The notes under the pieces are model-generated. The model did no database searches. It saw nothing but the letters and a program-made list of their open reading frames with translations, and was not told where the DNA came from. From positions 192,001-256,000 of the forward strand of contig CAVQSP010000017.1 of assembly GCA_963715985.1 (NCBI GenBank): a stretch of 64,000 bases of DNA. The letters are read 5' to 3'. Within the stretch, counting starts at the first letter, position 1; each line of letters opens with the position of its first letter. Made by a program: the position numbers and the translations under genes. Source of the DNA: an uncultured Thermoleophilia bacterium. GTDB lineage: Bacteria; Actinomycetota; Thermoleophilia; UBA2241. Shown here piece by piece: positions 1 to 64,000 of the stretch.

Positions 1-59
1 CCCATCAGATCCGCGAACTGCTCCGCGTCGAGGCCGCCCAAGCCTGGTTTGTCGCTCAT
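1..59 (-). CDS. 5' end of a gene running off the left edge (MSDKPGLGGLDAEQFADLM...), product unknown
   Basis: ATG at 59-57 preceded by a GAAGGGAG RBS; GC3-biased frame open to the window edge. Confidence 0.6.
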   Translation of the reverse strand, partial: MSDKPGLGGLDAEQFADLM

Positions 60-170
60 CGATCGGCTCCCTTCGGTCTGTGTGTCGAGGTCGTACCCAC
101 ATACTCACCCGGACGCATCGTGTCACGCCGTTGACGCGGACACCGGAGGTGTCTGCCGGGCCGGCGGAAC

Positions 171-201
171 GGCGCGGGGCGGCCTGAGGCCGCCCCGCGC
201 C
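171..201. terminator. GC-rich hairpin, probable terminator of the 254..709 gene
   Basis: GGCGCGGGGCGGCC-TGA-GGCCGCCCCGCGCC, perfect 14-bp stem. Confidence 0.6.
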
Positions 202-253
202 TGCCGTCTCGTTCAGGCGCGGCCGGTCGCGGACTCGCGCCGGCGGTCGTGGC

Positions 254-709
254 TCAGCGGCCCCGTCGCCGCGAGCGCCGGTTCATGCCGGCCAGCGACA
301 CCGGCGAAAGCGGCCGACCGAACGGGTCGATGAACACGGAGACGAGTTCGCCCTTGGGCGGCAGCGTGCCTTCCAGCATCTCTACCGTGTACGTGAGCGA
401 GTCGCCCTCGATCTGCGGGTCCTTGAGCACGACGATGGCGTCCTCGGGGGTCTCGTCGCCCTTCTCCACGAAGGAGATCACGGCGTTCGGCGGGTCTACG
501 GCGAAGCTGTTCTCGCCGAGGCCCCACTCCTCCACGAACTTCTTCGTGGTGAGGTGGCCGACCACACGCTGCGGGCGGTCGGAGAAATAGAGGGTGGCGG
601 GCGAGAGGCCGTGGAACGTCACTTTGTCGCCGTCGGTGGTGAGCTCGCGCGCGGTCTGCGCGAACAGGGCCTCGATGTCTTCGAGGGTCTTCTCGATGTC
701 GTCGGTCAT
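254..709 (-). CDS. Conserved hypothetical protein (LFAQTA...YFSDRP...DPPNA family), Arg-rich C-terminus
   Basis: ATG at 709 with GAAGGAG RBS (track ORF 254..784 starts too early); strong coding bias. Confidence 0.8.
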   Translation of the reverse strand: MTDDIEKTLEDIEALFAQTARELTTDGDKVTFHGLSPATLYFSDRPQRVVGHLTTKKFVEEWGLGENSFAVDPPNAVISFVEKGDETPEDAIVVLKDPQIEGDSLTYTVEMLEGTLPPKGELVSVFIDPFGRPLSPVSLAGMNRRSRRRGR

Positions 710-786
710 GGTGCTCCTTCTGCCTGCTTGGCGTGAGTAGGTCGTGGTCGTCGGCAGCACGCGATACGTATCAGCGGGCCGCACGA

Positions 787-802
787 GTTACCAGCGGGTC
801 AT
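787..802. promoter_or_regulatory. Shared operator-like box, copy 1 (GTTACC-AGCG-GGTCAT)
   Basis: Matches boxes at 6290-6305 and 15872-15887; 78 bp upstream of the start at 709. Confidence 0.5.
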
Positions 803-1015
803 GTCCCTATTGTGCTCCGTGCGCGGTCGTTGTGAAACTCAGGGCACGGACGCAGTGCGGCCGGCGGCGAGGGAGCGGGAGGGACAATTGACGTGCACCG
901 TCGACGAGGGCCTCAGCGAGAGCGCCAAATCAGGTAACGTTGGCGCAGATGCTCCACCTGAGAGGTCCACGGAGACATGCCGCCCCAGAGGACGGCGACG
1001 GCGAGGGGAGAAGCG

Positions 1016-3778
1016 ATGGCAACGACAGGCCAGGGTCCGGCGGACACGGGAGGAGACGGCGCGCGCTGGTGGGCGCTCTCGAGCGATGATGCCGCCGCCA
1101 AGCTCGGCGTCGACCCCGCCGCCGGCCTCACGGCGGCGAAGGCCGCCGAGCTGCTCAAGCAGAACGGGCCCAACGCCCTTCCCGAAGAGAAGGGCGCGCC
1201 GGGCTGGAAGCGCTTCCTCGACCAGTACCGCGCCTACATGCAGATCATCCTGCTCATCGCGGCCGTCGTTTCGTTCGCCATCGGCCAGTGGAGCACCGGT
1301 GCGGTGCTGGTGGGCCTCACGGTGTTCAACGCCGTCGTCGGCCTCCGTCAGGAGGGCAAGGCCGAGAGCGCCATGAACGCGCTCAAGTCACTGATGAAGC
1401 TGACGGCGCGCGTGCGGCGCGACGGGGCAGAGGCGGAGATCCCGGCCGAGGAGGTCGTGGTCGGCGACGTCGTGCTGATCAGCGCCGGCGACAGCGTGCC
1501 GGCCGACGGCCGGATCATCCAGGCGAGCTCGCTCGACATCGACGAGTCCGCGCTCACCGGGGAGAGCGTGCCGGCGTCGAAGGAGACGGACCCGCTCGCC
1601 GACACCGATCTCGGCCCCGGCGACCGTCACAACATGGCGTTCATGAACACGCCGGTCACGCACGGCAGCGGCATGATGCTGGTGACGGCGACGGGCGCCG
1701 ACGCGGAAGTCGGCAAGATCGCCGGCATGCTGGCGGCGACCACCAAGGAGCAGACGCCGCTCACCAAGCAGCTGAACACGATGACGCTGTGGATCGGCGC
1801 CGCCGCGCTGGGGACGATGATCGTCATGTTCGCGCTCGGCCTCTCCCGGGGCCAGTCGGCCGACAGCCTGTTCATCACGGCCATCGCTCTGGCGATCGCG
1901 GCCATCCCGACGGCGCTGCCCACCGTCCTCCAGGTGATCCTCTCCGCCGGCGCCAAGGAGCTCGCCGCGCAGAAGGCCATCGTCAAGGACCTCGTGTCGG
2001 TGGAGACGCTCGGGTCCACGTCGGCCATCAACTCCGACAAGACCGGCACGCTGACGATGAACCAGATGACGGCCGTCGAGCTCGTCGACGCCGTCGACCG
2101 CTACACGATCTCCGGGATCGGCTACGGCCTCGAGGGCAAGATCCAGCACGCGGCCGGCACCACCGCGTCCATGGACGAGGCGGTGCTCCCGTACGTCATC
2201 GCCAGCGACGCCAAGCTCGAAGACGGCAAGGTCGTCGGCGACCCGACCGAGGGCGCCCTGCTCGTCCTCGGGCACAAGGCAGGCCTGGACATCGACGCCA
2301 GCCGGGAGAGGTTCCCACGTCTGGCCACGCTGCCGTTCGACCCTACGTACAAGCTCATGGCGACCTTCAACTCCGCCACCGACTCGTCGGGCAAGGACGT
2401 GGTCCGTTGCTTCGTCAAGGGAGCGGCGCCCGCTGTGATGAGCCACACCACGAGCGCTCTCGCCGGCGGCGCCATCATGCCTCTGGACGACGAGCTCAAG
2501 AAGAAGGGGGAGGCCGCCATCACCCGCATGGAGGGCGAGGGGCACCGTGTGATGGCGGCCGCCATCCGCGACCTCGACCCGGCGGCGTTCGACGCCGAAG
2601 GCGATCTGCTGAGCTACGTCACCGAGCTCCAGCTGACGTCCATCGTCGCCATGGTCGACCCGCCCCGCGAGGAGTCCAAGGCGGCCGTGCGCGACGCCCA
2701 GCGCGCCCACATCACGGTGCGCATGGTCACCGGCGACGACGTCACGACGGGGGCGGCCATCGCCAAGCAGCTCGGCATCCCCGGCGAGGCGATGCTGGGG
2801 ACCGAGTTCGCCGCGCTGAGCGCGGAGGAGCGACTGGCCCGCATCGACGACATCGGCGTGGTCGGCCGCGTGGCTCCCGAGCACAAGGTGCTCCTCGTCG
2901 AGACGCTGAGGAAGAAGGGCCACGTGGTCGCCATGACCGGGGACGGCGTCAACGATGCCCCGGCCATCAAGGCGGCGGACATCGGCATCGCCATGGGCAC
3001 CGGCACCGAGGTGGCCAAGAACGCCGGCCGCATGATCCTCTCGGACGACAACTTCGCCACCATCGTGCGCGCGGTCGAGAAGGGCCGCGCAGTCTACGAC
3101 AACCTCAACAAGTTCATCCGCTTCGTGATGCTCGAGCTCGCGGCCTACATCATGACCTTCCTCGGGGCCAGCATCCTCAACATCGCCGCCGGGCAGCCGT
3201 TCTCCGCCTCCCAGATCCTCTACATCAACTTCCTCGTCAACGCACCACTCGGCATCGCCCTGGGCATGGACAAGGAGGCGCCGGGGCTCATGGAGCAGGT
3301 GCCGCGGTCGCGCGACGCGTCGATCATGACCAAGGGCCTGCTGGTCACCGCCGGCCTCGTCGGCCTGTTCATGGCCGTGTGCACGCTCTGGCTGATCAGC
3401 TACGGCACGGCCCACTACGGCAAGGTCGAGATCGGCTCCTCGATGGGCCTGACTGCGTTCTCGCTGCTCATCGTGGCCTCCGCCTTCCAGGCGCGCAGCG
3501 TGACCGGCACGGCGCTGACGACCGCGACGTTCGACAACCGGCACCTGAACTGGACGGTGCTCGCGGAGCTCGTGCTCGCCGTGCTCATCACGCAGATGGA
3601 CGTGCTGCGGCGGATCTTCGGGACCGTGGAGCTGACGGCCACGCAGTGGGCGCTGGCGGCGGTGCCCGCCGTGGCGCTCTTCTTCCTCTGGGAGCTCGGC
3701 AAGCGGATCGCGGGCGGCGGGGCCGGCCACTCGCAAGAGGCCGTGGCGGCGAAGGCACCCGAGAAGGCCGCCGCGTAA
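1016..3778 (+). CDS. Cation-transporting P-type ATPase (type IIA-like, HAD-IC)
   Basis: TGES, DKTGTLT, KGA, MVTGD and GDGVNDAPA motifs; multiple TM segments; GAGGGGAG RBS before ATG 1016. Confidence 0.95.
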   Translation: MATTGQGPADTGGDGARWWALSSDDAAAKLGVDPAAGLTAAKAAELLKQNGPNALPEEKGAPGWKRFLDQYRAYMQIILLIAAVVSFAIGQWSTGAVLVGLTVFNAVVGLRQEGKAESAMNALKSLMKLTARVRRDGAEAEIPAEEVVVGDVVLISAGDSVPADGRIIQASSLDIDESALTGESVPASKETDPLADTDLGPGDRHNMAFMNTPVTHGSGMMLVTATGADAEVGKIAGMLAATTKEQTPLTKQLNTMTLWIGAAALGTMIVMFALGLSRGQSADSLFITAIALAIAAIPTALPTVLQVILSAGAKELAAQKAIVKDLVSVETLGSTSAINSDKTGTLTMNQMTAVELVDAVDRYTISGIGYGLEGKIQHAAGTTASMDEAVLPYVIASDAKLEDGKVVGDPTEGALLVLGHKAGLDIDASRERFPRLATLPFDPTYKLMATFNSATDSSGKDVVRCFVKGAAPAVMSHTTSALAGGAIMPLDDELKKKGEAAITRMEGEGHRVMAAAIRDLDPAAFDAEGDLLSYVTELQLTSIVAMVDPPREESKAAVRDAQRAHITVRMVTGDDVTTGAAIAKQLGIPGEAMLGTEFAALSAEERLARIDDIGVVGRVAPEHKVLLVETLRKKGHVVAMTGDGVNDAPAIKAADIGIAMGTGTEVAKNAGRMILSDDNFATIVRAVEKGRAVYDNLNKFIRFVMLELAAYIMTFLGASILNIAAGQPFSASQILYINFLVNAPLGIALGMDKEAPGLMEQVPRSRDASIMTKGLLVTAGLVGLFMAVCTLWLISYGTAHYGKVEIGSSMGLTAFSLLIVASAFQARSVTGTALTTATFDNRHLNWTVLAELVLAVLITQMDVLRRIFGTVELTATQWALAAVPAVALFFLWELGKRIAGGGAGHSQEAVAAKAPEKAAA

Positions 3779-3794
3779 GTGCTGAACGAGACGA

Positions 3795-3827
3795 GGGGCG
3801 GGGTGGCGCTGCGCGCCACCCCGCCCC
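3795..3827. terminator. Hairpin between convergent ATPase and sulfatase genes
   Basis: GGGGCGGGGTGGCGC-TGC-GCGCCACCCCGCCCC, perfect stem. Confidence 0.7.
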
Positions 3828-3857
3828 CGTGCCGTGCGGAGGCTCTCTCCGTCCGGC

Positions 3858-6209
3858 CTACTGGCGCGCCATGTGCATGCGCAGCTCGGCCTCGGGGTCG
3901 TGGATCAGCTCGCCGCTCACGTCGACGGTCACCTCGTGGAGCGTGCCGGTGAACTTGAACGGACTGGGGTAGTCCGGCGTGACCGGGGAGCCTGGGTTGG
4001 CGCCGCAGGTGAGGGCGCCGGGGTTGAGCATGAAGGGCGTCGTCGTCGGAGCTTCGGCGTTGGCGACCAGGGCGCCGTCGACGTAGAGCTGCAGCAGTCC
4101 CGGTGCGCCTTTGCCGTGGGGCAGGTCCGGCTGTCCGGTCGGCTCGAACTCGAAGCGCAGGTCGTGCTTGCCGGCCGGCAGAGCTTCGTCCGAAGCCACC
4201 GAGTAGAGGGCGCGGCCCACCCAGTTGTGCACGTAGGTGAGCTTGCCGTCCTTCACGTAGAGCGAGTAGCCGCCCGCGGCGCAGCCCTGGCAGAGCAGCA
4301 CGCCTTCGGCGCCCTCCTCTGGGATCTCGACGTTCGCGGTGATGCTGTGCGGGCGGTTCATCAGCCGCGGTGCCGCGAAGAACGGCACCGACTGCGTCCC
4401 GGGCCGGTAGGTGTAGCTCTCCCGGGGTACGGCCACCAGGGGTTTCTCGCCCATCACGCGCGCGAGGCCGCTGCCGTCGACCGGCATGACCTCGTACTTG
4501 CCGGCCTCCACGTACCAGGTCGCGATGAGCGCGATGAGCTTGTCGCGGTTCTCCTCCGCCACGTTGTGGTTCTCGGCGAAGTCCTCGTCGGTGTGGTAGA
4601 GCTCCCAGCCCTTGGCGTCGAGCTCCGAGAGCTTCTCCGCCGAGATCGGCTGTCCGAAGCCGACGCCGGCCTCGGCGAACGACGGGCCCGGCCAGGGGCA
4701 GACCGCCCGCCAGCCGTCGTGGTAGATGGCGCGGTGGCCGAGCATCTCGAAGTACTGGGTATGGTGCTTACTGTCGGCGGCGCCGTCGTCCAGCGCGTGC
4801 GCGAAGCTGACGCCCTGGAGCGGCGACTGCGTGACTCCCTTGATGGTCGCCGGCGGCTCCAGGTCGAGCAGGTCGAGGACGGTCGGCACCATGTCGATGA
4901 TGTGCGCGTACTGGTTCCGCACCTCGCCGCTGGCCTTGATCCCCGCGGGCCAGGAGACGATGAACGGGTCGCAGGCGCCGCCGCGGTAGGTCTCGCGCTT
5001 CCAGCGCCGGAACGGCGTGTTGCCGGCATTGGTCCAGCCCCAGGGGTAGTGGTTGAAGTGCCTGGGGCCGCCGATCTCGTCGATGACCGCGAGGCTCTCC
5101 TCGAGCGGCTCCTGGGCGTTGTTGAAGAACTGTGCCTCGTTGGTCGTCCCGGTGGGGCCGCCCTCGGCGCTGGCGCCGTTGTCGGAGATCACCATGACGA
5201 TGGTGTTCTCGAGCAGGCCCTGGGCGCGCAGGTAGTCGAGCAGGCGTCCGAGGTGGTGGTCGGTGTGGCTGAGGAAGCCGGCGAAGACCTCCATCATGCG
5301 GCTGTAGAGCTTGCGCGCCTCAGCGGGCAGCGAGTCCCAGTCGGGGACGTCGGGGTCGTGGCGCGAGAGCTCGGCGTCCGCCGGCACGATGCCCAGTTCC
5401 TTCTGGCGCGCGAAGGTCCTCTCGCGGTAGGCGTCCCAGCCGTCGTCGAACTGGCCCGCGTACTTGTCGGCCCACTCCTTGGGGGCGTGGTGTGGCGCGT
5501 GTGTGGCCCCGAAGCAGAGGTGCAGGTAGAAGGGCTTGTCGGGGTCGATCTGCCTCGCGTCGGCGATGAACTCGATCGACTTGTCGATGAGGTCGGGGGT
5601 GAGGTGGTAGCCCTCCTCGGGGGTCGCCGGCGGCTCCACCTGGTGGTTGTCGTAGACAAGGTCGGGATACCACTGGCTCGTGTCGCCGCCGAGGAAGCCG
5701 TAGAAGCGCTCGAAGCCGCGGGCCAAAGGCCAGCGGTCGTAGGGACCGGCCGCGGTCTCCTGGTTGCTCGGCGTGAGGTGCCACTTGCCGACCATGTAGG
5801 TGTTGTAGCCCTGCTCCAGCAGCATCTCCGAGAGCATGCCGTTCTCGAGCGGGATGATGCCGTTGTACCCGGGGTAGCCGGTGGCGAACTCGGTGATGCA
5901 GGCCATGCCGTTGCTGTGGTGATTGCGCCCGGTGACGATACAGGAGCGGCTCGGCGAGCAGAGCGCCGTGGTGTGCATGTTGTTGAAGCGCAGGCCCTGG
6001 GCGGCGAGCGCGTCGAAGTTCGGCGTCTCGATCGGGCTGCCGTAGCAGCCCAGGTTGCCGAAGCCGGTGTCGTCAAGGACGACGAAGAGCACGTTGGGGG
6101 TGCCCTTCTTGGCGCGGATCGGCGCCGGCCAGGCCTCGCTCGATTCGTCGGTGGTGCGGCCGATCACCCCCGGGAACGCTGCGCCTTCGGGATACTCTAC
6201 TAACGCCAT
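3858..6209 (-). CDS. Arylsulfatase (Cys-type, formylglycine-dependent, AtsA-like), no signal peptide
   Basis: PNVLFVVLDD, CSPSR...TGR, GKWHL and SDNGAS motifs. Confidence 0.95.
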   Translation of the reverse strand: MALVEYPEGAAFPGVIGRTTDESSEAWPAPIRAKKGTPNVLFVVLDDTGFGNLGCYGSPIETPNFDALAAQGLRFNNMHTTALCSPSRSCIVTGRNHHSNGMACITEFATGYPGYNGIIPLENGMLSEMLLEQGYNTYMVGKWHLTPSNQETAAGPYDRWPLARGFERFYGFLGGDTSQWYPDLVYDNHQVEPPATPEEGYHLTPDLIDKSIEFIADARQIDPDKPFYLHLCFGATHAPHHAPKEWADKYAGQFDDGWDAYRERTFARQKELGIVPADAELSRHDPDVPDWDSLPAEARKLYSRMMEVFAGFLSHTDHHLGRLLDYLRAQGLLENTIVMVISDNGASAEGGPTGTTNEAQFFNNAQEPLEESLAVIDEIGGPRHFNHYPWGWTNAGNTPFRRWKRETYRGGACDPFIVSWPAGIKASGEVRNQYAHIIDMVPTVLDLLDLEPPATIKGVTQSPLQGVSFAHALDDGAADSKHHTQYFEMLGHRAIYHDGWRAVCPWPGPSFAEAGVGFGQPISAEKLSELDAKGWELYHTDEDFAENHNVAEENRDKLIALIATWYVEAGKYEVMPVDGSGLARVMGEKPLVAVPRESYTYRPGTQSVPFFAAPRLMNRPHSITANVEIPEEGAEGVLLCQGCAAGGYSLYVKDGKLTYVHNWVGRALYSVASDEALPAGKHDLRFEFEPTGQPDLPHGKGAPGLLQLYVDGALVANAEAPTTTPFMLNPGALTCGANPGSPVTPDYPSPFKFTGTLHEVTVDVSGELIHDPEAELRMHMARQ

Positions 6210-6289
6210 CGTGACCTCCGCAGTCGTTGGGATCTGGGCTCACGGACCGAGCGCTGCGCTGCCGTCGCGCCTGCGCGTCCTTCTGCACC

Positions 6290-6325
6290 GTGACCGGATG
6301 GTAACGCATTGTCAGGAGTCTGACA
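6290..6325. promoter_or_regulatory. Shared box copy 2 (6290-6305) plus adjacent palindrome TGTCAG-GAGT-CTGACA (6310-6325, candidate TetR operator)
   Basis: Inverted repeats in the divergent sulfatase/tetR intergenic region. Confidence 0.55.
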
Positions 6326-6412
6326 CGCGCGGGATCTCGGGGGCCGCTTCGGCGCACCGGGGCCGTCGCACTTGTCCGCACGCGAATCGGTTAGGGTTGC
6401 GCCTACGGACTG

Positions 6413-7078
6413 ATGACGCTTGACAGAACCGGGGCCGGAATGACGAGCGACCAGCAAGGACATCGCGGGCGCGAGGCCACCGTTGCGGCCATCATGGATG
6501 CGGCGGAAGGACTGTTCTCGGCGCAGGGCTTCACCGCCGTCACCGTCCGCGCCATCGCGGTGCGTGCCGGCGTCTCTCATGCCCTCGTGCACCGCTACCT
6601 CGGCAGCAAGTCGGAGATCTATCGCGCAGTCTTGAAGCGTGACGAGGAAGCGATCCTGCAGGCTGCGGCCGACGATGACGACCTCCTCACAAGCGCGAGT
6701 CTGATGTTCCGTGCAGCCGTCACGGTGCAGCGCCGGTACGTCCGTCTCATCGCGCATTCCGCACTGCACGGCCTTTCGTACGACCGCACCTCCGGCAGGT
6801 TTGCGGCGACCGAGCGGCTCATCGAGCTTGCGGAGCGCGCGGTCGCGTCGGCGTCGCCGAAGGAGCGTGCAGAGAAAGACCTCGATCCCCGCCTCGTCAT
6901 CGCCGCAGTCGTGGCGCTCCTCCTCGGGTGGACGGCGACCGAGTCCTGGGTGCGCCCTGCGGCAGGCATCCAGGACATGGACGAGGCCGAGGTCGAGCAA
7001 GGACTCGAGCGCGTGGTTCGCGGCATCCTCAGCGGCAACGTGCCGGGTCTCGGCGGCGAACGCTCCCCGGCGGGCTGA
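6413..7078 (+). CDS. TetR/AcrR family transcriptional regulator (start may be 6440)
   Basis: N-terminal HTH: AAEGLFSAQGFTAVTVRAIAVRAGVSHALVHRYLGSK. Confidence 0.9.
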   Translation: MTLDRTGAGMTSDQQGHRGREATVAAIMDAAEGLFSAQGFTAVTVRAIAVRAGVSHALVHRYLGSKSEIYRAVLKRDEEAILQAAADDDDLLTSASLMFRAAVTVQRRYVRLIAHSALHGLSYDRTSGRFAATERLIELAERAVASASPKERAEKDLDPRLVIAAVVALLLGWTATESWVRPAAGIQDMDEAEVEQGLERVVRGILSGNVPGLGGERSPAG

Positions 7079-7146
7079 CCCCAGCCGCTACTTCCCGCGC
7101 GTGCGCAGCGTGCCTGCGGAGGCTCGACGCGCCGACGCCTCGACTC

Positions 7147-7824
7147 TCACCGCTGTCCACCGCGCGTACGCAGCGGGCCGATGCGCCCCTGCGCCGCAGC
7201 GGCTCCGCTCTCGCCCCCGCCGGCACCCCTGAGGACGTAGGCGAAGCCGACGGCGATCAGCGCCCCCGCGATCGGCCCCACCACGTAGGGCCAGTAGTGG
7301 GAGAAGTCGAGCAGCGCCATGTCGGGGCCGAAGGAGCGCGCCGGGTTCATCGAGGCGCCGCTGATGGGGCTCGACCAGAGCCCGGCGAGGATGATGTAGC
7401 CGCCCACCCCGAGGGCCCCGAAGACGCCCACGTTCTGGGCCCCGGAGGCGGTGCCGAGGATCGTGCTCACGAGGCCGACCGTGAGTATCAGTTCCATGAG
7501 CATCGCCTGCATGTTGCTGATGCCCGGGCCGGGCTCGGTGGCGCCGAGCATGCCGATCTTGCCCAGCACCGCCCATAGAAAGAGGCAGGCCAAGGTGGCG
7601 CCCAAGAGCTGGACGATGACGTAGCCGGGCACGCGCCGCCAGGGGAAGTCGCCGCGCGCGGCGAACGCGATGCTCACCGCGGGGTTGAGGTGCGCGCCCG
7701 AGACGGCGCCCATGAAGAGGATGATGGCCATCACCATGAGGCCCGGCGCGGTGACTGCGGCGGCGCGGCTGATGGCGCCGTCGGACTGCGCGTTCACAAC
7801 GGCTCCCCCGGCCCCGACGAGCAC
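7147..7824 (-). CDS. MIP/aquaporin family channel, copy 1, N-terminally truncated
   Basis: SGAHLNPAVS and SGASMNPARS NPA motifs; upstream frame has a degenerate EPRRLLNELDTLFLV but no start before the stop at 7888-7890. Confidence 0.85.
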   Translation of the reverse strand: MLVGAGGAVVNAQSDGAISRAAAVTAPGLMVMAIILFMGAVSGAHLNPAVSIAFAARGDFPWRRVPGYVIVQLLGATLACLFLWAVLGKIGMLGATEPGPGISNMQAMLMELILTVGLVSTILGTASGAQNVGVFGALGVGGYIILAGLWSSPISGASMNPARSFGPDMALLDFSHYWPYVVGPIAGALIAVGFAYVLRGAGGGESGAAAAQGRIGPLRTRGGQR

Positions 7825-7887
7825 GAGGAAGAGCGTATCCAGCTCGTTGAGGAGCCGCCTCGGCTCACACGTGCCGGTGTCGCAGCC

Positions 7888-7945
7888 TCACGCCTCGGCC
7901 ATCTCCTTGTCCAGCCCCTTGGCGTGGGCCTTCAGCTCCGTTGCG
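7888..7945 (-). pseudogene. 3' remnant of a DUF1269-family gene
   Basis: Encodes ELKAHAKGLDKEMAEA*, resembling the C-terminus of 9002..9511 (DAKELDKQLAEAEKEMAEA*). Confidence 0.5.
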
Positions 7946-7949
7946 ACCC

Positions 7950-8869
7950 TCACACAAGCTTCTTGTCGGAGTCTGCGATGGCCGTAGGCTCCGCTTCGCC
8001 GTGGTCGATCTCGTACGCGAGCTTCTTGGTCTTCTCGAGGTCGCCGGGTCCCAGGACGCCGGATCCGGCGGCGCGACCGATGAGGCCGCCGCCGCGCCCG
8101 CGGAGGACGTAGGCGCAGCCGACGGCGATCAGGGCACCGGCGATCGGACCGACGACGTAGACCCAGTAGCTGCGAGACGTCCAGCACCGCCATGTCCGGA
8201 CCGAACGAGCGCGCGGGGTTCATCGAGGCGCCGCTGACGGGGCCGCCCAAAGGCCGGCGAGCGCGATGTACCCGCCGACACCGATCGCCGCCGATGGCGC
8301 CGACGTTCTGTGCCGCCGGACGCCGTGCCGAGGATCACGCTCACCAGCCCGAAGGTGAGGACGACCTCCATGAGGAGCGCCTGCCTGTTCACGTAACCGG
8401 GGCCGGGAAGCGGTCGCGCCGAGCATGCCGACGTTGCCGAAGCACGGCGTAGAGGAAGAGGCAGGACGAGCGTGGCTCCGAGGAGCTGAAGGATGATGTA
8501 GCCGGGGACCCGCTCCATGGGAAGTCACCGCGCAGCGGCGAAGGCGAGCGAGACAGCGGGGTTGAGGTGAGCGCCCGAGACGGCGCCCATGAAGAGGATG
8601 ATCGCCATGACCATGAGGCCCGGCGCCGTGACCGCGGCGGCGCGGCTGATAGCGCCGTCGGACTGCGCGTTCACAACGGCCCCCCCGGCCCCCACGAGCA
8701 CGAGGAAGAAGGTGCCCAGGAGCTCGCAGAAGAGCCGCCGCCACTCGTGTCTGGGATCGTCGAAGTCGCCCGCCGCGCCGAACTCGAGCTCAAGCAGACG
8801 GTGCCGCCGGCGCTCCAGCGCAGGCGGGACATCCACGTCAGCGCCGGGCCTGGTCTCCTGCTCTTCCAT
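7950..8869 (-). pseudogene. MIP/aquaporin copy 2 with several frameshifts (decay or sequencing error)
   Basis: EWRRLFCELLGTFFLV, HLNPAVS and SMNPARS lie in different frames; near-identical to 7680-7830; tail LEKTKKLAYEIDHG...DKKLV*. Confidence 0.8.
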
Positions 8870-8936
8870 GGCCCCGCCTCCTGTCCATCGGCCTCGCCGC
8901 CGTGATCAGCGCGTACAAGGCCTCCCCTTCAACGCG

Positions 8937-8970
8937 GAGGCCCGCGGGTCCTTTCGGACGCGCGGGCCTC
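8937..8970. terminator. Hairpin downstream of the DUF1269 gene
   Basis: GAGGCCCGCG...CGCGGGCCTC stem. Confidence 0.5.
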
Positions 8971-9001
8971 TGCGACCGCTGACTCGTGGCGCCGTAGCGC
9001 C

Positions 9002-9511
9002 TCAGGCCTCGGCCATCTCCTTCTCCGCCTCGGCCAGCTGCTTGTCCAGCTCCTTGGCGTCGACCTTGATCTCCTTCTCCATCTGCTTCTCGGCCTTGAG
9101 CTCGGCCTTCATCAGCTGCTCGTCGAGCTTGTCGCGGCCGATGACGATGAGGGCGGCCTCGCCCTCGTCCAGCATCTCGCCGAGCTCCTTGACGTCCTTG
9201 CGCGACATGCCCCGCCAGAAGTGCCCGATGAGGCCGCCGGCCACGCCGCCCACGAGGGCGGTGCCGATGATGGAGGGCGGGAACAGCACGCCGATGACGG
9301 CGCCCACGGCGATGCCTGTCCAGGCGCCGTGCTGCGTGGGCTTCTCCCACTTGGTGACGTGGACGCCCTTCTCGTCTTTGGTGGCCACGGCGGCGTCGTA
9401 GGTACCGATGACCTTGGCGGCGTGCAGGTCGCGCACGACCTCGAGGTCCTCGCGCGCGAGGGCTGGGTCGCTGTAGACGCCGACGAACAGGAACGCGGAC
9501 TGGTCTGCCAT
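9002..9511 (-). CDS. DUF1269 family protein with glycine-zipper segment
   Basis: DAAVATKDEKG, GAWTGIAVGAVIGVLFPP...GGLIG and LDEGEAALIV; AAGGAG RBS. Confidence 0.85.
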   Translation of the reverse strand: MADQSAFLFVGVYSDPALAREDLEVVRDLHAAKVIGTYDAAVATKDEKGVHVTKWEKPTQHGAWTGIAVGAVIGVLFPPSIIGTALVGGVAGGLIGHFWRGMSRKDVKELGEMLDEGEAALIVIGRDKLDEQLMKAELKAEKQMEKEIKVDAKELDKQLAEAEKEMAEA

Positions 9512-9565
9512 GCTGACTCCTTGGGTGGGTTGGCGGTGAGAACGGTGCGGCGGCCGGTGCCGCCT

Positions 9566-10970
9566 TCAGATCCCGGCCTCGGCCGGTATCTTGCCCAGCT
9601 CGATGGCTTTCAGAACGGCGGCGTGGTCCTTCTCGGCCTGGTTCGCATAGGCCTCTGGGCGAAGTCCGCGATGGCCTGGTCGAAGCGGTCGCTGACGCCC
9701 AGGTACGAGGCGATGGCGATGCGCCGCCCGGAGCGGGCGTGCCCGCGGGCCAGCGTCCAGCCGCAGAGCGTCGCCAGGACTTCGAGGCCGGCGGGCCTGA
9801 GGATCGCGGTATCGATGGAGCCCTTCATGTCTCGCAGCTGGCGCCAGTAGAAGTGGCGCCCCTCCGGCTGGCCGGTCATCCAGCCCAGGAAGATGTCGCT
9901 GGCCGCCTGCATGAGGCGCTGTCCGGCCACCACGCGGTGGCCTGCATGCGTGAAGCGGCTCCTGCCCAGGTACGGCTCGAGGACCGACGGCCCGGCCTCC
10001 TTGACCTGCAGGAACAGCGGGTCGTCGACGTCGCGTCCGAGCAGCAGCCCGATGATGCAGCGCGTGCCCACGCTGCCCACGCCGACGACCTTGCGGGCGA
10101 CGTCGACGATGTCGTAGCGATCGATGAGCGTGCGCCGGTCGTCCGCCAGCGTGCGCTTGTACTGCTCGAACAGGGCGTGGATGCGTTCGGCGTCCTGGAG
10201 CTCCTCGAAGTGCATCACGAGCGGTGGCTGATCCACGATGCGCCGCACCCCGTCCACGACCTCCGTCAGCTTGCCGGCGGCCTGGAGGCTGTCGCGGCCG
10301 CGAGTCTTGGCGAGCGTCTTCTGCGCGGTCTTGATCCGGGTCTTGGTGTCGGCCTTGGCCCCCCCTTCGGCGCCCAGCGTCTTGCGCGCCATCTCCAGGA
10401 GGTCGTCGGCCACCACGCGGGAGTACCACACGTCGAGCTCGCGCATCTCGGCGTAGGCGGTCATGTGCTCGCGGTAGGAGCGTACCGACGCAAGCGCGGT
10501 CTCGCGGGCGACGTCCTGGTCAAAGCCGTTCTCGCGGCTCGCCAGCACGAAGCTGGCGGCGAGCCGCTTCAGGTCCCACTCGAACGGGCCCGGCAGCGTC
10601 TCGTCGAAGTCGTTGACGTCGAAGAGCAGCTCGCGCTCCGGCGACCCGTACAGGCCGAAGTTGGCGAGGTGCGCGTCGCCGCACAGCTGGACCTGCAGAC
10701 CGGTCCGCGGCATCGGCGCCAGATCCGCGGCCATGAGTGCTGCCGAGCCGCGGTAGAACGTGAACGGAGAGGCCGACATGCGCCCCCAGCGGATGGGGAC
10801 AAGGTCGGCCATGCGGCCTCGTCTTGCGCCCTCAGGAGCGCGATCGGGTCGGGCCGGTCCGGCGCCGGCTTCCAGTCGCCGTGCGACGTGCGGGGGGCCG
10901 TCTTGCGCGCCTGTCTCCCCGCCGCCTGCCGCTCGACGGTGCTGTCGTGCGCCCACTTCTGCGTGGTCAT
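9566..10970 (-). CDS. DUF2252 family protein (kinase-like fold), two frameshifts (about 10817 and 9655)
   Basis: RMSASPFTFYRGSA, CGDAHLANFG, DVNDFDE, KVVGVGSVGTR and RQLRDMKGS; N-terminus MTTQKW... and C-terminus ...EAGI* are in other frames. Confidence 0.9.
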
Positions 10971-11007
10971 TGCGGGACTCCTTGTACGGTGGTCGGGAGG
11001 GCCGGCG

Positions 11008-13368
11008 TCATTCCCTGGCCAGCATGGCCTGGGCCTGGCGCTCCAGGTCCAGGTACGGCTCGCCGCTGACGTCCACGGCGACGCGCTTGATCGTGCCGCC
11101 GGTGAAGCTGTGCGGCGACGCGCCGGGGTAGTCGTCGGTGACGGCCTCGCCGCTGTCGCGACCCACGCACAGGCCCTCGCCGGCCAGCGAGAAGTAGCCC
11201 GGCTGGGTCTTGATGCGACCCTCGCCGACCTTCTTGTCGCCGTGGTACAGCGAGAGCATGCCGGTGGCGACGCCGGGCGGGTCCTCGCCGTCCTTGTCGA
11301 ACGCTGCCGAGAGGATGAGGTCCTCGCCGGTCGGCAGGTCCTCGGTCGCGTCGACCTTCTGCTCGAAGATGCCGACGAAGCTGTTGACGTAGTGCAGCCT
11401 GTCGTCCTTGACGTAGAGGGCGTGCCCGCCGAAGCGGGCGCCGTGCGCGAACAGCACACCCTCGGCGCCGGCGGCCGGGATGTCGACGAGTGCTCCGATC
11501 GCGAAGGAGCGGTTGCGGATGTTGACGGCTTGCTGCTCCGGCACGTCGGCGGTGCCGGGGAAGTACGTGTACCGGTCGCGTGGCGGCGCGAGCGCGGGCC
11601 GCGGCGTCAGGATGATCTCCAGCGGTGAGCGGTCGTCGAGCGGGAAGGCGCCGTTCCTGCCGGCCTCGGCGAACCACAGGCTCTGGAGCTCCCTCAGCTT
11701 GGCCCAGTTCTCCTTGGCGAGGTCGTGCATCTCGGAACGGTCGACGTCGACGTGGTACAGCTCCCACTCGTCGTCGTTGAAGTGGCTCCACCCGGCGATG
11801 GTCGGGTGCGTGGTCACGGCCTTCCAGCCCTCGTGCCAGATGCCGCGAGAACCCAGCATCGAGTAGAACTGCGTCGTGCGGGCACCGTCGGCCTTGGCGT
11901 CGTCGAAGGCATAGCGCATGCTCACGCCGTCGAAGGCGCTCTGCACGTGCCCCTTGATGGTCGCCGGGCTTTTCACGCCGAGGCAGTCGAGCACGGTCGG
12001 GACGACGTCGATCGCGTGGTGATACTGCTCCCTGATCTCACCCCTGGCCTTCATGCCCGCCGGCCACGACATGATGCAGGGGTCGGCGGTGCCGCCGTTG
12101 AACTCGTAGCGCTTCCACATCTTGAACGGCGTGTTGAAGGCCATCGCCCAGCCGTTGGTGTAGTGGTTGTAGGTCTTGGGGCCGCCGAGCTCGTCGAGCA
12201 TCTTCAGGTTGGTCTCGAGGTCGTCGGGGATGCCGTTGAAGAAGAGGTTCTCGTTGACCGACCCGTCCGGGCCGCCCTCGCCGCTGGCGCCGTTGTCCGA
12301 CACGAGGATCACGAGCGTGTTCTCCCGCAGGCCCGCCCACTCGAGATAGTCGAGCAGGACTCCGATGTAGTGGTCGGTGTGGGCGAGGAAGCCGGCGTAC
12401 ACCTCGGCCATGCGCGCGAAGAGCCGCTTCTCGCCGTCCGAGAGCGTGTCCCACGGCTTTGTCACGTCGAGCAGCGGGAACGGCTTGTCGCCGGGTCCCT
12501 TGCGCGTCTCGCTCGTTCCGATGGGATTGAGAGGCGGAAGCTCGGTCTCCGGCGGGACGAGGCCCATCTCCTTCTGGCGGGCGAGGGTCTGCTCGCGCAT
12601 CGCCTCGTAGCCCATGTCGAACTGGCCCTTGAACCTGTCGATCCACTCTCGTGGGCGCGTGATGCGGCGCGTGGCAGGCGCCCGGGCGCGTAGTAGAGGA
12701 AGAAGGGCTTGTCCGGGGCGATCGCCTTGGCGTCCTTGATGAACTCGAGCGCCTTCTCGGTGAGGTCCTCGGTGAGGTGGTAGCCCTCCTCCGGTGACTT
12801 CGGCGGGTCGACCGGATGGTTGTCGTAGACCAGGTCGGGATACCACTGGTTGCTCTCGGCGCCGAGGAAGCCGTACCAGCGCTCGAAGCCGCGCCCGGAC
12901 GGCCAGTTGCGGCGCGGCGCCGCCAGGTTCATCTCGTCGGTGGGGCACAGGTGCCACTTGCCGACCATGTACGTGTTCCAGCCCAGCTCGCCGAGGATCT
13001 CGGGCAGCATGCCGTTCTCGGGGGGGATCGTGCCACTGGCGTTGGGGAACCCGACGGCCGCCTCGGTGATGCACGCCATCGAGTTGCGCGTGTGGTTGCG
13101 GCCGGTGAGCAGGCACGAGCGCGTCGGCGAGCAGAGCGCCGTGGTGTGCCACTGCGTGTAGCGCACGCCGTCGGCGGCGATCTTGTCGATGTTGGGCGTG
13201 GGGATCGGGCCGCCGTAGCAGCTACATCGCCGAGAAGCCGACGTCGTCGAGCACGATGTAGACGACGTTGGGCGCCCCGTCCGGCGCCTTCGGCGGCTCG
13301 AACGGCGCCCAGTCCGGCGTCGAGTCGCGGATGTCGACGTTGATGACTCCCTTGAATGGTTCGCTCAT
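11008..13368 (-). CDS. Arylsulfatase, second paralog, frameshifted (about 13224 and 12650-12685)
   Basis: MSEPFKGVINVDIRDS...PNVVYIVLDDVGF, CSPTR, GKWHL and SDNGASGEGG are split over three frames; GAGGAG upstream. Confidence 0.9.
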
Positions 13369-13494
13369 GCCTCGTCACTCCTCGTGGTCTCGTGTGGAGA
13401 TGCCCTGGGGGCGGTGCGGCTGCAGTCGTGCCCGCTAGGCTACAGCCTCCGTGTTCGGTTCGTGTTGCCGTCGGCGTTGCACCGATACGCCGGA

Positions 13495-14823
13495 TCAGGT
13501 CTGCGGGGGGTCGGCCGCAGCGCCTGCGGAGGACGTGCTGCGCGCCGCCTGCCGGGCGCTCACGCGGCGCTGCACAAGCGGCAGGGCGATCATCACCGTG
13601 GCCACGGCCAGCACGATGAGCGCGACGAGCGTCGCGCCGGCATCGAGCATGAAGGCCGTGAGCAGCACGACCATGAGCGGCGTGCGGAACAGCGCGTACA
13701 CCGCGCCGCTCATCACGCCGGCCACGAGGATCGTGACCGGCATGCCGGGGAAGACGAGGTTGAGGGCCAGCGCCACGCTGGTCGAGGCGAAGATGAGCGG
13801 GAAGGTCGGCCCGCCGAGGAACCCGCTCTTGAACCCCACCGCGAGCAGCGCCAGCTTGCCGACCGCCATCACGAGCAGGACGGCGATGCCGTATCCGGCG
13901 GCGCCGTCGATGACCGTGTGCACCTGGGTCTCGCCCGAGAACATGACGACGGGGGCGAGCACGCCCACCACGCTGAAGACCACGCCGGCCACGAGCGCTC
14001 GCAGCACGATCCGGTCCTTGAGGCGCGCGAAGAACCGCTCGGAGGCCTTCATGAACAGCGCCGTGAGCAGCGCGAGCACCAGGCCCAGGAGGGCGAGCGG
14101 CACCATGACGACAGCGTCGAGGAGACGGTAGCTCGAGACCGGCGGCAGGTGCAGGAAGTTGACGAAGCCGGTCTCGTGCAACAGCAGGAAGACGGCGTAG
14201 CCGACGCCGCCGCCGATGAGGCTGGCGGGCAGGGTCGCGAGCCCCTTCTGCTTCGTCTCCGCGACCTCCGCGCCCAGCACGGCGGCGAAGACCGGGTTCT
14301 CCAGCAGCCCGTTGTAGCCCGAGGCCACGCTGCCGAAGATGAGCTTGGGCCGCTGCTCGGCCGGGATCCGGAACAGGTCGCAGTACATGGCCGCGACCTT
14401 GCTGGCGATGTTGCCGATGGCGCCCTCCGGGCCCAGCACGGCGCCCGAGAACAGCGAGGCGAGCGACTGCGCCACCGTCGCCGGCAGGTCCTTCCACTTC
14501 AGGCGAGTGACGTCACCGGTGAGGCTGTCGAGGATGGACCCGTCCAGGTTGCTCGGCGCCTTGGCGTACTTGACGAGCAGGCCGACCAGCAGGGAGAAGG
14601 GCAGGCAGATGAGCGGGAACATCCAGGCGTGGGCCGTGACGAAGCCGTTGTCCCAGATGAGCTTGTTGAGGGCTTCGTAGACGACGAACCAGGCGAGCAC
14701 GCCGAAGCCCCCGATGAGCGACACCGCCACGACGTGCAGGTAGATGCCGCGAGGTTCCGGCCGCTCGGTGGGTGACGCGGCTTGAGCCTGGGGTGGCGCT
14801 GTCTGCGGCGGATCGGCGCTCAC
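13495..14823 (-). CDS. Chloride channel (ClC) family protein, YfeO-like
   Basis: Many TM helices; LGPEGA and GFLGGPTFP motifs; GAAGGAG RBS before GTG. Confidence 0.85.
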   Translation of the reverse strand: MSADPPQTAPPQAQAASPTERPEPRGIYLHVVAVSLIGGFGVLAWFVVYEALNKLIWDNGFVTAHAWMFPLICLPFSLLVGLLVKYAKAPSNLDGSILDSLTGDVTRLKWKDLPATVAQSLASLFSGAVLGPEGAIGNIASKVAAMYCDLFRIPAEQRPKLIFGSVASGYNGLLENPVFAAVLGAEVAETKQKGLATLPASLIGGGVGYAVFLLLHETGFVNFLHLPPVSSYRLLDAVVMVPLALLGLVLALLTALFMKASERFFARLKDRIVLRALVAGVVFSVVGVLAPVVMFSGETQVHTVIDGAAGYGIAVLLVMAVGKLALLAVGFKSGFLGGPTFPLIFASTSVALALNLVFPGMPVTILVAGVMSGAVYALFRTPLMVVLLTAFMLDAGATLVALIVLAVATVMIALPLVQRRVSARQAARSTSSAGAAADPPQT

Positions 14824-14876
14824 GCAGCGGTCACGCTCCTTCCCGCGTACCGGTCAGGGCCGCGTCGGACACAGAA

Positions 14877-14906
14877 ACGGCGGGCGGCGTCTCCGCCGCC
14901 CGCCGT
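14877..14906 (-). terminator. Intrinsic terminator-like hairpin after the SHOCT-DUF6325 genes
   Basis: ACGGCGGGCGGCG-TCTC-CGCCGCCCGCCGT followed by a T-rich tract on the minus strand. Confidence 0.65.
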
Positions 14907-14947
14907 GTTCTTCCCGCCTGCGGGTCCTGCGAATCTCCCGGTCAGGC

Positions 14948-15450
14948 TCAGTCGTCGAGCGCCAGCCCGATCTCGGCGCCGACCGCCAGCAGGTCCTGCG
15001 GGTGCAGCCACTTGTCGGCCAGCAGCACGCCGCCGGCGTCGCCCAGGGCGTCCCTGAGCGGGATGGCCCAGCGGTGCTCGAGCACGGCGATGGCCGCCGT
15101 GAACCCCTCGGGGATCGCATCGGCGATGTACCAGACTTCCTCTTCGTCGTAGAGGTCGCCTCGACGGCCGCCTCGGCGCCGACCTCGGCGCCGACCTCGG
15201 CGCCTTCCTCACCGGCCGCGCCGAAGCCGACCAGCGCGCCCGCGAAGGCCCCGAGCTTGGCCATCTCGTCGATGTCCTCGACCTCGACCTTCTCGAAGGT
15301 GCCATCGTCGTTCTTGTGGATCAGCAGGAGGTCGACCACGCGGACCACGTCGTGCTCGCGGAGCTTCCTCAGCTCCTCGAGACCTCTGCCCTTGAACTCT
15401 GCCTCAGGGCCGAAGCCCACCACCAGGATCTGGATCGGACCCAGTGCCAT
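14948..15450 (-). CDS. DUF6325/DUF1269-like protein, frameshift at about 15160
   Basis: GPIQILVVGF...VRVVDLLLIHKNDDG; after the shift AVLEHRWAIPLRDAL...LDD*; one G missing in a G-run. Confidence 0.8.
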
Positions 15451-15476
15451 CGCGTACTCCTTTCAGCAGGTCCGGC

Positions 15477-15791
15477 TCAGCCGCCCTGCAGCGCCTTCTG
15501 CTTGGCGGCCTCGAACTCCTCCGGCGAGAGCACGCCTGCGTCCATGAGGCCTTTGAGCTGGGTGAGCTGGTCGGCGATGCTCGTTCCGCCTGCCGCCGCG
15601 ACCGGGGCCGCCGCCGCAGGGGCCGGCGCCTGCTGCTGGTACTGCTGCTGCTGTTGCTGCGCCTGCAGGTCGGCGATCTGCGCGTTCTGATCGGCCTCCT
15701 GCTGCGACGCCTGGGCGCCCTTCTTGCCCACGTGGTAGGCGGCCCCGCCGATCACAGCGGCGCCCAACAGCGGCCTTCTCCTCATCATCAT
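15477..15791 (-). CDS. SHOCT domain-containing protein
   Basis: C-terminal QLTQLKGLMDAGVLSPEEFEAAKQKAL; Q/P/A-rich linker; GGGAGG RBS. Confidence 0.9.
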   Translation of the reverse strand: MMMRRRPLLGAAVIGGAAYHVGKKGAQASQQEADQNAQIADLQAQQQQQQYQQQAPAPAAAAPVAAAGGTSIADQLTQLKGLMDAGVLSPEEFEAAKQKALQGG

Positions 15792-15848
15792 GGTGACTGC
15801 CTCCCGGTGTAAGTGGTGGTCCCCTCCAGGGACTCGCTCCTGAGGCCC

Positions 15849-15887
15849 ACTATACCCTGCGCACGGGACTCGTCACCATCCGGTAAC
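15849..15887 (-). promoter_or_regulatory. Promoter of the SHOCT unit: -10 TATAGT with shared box copy 3 overlapping the -35 position
   Basis: ACTATA at 15849-15854 (TATAGT on minus), 17-bp spacer, GTCACC-ATCC-GGTAAC at 15872-15887. Confidence 0.55.
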
Positions 15888-16042
15888 CGGGGCTCCCTGC
15901 CGGCTGGACCGAGGCCCTCCGCAGTCGTCTGCCCCGGCCTGTGAAGAGAGGGTTCGGGCGGCCTCCCTCACCGGCGCCGAGGCCGCGTGATTCGCCGGGA
16001 CGCCCCGTGGGCACCACCCGGGCAACGACCGGGAGGCGACAC

Positions 16043-16435
16043 ATGGACCTGAAGAAGAGCTACTTCATCGGCGCGCCGCCCGAGGACGTGTGGCGCGCCC
16101 TCACCGACCCGGCCGTCATCGACGCCTGGGGCGGCGGCCCGGCCGAGATGAGCGCCGAGCCGGGCACGTCGTTCTCGCTCTGGGGCGGCGACATCCACGG
16201 CACCGTGACGGCTGCCGAGGCGCCCGTGCGCCTGGTGCAGGACTGGTGGGGCGGACCCGACTGGAAGACGCCCTCAGTGGTCACCTTCGAGCTCGAGTCC
16301 GAGGGCGACGGCACCGTGCTCACGCTCACGCACACCGGGGTGCCCGACGACGTGGCCGGGGACTTCGACGCGGGCTGGGACGACTACTACCTGGGGCCGC
16401 TGAAGGACCTGCTCGAGAGCGCCCGCCCGGCCTGA
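16043..16435 (+). CDS. SRPBCC/AHSA1 domain protein
   Basis: APPEDVWRALTDP...VQDW...LTHTGVP...GWDDYY; GGGAGG RBS. Confidence 0.9.
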   Translation: MDLKKSYFIGAPPEDVWRALTDPAVIDAWGGGPAEMSAEPGTSFSLWGGDIHGTVTAAEAPVRLVQDWWGGPDWKTPSVVTFELESEGDGTVLTLTHTGVPDDVAGDFDAGWDDYYLGPLKDLLESARPA

Positions 16436-16475
16436 GGCCGCCGGCCGCGGCCCGGCGCTACGGCTCGGAAGACCC

Positions 16476-18029
16476 TCAGCCGCCGAGCCAGCCGCGCAGT
16501 GCGGCCTCGACGGCCTCGCGGCCGCGCTCGACGCGCGCGTCGAAGCGGCGCGGCCGCTCACGCGCCGCGCGCAGCTGCGGCGGCACGATGGCCTCGGGCG
16601 CCAGCTCGGGCACCCGGTCGAGCAGGGCGAGGTCGTCCTCGCCGCCCGGGATGGGCTCGCCGGCCGGCACGCCGCGCAGGCCGCGCACCACGTCGGCGGC
16701 GAACTTGCTCCAGTGCGCGGTGCTCACCACCAGTACCGGGGCGCCCTCCGTGCCGAGCTCGTCGGCCACCTTCCACGCCACGGCGGTGTGCGGGTCGAGC
16801 AGGTAGCCGTGCTCGCGGTGCACCTCACCGATGGTGCGCAGGCAGGTGTCGTTGTCCACCCACGCGCCCGTCATCTCGTCGGCCAGCATGGCCCTGGTCG
16901 CCGCGTCCACCTCGAACCGCCCCGTCTCCTTGAGGTCGCGCATCCATCCGCGGACCACGCCGGGGTCGCCGCAGTGGTCGTACAGCAGGCGCTCCAGATT
17001 CGACGAGATGAGGATGTCCATGGACGGCGACGGTGTCTTGACCAGGTCGCGGGCCGAGATGTCGTACACGCCTGAGGCGATGAAGTCGCTGAGCACGTTG
17101 TTGCTGTTGCTGGCGCAGAGGAGCCGGCCGACCGGCACCCCCATGCGCCTGGCGTAGCAGGCCGCGAGGATGTTGCCGAAGTTGCCGGTGGGCACGCAGA
17201 TGTCCAGCGGCGCGCCGGGGTGCACGTGGCCGAAGGCGGCCATGTCGGCGTAGGCGCTCACGTAGTAGACGATCTGCGGCATGAGCCGGCCCCAGTTGAT
17301 GGAGTTCGCCGAGGAGAGCGCCAGGCCGTGCCGGCCGGCCAGCTCCTCGGCGAACGCGGCGTCGTCGAAGACGGCCTTCACGGAGCTCTGGCAGTCGTCG
17401 AAGTCGCCGGCCAGCCGGAACACGCTGAGATTGTCACCCGGCTGCGTGACCATCTGGATCTCCTGCAGCGCGCTCACGCCGGCGTCCGGGTAGAAGACGA
17501 CGATGCGCGTGCCGGGGCGATCGGCGTAGCCGTTGAGCGCCGCCACGCCCGTGTCGCCGCTGGTGGCCACGAGGACGAGGTAGTCGAGGTCGGTGGCGCG
17601 CCGCGCGTGCGCCTGCGCGAGCGCCTGGCTGAAGAACAGCGGCATGCACTGCAGCGCCATGTCCTTGAAGGCCAGTGTGGGCCCGTGCCACAACTCGAGC
17701 ACGTAGCGGCCTTCAGCCACCTTGCGCACCGGCGCCACGCGGGGGTCGTCGAAGTTGTCGCCGTAGGCGGAGGCGGCGATGCGCAGCGTGTCCGCCGCCT
17801 CCACGTCCAGCCCGAACGCCTGGTACACCCAGGCGGCGCGCTCGAAGTACGGCAGCCCCGCGAGCTTGAGGAGGTCGTCCAGCGAGACCCGCGGCAGCCG
17901 CTCGGGGACGAAGAGGCCGCCGCCGGGGGCGATGCCCTCCAGGATGGCCTCGGTGAAGGTGCGCGGCCGGTCGCAGAGGCCGCGTGTGTCGCGGTAGGTG
18001 ATCATCATCGCCGAGGGATTGTATCCCAT
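16476..18029 (-). CDS. thrC: Threonine synthase (start may be about 18008)
   Basis: GGLFVP, LELWHGPTLAFKD, ATSGDTG, SANSINWGRL, VPTGNFGN and DPHTAVA motifs. Confidence 0.95.
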   Translation of the reverse strand: MGYNPSAMMITYRDTRGLCDRPRTFTEAILEGIAPGGGLFVPERLPRVSLDDLLKLAGLPYFERAAWVYQAFGLDVEAADTLRIAASAYGDNFDDPRVAPVRKVAEGRYVLELWHGPTLAFKDMALQCMPLFFSQALAQAHARRATDLDYLVLVATSGDTGVAALNGYADRPGTRIVVFYPDAGVSALQEIQMVTQPGDNLSVFRLAGDFDDCQSSVKAVFDDAAFAEELAGRHGLALSSANSINWGRLMPQIVYYVSAYADMAAFGHVHPGAPLDICVPTGNFGNILAACYARRMGVPVGRLLCASNSNNVLSDFIASGVYDISARDLVKTPSPSMDILISSNLERLLYDHCGDPGVVRGWMRDLKETGRFEVDAATRAMLADEMTGAWVDNDTCLRTIGEVHREHGYLLDPHTAVAWKVADELGTEGAPVLVVSTAHWSKFAADVVRGLRGVPAGEPIPGGEDDLALLDRVPELAPEAIVPPQLRAARERPRRFDARVERGREAVEAALRGWLGG

Positions 18030-18096
18030 CGTGCCTCGCGCCCGCCTCCGGGGCGGCGTCCCACGCCGGCCCCTCCACGAGGCTTCGGGCGCCGGC

Positions 18097-18137
18097 TTGA
18101 CATTCGCCAGGGATGTATTACGATATATCGTGTTACA
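18097..18137 (+). promoter_or_regulatory. Sigma70-type promoter with overlapping palindromic operator upstream of padR
   Basis: TTGACA-16 bp-TACGAT; inverted repeat TGTA-TT-ACGATATATCGT-GT-TACA (18114-18137). Confidence 0.75.
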
Positions 18138-18156
18138 ACGCTAGAAGGAGAGATCG

Positions 18157-18723
18157 ATGAGAGACAGCACAGAGATCACCGGCCGCTGTGGCGGCCATCG
18201 CTTCAAGTTCGGTGAGGGTCCCCACGGCTTCGGGCCGCCCGGTCACGGGCACGGTCACGGCCGTGGGCCCTGGTCGCGGGCGCGGCGCGGCAATGTGCGC
18301 GCCGCCATCCTGTCCGTGCTCAGCGACGAGCCCATGCACGGCTACCAGATCATGAAGCGGCTCGAGGAGAGTAGCGGCGGCATGTGGCGGCCCAGTCCCG
18401 GTTCGGTGTACCCCACCCTCCAGATGCTCGAGGACGAGGGGCTGATCAAGGGTGAGGAGATCGACGGCAAGCGCGTGTTCTCCCTCACGGAGGCCGGCGT
18501 CACCGCGGCCGCCGAGAGCAAGGAGCGGCACGGCGCTCCGTGGGAGCGGGACGACGAGAAGGACGCCTCGCCGCACTACCGGCTCCGCCGTTCGCTGTTC
18601 CAGCTCGGCGCCGCCGTCAGGCAGGTGGGCGCCGAGGGCACCGCGGCTCAGGTGGAGCAGACGCTGGAGATCCTCGTCGAGGCGCGCAAGCGCGTGTACG
18701 CCTTGCTCGCCGCCGGCGAGTGA
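18157..18723 (+). CDS. PadR family transcriptional regulator
   Basis: RGNVRAAILSVL..PMHGYQIM...WRPSPGSVYPTLQMLEDEGLI; AGAAGGAG RBS. Confidence 0.93.
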   Translation: MRDSTEITGRCGGHRFKFGEGPHGFGPPGHGHGHGRGPWSRARRGNVRAAILSVLSDEPMHGYQIMKRLEESSGGMWRPSPGSVYPTLQMLEDEGLIKGEEIDGKRVFSLTEAGVTAAAESKERHGAPWERDDEKDASPHYRLRRSLFQLGAAVRQVGAEGTAAQVEQTLEILVEARKRVYALLAAGE

Positions 18724-18740
18724 CCTGCGGAAGGCCTCCG

Positions 18741-21266
18741 TCAGGCCGGGCGCCTGCGGGTCCACCGCCTCCGGCGGCGGGCCTGGCCGGGGTGTCGTCG
18801 TGAGACGGCTGCCCTGACGCCGGCCGCGTGCCGCCAGCCCGGCGCCGGCGCCGGGCGGTCCAGGCGGCCGAGGATGGCGTCGCCGTGCACCTCCGGGGCG
18901 CCGGCGATGCGCAGGACGTGAGCGCGGGCGGCGCGCCCCATGGCGGCGCGCCGCTCGCCGTCGGCCAGGAGGGCGCGCATGGCGTCCGCCAGCGCCGCCA
19001 CGTCGTCGCCCGGGACGAGGAGCCCCGTCCCGCCCGGGCGCATGTACTCATGCGGGCCGCCGCGGTCGCTGACGATCACGGGCAGGCCTGCGGCCTGCGC
19101 CTCGAGTACCACCAGCCCGCAGGTGTCGGTGCTGCTGGGGAACACGAAGACGTCGCTCGAGGCGTACACGCGGGCCAGCTCGTCCTGCGACACCCACCCG
19201 AGGAAGGTGGCGGGATAGCCTGCGAGGTCCTTCTCCATCTGTACCCGGTAGGGTCCGTCGCCGGCCACCACCAGGTGCGCGGGCACGCCTCCGTCCACGA
19301 CGTCGCGGAACGCCCTCGACAGCAGGTCGACGCTCTTCTCGCCCGCCACGCGCCCGGCGTACACCACGCGCGGCGCCCCGGCGGGGAGGCTGTCCGCGGC
19401 GAGAGAGCCGTCACGGTGAGCCGGAGAGAACCGCTCCCCGTCCACCCAACAGGGCAGTACGTGTACGCGTCGAGGGTCGATACCGTGCGCCACCAGGTCG
19501 CGGGCGGTGGCCCGTGACGGCGCGAACACGTCGTCCAGCATCCCGTAGAACCAGGCGATGTAGCGCCACGCGTACCGGTCCGCGCGGGAGCCCGGGTACA
19601 GGCGTTCCGCGTAGCGCGCCAGGTCGGTGTGGAAGGTGCCGGTCACCGGCAGGTGCAGCAGCTTCGCGGCGAGCAGGCCGACGAGACCCACGCCGCTCGC
19701 GGTGCTCACGTGGATCGACGTGAAATCGTGCTCGAAGAGGTAGTCGAGCACGTCCAGGATGGGCGGCGCCACCAGCGGGTAGTCGGGGTTGAGGTCGAGC
19801 CCGCGCGTGGCGCTGGCCTGGAAGTTCATGACGCCCTCATTGGGGCCGGTCGGCGCGCTCGTGGAGGTGATGATCTCGAGGTCCACACCGCGGTCGGCGG
19901 CCGTCTCGGCGAACTGGCGGATGCTGACCGACACTCCGTTGACCTCCGCCAGCGTGTCGGTGAACACCGCCACCTTGATCCTGCCCGGGCGCCGGCCGAG
20001 GAAGTGCAGCCGCAGCTCCTCCTGCGCTGCGCGATCGCGCGTCTGGAAGCTGAAGGCGATGAAGTAGCCGAGCTCCAGGAAGTGGATCATCGCGACGGCG
20101 AAGATGGCGTCCCGCCGCTGGCGCGGCGTAGTGCGCACGGCTGGGTCCACGAGGGGCTGCAGGTGCAGGCTGAGGGCGTCGCCGGCGAGGCGCGAGACGA
20201 CGGAGAAGAGGCGCCGGTTCAGCTCCCGGCTGCCGACCGAGTTGAGGCTCTCCGGCTCGCGCAGCAGGCTGCCGATCTCGCGGTCCAGCAGGTCCTCCCA
20301 CGCCTGGCCGCGGCCGTCCTCGGCTCGGTACAGACCGGGCACCACGCTGCGCGCCCCGCGCATGGTCTTCTCGAGGATGGGCACGTCACGGCCGATACGC
20401 CCGAAGCCGCTGCGCAGCACCTTGAGCACCCGCTGGCGCGGCTGCGGGTCGTCCAGACGCAGCATCTCGCGCAGGCGCCAGAACGACGCCGTGTAGATGC
20501 TGTGCGCCAGCACCCGGGCGTCGCCGTCCTCGCCCGCAGGTTCGCACTCGCGGCGCGCGACGGCGGCCAGGAAGCCCTCCGCGGTGCCGTCGCAGGGCGC
20601 CGCGGTGCAGGCGCCGGCGGCGAAGAGGCCGCTGTGGTCGTCGGAGCCGCCGGTGAGCCCTTTGCGCCAGGGGGACTCGCCGTACGGCTCGATGCCCTGG
20701 CGCTCGGCCATTGCGTACAGGGCCTCGGGCGTGAGAGCGGCGACGATGTCGCGCAGCAGGCCGCTGCAGCGGTCGACACGGGCGCCGTTGCGCCCTTCGA
20801 ACACGTTGAAGAGCAGGAGCATCTTCTCCACGACGTCCGGCGTCAGGTTGCCGGTCATGTCGAACAGCGGGTGCGCGAGGAAGTGAGCGACGCCGGCCTC
20901 GCGCAGACAGGTCACGAGGTCGTAGATCGACGGCCGCGCCGCCATGGCGTCGGCGAAGGTGCGCTCGTCCAGGCCCAAGGCCACCACGTGCACGCGGCAC
21001 TTCTCCTCGGGGAACCAGGTGTCGAACTCCGTGCCCAGGAAGGTGCCCGGCAGGTGGGCGATGGCCAGCGACCCGTCCAGCGTGTTGTGGTCGGTGATGG
21101 TGACGAAGTCCATGCCGCGCGCCTTCTCGGCGGCGTAGACGTCCGCCGGCGAGGTGTAGGACTCCTTGCCGCGGAAGAAGCGGATGGACCGGGCCGTGGG
21201 GTTCGTCGAACACTCCGAGTGCACGTGAAGGTCGGCCCGGCACCTCGTCTCGTGTGCGTCCACCAC
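18741..21266 (-). CDS. PHP-domain + GT4 glycosyltransferase fusion
   Basis: N-terminal DLHVHS, TITDHN, AHPL and GGSDDHS; C-terminal YAGRVAGEK and FPSSTDTCGLVVLEAQAAGLPV. Confidence 0.88.
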   Translation of the reverse strand: MVDAHETRCRADLHVHSECSTNPTARSIRFFRGKESYTSPADVYAAEKARGMDFVTITDHNTLDGSLAIAHLPGTFLGTEFDTWFPEEKCRVHVVALGLDERTFADAMAARPSIYDLVTCLREAGVAHFLAHPLFDMTGNLTPDVVEKMLLLFNVFEGRNGARVDRCSGLLRDIVAALTPEALYAMAERQGIEPYGESPWRKGLTGGSDDHSGLFAAGACTAAPCDGTAEGFLAAVARRECEPAGEDGDARVLAHSIYTASFWRLREMLRLDDPQPRQRVLKVLRSGFGRIGRDVPILEKTMRGARSVVPGLYRAEDGRGQAWEDLLDREIGSLLREPESLNSVGSRELNRRLFSVVSRLAGDALSLHLQPLVDPAVRTTPRQRRDAIFAVAMIHFLELGYFIAFSFQTRDRAAQEELRLHFLGRRPGRIKVAVFTDTLAEVNGVSVSIRQFAETAADRGVDLEIITSTSAPTGPNEGVMNFQASATRGLDLNPDYPLVAPPILDVLDYLFEHDFTSIHVSTASGVGLVGLLAAKLLHLPVTGTFHTDLARYAERLYPGSRADRYAWRYIAWFYGMLDDVFAPSRATARDLVAHGIDPRRVHVLPCWVDGERFSPAHRDGSLAADSLPAGAPRVVYAGRVAGEKSVDLLSRAFRDVVDGGVPAHLVVAGDGPYRVQMEKDLAGYPATFLGWVSQDELARVYASSDVFVFPSSTDTCGLVVLEAQAAGLPVIVSDRGGPHEYMRPGGTGLLVPGDDVAALADAMRALLADGERRAAMGRAARAHVLRIAGAPEVHGDAILGRLDRPAPAPGWRHAAGVRAAVSRRHPGQARRRRRWTRRRPA

Positions 21267-21339
21267 TTCACTCTACCGGATGCGCCGCGGCGGCGTGCGC
21301 GCTGTTGTGCGCGCCCGCGCGGCCCGCTACCATCGGCGC

Positions 21340-21870
21340 ATGGCTGCTCTCACTCACGTCGTGCTCACGGCCGTGGGCCCTGACCACCCCGGTCTCGTGG
21401 ACGCCGTCACCAGCTACGTCCTGGAGAGCGGCGGCAACCTCGAAGACAGCCGCATGGTCAACCTGCACGGCCAGTTCGCGATGATGCTGCTCGTGGCCGG
21501 GTCCACCGACACGGTGGCGGCGCTGCGCGACGGACTGCCCTCGCTGCAGAAGAAGGCGGGCGTCCACGCCCAGCTGCAGCCCGCCACGGCTGCGCCGTCG
21601 GCGGTCGCCGCGCTCCCCTGTCGCATCACCGCCTGGGCCATGGACCACCCCGGGCTCATGCAGTCGGTTGCGCACCTGCTCGCAGGACTGCACGTCAACA
21701 TCGAGAGCGCCGAGACGACGCTGAGCTCGGCGCCCCACACCGGCACGCCGCTCTTCACGATGCAGATGGTCGTGTCCGTGCCGGGCAGCACGCCCGTGGC
21801 CGAGCTGCGCGAGCAGCTCGGGCGCCTCTGCGACGACCTCAACATCGACTGGAGCCTGTCGGCGCTCTGA
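21340..21870 (+). CDS. Tandem ACT-domain protein, GcvR-like
   Basis: LTAVGPDHPGLV...GNLEDSRM and AMDHPGL...NIES. Confidence 0.85.
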   Translation: MAALTHVVLTAVGPDHPGLVDAVTSYVLESGGNLEDSRMVNLHGQFAMMLLVAGSTDTVAALRDGLPSLQKKAGVHAQLQPATAAPSAVAALPCRITAWAMDHPGLMQSVAHLLAGLHVNIESAETTLSSAPHTGTPLFTMQMVVSVPGSTPVAELREQLGRLCDDLNIDWSLSAL

Positions 21871-21970
21871 GGCCCGGGACGCGGGTGCCGGCGTCCCGTC
21901 CCACGACTCCGCGGGATCCTTTGCCGCCGCCCGGCTCGCGTCCGGACCCGCCTCGCTACTCGGCCCCGCT

Positions 21971-23671
21971 TCAGCGCTGCGCGAGGAGCCGGGCCGCTTC
22001 GTCTGAGGGGAAGCTCGGCCACGGCGCCGGCCGGCCGCCGGAGAAGGCGCGCACGCCGGCGCCGCGGGCGCCGACTTCGGCGATCACCGTGGCCCGGATG
22101 CCGGCAGCGCCGAGCGCCTGCACCAGGCGCGCCGACTCGTGCGGCAGGCAGCAGATGAGCAGGCTGCCCGAGGCGATGAGGCCCAGCGGGTCGGCGCCCA
22201 GCAGGGCGCACACGCGCGCCGTCTGCGGGAGGATGGGCACGGCGTCGCGGTCCACGTCCAGGCCGTGCCCGCCGGCCTGGCAGAGCTCGCGCAGCGCCGT
22301 GGCCAGGCCGCCCTCCGTGACGTCGTGCATGGCGCGCACGCCGGCGAAGCCGGCGGCGATGCGCGCCTCGGGCGTCACGCTCATGAGCGGCAGCAGGCCG
22401 CGGCACTCCTCGAGCTCGGCCGCGGTCATGCCGAGCGCCTGCAGGCGCTCGGCCGCCTCCGCGGCCAGGATGGCCGTGCCCTCCACGGCGATGGCCTTGG
22501 TCAACACCACGTGGTCGCCGGGGCGGATGTCGCGTTTGTCGCGGAGGCCCGCGCGCGGCAAGGTGCCGAGCGCCGTCACCGAGACCACCGGCCGCGTGAC
22601 GGCGTCGGTGATCTCCGTGTGCCCGCCCACCACGGCCGTGCCCTGCTCCCGCGCCGCCGCGGCGACGTCGTCCAGCAGGGCGAGCGCCTGCGACGGCGTG
22701 GTGCCGGGGGGGAAGAGGACGGTGGCCAGCAGCCAGCGCGGCTCTGCCCCCGCGGTGGCGATGTCGTTGGCGTTCACCGTGGCCGCGAAGCGCCCGACCT
22801 CACCGCCGGTGAGCGTGATCGGGTCGCCGTGCGCCACCAGCGTGGTCTGCCCGGCGATGTCCAGCGCCACCACGTCCTCGCCGACGCCGGCCGGGACGAG
22901 CACTGCCGGGTCGGCCTCGCCTCCGCCGGCGTCGCCCAGGTGCGCGGCCAGCAGGTCGTTGGGCAGCTTGCCCGGTGGCAAGGGCAGGCCGAGCCGCACC
23001 ACGTCGTCCAGCTCCGCGAGGCTGTGCACCACGAAGTCGCAGGCGGCAGGGTGCGGCTGCACCAGCTCGGCGTCGCCGTCGGGTCCCGCGACGCCCTCGG
23101 ACATCCCGGCGTGGCCGCCGTTGGTGAGGTAGGCGGTCACGGCCCCGGCGGCGCGGCCCGCCTCCACGTCCAGGACGTAGTCACCCACCATCAGCGTCTC
23201 TTCGGGCGGCACGCCCATGGCCGCGGCGGCGTGGAGCACGCCGTCGGGCGCCGGTTTGGGCGCCGCCTCGTCGTCGCGCGTCACGACCACGTCGAACGCG
23301 GCGGGGCCGAGGTGCGCGAACCGCGCCAGGGCGAGCTCCACGGCGGCGCGGCCGTTCCGCGTGAGCACGCCGACCTTGAGGCCGGCGGCGTGCAGCCGCT
23401 GCACGAGCTCCTCGGCACCCTCGTTGGGCTCCGACCCGGCCGCCCCCGCGAGCTCGAAGCGCTCGAGGGCGTCCAGCGCCGCCTGCCGCTGGGCACCGTC
23501 GGGCAGCGCCAGGATCCACTCCAGCACGAAGCGGTCCGGCGGGCAGCCGATCGCGTTCTTGAGGGCGGGGAAGTCAAGGGCGTCCGGGCGCGTGAGCGTG
23601 CCGTCGAAGTCGAAGATGACGGCACGCAGGCGGAAGGGTCTGATGGTGTTCACGGCGATCACACCGGGCAC
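21971..23671 (-). CDS. HAD-IA hydrolase fused to an AIR synthase-related (PurM/HypE/ThiL superfamily) domain
   Basis: FDFDGTL, KPAPDG and MVGDY (HAD); GKLP, GVGED, NANDIA, GGHTEIT, MHDVTEGG and LIASGSLL (AIRS). Confidence 0.88.
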   Translation of the reverse strand: MPGVIAVNTIRPFRLRAVIFDFDGTLTRPDALDFPALKNAIGCPPDRFVLEWILALPDGAQRQAALDALERFELAGAAGSEPNEGAEELVQRLHAAGLKVGVLTRNGRAAVELALARFAHLGPAAFDVVVTRDDEAAPKPAPDGVLHAAAAMGVPPEETLMVGDYVLDVEAGRAAGAVTAYLTNGGHAGMSEGVAGPDGDAELVQPHPAACDFVVHSLAELDDVVRLGLPLPPGKLPNDLLAAHLGDAGGGEADPAVLVPAGVGEDVVALDIAGQTTLVAHGDPITLTGGEVGRFAATVNANDIATAGAEPRWLLATVLFPPGTTPSQALALLDDVAAAAREQGTAVVGGHTEITDAVTRPVVSVTALGTLPRAGLRDKRDIRPGDHVVLTKAIAVEGTAILAAEAAERLQALGMTAAELEECRGLLPLMSVTPEARIAAGFAGVRAMHDVTEGGLATALRELCQAGGHGLDVDRDAVPILPQTARVCALLGADPLGLIASGSLLICCLPHESARLVQALGAAGIRATVIAEVGARGAGVRAFSGGRPAPWPSFPSDEAARLLAQR

Positions 23672-23707
23672 GTCAGCGCCGCACCTCGCGGCTGCCGCGG
23701 CGGGCTC

Positions 23708-25204
23708 TCACTTGCGCGCGTAGGCTTTGAGGCAGACGTTGGCTTCGGGGTTGTCGGTGTCCTCCGCAAGGTCCACCCACTTCTCCGTGTCGCCGTAGCG
23801 CATGAAGCTCTGCCCCGTCGCCGCCACGGCGTGGTTGAGATAGCTGTCCCCGGTGCTGGGGGCCTCCACGGCCATGGGCTGCGCCGAGCCGGGCGTCACC
23901 AGCCGGACGGCGACCACGAAACGCTTGCCCTTGGTCACGGCCAGGGGCGTGACGAGATCGGCGGTGGCGAAGCCGGGCAGCTTGATCGTGCCCTGGCCGC
24001 GCAGCGTCAGGGAGTCGAGCGTGGGGCCGGCCCACACCTGGTAGCCGGTGGCGGCCACGGGCGCGTAGAAGCCCACAGCGACGATGCGCTCCGAGGCCTT
24101 GGCGGTGAAGCGGTTGGCCCCCCAGGCGATGGAGGGGTCCGCCACGTCCGGGTAGCCGAGCGACGTGGTCCACCCCAGGGTGTCGTACTGGTAGTTGCGG
24201 CGGTAGGAGCTCACGTCGTCTACGCGCGAATAGCTGGTGCAGGGCCCGTAGGCGAAGGAGCGATCGTAGTAGGAGACCCAGACGTAGCCTCCGTCGCCGT
24301 AGGACCTGCCCCAGCTGTTGCGGGTCAGGAAGGCCCCGTCGCCCGGCGGCTGGCCCGAGGCGGTCGTGGTGAACTTCGCCGCCGGGTAGCCGTCGTCCCA
24401 GCCGACGACGTCCACGCCGTGGTTCTCGCCGACCTCGATGCCCTTGTACGTCTCGCCGGCGGCCACGTCGCAGTAGTACGACGGCGTGCGCAAGCTGGTC
24501 GAGCGCTTGGACGAGTCAAAGGAGGAGTCGTAGTACATGCCCACGCTCAGGGCGCCGTTCTCCATCACCAGCTTCTTGATGAGCTCGTTGTCGAGCGGGT
24601 CGGTGCGGCCGGGCAGCATGACGGCCTCCTGCACGTGCTTTGCCACCGTGACCTTCTTGGGAGACTTCCCGTCACCGTACTTGTCCTGGGTCTCCGGCAC
24701 CGGCCCGGCCCAGCGCGCCAGGTACGCGACGGCCATGAAGTCCCACCCGCCCCAGCTGTACGCGTCGTAGGGGGCGGGGAACGGCCCGAAGCCGCTGCGC
24801 AGCACGAGGTTGTCCTCGCTGAAGTCCCACTGCTTGGCGGGCAGGAGTAGCGACTCCACCGCGGCGAGGTTGGCGAACGCCCAGCAGGTGCCCAGGTCGC
24901 CCTGGTCGCGGACGGGCGACAGACGGCCGGTGGGGCGGAGGTCGTACGTGTACGGCAGCACGGTCGCAGCGCGGGCGCTGAGGCGCTCCCGTACGGCGGG
25001 AGAGATGCGCGTGGTGAGCGGGGCCGGGCGCTTGCCGAAGACGCCGGCGAGCGGGTCGTGGAGCGACTCGACGAACGCCTGGTCGAGCGGCCCGGACTGC
25101 GGCAGGCGCCCCTGCTGCGCCGCCGTGGCGGCGCCGGCGAGCACGAGCACAAATGCGACGGCGCAGGCGAAGACCGCCGCCGTCGCCCTCATCCGTCCCC
25201 GCAT
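23708..25204 (-). CDS. Secreted papain-family (C1A) cysteine peptidase with C-terminal lectin-like domain
   Basis: Signal peptide; QGDLGTCWAF, NHGVDVVGWDD and RNSWG; NYQYD..GW and NVCLKAY. Confidence 0.92.
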   Translation of the reverse strand: MRGRMRATAAVFACAVAFVLVLAGAATAAQQGRLPQSGPLDQAFVESLHDPLAGVFGKRPAPLTTRISPAVRERLSARAATVLPYTYDLRPTGRLSPVRDQGDLGTCWAFANLAAVESLLLPAKQWDFSEDNLVLRSGFGPFPAPYDAYSWGGWDFMAVAYLARWAGPVPETQDKYGDGKSPKKVTVAKHVQEAVMLPGRTDPLDNELIKKLVMENGALSVGMYYDSSFDSSKRSTSLRTPSYYCDVAAGETYKGIEVGENHGVDVVGWDDGYPAAKFTTTASGQPPGDGAFLTRNSWGRSYGDGGYVWVSYYDRSFAYGPCTSYSRVDDVSSYRRNYQYDTLGWTTSLGYPDVADPSIAWGANRFTAKASERIVAVGFYAPVAATGYQVWAGPTLDSLTLRGQGTIKLPGFATADLVTPLAVTKGKRFVVAVRLVTPGSAQPMAVEAPSTGDSYLNHAVAATGQSFMRYGDTEKWVDLAEDTDNPEANVCLKAYARK

Positions 25205-25335
25205 GCACGATCCTTTCGTCCGTCAGTCCGACGACCAGTGTAGCGCGGCCCCCGGTGCTTGTCGCCTCGGAGCGTGGCAACGCTCAAAACGGCGGCGAAG
25301 CGCCACCTCCCCGGCGCCTCGGGAGGGCCCGATAC

Positions 25336-25362
25336 GGTTTGCGCGTGTGCCTGCCCGGGCAA
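25336..25362 (+). promoter_or_regulatory. SigB/SigF-like promoter upstream of the PRC-barrel gene
   Basis: GGTTT-N16-GGGCAA. Confidence 0.5.
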
Positions 25363-25418
25363 CCTGCCAGCCAACACGTGCCAAGTATCCGGCTCACCGG
25401 CCCGATCCTGGAGGGACC

Positions 25419-25856
25419 ATGGCCACGATCTCCCTGACTGCCGAACAGCTCACCGGACGCGAACTGCTCGACGAGACCGGCCGCGACATCGGCGCGATCA
25501 CCGATCTCTACGTAGACGACGACGGGCGCCCGCACTGGCTGCTCGTCGACACGGGCTTCTTCCCCAACTTCTTCAGCGTGATCCCGGTCACCGACGTGGT
25601 GGTCAGCGACCGCGGCCTCGAGGTGCACTACTCGATGGAGAAGCTCACAGGGGCCCCCAACAACATGAAGGACAAGGACTACGCCAGGCATCGCGAAGGC
25701 CTTCTGTACGACTACTACCGCCTGCTGGCGCCCGCCGCGGTGACCGACGCCACCAATCACGGTGCCGACGGGGAGGTGCTCCTGCCGCCCAGCGCGCTCT
25801 GCCGCTTCTCGACCCTCTCCTGTGAGAACAAGCCGGTGGAGTACCCGGCCGAGTAG
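25419..25856 (+). CDS. PRC-barrel domain protein
   Basis: LTGRELLDETGRDIGAITDLYVDD...WLLVDTGFF...LYDYY; GGAGG RBS. Confidence 0.85.
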   Translation: MATISLTAEQLTGRELLDETGRDIGAITDLYVDDDGRPHWLLVDTGFFPNFFSVIPVTDVVVSDRGLEVHYSMEKLTGAPNNMKDKDYARHREGLLYDYYRLLAPAAVTDATNHGADGEVLLPPSALCRFSTLSCENKPVEYPAE

Positions 25857-26003
25857 GCGGCATCGCGCCGGCGCCCTCCCCGCCGGCGAGCGCCGAGCGC
25901 GCGTCCTTTGCCTCCGCGCACGGGCCAGATAGAGTCGGCCCGCGTACCGAACGTTCAGTCACCGTTCGTGGGAGGAGAGGCGGAGTGAGTCGCGAGGCCG
26001 CCT

Positions 26004-26609
26004 GTGAGGCGCGAGGAGCGGGCGCGGATACGGCGTCGGGAGATGCTGGCCGCGTACTACGAGGTGCTGCTCGAGGAAGGCCTGCAGGGCGCCTCCGTGG
26101 CCAAGGTCGCGCGCAAGGCGGGCGCCCCGCCCAGCCTGCTCATCCACTACTTCGGCACCAAAGAGCAGATGACCATCGAGCTGGTGGACTACCTGCTCGA
26201 GCGCTACCACGAGACGTACAGCGCCGACTTCGCGCGGATCGCCGACCCGCTGGAGCGGCTCTACGCCATCGTCGACGCCCTGTTCAGCGTGGAGTACCAC
26301 CAGCTCATGGACGACCGCGCCTTCTACGCGCTCTTCTACGTGAGCCTCACACACCCCACCGTGCGGCGCGCGTTCGCGCGCGTGTACGAGGACTCGCTCG
26401 GCCTCATAGAACGCGCCCTCGTCGAGTGCATGGCGGCCGGGAGCCTGGCCGCCGGCGATGCCCACGAGCTGGCCGTCACCCTCAAGGCCCTCGAGGAGGG
26501 CTACGCCTTTCTCATCGGCGGCGGCGCCGAGGAGACCGCCAAGGCCGAGATCGGCAGCGCGCTGCGCAGCCGCGCGCTGCAGCTGCTCGGCCTCCCCGGC
26601 CGCCCCTGA
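26004..26609 (+). CDS. TetR family regulator (BetI-like)
   Basis: EEGLQGASVAKVARKAGAPPSLLIHYFGTK. Confidence 0.9.
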   Translation: MRREERARIRRREMLAAYYEVLLEEGLQGASVAKVARKAGAPPSLLIHYFGTKEQMTIELVDYLLERYHETYSADFARIADPLERLYAIVDALFSVEYHQLMDDRAFYALFYVSLTHPTVRRAFARVYEDSLGLIERALVECMAAGSLAAGDAHELAVTLKALEEGYAFLIGGGAEETAKAEIGSALRSRALQLLGLPGRP

Positions 26610-26888
26610 TCCAAGACGCCGGAACCCGCTGCCGAAGCAGAGAGCAGGGGGAGGGCGCCACCGGGGCGGTCCACACGCTCGCCGCCCCCCGACCGCGACG
26701 GGGCCCGGGACGTCAGAGGTGGACGGTGAAGACCAAGCTCGCAGTTAGGTCGGCAGGGCGCCGCTGATCGCCGACCACACCCAGGTGCCGGCCGCAGCGA
26801 CGCCGGTGAAGACCTTCCGGGTGCACGTCGCGGCCGAGCCCGGGTGGCGGCCCATGACGTTCACGGCCGCCGGCCGGGCCGCCACATG

Positions 26889-27728
26889 TCAGTTGAGGCC
26901 GAAGCGCAGCTCGTCGCCCTCGTCCGCGCCGAAGTAGTGCGCGGTCTCGTGCAGGACGGTGATGCGGATCTGCTCCGCGAGGTCGGCCTCGCTGTCGTCC
27001 TCGTCGTCGATCTCGCGCTCCAGGTTGCGCTGGAACAGGTGGATGAGGCCGGTGTCGGGGCCGGGGCTCAGGGTGGACCGGTCCGGCATGGCGATGCCGT
27101 GGAAGAGGCCCAGCGTGCGCGGGTCCAGGCCCTCGAGTACGAGGGCTTCGGACGGCCGGTCCTCGACGAAGATGGGCACGTTGCGCAGGTGAGCGAGGAC
27201 CTCCGGCGGCAGCTCCTCCAGAGCGTCCTCGGCGATCTGGTCGAAGCGTGACGGGTCCACGCGCGGTTCGGGTGGGTCGTTGGCCGCGTCCAGGCGCAGC
27301 ACGGCCAGCCACTCGGTGACCATGCCCTTGCGGTCGCCCTTGTCCTCGCAGGCCATGCCGAGCAGGTGCCGGGCGTCGGCCTCGTCGAGGGGGTCCAGCT
27401 CGAAGTCGGCGAGCAGCTCGCGCAGCAGGCGCGCGCATTCGCCGGGCTCGCCGTTTTCCAGGTACACCTCGGCGCTGCCCAGCCAGGGCTCCGCGTCGCC
27501 GGGGTCGACCTCGCTCCAGCGGCGGAACGCCTCCAGAGCGTCGTTCGGACGGTCGTCGGCGAGGGCGCACTCGGCCTCCAGCTCCAGCACCGCCGGGTCG
27601 TCGGGAGCGTCCTCGCGAGCGCGTTTGAGGGCCCGCAGCGCGGCGCGTACGTCATCCTCCTCCAAGGCGTCCCACGCCTCGTCGAGGTGACGCTGTGTCT
27701 CCGGGTCGAGAGGGTTCTCTTCGTCCAC
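26889..27728 (-). CDS. TPR repeats + minimal zincin (Zincin_1/DUF1025-like) metallopeptidase
   Basis: Helical TPR-like N-terminus; LGLFHG, LFQRNLE and ITVLHETAHYFG (HExxH); start approximate. Confidence 0.85.
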   Translation of the reverse strand: MDEENPLDPETQRHLDEAWDALEEDDVRAALRALKRAREDAPDDPAVLELEAECALADDRPNDALEAFRRWSEVDPGDAEPWLGSAEVYLENGEPGECARLLRELLADFELDPLDEADARHLLGMACEDKGDRKGMVTEWLAVLRLDAANDPPEPRVDPSRFDQIAEDALEELPPEVLAHLRNVPIFVEDRPSEALVLEGLDPRTLGLFHGIAMPDRSTLSPGPDTGLIHLFQRNLEREIDDEDDSEADLAEQIRITVLHETAHYFGADEGDELRFGLN

Positions 27729-27852
27729 GGCGTGAACTATACCCGTGCAGGTGTCCGCCGAGGCATGGGTCCACGCGCCGCGTGTGTCCACAGTGGCGGC
27801 GGCGAGTGTGCCGGAATGGCCGGGGCGCCGGGGCTCTGGTATATACAGGGAC

Positions 27853-30800
27853 GTGGCACACCCCACGCGCACTCCCAAGAGCGAGCAGTACACGAACGCC
27901 GCGCGCCCCGGCGCCGGGTGCGAGGGCGCCGCCGTGCCGGCGGCGGGCCGGCTCTTCGTCGGCGTGGACCTGGGCAAGGTCACGACCGCCGTCGCGGTCG
28001 GCGAGGTCGCGCCGGACGGCGAGCTGCGCATCCTCACCACGCAGGCGGAGCGGCATCTGGGAGATCCGCTGGCGCCGTTTCTGCGCCTGTACCGGGAGCT
28101 CGACCACGGACGGCTGGCCGGCCTCGCGGCGACCGGCGTGTACGGCGACAGGCTCGGCGAGCCCGCCGCCGGCGGTCTGCCCGAGGAGATCGCCCAGGAG
28201 GCCGCCGCGGCATGGCTCTACCCGGACGGACCGCTCAACGTCGTCCGCGTGGGTGGCGGCGGGTACTCCGTGCTCACGCGCGACGCGCGCGGCCGCGTGG
28301 CGTTCGAAGCCAACGAGCGCTGCTCGGCGGGGACCGGCGAGACGGTGGAAGGGCTGTGTACGCGGCTCGGACGCACGCTGGACGAGGCGATGGCGGCGGC
28401 GGAGGCGAGCCCGGACGGCGTCACCGTCACCAGCCGCTGCGCCGTGTTCGCCAAGAGCGAGCTCACCCACTTCGCCAACCAGGGCGAGCCGCACGGGCGC
28501 ATCTTCAAGGGGCTCTTCGCGGGCGTGGCCCGCAACGTGCACAGCCTGTACGACAAGAGCAAAGTCGACGGCCCCGTGCTGCTCATCGGGCACGGGGCCC
28601 TCATCGGCCCGGTGGCGGACGGCATCGCCGCGCTCAGCTCGGCACCGGTGGAAGTGGCCGCGGAGGCCGGCGTGTTCGAGGCGTTGGGGGCGCTCGCCCA
28701 CGCGGCGCGGGCCCGCGGCGAAGCGGGCACGGGCGTGGCGTTCCCGGCCGACCCGGCCGAGCTCGTGCGGCCGGCGCGATCGCGCATCGCGCGCCTGCCG
28801 CGTGCCGCCGACGGCCCCGGCGCCGTCGTCCGGCTGGAGGAGCCGGTGGCCGGCGCGGTCGCGCAGGAGGCGCCGGTCGTCCTCGGGCTGGACCTCGGCT
28901 CGACCGGCTCCAAGGCGGCCCTCGTCGACCTCGCCGGCGGCGCCGTGCGCGCCAGTGTGTACCGCCGCACGGAGGGCAACCCCGTCGAAGCCGCCCAGGC
29001 CCTGGTCGCCGAGATCACCGAGCGGCTGCCGGCCCCGGTGGTGGCCGTGGGGCTCACCGGCTCAGGCCGCGACGCCGCGGCGGCCGTCTTCCGTGCCGCC
29101 CTTCCCGAGCTCGGCGTCCGCCTCACCGTGGAGAACGAGATCGTCGCCCACGCCGTGGCCGCCGCCCGCCTGGACCCCGACGGCGGCCGCAGCCTCTCCA
29201 TCATCGAGATCGGTGGGCAGGACGCCAAGTTCATCAACGTCGAGGGCGGGCGCGTCGTGGACGCCGACATGAACCGCGTGTGCAGCGCCGGCACCGGGTC
29301 GTTCCTCGAAGAGCAGGCACAGGCGCACGGCGTGGACGACATCGCGGAGTTCGGGCGCCTCGCGGCGCTCAGCGAGGGCCCGCCGGACCTCGGCCAGACC
29401 TGCACCGTGTTCGTGGCCGACGTGGCCGCCGAGGCGCTCAACGACGGGTACACGCGCGAGGATATCTTCGCCGGCTTGCAGCACTCAGTGGTACGCAACT
29501 ACCGCAGCCGCGTGATGGGGCAGCGTCGCCTGCTGGAGCGCGTCTTCTTTCAGGGCAAGCCGGCCACCGACCCGGCGCTGGCGCGCACGGTGGCGGCGGT
29601 GCTCGAGCGTGACGTGTATGTGCCGGCCGACCCCGGCGCGATGGGCGCAGTGGGCATCGCCATGCTGGCCGCGGCGGCCGTGCCGGCCGGCGCAGACACC
29701 CCCGCCGTCGACCTGGCGCGCCTGCTCGATGCCGCGGTCGCCGGGCGCCGCGAGTTCCAGTGCCACGACCGGGACTGCAGCAATGCCTGCCGCCTCGAGC
29801 TCGCCGAGATCGACGTGCACGGGGAGCGCCGCAAGGTGGTCAGCGGCGGGCAGTGCCCCAAGTACGACGACATCTCGTCGGCGGGGGAGAAGCTCCCGCG
29901 CGAGGCTCCCAACCCGTACCGCGAGCGCGACGAGCTGCTGCGCGGACTCCTGGACGAGGCGCCGCAGGGACCCGGGGCGGCCGCCCTCACCGTGGGCCTG
30001 CCCTACGCCCACTATCTCATCGACACGATGCCCTTCTTCCACGCCTTGCTGAGCGGGCTGGGTCACAGCGTCGAGGTGCTTCGCCCCGGGCCCGACACGC
30101 TCGCCGAGGGCGACCGGCGCTGCGCCGCCCCCGGCGCCTGCGCGCCGGTCAAGCTCCTGCACGGCCTGGCCGGGGCGGACGTCGACGTACTGGTCGCCCC
30201 GTTGTTCGTGCACCTGCCTGCGCCCAATGCCGGGGACGTGACCTACACGTGCCCCATGGCGCAGGGCGCGCCGGACATGGTGGCGCGCGCCCTGGCCGCG
30301 GAGGGCTCGCGCGTGCGCGTGCTGCGCCCGGTGCTCTTCGAGAAGGAGGGTGACGGGTTCGACGCTCAGCGCACCCGGACGGCGTTGCGGCGCGCTGCGG
30401 AGGCGCTGGCTGAGGCGGCGGCTGCGCACGGTGACGCCCCGGCCGCAGGAGAAGTTCACGCCGGCAACGGCCACTCCGGCAACGGCACAGGCGCGAGCCT
30501 CTCTCCTCAGCGGTTCGCCGAGGCCTACGCCGTGGCCCTGGACGCCCAGCGCCGCTTCGAGGAGGGCTTGCGTGCCATCGGCAGGCGGGCTCTGGACTGG
30601 GCGCGCGCACACGGGTATCCGGTGGTGCTCATCGCCGGCGAGACGCACGTGATCCACGACGACGTGCTGGACGCCGGCATCCACGAGCTCGCGGCCGCCA
30701 ACGGTGCGCTCGCCCTGCCGGTGGACTGCTACCCGGTGCCGGACGACGTGCCGGGCCTCAAGCGCGTGCACTGGGCGAGCGCCGGGCAGACGCTGCGGGC

Positions 30801-32529
30801 CACGGCGGCCGGGGCGATGACCGGCGAGGTGTTCCCGCTCCTGCTCGGCGCCTACGGCTGCGGGCCCAACTCGATGATCGAGCACCTCTTCGCCGACCTC
30901 GTGGACGACTGGCCGCACGCCGTGCTGGAGAGCGACGGCCACGGCGGCAAGGCCGGCTACGTTACGCGCGTGCAGGCCTTTCTCCACAGCGTGCGCGCGT
31001 GGCGCACGGCGCACGGCGCGGCCGCGGAAGGCGTCGCCTCGGCGGCCGCGGACGGCGGCGCCTCGCCGGCCGCCGCGCTCCCCGCCTCGCGGCTGGCCCG
31101 CTTCGACCGCCCCTTGCCGCACAGCCTGGACGCCGGCTACGACCGCTTCTTCTTCGGCCACGTGGGCGGCGGCCTCGGCGCCCACCTGGCCGCGGCCATG
31201 CGCGGCGCCGGCTTCGACGCTACCTTCGTCGGCGAGCCTGACGCAGCGGCGCTGCGCGCCGCCGGCGCCGCCTGCTCGGGCAAGGAGTGCCTGCCCTACC
31301 AGCTCATCTGGGGCAGCTTCGCCCGCTTCCTGGAGCGGGAGGCGCGGGACCTGGACGGCCGCCGCGCCCTGTTCCTCAGCGCCGGCAACGGCTTCCAGGC
31401 CTGCCGCGCCAACCTCTTCCCCTACACGGAGCAGATGTCGCTGGAGAGGCTGGGTCTGGGTGACCGCGTCGAGGTCGCCGACTTCAGTCTCGTCACCTCC
31501 AACGTGCGCATGATGCCGGTGGTGTGGATCGCCCTCGTCGCCGTGGACCTCCTCAACATGCTGCGCTTCTACCACCTTGCCACGGAGAGGGTTCGCGGCG
31601 ACGCGGACGCGCTGTTCGACGAGTACTCGGCGCGGCTGGAGCGGATGCTCGAGCAGCCGCGCCCGGACGCCGGACTGGCCGGCAACGTCACCGGCGCCCT
31701 CCGCTTCTGCGACGAGGTCGAGGCGCTGCTCACCGAGGCTGCGCGCCGGTATGCGGCCGAGCCGCGCGCCGCGGTCGCCGACCTGCGCGACGTGTACCTC
31801 TGCGGCGACCTGTACCTGCGCGTGGACGAATGGGGCAACGACGACCTGCAGCGCAAGCTGTCGGACCACGGGCTGCGGCCGATCTTCGAGCCGTACGGCG
31901 CCTTCTTCGAGCTGCTGCAGCTGCGCCAGATCCAGGACGGCGTGCGTCTGCGCAAGGTGCCCGAGAAGCAGGCGACCCTGCTCACGATGCGCTACGTGGT
32001 GCGGCGCCTGCTGCGTGCGCTGCAGGCGGACCACCCATGGGCGTTCTGGCACGACGTCCGCGACGTCGACCGCGAGAGCCGCCGCCTCGTCGCCCCGTAT
32101 CCGTTCGGCGAGACCATCCCGGCGGTGGGCGGCGCGCTGCTCTCGTGGCGCACGCAGCCTGTGGACGGCGTGGTCTCGGTGGCGCCGCGCGGCTGCGGGC
32201 CGGCCCTGATCGCCGAAGCGCAGCTTCGGCGCGAGGCCGGCCTCCCCGCGCTCTTCATCTACAACGACGGCGACCCCATAGACGAGGCGCGGCTCGCCGG
32301 CTTCGCCTGGCGGCTGCACTCGCGTCCGCCACGGCGGGCGGCGGACGGCGGCCCGCGGCCCGCGGGCCGCCCACGCGGCCGCATCGTCGGCCGCCCGCCC
32401 ACGCCTGCGGCTCGCCCGGTCTCGCCCGCGACCCGTCCCATCACGCCTGCCGCCCGTCCCACGACGTCCGCGGCCCGACCGGCCACGACCCCGACGGCCC
32501 CGGCGCCGCCGCCCGCTTCGCGTTCGTAG
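27853..32529 (+). CDS. Acyl-CoA dehydratase activase-related multidomain protein (two BadF/BcrAD ASKHA modules + DUF2229)
   Basis: NERCSAGTG, RCAVFAKSE, DLGSTGSK, EIGGQDAK, CSAGTGSFLE, CTVF, CAPVK, GCGPNS and GKECLP; start uncertain (27745-27950). Confidence 0.9.
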   Translation: MAHPTRTPKSEQYTNAARPGAGCEGAAVPAAGRLFVGVDLGKVTTAVAVGEVAPDGELRILTTQAERHLGDPLAPFLRLYRELDHGRLAGLAATGVYGDRLGEPAAGGLPEEIAQEAAAAWLYPDGPLNVVRVGGGGYSVLTRDARGRVAFEANERCSAGTGETVEGLCTRLGRTLDEAMAAAEASPDGVTVTSRCAVFAKSELTHFANQGEPHGRIFKGLFAGVARNVHSLYDKSKVDGPVLLIGHGALIGPVADGIAALSSAPVEVAAEAGVFEALGALAHAARARGEAGTGVAFPADPAELVRPARSRIARLPRAADGPGAVVRLEEPVAGAVAQEAPVVLGLDLGSTGSKAALVDLAGGAVRASVYRRTEGNPVEAAQALVAEITERLPAPVVAVGLTGSGRDAAAAVFRAALPELGVRLTVENEIVAHAVAAARLDPDGGRSLSIIEIGGQDAKFINVEGGRVVDADMNRVCSAGTGSFLEEQAQAHGVDDIAEFGRLAALSEGPPDLGQTCTVFVADVAAEALNDGYTREDIFAGLQHSVVRNYRSRVMGQRRLLERVFFQGKPATDPALARTVAAVLERDVYVPADPGAMGAVGIAMLAAAAVPAGADTPAVDLARLLDAAVAGRREFQCHDRDCSNACRLELAEIDVHGERRKVVSGGQCPKYDDISSAGEKLPREAPNPYRERDELLRGLLDEAPQGPGAAALTVGLPYAHYLIDTMPFFHALLSGLGHSVEVLRPGPDTLAEGDRRCAAPGACAPVKLLHGLAGADVDVLVAPLFVHLPAPNAGDVTYTCPMAQGAPDMVARALAAEGSRVRVLRPVLFEKEGDGFDAQRTRTALRRAAEALAEAAAAHGDAPAAGEVHAGNGHSGNGTGASLSPQRFAEAYAVALDAQRRFEEGLRAIGRRALDWARAHGYPVVLIAGETHVIHDDVLDAGIHELAAANGALALPVDCYPVPDDVPGLKRVHWASAGQTLRATAAGAMTGEVFPLLLGAYGCGPNSMIEHLFADLVDDWPHAVLESDGHGGKAGYVTRVQAFLHSVRAWRTAHGAAAEGVASAAADGGASPAAALPASRLARFDRPLPHSLDAGYDRFFFGHVGGGLGAHLAAAMRGAGFDATFVGEPDAAALRAAGAACSGKECLPYQLIWGSFARFLEREARDLDGRRALFLSAGNGFQACRANLFPYTEQMSLERLGLGDRVEVADFSLVTSNVRMMPVVWIALVAVDLLNMLRFYHLATERVRGDADALFDEYSARLERMLEQPRPDAGLAGNVTGALRFCDEVEALLTEAARRYAAEPRAAVADLRDVYLCGDLYLRVDEWGNDDLQRKLSDHGLRPIFEPYGAFFELLQLRQIQDGVRLRKVPEKQATLLTMRYVVRRLLRALQADHPWAFWHDVRDVDRESRRLVAPYPFGETIPAVGGALLSWRTQPVDGVVSVAPRGCGPALIAEAQLRREAGLPALFIYNDGDPIDEARLAGFAWRLHSRPPRRAADGGPRPAGRPRGRIVGRPPTPAARPVSPATRPITPAARPTTSAARPATTPTAPAPPPASRS
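32390..32490 (+). repeat. Degenerate 21-bp tandem repeat encoding (x-T/S-P-A-A/T-R-P)x4
   Basis: PTPAARP-VSPATRP-ITPAARP-TTSAARP at the activase C-terminus. Confidence 0.6.
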
Positions 32530-32557
32530 CTCGCATCCCGCCCGGCAAGGAGGACCC

Positions 32558-33829
32558 GTGGCTGAGTACATGAAGAAGGCCGTTCCGCCGGCGCCGGCGG
32601 ATGAACAGGCCGTGCGCGACACCGTGAGCGAGATCCTGCGCCGCGTGAAAGCCGAGGGCCTGGCGGCCGTGCGCGACTACTCGCGGCGCTTCGACGGCTG
32701 GGACCCTCCCTCGTTCCGGGTCGCCGAGGCGGACATCCTGGCGGCGCGCGACCAGCTCGCCGCGGACGTGCTCGCCTCCCTCGAGTTCGCACACGACCAG
32801 GTGAAGCACTTCGCCGAGCTGCAGCGGGCGAGCATGCTCGAGTTCGAGGAGGAGACGCGGCCCGGCGTCTTCCTGGGCCAGAAGCACATCCCCATCGCCA
32901 ACGTGGGCGCGTACGTGCCCAGCGGCAAGTACCCCATGCTGATGAGCGCCCAGATGAGCATCCTCACCGCCAAGGTGGCCGGTGTGAGCCGGGTGGTCGG
33001 TTGCGCCCCGCCCTATGGTGGCTCGGGCATCTATCCCGAGGTGCTCTGGTCGATGCACCTGGCCGGCGCCGACGAGATCTGGGCGGTGGGTGGCGTGCAG
33101 GCGCTGGCGATGCTCGCCTACGGGGTCGAAGGGCTGCCGCCGGTCGACCTCATCGCCGGACCGGGGAACATGTACGTGGCCGAGGCCAAGCGCCAGCTGT
33201 TCGGCACCGTCGGCATCGACCTGCTGGCCGGCCCCACGGAGATCCTCATCATCGCCGACGAGAGCGCCGACCCCGTCATCGTGGCCGCTGACCTGCTCGG
33301 CCAGGCGGAGCACGGCCCTACGTCGCCGGCCGTGCTGGTCACCACCTCACGCGGACTCGCCGACCAGACGCTCGCCGAGCTGGACCGCCAGCTGCCGCTG
33401 CTGCCCTCGGCGGAGGTCATCCGCACGTCATGGGGCCAGCTCGGGGAGGTCATCGTCGCCGCCGACGCCGACGAGGCGGTGACGCTCGCCGACCGCTACG
33501 CGCCGGAGCACCTCGAGGTGCAGACCACCGACCCTGGCTGGTACGCCGAGCGGCTGCGCAACTACGGCACGCTGTGCGTCGGCGAGGAGGCCACCATCAC
33601 CTTCAGCGACAAGGCCATCGGCACCAACCACACGCTGCCGACGGCCGGGGCCGCCCGCTACACCGGCGGCCTCTGGGTCGGCAAGTTCCTCAAGACGGTG
33701 ACCTACCAGCGCTGCACGCGCGAAGGGGCACTGGACATCGCCCCGCACGCCGGCCTGCTCAGCGACGCCGAGCTCATGCCGGCGCATGCGGCGTCCGCCT
33801 ACGCGAGGGTCGCCAAGTACCGCGCCTGA
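32558..33829 (+). CDS. Histidinol dehydrogenase homolog (non-canonical, HpsN-related clade)
   Basis: GPGNMYVAEAKR, IDLLAGPTE, QAEHG, APEHL, DKAIGTNHTLPT and GGLWVGKFLKT; AAGGAGG RBS. Confidence 0.88.
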   Translation: MAEYMKKAVPPAPADEQAVRDTVSEILRRVKAEGLAAVRDYSRRFDGWDPPSFRVAEADILAARDQLAADVLASLEFAHDQVKHFAELQRASMLEFEEETRPGVFLGQKHIPIANVGAYVPSGKYPMLMSAQMSILTAKVAGVSRVVGCAPPYGGSGIYPEVLWSMHLAGADEIWAVGGVQALAMLAYGVEGLPPVDLIAGPGNMYVAEAKRQLFGTVGIDLLAGPTEILIIADESADPVIVAADLLGQAEHGPTSPAVLVTTSRGLADQTLAELDRQLPLLPSAEVIRTSWGQLGEVIVAADADEAVTLADRYAPEHLEVQTTDPGWYAERLRNYGTLCVGEEATITFSDKAIGTNHTLPTAGAARYTGGLWVGKFLKTVTYQRCTREGALDIAPHAGLLSDAELMPAHAASAYARVAKYRA

Positions 33830-33960
33830 GACTCACCGCGGGCGGCTCGCCTCGCGGCCGCCGCCGGCACGCTCCCGCTCGCGAGCTCTCCGCCGCCGCC
33901 CGCCTCGGCGCACCGCCGTAAGGCTGCCCGGCGGGCCATCGCGTATCATCGCGGGAGCCG

Positions 33961-34431
33961 ATGAGCGCTGCACCGACAAGGAGCCCTTGGCCGCGACTGG
34001 CGGCCGTCGCCGTCTGGGCCATCGCCTTCGCCCTCGTGGAGGCGACGGTCGTGGTCTACCTGCGCAGACTGTTAGGCCCCGAGTTCGCGCTGGAGTCCAC
34101 GCCCCGCACGTTCCACTTCCCGCCCGACTACCTGCACTTCGAGCAGGCACGCGAGGCGGCCACCATGGTCATGCTGCTGGCCGTCGGCTTCCTGGCCGGG
34201 CGCACCTGGTGGCAGCGGTTCGCCTACTGGCTCTTCGCCTTCGGCGCGTGGGACGTCTTCTACTACGCTTGGCTGTGGGTGTACTTGCGCTGGCCGTCCG
34301 GCTTCGGCAGCCGCGACCTGCTCTTCCTCATCCCCAACGAGTGGTGGGCGCCGGTGTGGGAGCCCGTGCTCGCCTCGTGCGCGTTCATGGTCGTCGCCGT
34401 GATGCTCCTCGCCTGGACGCGGCGCGCCTGA
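33961..34431 (+). CDS. Conserved hypothetical membrane protein
   Basis: About four hydrophobic segments; EA.VVVYLR, REAAT and WDVFYY motifs. Confidence 0.75.
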   Translation: MSAAPTRSPWPRLAAVAVWAIAFALVEATVVVYLRRLLGPEFALESTPRTFHFPPDYLHFEQAREAATMVMLLAVGFLAGRTWWQRFAYWLFAFGAWDVFYYAWLWVYLRWPSGFGSRDLLFLIPNEWWAPVWEPVLASCAFMVVAVMLLAWTRRA

Positions 34432-34452
34432 GCGGCGGCGGGCGGCCCGGAC

Positions 34453-35772
34453 TCAGCCCGGGCCGCTCCCCGCCGCGGCGCCGTGCCCCGCCGCCGCCGT
34501 CAGCGTGCCGGTCACGAAGTCGGCCGGCCCTCCGGGCGGGCGCAGACGCTTGCGCAGCAGCACGAACACCGCCCCGCCGGCGAGGCCGAGGGCCCCGGCG
34601 AGGACGAAGGCTGCGCGGCCGCCGAGCGCGTCCAGGGCGCGTCCGCCCAGGAGCGGGCCGAGGGCGTATCCGCCCATGTACACCAGCGTCCAGGCGCCCA
34701 TGTAGCGGCCGCGCAGCGCCGTCGGGGCGAGGTGGGAGACCACCGTGGCGGAGATCGGGATGAACAGCACCAGGCCCAGGGCGACGGCCGCCACGCAGAG
34801 GAACGTGCCGGGGTACGGCGTGAACGGCGCGGCGCCGACCCCCACGCCCAGGCAGCAGCTGGCGGCGGCCAGCGACACGATGTCGTTGCGCTTGCGCAGC
34901 AGCCGGACCACCGGGTACTGCAGGACGGTGATCAGGAGGCCGTAGGCGACCATGAGCAGACCCCACTGCTCGGCCGACACGCCTTGCAGGTCGCCGAGCA
35001 TGATCGGCATGGTCACCCAGACCTGCCCGAAGACGTACAGCGGCAGGAGGGCGACCAGGCAGAAGAGCAGCAGACGCCGGTCGCGCACGATGACCCGGTA
35101 GCCGCGGAAGGCGCGCACGAAGGGCTCGGGCCGTACCGAGGGCGGCCGTGTCTCCCCGAGCCTGGTCAGGACGAGCAGCAGGAACGCTGCGCAGATGACG
35201 CCGCCGACGAGGAAGGCGACGCGGAAGCTCGGGTCACGCGCGATCAGGGGCGCGGCGACGAGGGGCCCCACCGTGATGCCGGCGTTCATGGCCACGCGCA
35301 GGATGCTGAAAGCCTCGGAGCGCCGCTCCCACGGCGTGAGGTCGGCGATCATCGCGTTGGTCGAGGTGATGAACAGCGCCCAGCCGCACACTGCCTCGAA
35401 GGCGATCACGGGGATGACCACCGCGAGCTGGCGGCTCACGCCCAGGCCGATCAGCAGGCACACGGCGGCGAAGATGGCCAGGGCCAGCACGGGCCGGCGC
35501 CCGAAGCGGTCCACGGCCACGCCTCCGGCGATCTGGAAGGGCAGCCCGAGGAGGAGGGAAGCGCCGATGAGCAGACCGATGCTCGTCATCGAGAGACCGA
35601 GCTGCTCGCTCAGGTAGATCGTCTGGAACGGGTAGCACATGTTGTAGCCGATGAGGAAGACGAAGGCGCCGCCCGAGAGCAGCCAGAACTGGCGCGGCAG
35701 GCCGCGCGGCCCGCTCCCTGCTCCCCCTGTCGGTGGCTCTGACACCTCGTCCCCCCGGTCCTGCCGGCCCAT
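34453..35772 (-). CDS. MFS transporter
   Basis: About 12 TM helices; motif A GVAVDRFGRRPV; LAPTALRGRYMG. Confidence 0.92.
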   Translation of the reverse strand: MGRQDRGDEVSEPPTGGAGSGPRGLPRQFWLLSGGAFVFLIGYNMCYPFQTIYLSEQLGLSMTSIGLLIGASLLLGLPFQIAGGVAVDRFGRRPVLALAIFAAVCLLIGLGVSRQLAVVIPVIAFEAVCGWALFITSTNAMIADLTPWERRSEAFSILRVAMNAGITVGPLVAAPLIARDPSFRVAFLVGGVICAAFLLLVLTRLGETRPPSVRPEPFVRAFRGYRVIVRDRRLLLFCLVALLPLYVFGQVWVTMPIMLGDLQGVSAEQWGLLMVAYGLLITVLQYPVVRLLRKRNDIVSLAAASCCLGVGVGAAPFTPYPGTFLCVAAVALGLVLFIPISATVVSHLAPTALRGRYMGAWTLVYMGGYALGPLLGGRALDALGGRAAFVLAGALGLAGGAVFVLLRKRLRPPGGPADFVTGTLTAAAGHGAAAGSGPG

Positions 35773-35871
35773 GGTATCGGCCGCACTCTTCGCGAGCGAG
35801 CGGCGCCGCGAGATGGCGTTGCGACGGACAACGAGGCAGGCAACGGCTGGCGCGGCCGCCGATGGGGTATG

Positions 35872-35901
35872 CTTGAGCAGACAAGTACTTGCCTCGACAA
35901 G
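35872..35901 (+). promoter_or_regulatory. Two tandem CTTG-N6-CAAG boxes (MarR-type operator) upstream of pirin
   Basis: CTTG-AGCAGA-CAAG-TA-CTTG-CCTCGA-CAAG, abutting the RBS. Confidence 0.6.
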
Positions 35902-35910
35902 GAGGATGGA

Positions 35911-36852
35911 ATGGCCCCGGTCTCACGTCGCGTGGAGCGCGTCATCGAACCGCAGGCCGTGCTCGAGGGTGCCGGCGTACGCCTGCGTCGCAGCATCGCC
36001 ACGGCTACGCTTGACTACCTCGACCCGTTCCTGCTGCTCGACCACTTCCAGTCGGACGATCCCGACGACTACATGGCCGGGTTCCCCTGGCACCCGCACC
36101 GCGGCATCGAGACGGTCACGTACATGCTGGCCGGCGAGGTGGACCACCGCGACAGCATCGGCAACGCCGGGGCCATCGGCGCCGGCGACGTGCAGTGGAT
36201 GACCGCCGGGGGCGGCATCATGCACGAGGAGATGCCGCGGCCCGGCGCCGACAGGCGCATGGGCGGCTTCCAGCTCTGGGTGAACCTGCCGGCAGCGCTC
36301 AAGATGGCGCAGCCGCGCTACCAGGACGTGCCGGCGGCCAGCATCCCGGAGGTGCGCCGCGACGACGGCAGCGTGATCCGCGTCGTCGCCGGCGAGGTGG
36401 ACGGTGTCACCGGCGCGGTCTCGGAGATCTACGCCGAGCCCGAGTACCTGGACGTGTCGCTGCCGGCAGGCGTCGCCTTCCGGCAGCCGGTGCCGCAGGG
36501 GCACGCGGCCTTCGCCTACGTGTTCGAGGGCGAAGGCCTCGTCGGCGTGGGCGCCGATCTCGGCTACCGCGGAGAGCTGGACGGTGTGCTGCTCTCCGCG
36601 CCGCACATGGCGGTGTTCGGCGACGGCGACGAGGTGCGCGTGGAGGCCGACGGCTCGCCGGTCCGCTTCCTGCTGGTGAGCGGGCGGCCGCTCGGCGAGC
36701 CCATCGCCCGCTACGGCCCGTTCGTCATGAACACGCGCGAGGAGCTGCAGCTGGCGCTGCGCGACCTGCAGAACGACACCTTCGTGTGGCGCGACGACGC
36801 GGAGTGGGCGCGCCGCCGCGTGACCTGGTCGCCGGACGGCGGCGAGCGCTGA
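35911..36852 (+). CDS. Pirin family protein
   Basis: DPFLLLD, HPHRGIETVTY, QWMTAGGGIMHEE, QLWVNLP and YGPFVMN. Confidence 0.95.
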   Translation: MAPVSRRVERVIEPQAVLEGAGVRLRRSIATATLDYLDPFLLLDHFQSDDPDDYMAGFPWHPHRGIETVTYMLAGEVDHRDSIGNAGAIGAGDVQWMTAGGGIMHEEMPRPGADRRMGGFQLWVNLPAALKMAQPRYQDVPAASIPEVRRDDGSVIRVVAGEVDGVTGAVSEIYAEPEYLDVSLPAGVAFRQPVPQGHAAFAYVFEGEGLVGVGADLGYRGELDGVLLSAPHMAVFGDGDEVRVEADGSPVRFLLVSGRPLGEPIARYGPFVMNTREELQLALRDLQNDTFVWRDDAEWARRRVTWSPDGGER

Positions 36853-36929
36853 GCCGGCGCCCGGCGCGGCCGCTCGCCCTAGTGAGCGGTTTGCCTGCGG
36901 CGCCCCGCTCGCTGTGGTACCTGCGGCAG

Positions 36930-37772
36930 CTAGCCGGCGTCACGCAGAGCGAGCGTGGCCACCACCGGCCAGTGGTCGCTGGGCAGCCCGCCGGCCGGCG
37001 TGACGTGTTCGACGCGCGCGTCGAGCACGTCCCAATGCCTGCTCACGAGCACGTAGTCGATGCGCGTACCGTCGGTGGCGCCGTCCCAGTGGTGGTGCGT
37101 GCCGGCGCCGGGTCCGCGCTCGCCGAGGTGGGACAGGGTGTCGCGGAGGCCGCCGGCCACCAAGGCCGCCACGGCCGGGTCGGCGGCCGTGGCGTTGAGG
37201 TCGCCGAGCACGATCCACGGTAACGCCGGGTCCAGCCAGCGCAGCAGGGCCTCGGCGCTGCGCAGCCGTGACGCCGCTGAGGCACCGTCCCAGTGCGCGT
37301 CGGCCACCCCGAACCGGCCGCCGCCGGCGCGATCGGTGAAGCGGCACAGGGTGACCAATCGCGTCACGGGGTTGCCCCAGGTGCGCGAGCCGGGCACCGC
37401 CGGGGTGTCTGAGAACCAGCGCACCGTCCAGGAGTCCAGGTCCAGGCGCCCGGGGCGGTACAGCACGGTGCAGCGCTCGCCCCGCTCGCGGCCGTCGTCG
37501 CGGCCGGCGCCGAGGCCGGCGTAGCCGCGCAGCTTGCGGGCGAGGTAGCGCTGCTGGAAGCCGTGGACCTCCTGCAGCCCGACGACCTCCGCGTGCAGAC
37601 GCTCGATGCCGGCCGCCGCGGCGCGGCGCCGCAGCGGCCAGGAGTGCGCGCCGTCCCACGCCAGGCCGTGCCTCAGGTTGAGGCTCGCTGCGACGAGGGC
37701 GGCGCCCCCGCTGCGGGGGGCGCCGCCCTCGTCGCACGTGACTGTCGGCGCCGCCTCGGTCACGTGGGCCAC
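36930..37772 (-). CDS. Endonuclease/exonuclease/phosphatase family protein
   Basis: SLNLR, GLQEV, GDLNA, RIDYV and PSDHWPV motifs. Confidence 0.92.
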   Translation of the reverse strand: MAHVTEAAPTVTCDEGGAPRSGGAALVAASLNLRHGLAWDGAHSWPLRRRAAAAGIERLHAEVVGLQEVHGFQQRYLARKLRGYAGLGAGRDDGRERGERCTVLYRPGRLDLDSWTVRWFSDTPAVPGSRTWGNPVTRLVTLCRFTDRAGGGRFGVADAHWDGASAASRLRSAEALLRWLDPALPWIVLGDLNATAADPAVAALVAGGLRDTLSHLGERGPGAGTHHHWDGATDGTRIDYVLVSRHWDVLDARVEHVTPAGGLPSDHWPVVATLALRDAG

Positions 37773-38194
37773 ATGTCCTTGTTCGATGCGGCCTCGTACC
37801 CGCGGGCAAGGTGGTCAGCGTGGGGCTCGTGCCTCTTGCGCTCCTCGCGGTCCTGCCTCTCTCGGCGCTCGCTCGGCGTGGACTTGCCGACCGAGTCGTC
37901 GCCGCGCTCGACGTAGTCCTTGAACACGACGAGGTCGCGGGCCATGTTCTGCTCCAGCACCTGCTGCGGGACCGTATCGTCCCCGTTGGTGTCGACGGTG
38001 AACACGACGGTGGTCCACCCGCCGGCGGCGGGCTCGAAGCTGATCAGGCCGACGCGTACGGCGTCCACACAGGCGAGCTCGTCGCAGGCGAGTCGCTGGT
38101 GGCCGCTGATGATCCAGCGGATGAAGTGTGACCACGCCGCTTCGGTCACTGAAGGTGCTGCCTCTACCAGGATCTGACGACGGAGCTCGCTCAT
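37760..38194 (-). CDS. Hypothetical protein, possibly a degenerate SRPBCC/cyclase fold
   Basis: ATG 38194 after AGAGGGG; ISFEP...TTVVF...RDLVVFKDYVE. Confidence 0.6.
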   Translation of the reverse strand: MSELRRQILVEAAPSVTEAAWSHFIRWIISGHQRLACDELACVDAVRVGLISFEPAAGGWTTVVFTVDTNGDDTVPQQVLEQNMARDLVVFKDYVERGDDSVGKSTPSERRERQDREERKRHEPHADHLARGYEAASNKDMWPT

Positions 38195-38326
38195 GACCCC
38201 TCTTTCGTCGTCGCCGACGTCGCGGACGGCTTCCGCCGTGGACGTGTCACGGAGCACAGTACCCCCTATCACCGCAGTGAGAACGTCGTGCGAAAGGTCA
38301 CAAGCGGTGCCGGCGCGAGGCCGTAC

Positions 38327-38369
38327 GCGAGAGAGGCCGGCAGCCGCCAGGGCCGCCGGCCTCTCGCGC
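38327..38369. terminator. Hairpin downstream of the DUF1269 pair
   Basis: GAGAGGCCGGC...GCCGGCCTCTC stem. Confidence 0.5.
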
Positions 38370-38381
38370 ACGCTGTGCGCC

Positions 38382-38891
38382 TCAGTCCGTCTCGGCCTCG
38401 GCCGCCTTCTGCAGCTCTTCCTCCACCTGCTTCTGGTGGGCCTTGATCTCCTTCTCGACGACCTTCTTCGAGTGCCGGGTCGCCTCCGCGAGCTGGTCGG
38501 TGAGCTTCTCCCGGGCCATCACCACCAGGGCCGCGTCGCCCTGGTCCAGGAACTCGCCCAGCTCGTGCATGTCCTTGCGTGACATGCCCTTCCACACGTG
38601 GCCGATGAGGCCGCCGGTCAGGGCGCCGGCGGCCACCGTGCCGATCAGCGCCGGCGGGAACAGCACGCCCACCACGGCGCCCACCCCGACCCCGGTCCAC
38701 GCTCCGTGCCGCGTGGTCTTCTCGACCTTGTTCACGTGCACCTTGCCGTCGTCGTCCTTCGTGACGATGGCCGCGTCATAGCTGGCCAGGACGCCTTCTG
38801 AATGCAGGTTCTTGACCTCGCCGAAGTCCTGCCATGCGTCGGGCTGCGAGTGATAGAGCGCCATGTACACGAAGATGGTGTCGTCTGCCAC
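38382..38891 (-). CDS. DUF1269 family protein
   Basis: Clear paralog of 9002..9511 (YDAAIVTKDDDG, HGAWTG, LFPP, GMSRKD). Confidence 0.88.
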   Translation of the reverse strand: MADDTIFVYMALYHSQPDAWQDFGEVKNLHSEGVLASYDAAIVTKDDDGKVHVNKVEKTTRHGAWTGVGVGAVVGVLFPPALIGTVAAGALTGGLIGHVWKGMSRKDMHELGEFLDQGDAALVVMAREKLTDQLAEATRHSKKVVEKEIKAHQKQVEEELQKAAEAETD

Positions 38892-38936
38892 GAGATCCCC
38901 TTTCGACGGGGGTCGCTGGGCGACCCCGGCGTCAGC

Positions 38937-39452
38937 CTACTTGGCTTCTTCCATCTCCCTGGCCGCCTGGGCGAGCGTCTCTCGCAGCACGTGGCTCTCC
39001 ATGTCCACCTCGAGGGCGACGTGCCGGCGGGCGTGCGGGAGCGCCTTTTCCACGTAGCTCTGCAGCGCCGACTCGCCGACGATCAGCAGGGCGGCCTCGC
39101 CCTCGTCGAGCAGGTCGCCGAGCTCCTTGACGTCCTTGCGTGACATGCCCTTCCAGAAGTGCCCGACGAGCCCTCCCACCAGGCCGCCGGCGGCGGCGGT
39201 CACGGGGATCGACGGAGGGAACAGGATGCCGAGGGCGGCCCCCACGGCGATGCCCGTCCACGCCCCGTGCTGGGTCGGTTTCTCGTACTTGTCCACATGG
39301 ACCCAGCCCGTTTCGTTCTTGGTGATCACGGCGCCGTCGAAGGTGCCGAGCGTGTGGTCACGGTGGAGCTCCTTGACGAGCTCCCAGTCGTCACGCGCGT
39401 CGTTCTCCGTCGCGTAGACCGCCAGGTAGAGGTAGACCGGTTCGTCCGCCAT
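38937..39452 (-). CDS. DUF1269 family protein
   Basis: EKPTQHGAWTGIAVG...FWKGMSRKDVKELG; GAAGGAG upstream of ATG 39452. Confidence 0.88.
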   Translation of the reverse strand: MADEPVYLYLAVYATENDARDDWELVKELHRDHTLGTFDGAVITKNETGWVHVDKYEKPTQHGAWTGIAVGAALGILFPPSIPVTAAAGGLVGGLVGHFWKGMSRKDVKELGDLLDEGEAALLIVGESALQSYVEKALPHARRHVALEVDMESHVLRETLAQAAREMEEAK

Positions 39453-39498
39453 GACGCCCACTCCTTCAGGTCGCAGATGCGAGTCGCTTCGCCTCTCA

Positions 39499-39569
39499 AT
39501 GCCCAAGGCACGGGCGCGGAAAACCGCCACGGGTCGCCGTCCGTTTCGCGGGAGTCGTGTGGCGGGTAG
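39499..39569. promoter_or_regulatory. Back-to-back SigB/SigF-like promoters
   Basis: Minus: GGTTT-N16-GGGCAT (39525-39499); plus: GTTT-N17-GGGTAG (39543-39569). Confidence 0.5.
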
Positions 39570-39607
39570 GACGTGACTGCACCAGCCACGCCGCGCGGGG
39601 GGGAAGA

Positions 39608-40138
39608 GTGACGTCCACAGAAGAGGGTCGTACCAGGATCGGTGTCATCTCCGACACCCACGGCCACCTCGACCCCGTCGTGCTGGAGCTCTTCGCCGGC
39701 GTCGACCACATCATCCACGCCGGCGACGTCATCGACGGCGAGACCCTGCAGGCGCTCGAGGGCGTGGCGCCCGTGACGGTGGTGCCAGGTAACCTGGACA
39801 CGGGCAAGCTCGCGCGGCAGCCCCGTGAGGTCACCGGCACGGCCGGGAGCGTGCTGTTTGCCGTGGGCCACAAGCGCAAGCGGCTGCTCAAGAAGCTCGC
39901 CACCGGCAAGATCGACGGGCTGCCGGCCGGCCGCCAGCCGGACCTCGTGGTGTTCGGGCACGACCACCTCCCCGCCGCGGAGTGGGTAGACGGGATGCTG
40001 TACCTCAACCCCGGCACCGCCGCCTCACCGCACGAGGAGGACGACGACCCGACGATCGCCATCGTCTCCGTCGAGCCCACCGGCCTCAGCGTGACGTTCA
40101 TCCCGCTGCTGCGCTCCGAGGAGGCGCTGACCGGCTGA
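39608..40138 (+). CDS. Metallophosphoesterase (YfcE/MJ0936 family)
   Basis: ISDTHG, HAGD, GNLD, GHDH and NPG motifs. Confidence 0.9.
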   Translation: MTSTEEGRTRIGVISDTHGHLDPVVLELFAGVDHIIHAGDVIDGETLQALEGVAPVTVVPGNLDTGKLARQPREVTGTAGSVLFAVGHKRKRLLKKLATGKIDGLPAGRQPDLVVFGHDHLPAAEWVDGMLYLNPGTAASPHEEDDDPTIAIVSVEPTGLSVTFIPLLRSEEALTG

Positions 40139-40213
40139 GTGCCGGGGAGTGCCGGAGCCGCCGCGTCCGTAGCGGAGCCCCGCCGGCCGGCGCGCGACCA
40201 GCGAGGAGGACCC

Positions 40214-40675
40214 GTGAAGGCGCACACCGTGTACAAGACGTTCCGTGTGGAGCAGCGCCGCGCCTTCGTGCGCATCACCGAGGACGTCCAGGCCGCCGTC
40301 GACGAGAGCGGCATCCGCGAGGGCATGGTGCTGGTCTCGGCCATGCACATCACCGCCGGCGTGTGGGTCAACGACGACGAGCCCGGCATCCAGGCGGACG
40401 CGCTCGAGTGGCTCGACAAGCTGGCGCCGCCGTCCTGGCAGCCGCCGGCCAACGACGTGGCCCGGCAGCTGCTCCCCGACGGCGGTGACTACCGTCACCA
40501 CCGCGGCGGCGAAGACAACGGCGACGCGCACCTCAAGAACCTGTTGGTGCACCATCAGGTCATCGTCCCCGTCACCGAGGGGCGGCTCGACCTCGGCCCG
40601 TGGCAGGCGGTCTTCTACTGCGAGTTCGACGGCCGCCGCAGCAAGCGTCTGATCATCAAGGTGCTGGGCGAGTGA
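40214..40675 (+). CDS. yjbQ: YjbQ/UPF0047 family protein
   Basis: [15 protein letters not shown] and LGPWQ..FYCEFDG; GAGGAGGA RBS. Confidence 0.9.
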
Positions 40676-40753
40676 CGAGGGCCCGGTAGGACTTCCCGGC
40701 GGTGAGGGCGAAGTCAGTCGGATGAACGTGTGACGCCAACGAGGAGGACAGAG

Positions 40754-41350
40754 ATGGACGACATGCAGGGTGCGCCGGGCGATCCCGGCCAGCGTCCCCG
40801 CCCGGAGGTCGTGAGCGAGTCCGTCGTGATCGTCGACAGCTCGGACGTCGCCAGGAAGAGCTGGGGTGTGCTTCTCGCCATCGGCATCGTGGCGGTGATC
40901 TTCGGCATCATCGTCCTCGCCAACATCTGGTCGAGCGTGCGCCTCGTGGCCATCCTCGCCGGCCTCTTCCTCATCTTCGCGGGCGTCATGCAGTTCGTGG
41001 GCGCTCGCGGCCACGAGCGCAAGGGCGGCCGCATCGCCGCCGGCGTCATCGCCCTGATCGCCGGCATCGTCCTGGTCGCGTGGCCGGACGCCTCCGTCAA
41101 GACCGTCGCCGTGGTGATCGGCGTGGCGTTCCTCATCTGGGGCATCGCCTGGGCGATCGCGGCGCTCGTCGACCGCGGTGAGGGCTGGGGCGTCGCGATG
41201 GGCTTCAGCGTGCTGCTGGCCATCGTAGGCATCGTCTTCATCGTGTGGCCCGGCCCCACCATCGCGCTGCTGATGATCCTTGTCGGGCTGAGCGCCATCC
41301 TGTTCGGGGTCGCGTCCATAGCCCAGGCGCTGGCCCTGCGCAAGGCGTAG
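40754..41350 (+). CDS. HdeD/DUF308 family membrane protein
   Basis: Six TM helices with repeated GI.LVAWP / GIVFIVWP; GAGGAGGA RBS. Confidence 0.85.
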   Translation: MDDMQGAPGDPGQRPRPEVVSESVVIVDSSDVARKSWGVLLAIGIVAVIFGIIVLANIWSSVRLVAILAGLFLIFAGVMQFVGARGHERKGGRIAAGVIALIAGIVLVAWPDASVKTVAVVIGVAFLIWGIAWAIAALVDRGEGWGVAMGFSVLLAIVGIVFIVWPGPTIALLMILVGLSAILFGVASIAQALALRKA

Positions 41351-41359
41351 GGGCTCCGC

Positions 41360-41940
41360 ATGGCTGAAGGCCACAGCAGACGCGGAGCGCTCCAGCGCTT
41401 CGTCAGCTGGAGCCGATACATCATCCTCATCGACGTGATCGGCCTCTTCGCGGCGTTCGTGGCGCTGATGGTATCGAGTGTCTGGCACACGTTCCGCGTC
41501 GATCTGGGAGACGGTCTTCGGTGACGGCATTGAGCCAGAAGGAGCTCGTGGGCAGCCTCGTGCAGCAGGCGGACACCGCCCTGCTGGCCGCTGTCTTCTA
41601 CGTCATCGCGCTCGGGCTCTACAGCTTGTTCGTGGACGACAAGATCCCCATGCCCACGTGGTTCCGGGTGCGCAACCTCGGCGGCGCATTCATGGCCGTC
41701 CTCATCGCCATCGAGATCTTCGTGAACATCGTGAGCTACCTGCGCGAGGATCTGATCCACGTGCGCATCGTCCTCGCCACGGCCCTCATGGCCGTCGCCC
41801 GCAAAGTGATCATCCTCGATTACTCACCACATCGCCAGTACATCTACGCTACCGCGGCAGTGGTTGCCGCCATGGCGCTCTATACTGGCTGATCGTGCGG
41901 TACCGGCCGGCGAGTGCCCGCGACGAGATCGAGCTGACTG
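41360..41940 (+). pseudogene. Frameshifted chimera of a YqhA (UPF0114)-like N-part and a PsiE-like C-part
   Basis: SRYIILI.VIG and ADTALL...LGLYSLFVDDKIPMPTW (YqhA-like) joined to GAFMAVLIAIEIF...ATALMAVARKVIILD (PsiE-like); at least three frameshifts. Confidence 0.6.
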
Positions 41941-42048
41941 CAGCGCGGAGTCCGGCTGCGTGCACGAGGCGGCGCCGCGCAGCAGAGCGCCGCCGCGGGG
42001 GCAGGGTGGAGCACGCCGGGCGAGGAGTAGGCCCGTCCGCGCCCGGCG

Positions 42049-42904
42049 CTACTTCTTCAGGCGGCCCTTGAGGGTCTTGAGGCGACGCTCCTGACCGAGG
42101 TTCTGCACCACCAGCGCGACCACGGTGATCATGTAGAGCTGGCCGAAGACCGCCTCGGACGCCGCCATCATGCGTCCCACGCTCTCCGCCGCCGTCAGGT
42201 CGCCGTACCCCACCGTCGTGATGGTGATCAGGCTGAAGTACAGGTAGTCGATGGACCCCGCCGTCTGCGGCGGCTGGACCTGCGCGAAGAAGGGCCCGCC
42301 CTGCACGAGCCCGCTGAGGGCGAACGCCGAGGCGAAGAACATGGCGATGAGCAGGTACACGCACACCGCCCCGTAGAACGTGTTGAGGCTCACCACGAGG
42401 TGGGAGGCCAGACGCTTCACGATCGCCAGGGGTGCGACGATGACGAGCAGCGCCGTGAGTGCGGCCGCCACCCAGCGTCCGGTCTCGTCGCTGCCCAGGA
42501 GCGTGGCGACCACCGCTACGAGCGTGACGATGGGGATGAGCGCGAGCGCCAGGCGCAGCAGGCGGCGCTGCACCTGCGAGGCGCGCAGCGCCAGCCAGGT
42601 GGTCGCCGCCAGCAGGATCAGCGAGACGGAGCGGCCGGCGCTGTGGTCGCCGCCGATGGCGGTGGCGAAGAACGTGGCTACCATCAGCACGAGGACGAGC
42701 CCGTAGGAGTCCACGAACCGCGGCGGCTTCTCCGCGCTTGGGTCGTCAAGCTGGGCTTCTGTGGACTCCTGGACGAGGCTCTCGCCCACTCTGGGATCCG
42801 GGCGTCACGAGCGCGGCCCTCGTCGCCGGCTCGGGCGCCGTTGCAGGCCCCGGCTCCGGAGGAGCGCCGGCGGGCGGTGTGCTGGTGTCGTCGGGCGCGG
42901 TCAT
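42049..42904 (-). CDS. Potassium channel family protein (Ion_trans_2); true start probably 42904 with a frameshift near 42800
   Basis: YFSLITITTVGYGD selectivity filter; intact frame is 42049..42789. Confidence 0.88.
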
Positions 42905-43044
42905 GGCCTGGGCGACACTGTATCCCACGCGTAGCGGGCGCAACAGGGAGCCGGCCGGCGCCGATCGCCGCCCGGGCAGGTGAACGCAGGCGGCGGCGCG
43001 AACGTCCTTGCTGTACACTCCCGGCCCTGACCAGGCGATGATCC

Positions 43045-43980
43045 ATGCAGTACGACGGCTACACTCCGAGGCCCAGGCGCGACCGCGCCCAGCGTAAGCG
43101 CCAGCTGGCGCGGCGGCGCCTCGCCGTGCTCATCGTGGTCGTGCTCGTTGTGGTGGCGATCGTGACCGCCGTCGTCGTGAGCCGGCGCGGCGGCGCCGAG
43201 AAGGCCGCCGCCGGCGAGCCGCAGGCCGCAAAGACCACCGCCTCCGGGTCGTCCGGCGGCAAAGCGTCGCCCAGCCCCTCGCCGACGGTGCCCCCGCCCG
43301 CGGTGTGGGAGGCGAGCGCGTCCAAGCCGGTGCGCGTGTGGGTCGGCGGCGACTCCATGGGCGGCGAGCTGGGGTGGGGCCTGGGCCCGCTGCTGGAGAA
43401 GACCGAGGTCCTCAAGCCGACCCTCTACTACAAGGACTCCACCGGCATCTGCCGCTGGGACTTCTTCGACTGGGGCGATCACATGGAAGCGGTGATGAAG
43501 ACGGCCAAGCCCGACGCGGTCGTCCTCATGATGGGCACCAACGACACCCAGTCGGTGTGGCAGAACGGCGACTGGATCGCCTACGGCGACCCCAAGTGGA
43601 AGAAGGTCTACCTCAAGCGCGTCTCGGACATGACGAAGACGGCCCTTGAAGGCGGCGCCCGTCGCGTCTACTGGGTCGGCATGCCCATCATGGCCGAGGG
43701 CTGGCGCAATCCACGCATGAAGTTCATCAACAAGATCGTCCAGACGGCTGTGGCCGGCATCCCGGGGGCGCAGTACATCGACTCCTGGGAGCTGTTCACG
43801 GACGCCAACGGCGACTACGTGTCGTCCCTCCGGCTCGGCGACGGTGTGCACTTCACGGTGGAAGGCCAGCGGATCATCGGCAAGGCCGTGCTGAAGGCCA
43901 TCAAGAAGGACTGGCTGCCCAACGGCGTGCAGTCGCCCAAGCCGACGCCCTCCCCGTCGTCGTCCGCCTCCTCCATCTGA
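43045..43980 (+). CDS. DUF459 / SGNH-family acetyltransferase-hydrolase, membrane anchored
   Basis: N-terminal TM; GDS, GTND and DGVH motifs. Confidence 0.88.
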   Translation: MQYDGYTPRPRRDRAQRKRQLARRRLAVLIVVVLVVVAIVTAVVVSRRGGAEKAAAGEPQAAKTTASGSSGGKASPSPSPTVPPPAVWEASASKPVRVWVGGDSMGGELGWGLGPLLEKTEVLKPTLYYKDSTGICRWDFFDWGDHMEAVMKTAKPDAVVLMMGTNDTQSVWQNGDWIAYGDPKWKKVYLKRVSDMTKTALEGGARRVYWVGMPIMAEGWRNPRMKFINKIVQTAVAGIPGAQYIDSWELFTDANGDYVSSLRLGDGVHFTVEGQRIIGKAVLKAIKKDWLPNGVQSPKPTPSPSSSASSI

Positions 43981-44075
43981 AGGCAGTGCACCTCCGCCTC
44001 GCGTCTCGGTGACCGCGAGAGGGAGCCTCGCTGTCCGGGTGGTCGCGGGCCGTTCCGCGCGCGGATAATGGACGC

Positions 44076-44921
44076 ATGATGCTCACCCTCGTCGCAGCGC
44101 TCCCCGGCAACGTGTTCGACGACGCCAAGCGGCCGCTGTTCTTCCTGCTCCTCGCCTTCATCTGCACGTTCGCCGTGGTGCGCATCAGCACACGCCGCAC
44201 GCGTGCCCGCGGAGGCGCCGGCACGGGCGCCGGCAGCATCGTCACGCCGGGAGGCCTGCACATCCACCACTCCGTGTTCGGCATCATCGCCATGGTGGTG
44301 GCCGGGATCCTGGAGTTCGCCCTGCAGCCCGGCAGCCCGGGCGTGGAGATGATCGCCGTCGCCTTCGGCGCCGGCGCCGCCCTCACCCTGGACGAGTTCG
44401 CCCTGATCCTCCACCTCGAGGACGTGTACTGGACCGGTGAGGGGCGCACGTCCATCGACGCCGTCATCCTCGGCCTGACGTTCATGACGCTGCTCCTCAC
44501 GGGGCTTCTGCCGGGAGGCCTCAGCGAGGTCAACGACTACCTCACGCTCTCGCGCTGGGCGGGCTTCGCCGTCATCCTCAGCAGCTTGGTGTTCGTGGTC
44601 GCCTGCTACCTCAAGGGCAAGCTGTTCATGGGCACTGTGGGCATCTTCATCCCACCGGTGGCCCTCATCGGGGCGCTGCGCCTCGCCAAGCCCGCCTCCC
44701 CGTGGGCCCATCTGCGCTACGCGCGCAACCCCGCCAAGCTGGAACGCGCGGCGCGTCGGCACGACGGCTTCAACCGGCGCTGGCGCGACCTCAAGCACCG
44801 CGTATGGGACCTCATCGGCGGGCCCCCGCACCTCCACCTGCCACACCTGCACACCCGGCGCGGGCCCTCGGAGCCCGGGCCGGCGGAGCAGGGCGAGGCG
44901 CCGCACGGCGACGAGCCCTGA
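44076..44921 (+). CDS. Conserved actinobacterial integral membrane protein
   Basis: GGLHIHH, LDEFALILHLEDVYW and RLAKPASPWA. Confidence 0.75.
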   Translation: MMLTLVAALPGNVFDDAKRPLFFLLLAFICTFAVVRISTRRTRARGGAGTGAGSIVTPGGLHIHHSVFGIIAMVVAGILEFALQPGSPGVEMIAVAFGAGAALTLDEFALILHLEDVYWTGEGRTSIDAVILGLTFMTLLLTGLLPGGLSEVNDYLTLSRWAGFAVILSSLVFVVACYLKGKLFMGTVGIFIPPVALIGALRLAKPASPWAHLRYARNPAKLERAARRHDGFNRRWRDLKHRVWDLIGGPPHLHLPHLHTRRGPSEPGPAEQGEAPHGDEP

Positions 44922-45016
44922 CCCGCGGCGACCGCCCGGCAGTAGGGTCGCCGCTCCGGCGCGAACGGCGGTTGGCAGCGGGTCGTCCCTTTCCCTAGAC
45001 TGACCCGGACCCCCCC

Positions 45017-46615
45017 ATGCTGTTTCCCACCATCACATTCGCGGTCTTCTTCCTGCTGGTGTTCATCGGGAACTGGCTGCTCATGCCCAGACCGCGGCTG
45101 TGGAAGCCGTTCATGCTGCTGGCCAGCCTCGTCTTCTACGGCTGGTGGGAATGGCGCTTCGTCCTGCTGCTCGCCCTGAGCGCCGTGGCCAACCAGCTCT
45201 TCGCCCTCGGCATCCAGCGTGCGGCGACGCCCGCCGGCCGCAGGTGGCTGCTGGCGGGCGCCGTGGTCGTCAACCTGGGCGTGCTGGGCTGGTTCAAGTA
45301 CTACGGCTTCTTCGTCACCTCCGTGGTGGACTTCCTCGGCGCCTTCCACCTCAACGCCGACCTGCCTCTGCTGCGCATCGTGCTGCCGATCGGCATCTCG
45401 TTCCTCACGTTCCGCGTGCTCAGCTACGTGATCGACGTCTACCGCGGCACGCTGCGCCCCTCCTCGATGATGGACTTCGCCGTGTACGTGGCCTTCTTCC
45501 CGTACACGCTGGCCGGCCCCATCGCCCGCGCCTCCGAGTTCCTGCCGCAGCTGGCCGGCCCGCGCGACCCCAGGAACGTGGACACGTCGCGCGCCTTCTT
45601 CCTGATCTTCGCCGGCCTCGCCAAGAAGATGCTGCTCGCCGACTATCTGGCCACGCACATCGTGAACGGCGTCTTCACGACGCCGGGGTCGTACACCCCG
45701 CTGGAGACGCTGGTGGGCATCATCGGCTACTCCGTGCAGATCTACTGCGACTTCAGCGCCTACGCCGACATCGCCATCGGCATCTCGCTGCTGCTCGGCT
45801 TCGAGCTGCCGGACAACTTCGACGCCCCCTACACGGCCGTCTCCGTGCAGGACTTCTGGCGCCGCTGGCACATGACGCTGTCGCGCTGGCTGCGCGACTA
45901 CCTCTACATCCCGCTGGGCGGCAACCGCAGAGGTCAGGTGCGCACCTACGTGAACCTGTTCCTCACGATGCTGCTGGGTGGGCTCTGGCACGGAGCCGGG
46001 TGGACCTTCATCTTCTGGGGCGCCTTGTACGGCGGCGCCCTTGTGGTCGAGCACCGGCGCCTCGACGTGCGCAAGGCGCGCGTCCTGCGCCGGCAGCGCG
46101 CCCGGCAGCCGGCCCCGGTGCCGTACCTGGACGACGCCGGCGACCTGGGCCGCAGCGCGCGCGCCCTGGCCGCGATGTCGGGCGACGCCGCGCCCGCCAC
46201 CGTCGGCCCGGCCGGGGTGGCCGCGCCCGCCGCGGCTGCCGCCTCGCCGGCGGTCCCCGCGTACGACAAGCGCCCGTGGGGCGGAGGGGCCCTGCCCCGT
46301 ATCGGGGTCTTCGCCTTCGTCACCTTCGCCTGGGTCTTCTTCCGCTCGCCGACGTTCGGCGCCGCCCTCAGCGTCCTCGGCCAGCTCTTCCGCGGCTGGG
46401 GCAGCGTCGGCGCCGCCGTGACCCCGGCCGTGCTGCTGGTGATCGTCGTGGGCATCGGCGTGCAATACGTGCCGCGCAGCTTCTATGAGCGCCTGCAGGC
46501 TGGGTTCTCCGTGCTCAACCCGCTCCTCCAGGGGCTCGCCCTCGCCGTGGGCTTCATGCTGCTCGACGTCCTCGGGCCCACCGGGCCCGCCAGCTTCCTC
46601 TACTTCAAGTTCTGA
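45017..46615 (+). CDS. MBOAT O-acyltransferase (AlgI/PatA-like), copy 1
   Basis: LPIGISF, GPIAR, QIYCDFS, DFWRRWHMTLS.WLRDYLYIPLGG and GLWHGA. Confidence 0.95.
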   Translation: MLFPTITFAVFFLLVFIGNWLLMPRPRLWKPFMLLASLVFYGWWEWRFVLLLALSAVANQLFALGIQRAATPAGRRWLLAGAVVVNLGVLGWFKYYGFFVTSVVDFLGAFHLNADLPLLRIVLPIGISFLTFRVLSYVIDVYRGTLRPSSMMDFAVYVAFFPYTLAGPIARASEFLPQLAGPRDPRNVDTSRAFFLIFAGLAKKMLLADYLATHIVNGVFTTPGSYTPLETLVGIIGYSVQIYCDFSAYADIAIGISLLLGFELPDNFDAPYTAVSVQDFWRRWHMTLSRWLRDYLYIPLGGNRRGQVRTYVNLFLTMLLGGLWHGAGWTFIFWGALYGGALVVEHRRLDVRKARVLRRQRARQPAPVPYLDDAGDLGRSARALAAMSGDAAPATVGPAGVAAPAAAAASPAVPAYDKRPWGGGALPRIGVFAFVTFAWVFFRSPTFGAALSVLGQLFRGWGSVGAAVTPAVLLVIVVGIGVQYVPRSFYERLQAGFSVLNPLLQGLALAVGFMLLDVLGPTGPASFLYFKF

Positions 46616-47700
46616 TGGACGACCGCGACGACAGGCCGGCGCTCGGCCGCCGCAGGCGCACCGCCGCCAGCGCGCTCATCGCCATCCTCGTCGCCTTCGG
46701 CATCGGCGTGCTCTTCAACGCCCCGGCCATGAAGAAGACGGCGATGGAGCTCCCGTTCGGCGGCGCCCGCAGCTTCCGGCTCGCGCTGGTGAGCCCCGCC
46801 GCGGCCGTGAGCCACTGGCTGTACCTCGACCGGCCCGCGCGCCTGGCGGCCTCCCTGCTCGGCAAGCCCGATCCTGGTCCCGCGCCGGTGCAGGTGGTCG
46901 TCGTCACGCCGAGCCCGTCGCCGTCGGCCAGCAAGGGGTCCAAGCCGCGCGTCAAGCCCTCGGACAAGCCGCTGCCCAAGCCATACGCGGGGCACCCCAT
47001 GCACCTGTACATCGCCGGTGACTCCATGGCCGGCATCCCCGGCATGGCGCTGGTGAACCTGTCCAACGACACCAAGCTCATCAAGCCGCTGCTGGACTAC
47101 CACATCTCCAGCGGCCTCGTGCGCCCGGACTTCTTCAACTGGCCGGCGCAGCTGCAGTCGCAGGTCAAGGCGTTCGACCCCGGAGCCGCGGTCGTCATGT
47201 GGGGAGCCAACGACAACCAGGGCGTGCAGACGTCCTCGGGCAAGGTGTACGACTTCGGCTCCGACGGCTGGCAGAAGGAGTACCGAAAGCGCGTCGAGGA
47301 CGTCATCGAGCTGCTCTTCGCCGGCGGCGTGCGCCGCATCTACTGGGTGGGGCAGCCCATCATGCCCGACTCCACGTACGACCGCCAGATCCGCCTCATC
47401 AACGACGTCATCAAGTCGAGCGTGAAGAAGCACACCGGCGTGCAGTACATCGACGCGTACTCCGTCTTCAGCAACGGCAGCGGCGCCTACTCGCAGTACC
47501 TCAAGGACGACCACGGCAAGACGCAGCAGGTGAGAGAGCAGGACGGCGAGCACCTCACGTACGCCGGCGGCCTGCGTCTGGCCGAGGTCATCATGGCCGC
47601 CATCAAGGACGAATGGCTGAAGAAGGGCAAGAAGGACGCCGCGACGCCCTCGCCCTCGGCGTCGCCCAAAGCCAAGAGCACCGCCTCGCCCGCTCCCTGA
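46615..47700 (+). CDS. DUF459 / SGNH family protein, coupled to MBOAT 1
   Basis: TGATG overlap; GDS, SSGL.RPD, GAND and DGEH. Confidence 0.9.
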   Translation: MDDRDDRPALGRRRRTAASALIAILVAFGIGVLFNAPAMKKTAMELPFGGARSFRLALVSPAAAVSHWLYLDRPARLAASLLGKPDPGPAPVQVVVVTPSPSPSASKGSKPRVKPSDKPLPKPYAGHPMHLYIAGDSMAGIPGMALVNLSNDTKLIKPLLDYHISSGLVRPDFFNWPAQLQSQVKAFDPGAAVVMWGANDNQGVQTSSGKVYDFGSDGWQKEYRKRVEDVIELLFAGGVRRIYWVGQPIMPDSTYDRQIRLINDVIKSSVKKHTGVQYIDAYSVFSNGSGAYSQYLKDDHGKTQQVREQDGEHLTYAGGLRLAEVIMAAIKDEWLKKGKKDAATPSPSASPKAKSTASPAP

Positions 47701-47764
47701 GCCTGCGCGCGCCGCCCTGCGCGCGTCTCTGGTCTTGCCCGGCGGCTGTAGTACCATGCCGGGC

Positions 47765-49204
47765 ATGCTCTTCCCGACCATCACCTTCGCCGTCTTCTTC
47801 CTCCTCGTCTACGCGGCGAACTGGCTGCTCATGCCGCGCTTTCGCCTGTGGAAGTGGTTCATCATCGGGGCCAGCTACGTGTTCTACGGGTGGTGGGACT
47901 GGCGCTTCGTGCTGCTGCTCGTGGCGGCGACGTTCGTCAATCAGGTGCTGGCCGTGCAGATCTGGAGGGCGCGCCGGCGGCGGGGTGGAGCCGGGGCGGC
48001 GAAGCTGTGGCTGACGCTCGCGGTGGTCGCCGACCTCGCGGCGCTCGGCTACTTCAAGTACGTCGACTTCTTCGCCGTGAACCTCGACCACCTGCTCACC
48101 AGCATCGGTCTCGGGGCCCCGCTGCCGCTCCTCAGGGTGCTGCTGCCGGTGGGCATCTCGTTCCTCGTCTTCCGCGTGCTCACCTACGCCGTCGACATCT
48201 ATCGCGGCGAGCTGGCCCCGGCGTCCACCCTCGACTTCGGCGTGTACGTCGCCTTCTTCCCGTACCTGCTTGCCGGCCCGATCGCCAGGGCGCGCGACTT
48301 CCTCCCCCAGCTGCGCGCGCCGCGCGACCCGCACACGGTGGACGCGGGCCGCGCCTTCACCCTCATCCTCGGCGGCCTCGCCAAGAAGATGCTCATCGCG
48401 GACTACCTCTCCACCCACATCGTCAACGGGGTCTTCCTCTCGCCGCAGAGCTACTCGGCCTGGGAGACGGCCTGGGCCATCGCCGCCTACTCCGTGCAGA
48501 TCTACTGCGACTTCAGCGCCTACAGCGACATCGCCATCGGCATCTCACTGTTGCTGGGCTTCGAGCTGCCGGAGAACTTCAACGCGCCGTACACGGCGCG
48601 CACCATCCAGGACTTCTGGCGCCGCTGGCACATCACGCTGTCGAGCTGGCTGCGCGACTACCTGTACATCCCGCTGGGCGGCAACCGCAAAGGCCGCGGC
48701 CGCACGTACATCAATCTGATCGTCACGTTCCTGCTCGGCGGGTTGTGGCACGGCGCCGGCTGGAACTTCATCTTCTGGGGCGGCATGCACGGGGTCGGCC
48801 TCGCCCTGGAGCGGGCGCGCGCCGACGTGCGCCGCGCGCGCGGCATCCCCGAGCCCGGCGCGACCGCCGGCGGTCGCGCCCTGCAGCGGGTCGCCGTGTT
48901 CGTGTTCGTGAGCGTCGCCTGGGTGTTCTTCCGCGCCGACTCCATCGGCGGCGCGTTCGCGGTGCTCTGGCGCCTCATCGCGGGTCTCGGGAGCATCGGG
49001 TCGGCCGTCACCTGGCCCGTCGTCGGCCTTGTCGCCCTCGGCATCGGCATCCAGTACATCCCGCGCCGTCTCATCGAGCGTCTGGAGGGCGGGCTGGCGC
49101 GCATCGGCTGGGTGGGGCAGGGCGCCGTGCTCGCCGCCGCCCTCTTCCTCATCGACACGCTGGGGCCGCAGGGCGCGGCCGAGTTCCTCTACTTCAAGTT
49201 CTGA
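47765..49204 (+). CDS. MBOAT O-acyltransferase (AlgI/PatA-like), copy 2
   Basis: Paralog of 45017 (MLFPTITFAVFF...FLYFKF); DFWRRWHITLS and GLWHGA. Confidence 0.95.
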   Translation: MLFPTITFAVFFLLVYAANWLLMPRFRLWKWFIIGASYVFYGWWDWRFVLLLVAATFVNQVLAVQIWRARRRRGGAGAAKLWLTLAVVADLAALGYFKYVDFFAVNLDHLLTSIGLGAPLPLLRVLLPVGISFLVFRVLTYAVDIYRGELAPASTLDFGVYVAFFPYLLAGPIARARDFLPQLRAPRDPHTVDAGRAFTLILGGLAKKMLIADYLSTHIVNGVFLSPQSYSAWETAWAIAAYSVQIYCDFSAYSDIAIGISLLLGFELPENFNAPYTARTIQDFWRRWHITLSSWLRDYLYIPLGGNRKGRGRTYINLIVTFLLGGLWHGAGWNFIFWGGMHGVGLALERARADVRRARGIPEPGATAGGRALQRVAVFVFVSVAWVFFRADSIGGAFAVLWRLIAGLGSIGSAVTWPVVGLVALGIGIQYIPRRLIERLEGGLARIGWVGQGAVLAAALFLIDTLGPQGAAEFLYFKF

Positions 49205-49224
49205 CACGGAAGCGACCCGGCATC

Positions 49225-50533
49225 GTGCCTGACGACTACGACAACGAGGGAAAGGACCGGCGGCCCTTCTCGGAGGAGCCGGACGACCTTGCTCGTGTGG
49301 AACGACCTGCGGCCGCCGCAGCGGCCGGCCGGGGCGGAGCCGCGCCGGGCGGCCGCGCCGCCGCCGAACGCCTACGAGGACGCGACGCGCGCCTACGGTG
49401 CGCCGCCTGGGGGGGAGCGGCGCACCGCCGATGGCCGCGTCCGGCCCCGCCGGTCGCAGTACGGCAGCGACGACGAGTGGCAGGAGTGGCTGGATCCCGG
49501 CGAGGGCGCGCAGGCCGGCGAGCCGGCCGCGGGCGACGGACCGGGCGGCCCGTTCGGCCCGGACGCGCTCGGGCACGTGCCCGGGCGCGCCGGGCCGAAC
49601 CGCCGCCGCGTCTCCGCCGGCGCCGTCCTCGCCGCCATGCTGCTCGGCTTCTTCGTCGCCGGCCTGCTCGACGCCGCGGCCATCCAGAAGCGCGTGCAGG
49701 GCGAGCAGCTGGGCGCCATGCGCAGCCTGCAGCTCGCCCTGCTCAAGCCGGTGGTCGCGGTGAGCGGCCTCCTGCAGCTCGATCGCCCGGCCGAGGCCCT
49801 CAACGCCGCCCTGGGACGCGGCGAGGAGGTGCACCACACCATCGCCGAGACCAAGCAGAAGCAGCCCAAGTGGCCGCGCGAGATCACGGCGGCCAAACCC
49901 TTGCGCCTGTGGATCATCGGCGACTCCATGGGCCAGGTCTTCGGCTCGTCGCTCAAGAATCTCGCCGAGGACACCGGCCTCATCAAAGCCAAGATGGAGT
50001 ACAAGGTCTCCAGCGGCCTGAGCCGCCCGGACTTCTACGACTGGCCGCAGCACATGATCGACCAGATCGTGGACTGGAACCCCGATGCGACGGCCGTGCT
50101 CTTCGGCGCCAACGACGGCCAGAACTTCTACAGCCACGGCAAGGTGCTCAACGTCGGTACCAAGGCCTGGCAGGTTGAGTACGCGAAGCGCGTCGGCAAG
50201 GCGATGACGATCCTCACCAGGGGAGGGCGGCGCGTCTACTGGGTGGGGCAGCCCATCATGCGAAACTCCATCTACCGCGACAAGACCGCGATGATCGACA
50301 AGATCTATGCGGCCGAGGCGAAGAAGCACCCCGGCGTGCAGTACATCTCCACGTGGATGCTGTTCGCCGACAAGAAGGGATCGTACACCGAGGCCCTGCC
50401 GGGGTCGGGCGGCGAGCTCGTCGTGATGCGGGCGCCGGACGGCATCCACCTCACGCGCGCCGGCGGCGACCGCATGGCCCAGGTGGTGCTGGACGTCATC
50501 GAGAAGGACTGGGGCATCCCGCAGCAGCCGTGA
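49225..50533 (+). CDS. DUF459 / SGNH family protein; probable frameshift near 49290
   Basis: GDS, SSGLSRPD, GAND and DGIH; upstream GTG 49225 frame (PDDYDNEG...) joins if one base is removed. Confidence 0.85.
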
Positions 50534-50581
50534 GCGCCTGCGGTCGGGTCGGCCCGGCTGGAGTACCGGCGGTTTCCCGCC

Positions 50582-51550
50582 TCAGGCCTGAACCTGACCC
50601 TCCTCGTCCACCCAATCGCGCGTGACGACGAGCCAGAAGGCGAGGCCGGCGAAGGGCCCGTAGGGCCGGAACCGCCGGCGGATCGTCGCGTCGGGGACCA
50701 GCCGTCCCGCCCGTTTGCCCGCAAGCTTCGCGTACTTGGGCCGCGACCACGAGTCCAGCACAAGCCGCGAGTGGCGGCCCAGCAGCATCATCACGTGCGC
50801 GGCCGCGTACGGCCCTACGCCCGGGAGCAGCAGCAGGCGCCGCTCGACCTCGTCGTCGGGGAGCTCGGCTGCCGGCGCGAGGTAGAGCTCCTCCAGGTCG
50901 AGGTCACCGCCGGCGACGGCGGCGGCCAGGTCTCGGAGGCGGCCGCCGCGGTACCCGGCGCGGGCCACGTCCCGGTAGAAGTCTTGGCCGGCTTCTGCCA
51001 TCGCGGCGGGCGTGGGGAAGGCGTGGCCGTCCGCCCCGTCCGGCGCCGCCCCCGGCGCCGTCTCGCCCAGGCGGCCCACCAGGGCGCCCACCATCCGTTC
51101 CGTGGCCGACCAGGCGCAGTTGGTGGTGCAGACGGTCTTCACCACGTCCTCGAACACGGACGGTCCCCGCACCATGCGGCCGGCGCCGGCGCAGGCCCAG
51201 GCCAGGGCGGGGTCGTGGGCGGCGCGCGCGTAGAACGCGCTCAGGTCGTCGTCCAGACAGAGCATGCGGCGCAGGGAGGAGGTGAGCGCCGCCACAGCGG
51301 GCGCGCCGAGCGGCGGCCCGCCGTCGACGACGCACACGAGCGCGTGCGGTGCACCGTCTGCCGTCTGCGGCCCGCTCACCCGTACCGTGCGTGCCCCGCC
51401 CGGTGCTGTGAGCGTCACCGTGAGCGTGAGCGCCGCCTCGTCCACGGCTGCCGGTGGCAGAGAGGCGACGCCGTGGGAGAGCAGAGTGCGGCGGAAGTCC
51501 ACAGGTTCGCCCGCGGGGCCGCGCAAGGCCAGCTCGGGGAGCAGGCTCAT
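50582..51550 (-). CDS. HhH-GPD DNA glycosylase (AlkA/OGG-like)
   Basis: FEDVVKTVCTTN, FPTP, GYRG and LPGVGPYAA. Confidence 0.88.
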   Translation of the reverse strand: MSLLPELALRGPAGEPVDFRRTLLSHGVASLPPAAVDEAALTLTVTLTAPGGARTVRVSGPQTADGAPHALVCVVDGGPPLGAPAVAALTSSLRRMLCLDDDLSAFYARAAHDPALAWACAGAGRMVRGPSVFEDVVKTVCTTNCAWSATERMVGALVGRLGETAPGAAPDGADGHAFPTPAAMAEAGQDFYRDVARAGYRGGRLRDLAAAVAGGDLDLEELYLAPAAELPDDEVERRLLLLPGVGPYAAAHVMMLLGRHSRLVLDSWSRPKYAKLAGKRAGRLVPDATIRRRFRPYGPFAGLAFWLVVTRDWVDEEGQVQA

Positions 51551-52482
51551 CCCGCCGCGATGAGGGCGACGCCGGCGAGCGCGGCCACTACGCCGGCCAG
51601 CTGGTGCTTCGCGAGGCGCTCGTGAAGAGCCACGAACGCGAGCAGGACCGTGACCACGGGATACACGGAGCCGAGCACCGCCACGAGGCTGAGGTAGCCC
51701 TGGGTGGTGGCCAGTGCGAACAAGCCGTTGGCGCCGGTGTCCAGCAGGCCCACGGCGACGATGAACGGTAGCGCCGCGCGCGTCATGCGTACTCGTGGGC
51801 GCAGGACCACGAGCAGCACCGCGAACACCGTGGCCGACGACAGGCGGCAGCCGAGCATGGCCCAGAGCGGGTCGTGCTTCGCGGTGGCGTCGTAGCTGAG
51901 CAGCACGAGGCCGATGCACACCGCCGCGAGCAGAGCCAGGGCGATGGAGAGACGCTGGTCGCGGCGCGACGGCCCGCCGGCCCGCTCGCCACCGGCCGCG
52001 GCGCCGCGGACCGCGGCCGGCTCGACGGCGGGCTCGTTGGGCAGCGCCCCCACGCCGATGGTCTCGCCGGCGCGCTCGGACTCGATGGCGGCCAGCACGA
52101 CGCCGGCCGCGGCCAGCGCCACCCCGACCAGCTGGGTCGCCGCGGGTCGTTCGCCGCCGGCGAGCCCTACCACGAACGGCACGAGGGCGCTGGTCGCGGT
52201 GATGGGCGCCACGATGCTCATCGTGCCGATGGACAGCGCCGTGTAGAACGACGAGATGGCGATGACGCTCGCCAGGCCGCCCAGGAGGACGGGCCAGACC
52301 ACGGCCAAACCGGGCCAGCCGTGACCTGTGCCGAGGGTCACGGCCGCGGCTCCGACCAGGCCTACCGCCTGACTGCCGATGATGACCGCCCACAGGCTGG
52401 CGCGCCGGGTGGTGAGCCCGCCCAGGAAGTCGCCGGAACCCCAGCAGACGGACGCACCGAGCGCGAGAGCTATGGCCAGCAT
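51547..52482 (-). CDS. EamA/DMT family transporter
   Basis: About 10 TM helices; [23 protein letters not shown] and LHERL. Confidence 0.92.
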
Positions 52483-52553
52483 GCGCTGAGGCTATCACGC
52501 AGGGTGGTAGGCTTGGCAGGCGCGCGGGCTTCTGCCCGCGCGCCTGCCAAGCC

Positions 52554-52913
52554 ATGAGCCCGCCGGTCGACATCCCGGACAGCGACGACGCGCTCCTCGC
52601 GGAGTGCGACGTCGATACGTTCCGCGCCGGCGGCCCCGGTGGGCAGCACCAGAACGTCACCGACAGCGCCGTGCGCCTGCGGCACCGGCCCACCGGACTC
52701 ACGGTCACGTCGCGAGCGCAGCGCAGCCAGTACCTCAACAAGATGGACGCGCTCCGTCGCCTGCGCCTCAAGCTTCGCCGTCTCAACGAGCCGCCGCCCC
52801 CGCCGCGCAGGCCCACGCGGCCGTCGCGCGCGGCCGTGGAGCGGCGCCTCACGCAGAAGCGCGTGCGCGCCTCGGTCAAGCGCCAGCGGCGTCCCCCGGA
52901 GGCCGGGGAGTGA
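52554..52913 (+). CDS. RF-1 domain peptidyl-tRNA hydrolase (ArfB/YaeJ-like ribosome rescue factor)
   Basis: [19 protein letters not shown] and a basic tail. Confidence 0.85.
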
Positions 52914-52935
52914 GGAGGCGGTCACGGCCACGCTG

Positions 52936-53733
52936 ATGGGCATCTTCGCCGTGGCCGTCGTCGCAGGTCTCTTCGGCAGCATGCTCGGCGTGGGCGGCGG
53001 CATCATCATGGTGCCGGTGCTCAGCCTGGCCTTCGGGGCGCCCATCAAGGTCGCCATCGCCACCAGCATCGTGTGCGTGATCGCCACGTCCACCATGGCG
53101 CAGACCAGCTTCATCAGCCGGGGGATGACCAACGTCCGCCTGGGGATGCTGCTCGAGGTGGCGACCACGGTGGGCGCCGTGGCCGGCGGCATCACGGCGG
53201 TCCTCATCAGCGGCCGCGTGCTGCAGGGCTGCTTCGCCGTCGTGCTCGTCTACGTGGCGTGGATGATGAACCGGCGCGGCGCGGACGTCGTCCCCCAGCG
53301 CACCGGCGTCCTCGAGGCGCGCTACCACGACCCCGTGGCCGGCGACGTCGTGTACGGGGTCAAGCGGGTGGAGCTCGGCTTCTTCCTGAGCCTGGCGGCC
53401 GGCAACGTGTCCGGGCTGCTCGGGGTGGGCGGAGGCGCCTTCAAGGTGCCCGTCATGAACATGCTGATGGGCATCCCCATCAAGGCAACCATCGCCACCA
53501 GCAACCTCATGATCGGTGTCACCGCCGCGACCGGAGCGGCCATCTTCTACGGTCGCGGGTACATGGACCCGCACTTCGTGGTGCCGGCGGCGCTCGGCAT
53601 CCTCGTCGGCGCCCGCTTCGGCCCGGCCCTTGCCGTGCGGCTCTCCGCCCGCGCCTTGGGCGTCATCTTCCAGGTCGTGCTGCTCGTCTTCGCTGCGCTC
53701 ATGATCCTCCAGGCGGCGGGGGTGACGCTGTGA
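52936..53733 (+). CDS. Sulfite exporter TauE/SafE family protein
   Basis: GSMLGVGGG and SGLLGVGGG, ATS; start approximate. Confidence 0.9.
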   Translation: MGIFAVAVVAGLFGSMLGVGGGIIMVPVLSLAFGAPIKVAIATSIVCVIATSTMAQTSFISRGMTNVRLGMLLEVATTVGAVAGGITAVLISGRVLQGCFAVVLVYVAWMMNRRGADVVPQRTGVLEARYHDPVAGDVVYGVKRVELGFFLSLAAGNVSGLLGVGGGAFKVPVMNMLMGIPIKATIATSNLMIGVTAATGAAIFYGRGYMDPHFVVPAALGILVGARFGPALAVRLSARALGVIFQVVLLVFAALMILQAAGVTL

Positions 53734-54158
53734 GCGGCGGAGCGCCGGGACGAGGGCCGGACGGGCGCCCGCCGGGTCCGGCCCCGGACGTCTCGGGCGA
53801 GGCTTCGCTCCCGGCCGAGCACCACATGGACCCGATCGAGCGGACGATCCATCGCGTGCTGCAGACGGGCATCGCCGTGAGCGTCGTCCTGCTGGCCATA
53901 GGGCTCCTGCTCGACGCGGCGCGCGGTGAGGGCCTCTCGACCAGCGTCGTCCCCGCCGCCGAGCTCCCGGCCGCGCTGGCGAGCCTCGACCCTGCCGCCT
54001 TCCTCTCGCTGGGCCTCATCGTTCTGATCGCGACGCCCTTCGTGCGCGTGGGCGGCTCCATCGTGACGTTCGCGCGCCAGCATGACCGGCGTTACGTGGC
54101 GATCACGTCGATCGTGCTCGCGGTGATGCTGCTCAGCGTGCTGGTCGGCCGCGCCTGA
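53730..54158 (+). CDS. DUF1634 family membrane protein
   Basis: GLIVLIATPFVRV...DRRY; GTGA overlap with tauE. Confidence 0.88.
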   Translation: MSGGAPGRGPDGRPPGPAPDVSGEASLPAEHHMDPIERTIHRVLQTGIAVSVVLLAIGLLLDAARGEGLSTSVVPAAELPAALASLDPAAFLSLGLIVLIATPFVRVGGSIVTFARQHDRRYVAITSIVLAVMLLSVLVGRA

Positions 54159-54194
54159 GGGCCGCGGCGGCCCGGTCGCCGGGCGGCGCCGGGC

Positions 54195-55454
54195 TCAGAG
54201 CGCGCAGGAGGGGCCGGCGTCGACGCCCCTCACGGCGGCCGAGGCCCGCCGTCCGGACACCATCGCGCCCTGGATCGACGCCGTGTCCCGGTGGTCGCCG
54301 CACACGAAGAGCCCGTCTCGCAGCCTCACGGGCCGCTCCGCGGTGGGGAAGGCCTCCGGCGTCTGCGCCGGCAGCGCGAACGGGATGCGGTACACGGCGA
54401 GCCGGCGCCAGCCCGTTACCTGCGCCCCGAACCAGGCGCGCAGCTGGCCGCGCACGGCGGCGTCCAGCGCCTCGTCGTCGAGCGCCGGGATGCCGAGGAT
54501 GCTGGCCGAGACCAGGGCGCCGCCGGGCGGCGCGTAGCTCGGGGCCACGTCGCTGGGCACGCAGAGCGTGTTGACAGGCCCCGTGGTCTCGCCGTTGAGC
54601 ACGAGCACCGGCTCGCCCACCGGGGAGCGCTCCGCGGCGTAGTACACACAGGTGGTGGCCCGGGCACCCGGCGCCTCGAGGGCGCCGGTCAGCCGGGCCG
54701 CCTCCTGCCCGTCCGTGGCCACGACCACGGCGCCGGCGTCCAGGCGCTCGCCACCGGCCAGCGTCACGCCGGTGCTCGCGACGGACTCCGCCGTGCACCG
54801 CAGGCGCACGGCTGAGTCCGGCAGGCGCTCCGCCAGTTGCCGTGGGACGGCCTGCATCCCGGCCGCCGGCAGTGCGGCCACGCCCTCCGCGAACATCTTG
54901 AAGACGAAGGCGAAGAGGCGGCTCGACGTCTGCAGGGCCGGGTCCAGGAAGATGCCGCCCAGGTACGGCCTGAAGAACTGCTCGACCATGCCGGCGGAGA
55001 AGCCCTCCGTGCGCAGGGCCTCGCGCGTCGACAGCTGCGGTGCGTCGAGCACTTCGTTGAGCGACAGGCGCAGCAGCCGGCGCCGCAGGCGCGCGACGCG
55101 CAGCTTGTCGGCGAGCGTCCCGGGACCCTGTCCCAGCGAGCGCGCCGCGTCCAGCGGGTGGCGCGTGGGGTCGGCGAAGCGGGTCACGTGGCCCTCGCGC
55201 CACACGAGCGCTCCGGCGTAGAACGGCCGCAGCCCCAGGCGTTCGTAGTCGAGCACGCGCCGCGCCTCCGGGTAGGCTGTCGGGAGCACCTGGAAGCCGC
55301 GGTCCAGCTGGAATCCCTCGACGACGTCGGTGCGGATCCTGCCGCCGGGCGCGTCGGCGCGCTCGAGCACCACCACGTCGGCGCCGTGGCGGTGGAGGTC
55401 GGCGGCGCAGCTCAGTCCGGCGACGCCGCCGCCGACGACAACGACGTCCGGCAT
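54195..55454 (-). CDS. FAD-dependent oxidoreductase (amine oxidase/phytoene desaturase-like)
   Basis: GGGVAGL, GGRIRTD..GF.LDRGFQV and CGDH...SIQGAM.SG. Confidence 0.9.
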   Translation of the reverse strand: MPDVVVVGGGVAGLSCAADLHRHGADVVVLERADAPGGRIRTDVVEGFQLDRGFQVLPTAYPEARRVLDYERLGLRPFYAGALVWREGHVTRFADPTRHPLDAARSLGQGPGTLADKLRVARLRRRLLRLSLNEVLDAPQLSTREALRTEGFSAGMVEQFFRPYLGGIFLDPALQTSSRLFAFVFKMFAEGVAALPAAGMQAVPRQLAERLPDSAVRLRCTAESVASTGVTLAGGERLDAGAVVVATDGQEAARLTGALEAPGARATTCVYYAAERSPVGEPVLVLNGETTGPVNTLCVPSDVAPSYAPPGGALVSASILGIPALDDEALDAAVRGQLRAWFGAQVTGWRRLAVYRIPFALPAQTPEAFPTAERPVRLRDGLFVCGDHRDTASIQGAMVSGRRASAAVRGVDAGPSCAL

Positions 55455-55455
55455 G

Positions 55456-55950
55456 TCACACCGCGTCCGGGTCGCCGGGCTCAGGCTGCGCGGCGCCCGG
55501 CACCACCCGGTCCCAATACTCGGCCAGGCGCGCCAGGTCCGCGTCGTCGAAGTGGTGCAGGAAGAGGCGGCGCACGCCCGCGAGGTGGGTGGGGCGCGCC
55601 TCGCCGAGCTTGTCCCGGCCGGCCGCGGTGAGCACCGCCCAGTACCCTCGCCCGTCCTCCGAGCAGCGCTCCCGCCGCACCAGTCCATCACGCTCCATGC
55701 GATCGACCAGGCGGCTGACGCCGCTGGCGCTGAGCAGCACGGAGCGGCAGAGGTCGCTCATACGCAGGCGGTGCCTCCCGGCGTCGCCGAGGTGGAGCAG
55801 GACTTCATAGGAGCGCAGCCCGATGCCGTGCGCCGCGGTGAGGTCGGCGTCCATGGCCCGCAGCAGCGAGGCGTGGACGCGCAGCATGCCTCTCCACGCT
55901 GCGAGCTCCCGGGTCGTGAGTGTCGTCGTGCGGTGTGCCGAGTCCGTCAT
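55456..55950 (-). CDS. MarR family transcriptional regulator
   Basis: YEVLLHL...LRMSDL...SGVSRLVDRMERDGLV...DGRG. Confidence 0.93.
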   Translation of the reverse strand: MTDSAHRTTTLTTRELAAWRGMLRVHASLLRAMDADLTAAHGIGLRSYEVLLHLGDAGRHRLRMSDLCRSVLLSASGVSRLVDRMERDGLVRRERCSEDGRGYWAVLTAAGRDKLGEARPTHLAGVRRLFLHHFDDADLARLAEYWDRVVPGAAQPEPGDPDAV

Positions 55951-55961
55951 GTCCCTCGATT

Positions 55962-55977
55962 CCTTGAACGGTCAAGG
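55962..55977. promoter_or_regulatory. Palindromic MarR autoregulatory operator candidate
   Basis: CCTTGA-ACGG-TCAAGG, just upstream of the marR start at 55950. Confidence 0.65.
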
Positions 55978-56160
55978 GAAGTATACCTTGCCCGGCGGGC
56001 ACCCTCGCGCTTCATGCAACGTCGTGGGTGCGCGGGTAGAGTGCTCCGCGGCAGAGGCCCGGCCGGCGAGACGGGCTCTCCCGGTCCACCAGGGCCGGCG
56101 TGTGTTTGCCCCGGGGAACCTGGTCCATGGACCGCACTCGACGTCGGACGGAGGTCCGCG

Positions 56161-56523
56161 ATGGCTGACCCGAACTCATCTGCCTGGCACCGGCGTGAAC
56201 GCAGCCGCGACCTCACGGGCCTGGGCTGGCTGGAGGCGGACGTCCTCCGTGTGGTCTGGGACCGGGGAGAGGTCACCGTGCGCGACGTCTACGAGGACCT
56301 GCGCGAGCAGCGCCGCATCGCGTACACCACGGTGATGAGCGTGCTCCGCAACCTGGCCGCCAAAGGCCTTCTCGAGCAGGACCGGTCGCAGGCCGCCTAC
56401 GTCTACCGGCCGCGCGTCACCGACGAAGAGGTCGCGCGGGGCATCCTCGACGCCCTCGTGGACAAGATCATGGGCGGGCGTCGCCAGCCGCTCATCGACT
56501 ACCTGCAGCACCCGCCGCAGTGA
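56161..56523 (+). CDS. BlaI/MecI/CopY family regulator
   Basis: LEADVLRVVW...TVRDV...AYTTVMSVL.NL..KG; GGAGGT RBS. Confidence 0.92.
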   Translation: MADPNSSAWHRRERSRDLTGLGWLEADVLRVVWDRGEVTVRDVYEDLREQRRIAYTTVMSVLRNLAAKGLLEQDRSQAAYVYRPRVTDEEVARGILDALVDKIMGGRRQPLIDYLQHPPQ

Positions 56524-56557
56524 GCGCGGGCGGGCGACCTGGTCGCCCGCCCGCGCT
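56523..56557. terminator. Perfect inverted repeat between convergent genes
   Basis: AGCGCGGGCGGGCGACC-T-GGTCGCCCGCCCGCGCT. Confidence 0.7.
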
Positions 56558-56569
56558 GCGTGCCTCGTT

Positions 56570-58393
56570 CTACTCGCTGACCTCGCGCCTGGGTCGCCGC
56601 AGCAGCAGCACGACCACCGCGATCACGACGACCGCCGCGATCACGATGCCGACGATGAGCGCGGTGTTCGACGAGCCGGTGTCGCTGGTCTCCGTCGTGG
56701 CGGTCTTCGGCTGCACCTGCACATAGGTGTCGATGTTGTCGTTCTGCAGCACGACCAGGCCTTCCTCGCCCGGGTAGGGGACCCAGCCCTCCCACTTGGC
56801 GGTGTTGTAAGCGGTCAGGTACTTCGGGTAGTAGAGCACCGCATAGTGCGCGTTGTCGTAGAACACCTGCTGCATGCGCTGGACCTGCTGTTCGCGCGCC
56901 GCCGGGTCCATCTCGGCGTCCTGCTGGTCGTAGAGTCTGTCGTATTCCGCGTTGGACCAGCAGGCGTCGTTCCACATCTCGATCTGCGAGGTGATGAAGG
57001 ACCCGAGCTGGTAGCCCGGATCGGCGGTGCCGCCCCAGCCCCAGATGAACATGTCGTAGTTCGGAGCGTAGGTGTCGCCCTTGTAGGTGTAGATGCCGTC
57101 GTTGAGCGTGCCGTCGTTCTCGACGCTGAGGATGATCTTCAGGCCGAGCTCTTCGAACGACCCCGCGATCAGCTTGCCGGCGCGCTGCTGCTCTGGCGAC
57201 TCACTCCGCGTCCAGAGTCGCAGCTCGATCGGTTTGCCCTGCTTGTCTTCCCTGATGCCGTCCCCGTCCGAGTCGGTGTAGCCAGCCTCGTCGAGCAGCT
57301 GGGCGGCCTTTGCCATGTCGTAGCCGAACGTCTCCTCGGGCGGAGGCGTCCAGGCGTAGTCGGTGAACGGCCCGATGATCGACTGGCCGACCTCTCCGTA
57401 GCCGTTGAGGGCCGTGTCGACGATCTTCTGCTTGTCGACCGCCCAGCTGATCGCCTGGCGGAACTTGAGGTCGCGCAGTACGGGGTTCGCCTGCGAGTCG
57501 TCGCTGTCGTAGACGTTCATGGCCAGCTCGACGAAGTAGCGGAAGAGGGCGGCTTTCGCCGTGATGCCGGGCTCGCTCTTCAGGGCGTTGAACTGTGCCG
57601 CGGGCAGCTGCACCGCGACGTCGAGAGCGCCGCTCTTGAGGTCCATCGCCATGGTGTCCTGGTTGGTGTAGATCTGGAGGATCACCTCGTCGACCTTGGG
57701 GGCGCCCATCCAGTAGTCCTTGTTGGCGGCGAAGCGGACGTACGAGCCCTTCTTGACCTCGATCGTCTGGAAGGGGCCGGAGCCGATGACCGGCGGCTTG
57801 GAGTTGTAGGTGGCTGCCTTGTCGCCCGGGATCTTGCTCCAGATGTGCTCCGGGACGATAGGGATCCACAGGCGCAGCATGGTGGCCTTCGGCTTCGTGA
57901 GGTGGAACTCGACCGTGGCGTCGTCAATGGCCACGGCCTCCTTGATGTTCTGCGTGCTGCTCGTGTAGGCCGAGAGCTCGTTGTCGATGATGTAGTTGTA
58001 GGTGAAGGCGACGTCCGCGGCGGTCACGGGCTCGCCGTCCTGCCACTTCATGCCGGGATGGATCTTGAACGTCCAGGTCAGACCGTCGGGCGACGTCTCC
58101 CAGCTGTCGGCGATCTCCGGCCGCACGCTGCCGTCGGGCGCGTAGCCGGTCAGCATGTCGTAGTTCAGGTGGAACATCTCGTAGGCCGCGACGGTGACGC
58201 CGGCGAACGGGTTGAGGCTGTCGATGTCCTGCAGGGTGCCGACGCGCAGCACCACCTTCTCCGCTCCGGGCGAAGGCGAGGAGGATGCCGTCGCGGCTGT
58301 GGCGATCCCCCATGCCAGTCCGCAGGTCGCCAGGGTCGCCAGCGCGAACGCCGCGAGCCTGGCCGGAGTGAGACGACGTGAGCGAGTGTGCAT
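56570..58393 (-). CDS. ABC transporter substrate-binding protein family 5 (Opp/Dpp-like) with C-terminal TM anchor
   Basis: Signal peptide; DGLTWTFKI..GMKWQDGEPVTAADV and IGSGPF; C-terminal hydrophobic helix plus RRPRR. Confidence 0.92.
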   Translation of the reverse strand: MHTRSRRLTPARLAAFALATLATCGLAWGIATAATASSSPSPGAEKVVLRVGTLQDIDSLNPFAGVTVAAYEMFHLNYDMLTGYAPDGSVRPEIADSWETSPDGLTWTFKIHPGMKWQDGEPVTAADVAFTYNYIIDNELSAYTSSTQNIKEAVAIDDATVEFHLTKPKATMLRLWIPIVPEHIWSKIPGDKAATYNSKPPVIGSGPFQTIEVKKGSYVRFAANKDYWMGAPKVDEVILQIYTNQDTMAMDLKSGALDVAVQLPAAQFNALKSEPGITAKAALFRYFVELAMNVYDSDDSQANPVLRDLKFRQAISWAVDKQKIVDTALNGYGEVGQSIIGPFTDYAWTPPPEETFGYDMAKAAQLLDEAGYTDSDGDGIREDKQGKPIELRLWTRSESPEQQRAGKLIAGSFEELGLKIILSVENDGTLNDGIYTYKGDTYAPNYDMFIWGWGGTADPGYQLGSFITSQIEMWNDACWSNAEYDRLYDQQDAEMDPAAREQQVQRMQQVFYDNAHYAVLYYPKYLTAYNTAKWEGWVPYPGEEGLVVLQNDNIDTYVQVQPKTATTETSDTGSSNTALIVGIVIAAVVVIAVVVLLLRRPRREVSE

Positions 58394-58618
58394 GTCCGGT
58401 ACCCCCTGACCGTTGTGCTTGCGGCGAATCCCCCGAGCCACCGCTGTTCATGCCAAGAATACGCCAATCTCGTGGGTGGATGTGCGGCAGTCGGCTCATC
58501 GGCCGGCGTCCGGTGGGCGTTGCGGGGTGCGGAGCCTGCGGATAGAGTGCGGGGGGCCGCGGCGCCGGAGGCGATCGCGGCCCCCCGCCGTCCGCACGTC
58601 GATCCGCCGGAGGTACCC

Positions 58619-60346
58619 GTGAGCGGCCGCCCATCAGCTACGTCGCCGGGCACTTCCGGTACCGAGCCCGGCGGTCGGCCGCCGGCCCAACGTACTGTGT
58701 CCGCGGCGGAGCCGCTCGTCCAGGCGCTTCTGGACGACCTCGTCGAAGACGACCCGGTGCTGGCCAGCGGCCTCGGCCTGACCGCCGGCGCCGACAGGCT
58801 GCCGTCGTGGTCCGCGGACGCGGTGGCCCGGCGGCTGCGCATGGCAGACGACCACGCGGAGCGCCTGGCGCCGCTCGTGGCCTCGCCGGACCCCGTCACC
58901 GCCGTCGACGCCTTCATCGGCCTGCAGATCACACGCCGCCTGCGGCGCTCCTTCGCGCTGCGCGAGGTGCACCGCACCCAGCCCGGCGCCTATCTCGACG
59001 TCCTCTTCGGCGTGTTCCCCCTTCTGCTGCGCGAGCTGGGCACCCCTCACGAGCGCGTGGACGCGCTCGCGGGCCGGCTGAACGCCGCGCCCCGGCTCCT
59101 CGAGGAGGCGCGCGCCAACCTTGGCCACGAATTGCCCGCCGTCGCGCTGGAGGTGGGCGTGGACCAGGCGGAGGCCCTCCTTGAGCTCGTGGGGACCACC
59201 GTGAGGGACTTCGCCCGCGAGGCCGGCCGCGAGGGCGCGCTCGACGAGCCCTCGCGTACCGCCGGCGAGGCGGTGGCCGCCTTCCGCGATCATCTCCGCG
59301 ACGAGTTGCTCCCGCGGGCCACTACGCTGGGCGGCGCCGGCCGCGACGTGCTCGAGGACACCCTGCGCTGGGAGCACGTGCTCGACGAGCGCCCCGAGGA
59401 CCTCGCCGCCTACGGCCGCGAGGTCCTCGCCGAGTCGCAGGCGAGGATGCGCGACCTGGCGCGGGAGCTGGGCCACGACGACGTGTCGGCCGCCGTCGCC
59501 GAGATCTGCTTACGCCACCCGGCCGCGCCGGACATCGTGGCCGCCTACGGCGACGCTGTGCGCGGCGCCCGGCAGTTCGTGGCGGATCATGGCATCGTGT
59601 CGCTGCCCGAGGGAGAGGAGCTCGAGGTCGTCGCCACGCCGCCGTTCCTCCGCCGCCTTCTGCCGTTCGCCGCCTACGAGCCCCCGGGGCCGTATGACGC
59701 GCGGCAGCTCGGCTACTACTACGTCACGCCGCCGCGCGACGGATTGGCGCCGGCAGAGCTGGAGGAGGCTCTGCGCAACCACCCGTTCGCCTCCATGCCC
59801 ACAACCGGCGTGCACGAGGCCTACCCCGGACACCACCTGCAGATCGTCAGCGCCAACCACGCGCCCACGCTGGCGCGCCGCATCGCCTACCTTCCGATGG
59901 GCGGCGACATCCTCGTGGAAGGCTGGGCCTTCTACTGCGAGGAGCTCATGGAGCGCGAAGGGTATCTCGCCGACCCCGCGGTGCGGCTGATGCGCCTCAA
60001 CGACCAGGCCTGGCGTGCGTGCCGGGTCGTGATCGACGTCGAGTTCCACCTCGGGGCCATGGATCTCGCCGCGGCCGCGGACCTGCTCGAGGAGGCCGCG
60101 CACATGAACCGCTACGAGGCCGAGCTCGAGTGCCGCAGGTATGCGGTGGAGCCGGGCCAGGCGATGAGCTACCTGCTTGGGCGCCGCGAGGTGCAGCGTC
60201 TCGCCGACGCGTATCTCGCCTCCGGCACCGCGTCTCTGAGGGAGTTCCACGACGCGCTGCTGAGTTGGGGCTCGGTGGCGCCGGCGGTCATCGCCTGGGG
60301 TATGGGGCTGGCGCCCGCCCCGCCGGCCGCCGCCGCGCTCAGCTAG
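58619..60346 (+). CDS. DUF885 family protein (putative metallopeptidase)
   Basis: HEAYPGHHLQ, EGWAFYCE, RACRVVID, PGQAMSY and FHD; GGAGG upstream of GTG 58619. Confidence 0.9.
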   Translation: MSGRPSATSPGTSGTEPGGRPPAQRTVSAAEPLVQALLDDLVEDDPVLASGLGLTAGADRLPSWSADAVARRLRMADDHAERLAPLVASPDPVTAVDAFIGLQITRRLRRSFALREVHRTQPGAYLDVLFGVFPLLLRELGTPHERVDALAGRLNAAPRLLEEARANLGHELPAVALEVGVDQAEALLELVGTTVRDFAREAGREGALDEPSRTAGEAVAAFRDHLRDELLPRATTLGGAGRDVLEDTLRWEHVLDERPEDLAAYGREVLAESQARMRDLARELGHDDVSAAVAEICLRHPAAPDIVAAYGDAVRGARQFVADHGIVSLPEGEELEVVATPPFLRRLLPFAAYEPPGPYDARQLGYYYVTPPRDGLAPAELEEALRNHPFASMPTTGVHEAYPGHHLQIVSANHAPTLARRIAYLPMGGDILVEGWAFYCEELMEREGYLADPAVRLMRLNDQAWRACRVVIDVEFHLGAMDLAAAADLLEEAAHMNRYEAELECRRYAVEPGQAMSYLLGRREVQRLADAYLASGTASLREFHDALLSWGSVAPAVIAWGMGLAPAPPAAAALS

Positions 60347-60363
60347 CGGCGCGCGTCCGCCGG

Positions 60364-61779
60364 TCAGTTCCTGACGCGCTCGCGCTTCTCGGCGCCGTGC
60401 AGCACCACGCGGTCGCGGCCGGCGGCCTTGGCGCTGTACAGCGCCTGGTCTGACAGCTCCATGAGGGTGTCCAGGTCGGTGGCGTCACGCGGGCAGGTGG
60501 CCACGCCGACGCTGATGGTGATGTTGACGTCGGCGGGCAGACCCAGCCCGGTGTATCGCGTGCCGCTCAGCGTGCGCCGCACGCGCTCGGCCACGTAGTA
60601 GGCGTTCTCGCCGGGCGTGCTGGGCAGGAGCACCGCGAACTCCTCGCCGCCGTGCCGCGCGCAGATGTCGCTGGTGCGCAGCGCGTCCTGCATGGCCTGC
60701 GCCACGGTCTGCAGCACGCGGTCGCCGGTGGCGTGACCGTAGGTGTCGTTGAAGACCTTGAAGTGGTCGATGTCCACCATCAGGACGCTCAGCGGCGCCT
60801 GGTGGCGCAGGCTTCTATCGATCTCCTCCGCCGCGCGGTTCATGAAGTAGCGCCGGTTGTAGAGCCGCGTCAGGTGGTCGGTGACCACCTGGCGGCGGAT
60901 GGCGTCGTACTTGTGGGCGTTGGTCAAGGCGCTCTGGATGTGGTTGCGAAGGGCGTCGAGGATGTCGTCCGAGAGCAGGGAGACGTACTCGCCGCTCGTG
61001 GAGGCCGCCAGCATGGCCATGTCGCCGACGTTCTCCACGCGCACCGGGATCACGACCTGCCCGCGCATGGTGGGCGGGAAGAGCGTGCAGGTGTGCCCGG
61101 TGGTGCGCACCAGCTGGCCCCCTGCGATGGCTTGGCGCACCGGGCAGTCCGGCGTGAAGGCGCAGCACTCCGCCGAGAGGCCGGGGGACAGCACGCCCTG
61201 GGCGCCCTCCAGGGAGAAAGCGCGCGCGTCGCCGTCCAGCTGCAGCAGGGCCGCGAAGTCGGCGTGCAGGAATGCGCGCGAGCGCGAAAGCACGCGCTCC
61301 ACCGTCTCGCGGTACGGCAGCGCCGCGTTCATCTCCTTGCCCAGCTCACCGACGTCCATGAGCTGGCGGTTGAGGGCCTGCACGCGTTCGAGATCCGCCT
61401 TGAGGCTCTGTGACACCCACTCCTTGTCCTCCGCCGCCGTGAACACGGCGATGAGCGTGCCGACCAGGTGCCCCATCTCGCGGATCTCGTCGCGGTAGAA
61501 GGGGTCATTGCGCTCGTAGGTGCCGCCGAGACGCGTGCGTGACCGGTGGATGAGGCTGTTGAGCGGCCGGTACACCCAGATGTCGAACACGAGGACGATG
61601 AGGATGAAGACCGCGAGGAGGGCCACCGCAAGCTGCCAGGCGGGGCCGGCGTGGAACCAGCGCGTGGCCACCACGAAGAACACCCCGAGCGTCACGGCCA
61701 GCACCGCGACCGTCTTCAGTTCGAGGCTGACTCCACGGGCGTAGCCGAGGCCCTCGCCCCGGCGTCGTTCAGGGGTCAT
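60364..61779 (-). CDS. Membrane-anchored diguanylate cyclase with GAF-like domain
   Basis: Two TM helices; TDHLTRLYNRR, DIDHFK.FND.YGH, RTSD I-site and GGEEF. Confidence 0.93.
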   Translation of the reverse strand: MTPERRRGEGLGYARGVSLELKTVAVLAVTLGVFFVVATRWFHAGPAWQLAVALLAVFILIVLVFDIWVYRPLNSLIHRSRTRLGGTYERNDPFYRDEIREMGHLVGTLIAVFTAAEDKEWVSQSLKADLERVQALNRQLMDVGELGKEMNAALPYRETVERVLSRSRAFLHADFAALLQLDGDARAFSLEGAQGVLSPGLSAECCAFTPDCPVRQAIAGGQLVRTTGHTCTLFPPTMRGQVVIPVRVENVGDMAMLAASTSGEYVSLLSDDILDALRNHIQSALTNAHKYDAIRRQVVTDHLTRLYNRRYFMNRAAEEIDRSLRHQAPLSVLMVDIDHFKVFNDTYGHATGDRVLQTVAQAMQDALRTSDICARHGGEEFAVLLPSTPGENAYYVAERVRRTLSGTRYTGLGLPADVNITISVGVATCPRDATDLDTLMELSDQALYSAKAAGRDRVVLHGAEKRERVRN

Positions 61780-61889
61780 GTCGGACGTAGCGCGCCTCTC
61801 GTGCGATTGCGGTCACTCGGGGTATCGGCAGAAGGTCGGCTTCCATGATAGGTGCCGCCCGGGCCGGCGAGGACGGCCCGCCGTTCGTG

Positions 61890-62090
61890 TCAGATCCGGC
61901 CGAGGATGCGGCGGTCGTGCGTGGGACGAGGGCACGTCCGCCGTTCTTCGATGCGACGCTCGCGCACGTAGTAGGCGCACACCGCGCAGTAGGTGCTGCA
62001 GGTGAGACGCGTGTCCACCTCGGCGACGCAGATCATCGGCTGGAATGTGATGCGCGGGTCCTTCATGGGGCTCCACGACGTGTTCGGCAT
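61890..62090 (-). CDS. Small Cys-rich, Arg-rich hypothetical protein (start 62066, 62090 or 62111)
   Basis: Strong GC3 bias; C-x9-CxxxCxxC then ERRIEERRTCPRPTHDRR; co-oriented with flanking genes. Confidence 0.65.
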   Translation of the reverse strand: MPNTSWSPMKDPRITFQPMICVAEVDTRLTCSTYCAVCAYYVRERRIEERRTCPRPTHDRRILGRI

Positions 62091-62136
62091 CCGCACGCGT
62101 GCTTCCTTCACGCCGGCGCCCCCCGCCGGCCTCTTG

Positions 62137-62505
62137 TCAGCCCTGGAGATAGCTCGCCACCACCGTGAGCACCTGGGCGATGCGGAACGGCTTCGTGATG
62201 TACCCGTCGATGCCCACGTCGGTGGCGCGCTCCATGTCGGTGGCCATGGCTTTGGCCGAGAGCCCGACGATGGTGATGTCCTGGGTGGAGGGGTCGGCCT
62301 TGAGCTCGGTGACGGCTTCGTAGCCGCTGACCACCGGCATCATCATGTCCATCAGCACGAGGTCGGGGTGATGCTCGCGAGAGAGGTCTACCGCCTCTCG
62401 CCCGTTGGTGGCCTTGTAGACAGTGTACCCCTGCGTCTCGAGCGACATGGAGACGATGCTCAGGATGTCGGGATCGTCGTCTGCGACCAGGATGGCCTTG
62501 GCCAC
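62137..62505 (-). CDS. Single-domain response regulator (receiver)
   Basis: ILVADDD, LMDMMMP..SG, LSA and YITKPF; GAGGAGG RBS. Confidence 0.93.
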   Translation of the reverse strand: MAKAILVADDDPDILSIVSMSLETQGYTVYKATNGREAVDLSREHHPDLVLMDMMMPVVSGYEAVTELKADPSTQDITIVGLSAKAMATDMERATDVGIDGYITKPFRIAQVLTVVASYLQG

Positions 62506-62518
62506 GTCGTGTACCTCC

Positions 62519-64000
62519 TCAGCTGATCTTGCCGGCGGCAAGCGGGTCGGTCGGCTTCGTTGATATCGGCATCGTGAAGATAAAGCTGGAGCCTTTGCCC
62601 AGCTTGCTCTGCAGACGGATAGAGCCGCCGTGAAGCTCGACGAGCTCCCTGACGATGGCCAGGCCGAGGCCGGTGCCGCCCTGCGAGCGGCTCGCCGACG
62701 AGTCGATCTGCGTGAACCGCTGGAACACCTTGTCCTGGTCCTCTTTGGCGATCCCCATGCCGGTGTCGTTGATCCAGATCTCCACCATGCCGTCCACGGT
62801 GCGCGCCTCGACGCTCACGCTGCCGTTCTCGTGGGTGTACTTGATGCCGTTGGTGAGGAGGTTGAGGAGGATCTGGTTGAACTTGGCCGGGTCGGCGAGG
62901 ATCAGCGGGAGATCGGTGGGGAGGAAGGTGGAGATGCGGATGTGCTTGTCCTGGGCGCGCGGCTTGACCACCGGCAGCACGCCGAGCAGGGCCGCGCGCA
63001 GGTCCACGGACTCGCGGTTGAGCTCGAGGCGCCCGGACTCGATCTTGGTCAGATCGAGGATGTCGTTGATGAGCCCCAGCAGCGCTTCGCCGCCCTTGAG
63101 GATGCTGTCGACGAAGGCCGACTGCTTCTCGTTGAGCTCGCCGGTCATGCCGCTGAGCAGCATGTCGCTGTAGCCGATGATGGAGGTGAGTGGGGTGCGC
63201 AGCTCGTGGCTCATGGTGGCCATGAAGTCGCTCTTGAGCTCGTCCAGATGGGTCAGCTCGCGGTTCTTGCGCGCCAGCTCTTCGTTGTACTGGATGTTGC
63301 GCACCACCAGCGCCACCTGGTCGCTGAGCGCGCGGAGCGTGGCCACCGCGGGCTCACCGACGTCCTCGCCGGCGCGGTACAGCAGGCACATCGTGCCGAG
63401 CTGCTCGCTCTTGGCCTCCAGCGGGGCGCTGAGGAAGCCGTGGAAGCCCTCCTTCTCCAAGGCCTTGAGCAGGCGGCCCATGGTGGCGTCGGTGACGGTC
63501 TCGTGCTGGGCGGCACCGGCGCTCGCCACCTCGGCGATGCCGAGCTCGCGCAGCTTGCGCACGAGGGCCTCGTCCACCGGGCCGTGCACCGCCTTGATGT
63601 CGTGCTCTCCGGTGTTGTGATGGAGCACGAGGGCGAACCCCGCGCTCGTGCCGGTGGCGCCCATCACCTGCCGCAGCGCGTCGGGCATGAGCTCGTCGAC
63701 CTCCTGGTGACGCAGGAACACGCGGCTGCTCTCGCTCATCACGCGCAGCTGCTCGTTGGTGGCCCTCATGCGACGCAGTTGGGCGTCCGTGTCGGCCTTG
63801 GCGTGGCTCAGCTGGACGGTGCTCTTGACCAGGGCGTTGGCCAGGCGCCCCGCGAGGAGCGCGACAAGGAGAAAGGCGGCCACATGCAGGCACACCGTCA
63901 TGAGCATCCAGTTGGGGGGTGTGTCGATCTCGGCCACCATGGCTGTGGTATGCAAGATGTCGAAGTGCTGCAGCACCCAGATGCCGGCATAGGCGCCGCC
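62519..64000 (-). CDS. Membrane sensor histidine kinase (TM-GAF-HisKA-HATPase), 5' end outside the window
   Basis: MSHELRTPL, NLLTNGIKY, DTGMGI and GGTGLGL. Confidence 0.95.
   Translation of the reverse strand, partial: GGAYAGIWVLQHFDILHTTAMVAEIDTPPNWMLMTVCLHVAAFLLVALLAGRLANALVKSTVQLSHAKADTDAQLRRMRATNEQLRVMSESSRVFLRHQEVDELMPDALRQVMGATGTSAGFALVLHHNTGEHDIKAVHGPVDEALVRKLRELGIAEVASAGAAQHETVTDATMGRLLKALEKEGFHGFLSAPLEAKSEQLGTMCLLYRAGEDVGEPAVATLRALSDQVALVVRNIQYNEELARKNRELTHLDELKSDFMATMSHELRTPLTSIIGYSDMLLSGMTGELNEKQSAFVDSILKGGEALLGLINDILDLTKIESGRLELNRESVDLRAALLGVLPVVKPRAQDKHIRISTFLPTDLPLILADPAKFNQILLNLLTNGIKYTHENGSVSVEARTVDGMVEIWINDTGMGIAKEDQDKVFQRFTQIDSSASRSQGGTGLGLAIVRELVELHGGSIRLQSKLGKGSSFIFTMPISTKPTDPLAAGKIS

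Follow-up and report, generated by a model that had tools for sequence, protein, structure and literature searches.

A shared palindromic box in a gene island of uncultured Thermoleophilia and its candidate TetR regulator

The first 16 kb of the window (the whole 64,000-nucleotide stretch of DNA that was analysed) are the right half of a co-regulated island of approximately 36 kb (C17 ~172-208 kb; window start 192001), given the clustering of a 16-bp palindromic box in this part of the genome and the presence of syntenic boxes in relatives. The island is probably a TetR/operator regulon of several small modules, rather than one coupled pathway, for ion, water and membrane-lipid stress adjustment. 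An operator-defined regulon of this kind fits the evidence better than a single coupled pathway. A genus of uncultured Thermoleophilia conserves the island, although the order of its genes is shuffled, and the TetR-family protein that it encodes is the most likely repressor acting at the box.

Gene content and integrity of the locus

The gene list of the initial annotation was correct when set against GC3 frame calls, Pfam and NCBIfam, which are the basis of the following map (window coordinates).

254-709, minus strand: conserved protein of 151 aa with an FSDRP motif; ORF open to 784
787-802, minus strand: box B, ATGACCCGCTGGTAAC, intergenic between the 151-aa gene and the P-ATPase gene, one mismatch to the palindrome
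977-3778, plus strand: P2-type cation ATPase (Pfam E1-E2_ATPase, Cation_ATPase_N, Cation_ATPase_C)
3858-6209, minus strand: sulfatase 1, 783 aa (PF00884)
6290-6305, plus strand: box C, GTGACCGGATGGTAAC, between sulfatase 1 and TetR
6310-6325, plus strand: second palindrome, TGTCAGGAGTCTGACA, perfect, 4 nt past box C
6413-7078, plus strand: TetR-family regulator (TetR_N, PF00440, 1.2e-13)
7147-7824, minus strand: MIP1, aquaporin family (PF00230, 1.8e-39, from profile position 30)
7888-8869, minus strand: MIP2, full-length paralogue of MIP1, in three frames in this assembly
9002-9511, minus strand: DUF1269 protein with embedded glycine zipper (PF06897, 7.8e-10, and a Gly-zipper match)
~9566-10970, minus strand: DUF2252, kinase-like (PF10009, 2e-136; both ends out of frame)
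11008-13365, minus strand: sulfatase 2, paralogue of sulfatase 1 (motif CSPTR, across frame breaks)
13495-14823, minus strand: ClC-family anion channel or transporter (PF00654, 3.3e-22)
14877-14906, minus strand: GC hairpin of 13 bp, tail with T, from a terminator-like scan; between DUF6325 and ClC
14948-15450, minus strand: DUF6325, frame shift near 15160 (intact orthologues are 167 aa)
15477-15791, minus strand: small SHOCT protein (PF09851, 4.5e-08)
15849-15876, minus strand: sigma-70-like promoter of the SHOCT unit (GTGACG, 16 nt, TATAGT)
15872-15887, minus strand: box D, GTTACCGGATGGTGAC, 81-96 nt upstream of the SHOCT start
15941-16435, plus strand: AHSA1/SRPBCC-fold protein, divergent from SHOCT (PF08327, 7.9e-24)

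The locus is not bounded by window position 1: approximately 20 kb more lie to the left, encoding SulP, SfLAP, DUF1269, an AI-2E transporter, K+ channels, PLD, a second TetR (at least one in addition to that of the window), NhaP and TMEM175. A rhodanese is also encoded in the island, and a PadR gene at 18157-18723 (Pfam) provides an additional regulator near it.

At least eight frame breaks fall within 7.9-15.5 kb, whereas the P-ATPase, sulfatase 1, a GT4 gene and a 1594-aa gene are intact. Furthermore, MIP1 is a 5'-truncated copy from a tandem duplication of ~875 bp (repeats D2, D7, D10, D11 and D15), with the first ~35 codons missing. This raises the possibility of a decaying duplicated segment in which sulfatase 2, MIP2, DUF6325 and DUF2252 are true pseudogenes and the locus has ceased to function in this organism. 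The pseudogene reading of the frameshifts is rejected on the private indels of relatives and on independent environmental contigs (93-100% alike); decay of the locus is regarded as very improbable. First, the assemblies of relatives each carry private 1-nt indels in conserved genes (P-ATPase, ClC, sulfatase). The three frames of sulfatase 2 arise from 1-nt insertions at ~13222, ~12682 and ~12650, and the extra bases are absent in 5 of 6 relatives at the first position and in 6 of 6 at the other two. Second, frame-restoring indels are found in the environmental contigs, at 13224 and 10817 in all four runs and at 15160, 12686/7, 12652, 9657 and 8318 in one to four runs. For sulfatase 2 these contigs are without 1 nt at 13224, at 64-100% of the depth there; DUF2252, which shifts near 9657 and 10817 and for which alternative frames give proper termini, has +T at 10817 (4/4 runs) and -2 nt at 9657 (1/4); and DUF6325 has +T at 15160 (2/4). 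One contig is without 1 nt at 8318 in MIP2, for which these contigs say little because depth is very low over 7800-8570. Third, GC3 is still high over the broken genes (0.84-0.90). The 1-nt frameshifts in sulfatase 2, MIP2, DUF6325 and DUF2252 are thus probably consensus errors, private to this assembly.

The box and its candidate regulator

The box, GTNACC-N4-GGTNAC, sits in three divergent promoter regions of the locus, with three further sites immediately left of the window. The shared upstream DNA box proposed in the initial annotation is real and far above chance, both in genome-wide counts against controls and in relatives. There are two exact copies of GTKACCGGATGGTRAC in the 4.35-Mb genome, both inside the locus, and GTKACCNNNTGGTRAC with at most one mismatch gives six distinct sites (seven strand-matches) genome-wide against one in the reversed-genome control; four of these six lie within a 23-kb span, C17:184707-207872. 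For a broader exact pattern, five of the seven sites of the 4.35-Mb genome are inside 33.8 kb (scan bound ~6e-6). Another candidate for the shared box, GCAGTCGT, was rejected as not above chance (5 found versus 3.9 expected).

All box sites of this genome's island are intergenic, and they occur at five island promoters besides that of TetR itself, where box C lies 108 nt upstream of the gene. The distance from the operator to the start codon downstream of it is 80-110 nt, which brings it over predicted -35 or transcription-start positions. Box B comes after a predicted -10, directly past a sigma-70-like promoter (836-809), and the last 5 nt of box D are overlapped by the -35 hexamer of the SHOCT-unit promoter. 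The AHSA1/SRPBCC gene, which adjoins ClC in one relative (G015) too, may share box D with SHOCT. No box of their own was found in this genome for the units of the long minus-strand run (ClC, sulfatase 2, DUF2252, DUF1269, MIP).

In 436 kb of syntenic island DNA from relatives there are 31 exact box sites versus none in the control, and 29 of the 31 are intergenic, though non-coding DNA makes up 20% of the sequence. Over 41 genomes of the genus there are 42 strand-matches versus one for the backwards pattern, with at least one match in 24. The relatives' boxes lie upstream of TetR/sulfatase, SHOCT-DUF6325, PLD, 151-aa, DUF1269, DUF7144 and AI-2E genes. Specifically, the box stands between the TetR and sulfatase genes in G013, G016 and L042; in L030 it adjoins a TetR gene where the locus ends, and in G004, where no TetR is labelled, it is upstream of the sulfatase 1 orthologue; G016 has a counterpart of box B upstream of the orthologue of the 151-aa gene; and boxes precede SHOCT/DUF6325 in G004 (two), G011, L032, L040, L041 and L043. 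Co-regulation, as first suggested from the box, is supported by this recurrence of the palindrome in the promoters of the locus and upstream of orthologous genes in relatives.

The case for TetR as the factor acting at the box is made from position and co-occurrence, both of which also track the presence of the island, among genomes that are kin. TetR orthologues in relatives have 52-76% identity, and the box lies within ~200 nt of the TetR gene start in six genomes (G000, G002, G013, G032, G040 and G048). A TetR homologue and a strict box occur together in 21 of the 41 genomes, the box only in three, TetR only in six and neither in 11. Among solved structures, the best matches to TetR are only uncharacterised TetRs (E~1e-7). 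The arrangement is similar to the TetR/TetA and QacR type as generally understood, in that the gene for a TetR_N protein diverges from the target gene and the stretch between them holds a 16-bp inverted repeat, over promoter elements. Unlike that type, the operator here recurs across 34 kb at a minimum of six promoters, in front of unrelated modules, and therefore defines a local regulon, not a single regulator-target pair.

Given the second perfect palindrome beside box C, it might be proposed that the box is the site of another factor, of the island or global, or a lineage-specific promoter element, and that TetR governs the divergent sulfatase only, perhaps via 6310-6325. Three genomes have strict boxes with no TetR homologue detected. 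In more distant actinobacterial MAGs, the same families are found under a different palindrome, ATCAYCC-N5-GGRTGAT (185 sites versus 9 in the control), which also precedes a PAS-LuxR gene present there, and therefore non-TetR control of the gene set exists; NDH-2, cytochrome bd, G6PD and GH15 genes also belong to the companion regulon of those MAGs. In the genome studied here this different palindrome gives 26 matches versus 6 in the control (at most two mismatches), none of them inside the island. Nevertheless, control of the box by something other than TetR is considered rather unlikely for three reasons: first, the box is conserved in relatives, whereas the second palindrome, which occurs once in the window, has by eye no apparent counterpart in their intergenic regions. 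Second, the three box-only genomes are 76-96% complete. Third, a 16-bp, 6-4-6 inverted repeat in the DNA upstream of the TetR gene itself is the usual form of a TetR operator, and this is the form found here.

Conserved modules and the sulfatases

The recurrent co-localisation of the families was upheld by a survey of 80 DUF6325-anchored loci in actinobacterial MAGs (10-kb radius), in which a sulfatase was found in 17, ClC in 15, DUF1269 in 13 and DUF2252 in 12, each family having low copy numbers, 0-8 per 2.6-4.4-Mb genome. The island families also surround SHOCT-DUF6325 across these loci. Three conserved sub-modules were identified: SHOCT then DUF6325 in at least 58 of the 80 loci (tblastn), often then ClC; TetR, box, then sulfatase, DUF2252 and the 151-aa protein; and copies of DUF1269. 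In this window SHOCT is directly upstream of DUF6325 on the same strand, with a gap of 26 nt, and in the survey no other family is found with DUF6325 at more than roughly one locus in three.

These results bear on the model of the initial annotation, which couples the hydrolysis of esters in the cytoplasm to anion, cation and solute flux and makes a kinase-like DUF2252 protein the controller of a DUF1269/DUF6325/SHOCT membrane complex. It is true that the families occur together far more often than their copy numbers would predict, that they do share an operator, and that SHOCT is a nearly obligatory neighbour of DUF6325 (at least 58/80 loci). However, SHOCT-DUF6325 is the sole constant pair, and order and membership change within one genus; a single machine linking ester hydrolysis to ion flux is not upheld, given that gene order and composition vary between genomes. 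The role of DUF2252 as controller is not supported either, with no family but SHOCT in more than about a third of the DUF6325 loci: DUF2252 mostly adjoins the sulfatase and not DUF1269, DUF6325 or SHOCT, and three of four complete genomes with SHOCT-DUF6325 have no DUF2252. The coupled-system model is thus judged improbable.

Comparison of the DUF proteins by hhalign indicates homology between DUF1269 and DUF6325 (98.1%, E 1.2e-13, 141 columns), and a DUF6325 orthologue matches PF06897 weakly. The DUF6325 of this locus is below the Pfam cut-off (20.4 versus 23.4 bits); intact orthologues pass. The SHOCT partner of the DUF6325/DUF1269 type would have a ferredoxin-like fold that a glycine zipper interrupts, and the SHOCT protein comprises an N-terminal RRRPL-hydrophobic segment, a Q/P/A-rich linker and the SHOCT domain. 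Complex prediction for DUF6325 with SHOCT returned a score of 0.00, with no call either way, and DUF2252 had no match to solved structures at E<=0.01.

The ClC protein, the single copy found in the genome, had been described as YfeO-like; its ClC family membership stands (PF00654), and the YfeO type is weak (PRK03655, 44.7 versus a 312-bit cut-off). The P-ATPase passes the general P-type model only. All NCBIfam equivalogs are below cut-off (512 versus 798 bits for the best, PMR1-type; 501 versus 703; 403 versus 507), which leaves it without assignment to the SERCA, PMR1 or PMCA subfamily. It carries DKTGT and an IPTALP motif, at what we take to be the position of IPEGLP in Ca-ATPases. The 151-aa protein has no match in Pfam, NCBIfam or the named Atlas clusters; its 2510 homologues (150-152 aa) are all unnamed or 'hypothetical'. 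The AF2 model is all-beta (mean pLDDT 73.6), and Foldseek against the PDB found nothing at E<=0.001, the best rows being viral beta-domains at TM ~0.3. In relatives its gene adjoins the sulfatase or DUF2252.

Both sulfatases carry the C/S-x-P-x-R motif of type I (formylglycine) sulfatases: sulfatase 1 covers PF00884 positions 1-300 of 301 (2.6e-71) with the Cys-type CSPSR, and sulfatase 2 has CSPTR across its breaks. Among solved structures, sulfatase 1 is closest to the Pseudomonas aeruginosa arylsulfatase AtsA (1HDH, E 2.4e-71, residues 37-507), an enzyme of the sulfate-starvation response. By inspection of the first ~40 residues, both island sulfatases are without a hydrophobic or twin-arginine leader, as the initial annotation had stated. 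The special meaning that it gave to a cytoplasmic location is not supported, since AtsA is presumably leaderless as well and shares the Cys-type CxPxR motif with sulfatase 1. Unlike AtsA, the island sulfatases extend ~270 residues further at the C terminus, with a weak, sub-threshold match to Laminin_G_3; regulation would be TetR-linked rather than by sulfate starvation; and there is a radical-SAM maturase instead of FGE. The latter (PF03781) was not found in the genome, which is 88.8% complete, and the radical-SAM sulfatase maturase anSME (TIGR03942) scores 398 bits, over cut-off, at C17:111814.

This raises the possibility of a sulfur or sulfate-ester utilisation regulon, in which TetR would sense a sulfated compound or product and induce the leaderless AtsA-like sulfatases, which the radical-SAM maturase of the genome would mature, together with SulP, SfLAP and rhodanese, all of which lie within the island, while the channels and DUF proteins are passengers. 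The kinship of sulfatase 1 with AtsA and the maturase over cut-off in a genome where FGE was not found are in keeping with this, as is the fact that TetR-box-sulfatase-DUF2252 and/or 151-aa is the most regular sub-module (G016, G006/L039, L042), with similar arrangements in G013, L095, L035 and L038. Nevertheless, a sulfatase is near SHOCT-DUF6325 in just 17 of the 80 loci, and PLD, DUF1269, DUF7144, AI-2E and channel operons have boxes in front of them as well. Furthermore, no organosulfate transporter was identified in the locus or the left 20 kb, and anSME is 80 kb away, with no box of either pattern within ~60 kb of it. A sulfur regulon is therefore unlikely, but the stress theme is itself drawn from family names, and sulfatase, SulP, SfLAP and rhodanese fit a sulfur theme equally well.

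The proposed regulon and known stress systems

In the favoured TetR/operator regulon, the transcription units of the island carry the common 16-bp palindromic operator, and a TetR dimer would bind these operators and repress the units until released by a ligand. The repressed units would be SfLAP with the divergent DUF1269 gene; the PLD/cardiolipin-synthase-like gene; a K+ channel and NhaP, preceded by a small membrane protein and then a DUF6325-like protein; the 151-aa protein, possibly with the P-type ATPase, whose control is uncertain because 175 nt separate its start from box B; sulfatase 1 along with TetR; and SHOCT and DUF6325, with possible read-through to ClC, sulfatase 2, DUF2252, DUF1269 and MIP. 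The hairpin at 14877-14906 may end or attenuate the SHOCT-DUF6325 transcript, and the inner minus-strand units are tied to the operator only through the assumed read-through past it. The SHOCT and DUF6325/DUF1269 proteins may work at the inner face of the membrane, and the products, judged by their content, would together rebalance ions, water and membrane lipids in response to an osmotic, ionic or envelope stress.

Two units of the island run in parallel, each with a box, a small membrane protein, a DUF6325-type protein and a channel (ClC, or a K+ channel then NhaP). SHOCT-like domains are proposed in PMC11237479 to be inner-leaflet membrane anchors in envelope-stress systems. A bolder suggestion, which we hold as doubtful, is that SHOCT with a DUF6325/DUF1269-type protein forms a new membrane-proximal ion-channel partner module, and that an ancient actinobacterial ion/envelope stress regulon was rewired in this genus from the LuxR-type ATCAYCC-N5-GGRTGAT to the TetR-type palindrome.

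The island shares features with several known stress systems. In Psp/Lia-type envelope stress, as described in PMC11237479, small membrane-proximal proteins near transporters and regulators carry bihelical domains of the SHOCT type, as here; unlike Psp/Lia, Pfam scans of the locus genes gave no PspA, PspC, LiaF or Toastrack gene.

The DosR regulon of mycobacteria and the sigma-B regulon of Bacillus, as commonly described, likewise place many small unknown proteins, transporters and membrane proteins under one cis element. Unlike DosR, the boxes here are different palindromes and the locus has no universal stress proteins; GGGAC-N4-GTCCC, which we take to be the DosR-type core, is not enriched (32 matches with at most two mismatches versus 81 expected), with no listed match in the intergenic regions of the locus. 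Glutamate-dependent acid resistance of enterobacteria, as generally understood, has ClC among its stress genes, as here; in contrast to that system, no decarboxylase or antiporter is found in window 1-16500 and the 20 kb to the left. The acid-resistance identity raised in the initial annotation is not borne out, with no decarboxylase in the locus; a PLP-dependent decarboxylase is present in 9 of the 80 related loci.

Full-text literature searches gave almost nothing on function: DUF2252 and DUF1269 are each mentioned in 5 papers and DUF6325 in none. The operator links these families to channels, lipid enzymes and sulfatases, giving a concrete regulon with a candidate regulator and reporter-ready promoters. 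The use of different palindromes by sister lineages for one gene set provides a usable case of regulon rewiring, and the handle that the regulon offers makes the inducing condition, and hence the functions of these proteins, testable in a common uncultured soil and wetland lineage.

Gene content and integrity of the island

The window has a G+C content of about 70%. Gene picking by third-position G+C, with families assigned by Pfam and NCBIfam scans, bore out the gene list of the initial annotation, as follows:

254-709, minus: 151-aa protein, no family
977-3778, plus: P2-type ATPase, DKTGT present; every subfamily model under its cut-off
3858-6209, minus: sulfatase 1
6413-7078, plus: TetR
7147-7824, minus: MIP gene 1 (MIP1)
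7888-8869, minus: MIP gene 2 (MIP2)
9002-9511, minus: DUF1269
about 9566-10970, minus: DUF2252
11008-13365, minus: sulfatase 2
13495-14823, minus: ClC
14948-15450, minus: DUF6325
15477-15791, minus: small SHOCT protein
15941-16435, plus: AHSA1-fold gene, divergent

The two sulfatases are paralogues (DNA identity 73-80% over long stretches), both carry the Cys-type CxPxR motif and both, judged by inspection, are without a leader, as had been claimed; among solved structures, arylsulfatase 1HDH is the closest to sulfatase 1. FGE was not found in the window's genome (88.8% complete), and a sulfatase maturase of the radical-SAM type (TIGR03942, 398 bits) is encoded 80 kb from the island at C17:111814-112922, C17 being the contig of the window. 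The maturase gene lies in two frames in this assembly.

Several genes of the island are likewise broken. Sulfatase 2 is spread over three frames by 1-nt insertions at ~13222, ~12682 and ~12650, extra bases absent from five of six, six of six and six of six relatives respectively. MIP2 is also spread over three frames, DUF6325 has a frame shift near 15160 and DUF2252 has shifts near both its ends. It is possible to read such genes as pseudogenes; however, this reading was dropped for two reasons: first, the assembly of each relative has private single-base indels in conserved genes. Second, environmental contigs from four independent runs, 93-100% alike, carry frame-restoring indels, at 13224 and 10817 in all four runs and at 15160, 12686/7, 12652, 9657 and 8318 in one to four. 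Given both lines of evidence, the breaks are most likely consensus errors of the assembly, which comprises 22 contigs at 88.8% completeness and 7.3% contamination. Unlike the other broken genes, MIP1 is really without its first ~35 codons, lost at a duplication junction. MIP1 and MIP2 form a tandem duplication of ~875 bp and, since the MIP2 region closes on its 3' side (7888-7940) with a copy of the final ~50 nt of DUF1269 (9005-9074; 82-86% identity), the duplicated unit is the end of DUF1269 plus MIP.

The 151-aa gene and the P-ATPase are each followed closely, on the 3' side, by one arm of a 46-nt inverted repeat (171-216 and 3782-3827), every arm consisting of CTGAACGAGAC plus a GC-rich hairpin. 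The repeat may be what is left of an inversion or insertion event through which the P-ATPase came to separate sulfatase 1 from the 151-aa gene.

The 20 kb to the left of the window code SulP, SfLAP, a DUF1269 gene, a B12 radical-SAM protein, an AI-2E transporter, K+ channels, a PLD-type (cardiolipin-synthase-like) enzyme, a second TetR, rhodanese, TMEM175 and Ppx, together with a unit ordered as box (the palindrome described below), small membrane protein, DUF6325-like protein, Ion_trans channel and NhaP. The island thus reaches beyond the window, covering about C17:172-208 kb, and holds six boxes.

Elsewhere in the window, tandem DUF1269 genes (38382-38891 and 38937-39530, both minus, within 37760-39530) neighbour a 203-aa ORF without a family, with a K+ channel gene nearby (42049-42789); the box was not found in either region. 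At 43045-50533 a DUF459/SGNH esterase-like gene is paired with an MBOAT acyltransferase gene three times in tandem, and a TauE-family exporter lies beyond these pairs at 52639-53733.

A palindromic operator clustered in the island

Comparison of intergenic regions, and of relatives' regions upstream of SHOCT genes, led to a 16-bp palindrome, GTNACC-N4-GGTNAC; another candidate for the shared box, GCAGTCGT, was rejected, its count being at chance level. The 4.35-Mb genome has just two exact copies of GTKACCGGATGGTRAC, one at window 6290-6305 and the other at 15872-15887. Six distinct genome sites lie within one mismatch of GTKACCNNNTGGTRAC, versus one in the reversed genome, and four of these fall in C17:184707-207872, window 787-802 among them. 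The exact palindrome has seven genome sites, five of them in 33.8 kb, adding C17:174054 and C17:182242; the chance of such clustering is bounded at about 6e-6. Half-sites with other spacers match 2-13 times genome-wide, and it is therefore the clustering and position of the box that are special, not its total count. The sequences on either side differ from box to box, indicating that the boxes are not copies of a repeat. The box at 15872-15887 overlaps the -35 of the predicted SHOCT promoter and that at 787-802 comes after the -10 of the predicted promoter of the 151-aa gene. A lone GGTAAC half-site (925-941), short of a complete box and without significance by itself, precedes the P-ATPase start by 36-41 nt.

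In nine genus relatives, uncultured Thermoleophilia MAGs, the same families occur inside 30-55 kb in shuffled order. Their 436 kb of such regions contain 31 exact boxes versus none in the control, and 29 of the 31 are intergenic, the non-coding share of the sequence being only 20%. These boxes precede TetR/sulfatase pairs, SHOCT-DUF6325, PLD, the 151-aa gene, DUF1269, DUF7144 and AI-2E genes. The co-regulation proposed from a shared upstream DNA box is thus upheld, by a palindrome clustered here and conserved upstream of orthologous genes. Across 41 genus genomes a stricter pattern gave 42 strand-matches, versus one for the backwards pattern, with a match in 24 genomes, and a TetR homologue (E<=1e-20) occurs in 27. 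Both features are found in 21 genomes, the box only in three, TetR only in six and neither in 11, in kin genomes that are non-independent and where each feature also tracks the presence of the island. Six genomes have a strict box in the ~200 nt upstream of their TetR gene. TetR, box, sulfatase and DUF2252 and/or the 151-aa gene form a sub-module.

Recurrence of the families and a second palindrome

Of 80 loci anchored on DUF6325, at least 58 have SHOCT as the next gene upstream, establishing a SHOCT-DUF6325 gene pair. Other neighbours were counted by unbiased clustering of 1225 called proteins.

Neighbours of DUF6325 (loci of 80)
DUF7144: 27
Holin-like/phosphodiesterase fusion: 18
Sulfatase: 17
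MFS: 16
LPG-synthase TM: 16
ClC: 15
LuxR-AAA: 15
DUF1269: 13
DUF2252: 12
PLDc_N-SHOCT: 11
GH15: 11
NDH-2: 10
PLP-decarboxylase, PLD, SulP, NhaP, bestrophin-like, cytochrome bd, G6PD, K+ channels: fewer each

Copies per genome are low: the window's genome has five sulfatases, four DUF2252 and one ClC, with DUF1269 in three regions by the query used (the tandem pair at 38.4-39.5 kb being one, the left-extension copy missed), and four complete genomes have 0, 0, 4 and 0 DUF2252 copies and 2-8 sulfatase-domain matches. The neighbour frequencies are therefore, as a rough estimate from related loci, several-fold to tens-fold over uniform expectation, and the claim that these families co-localise holds.

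The box is absent from the more distant loci L044-L108, in actinobacterial MAGs. A second palindrome, motif 2 (ATCAYCC-N5-GGRTGAT), has 185 sites there at <=2 mismatches in 1.38 Mb, versus nine in the control, upstream of DUF7144, SHOCT/DUF6325, LPG-synthase TM, SHOCT fusions, DUF1269, ClC, sulfatase, NDH-2, G6PD and GH15. A PAS-LuxR regulator gene is itself preceded by motif 2, making its product a candidate for the regulator acting through it. Sister lineages thus hold a differently controlled counterpart of the island gene set. In these distant MAGs motif 2 marks a dispersed regulon in which NDH-2, G6PD, GH15 and cytochrome bd join the same families, and it is also dispersed in complete genomes (7, 0, 11 and 1 sites; control 0). 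In the window's genome it is weakly enriched (26 versus six), and none of the 26 sites falls in the island. On another contig of this genome (C13:643805-644336) a LuxR-AAA gene is preceded, at a distance of 40 nt, by a site resembling the box, GTCACCAGACGGTGAC, with a motif-2-like site 500 nt away, which raises the possibility that both control systems meet at this regulator.

Protein families and proposed role

DUF6325 is homologous to DUF1269 (hhalign 98.1%, E 1.2e-13), for which a preprint describes a ferredoxin-like fold that has a glycine zipper embedded in it (10.1101/2024.07.07.602159). The definition of the SHOCT domain comes from PMC3581485, and a later proposal has it anchoring proteins at the inner leaflet of the membrane (PMC11237479). 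Full-text literature searches found five papers for DUF2252 and five for DUF1269, none of them addressing function, and no paper for DUF6325. Two further proposals of the initial annotation, that sulfatase hydrolysis is coupled to ion and solute flux and that a kinase-like protein exerts control, found no specific support. It is suggested that the island TetR would bind the box and repress, and that the long minus-strand run would be transcribed by read-through; the island may, in its biological role, adjust ion, water and membrane-lipid balance under stress.
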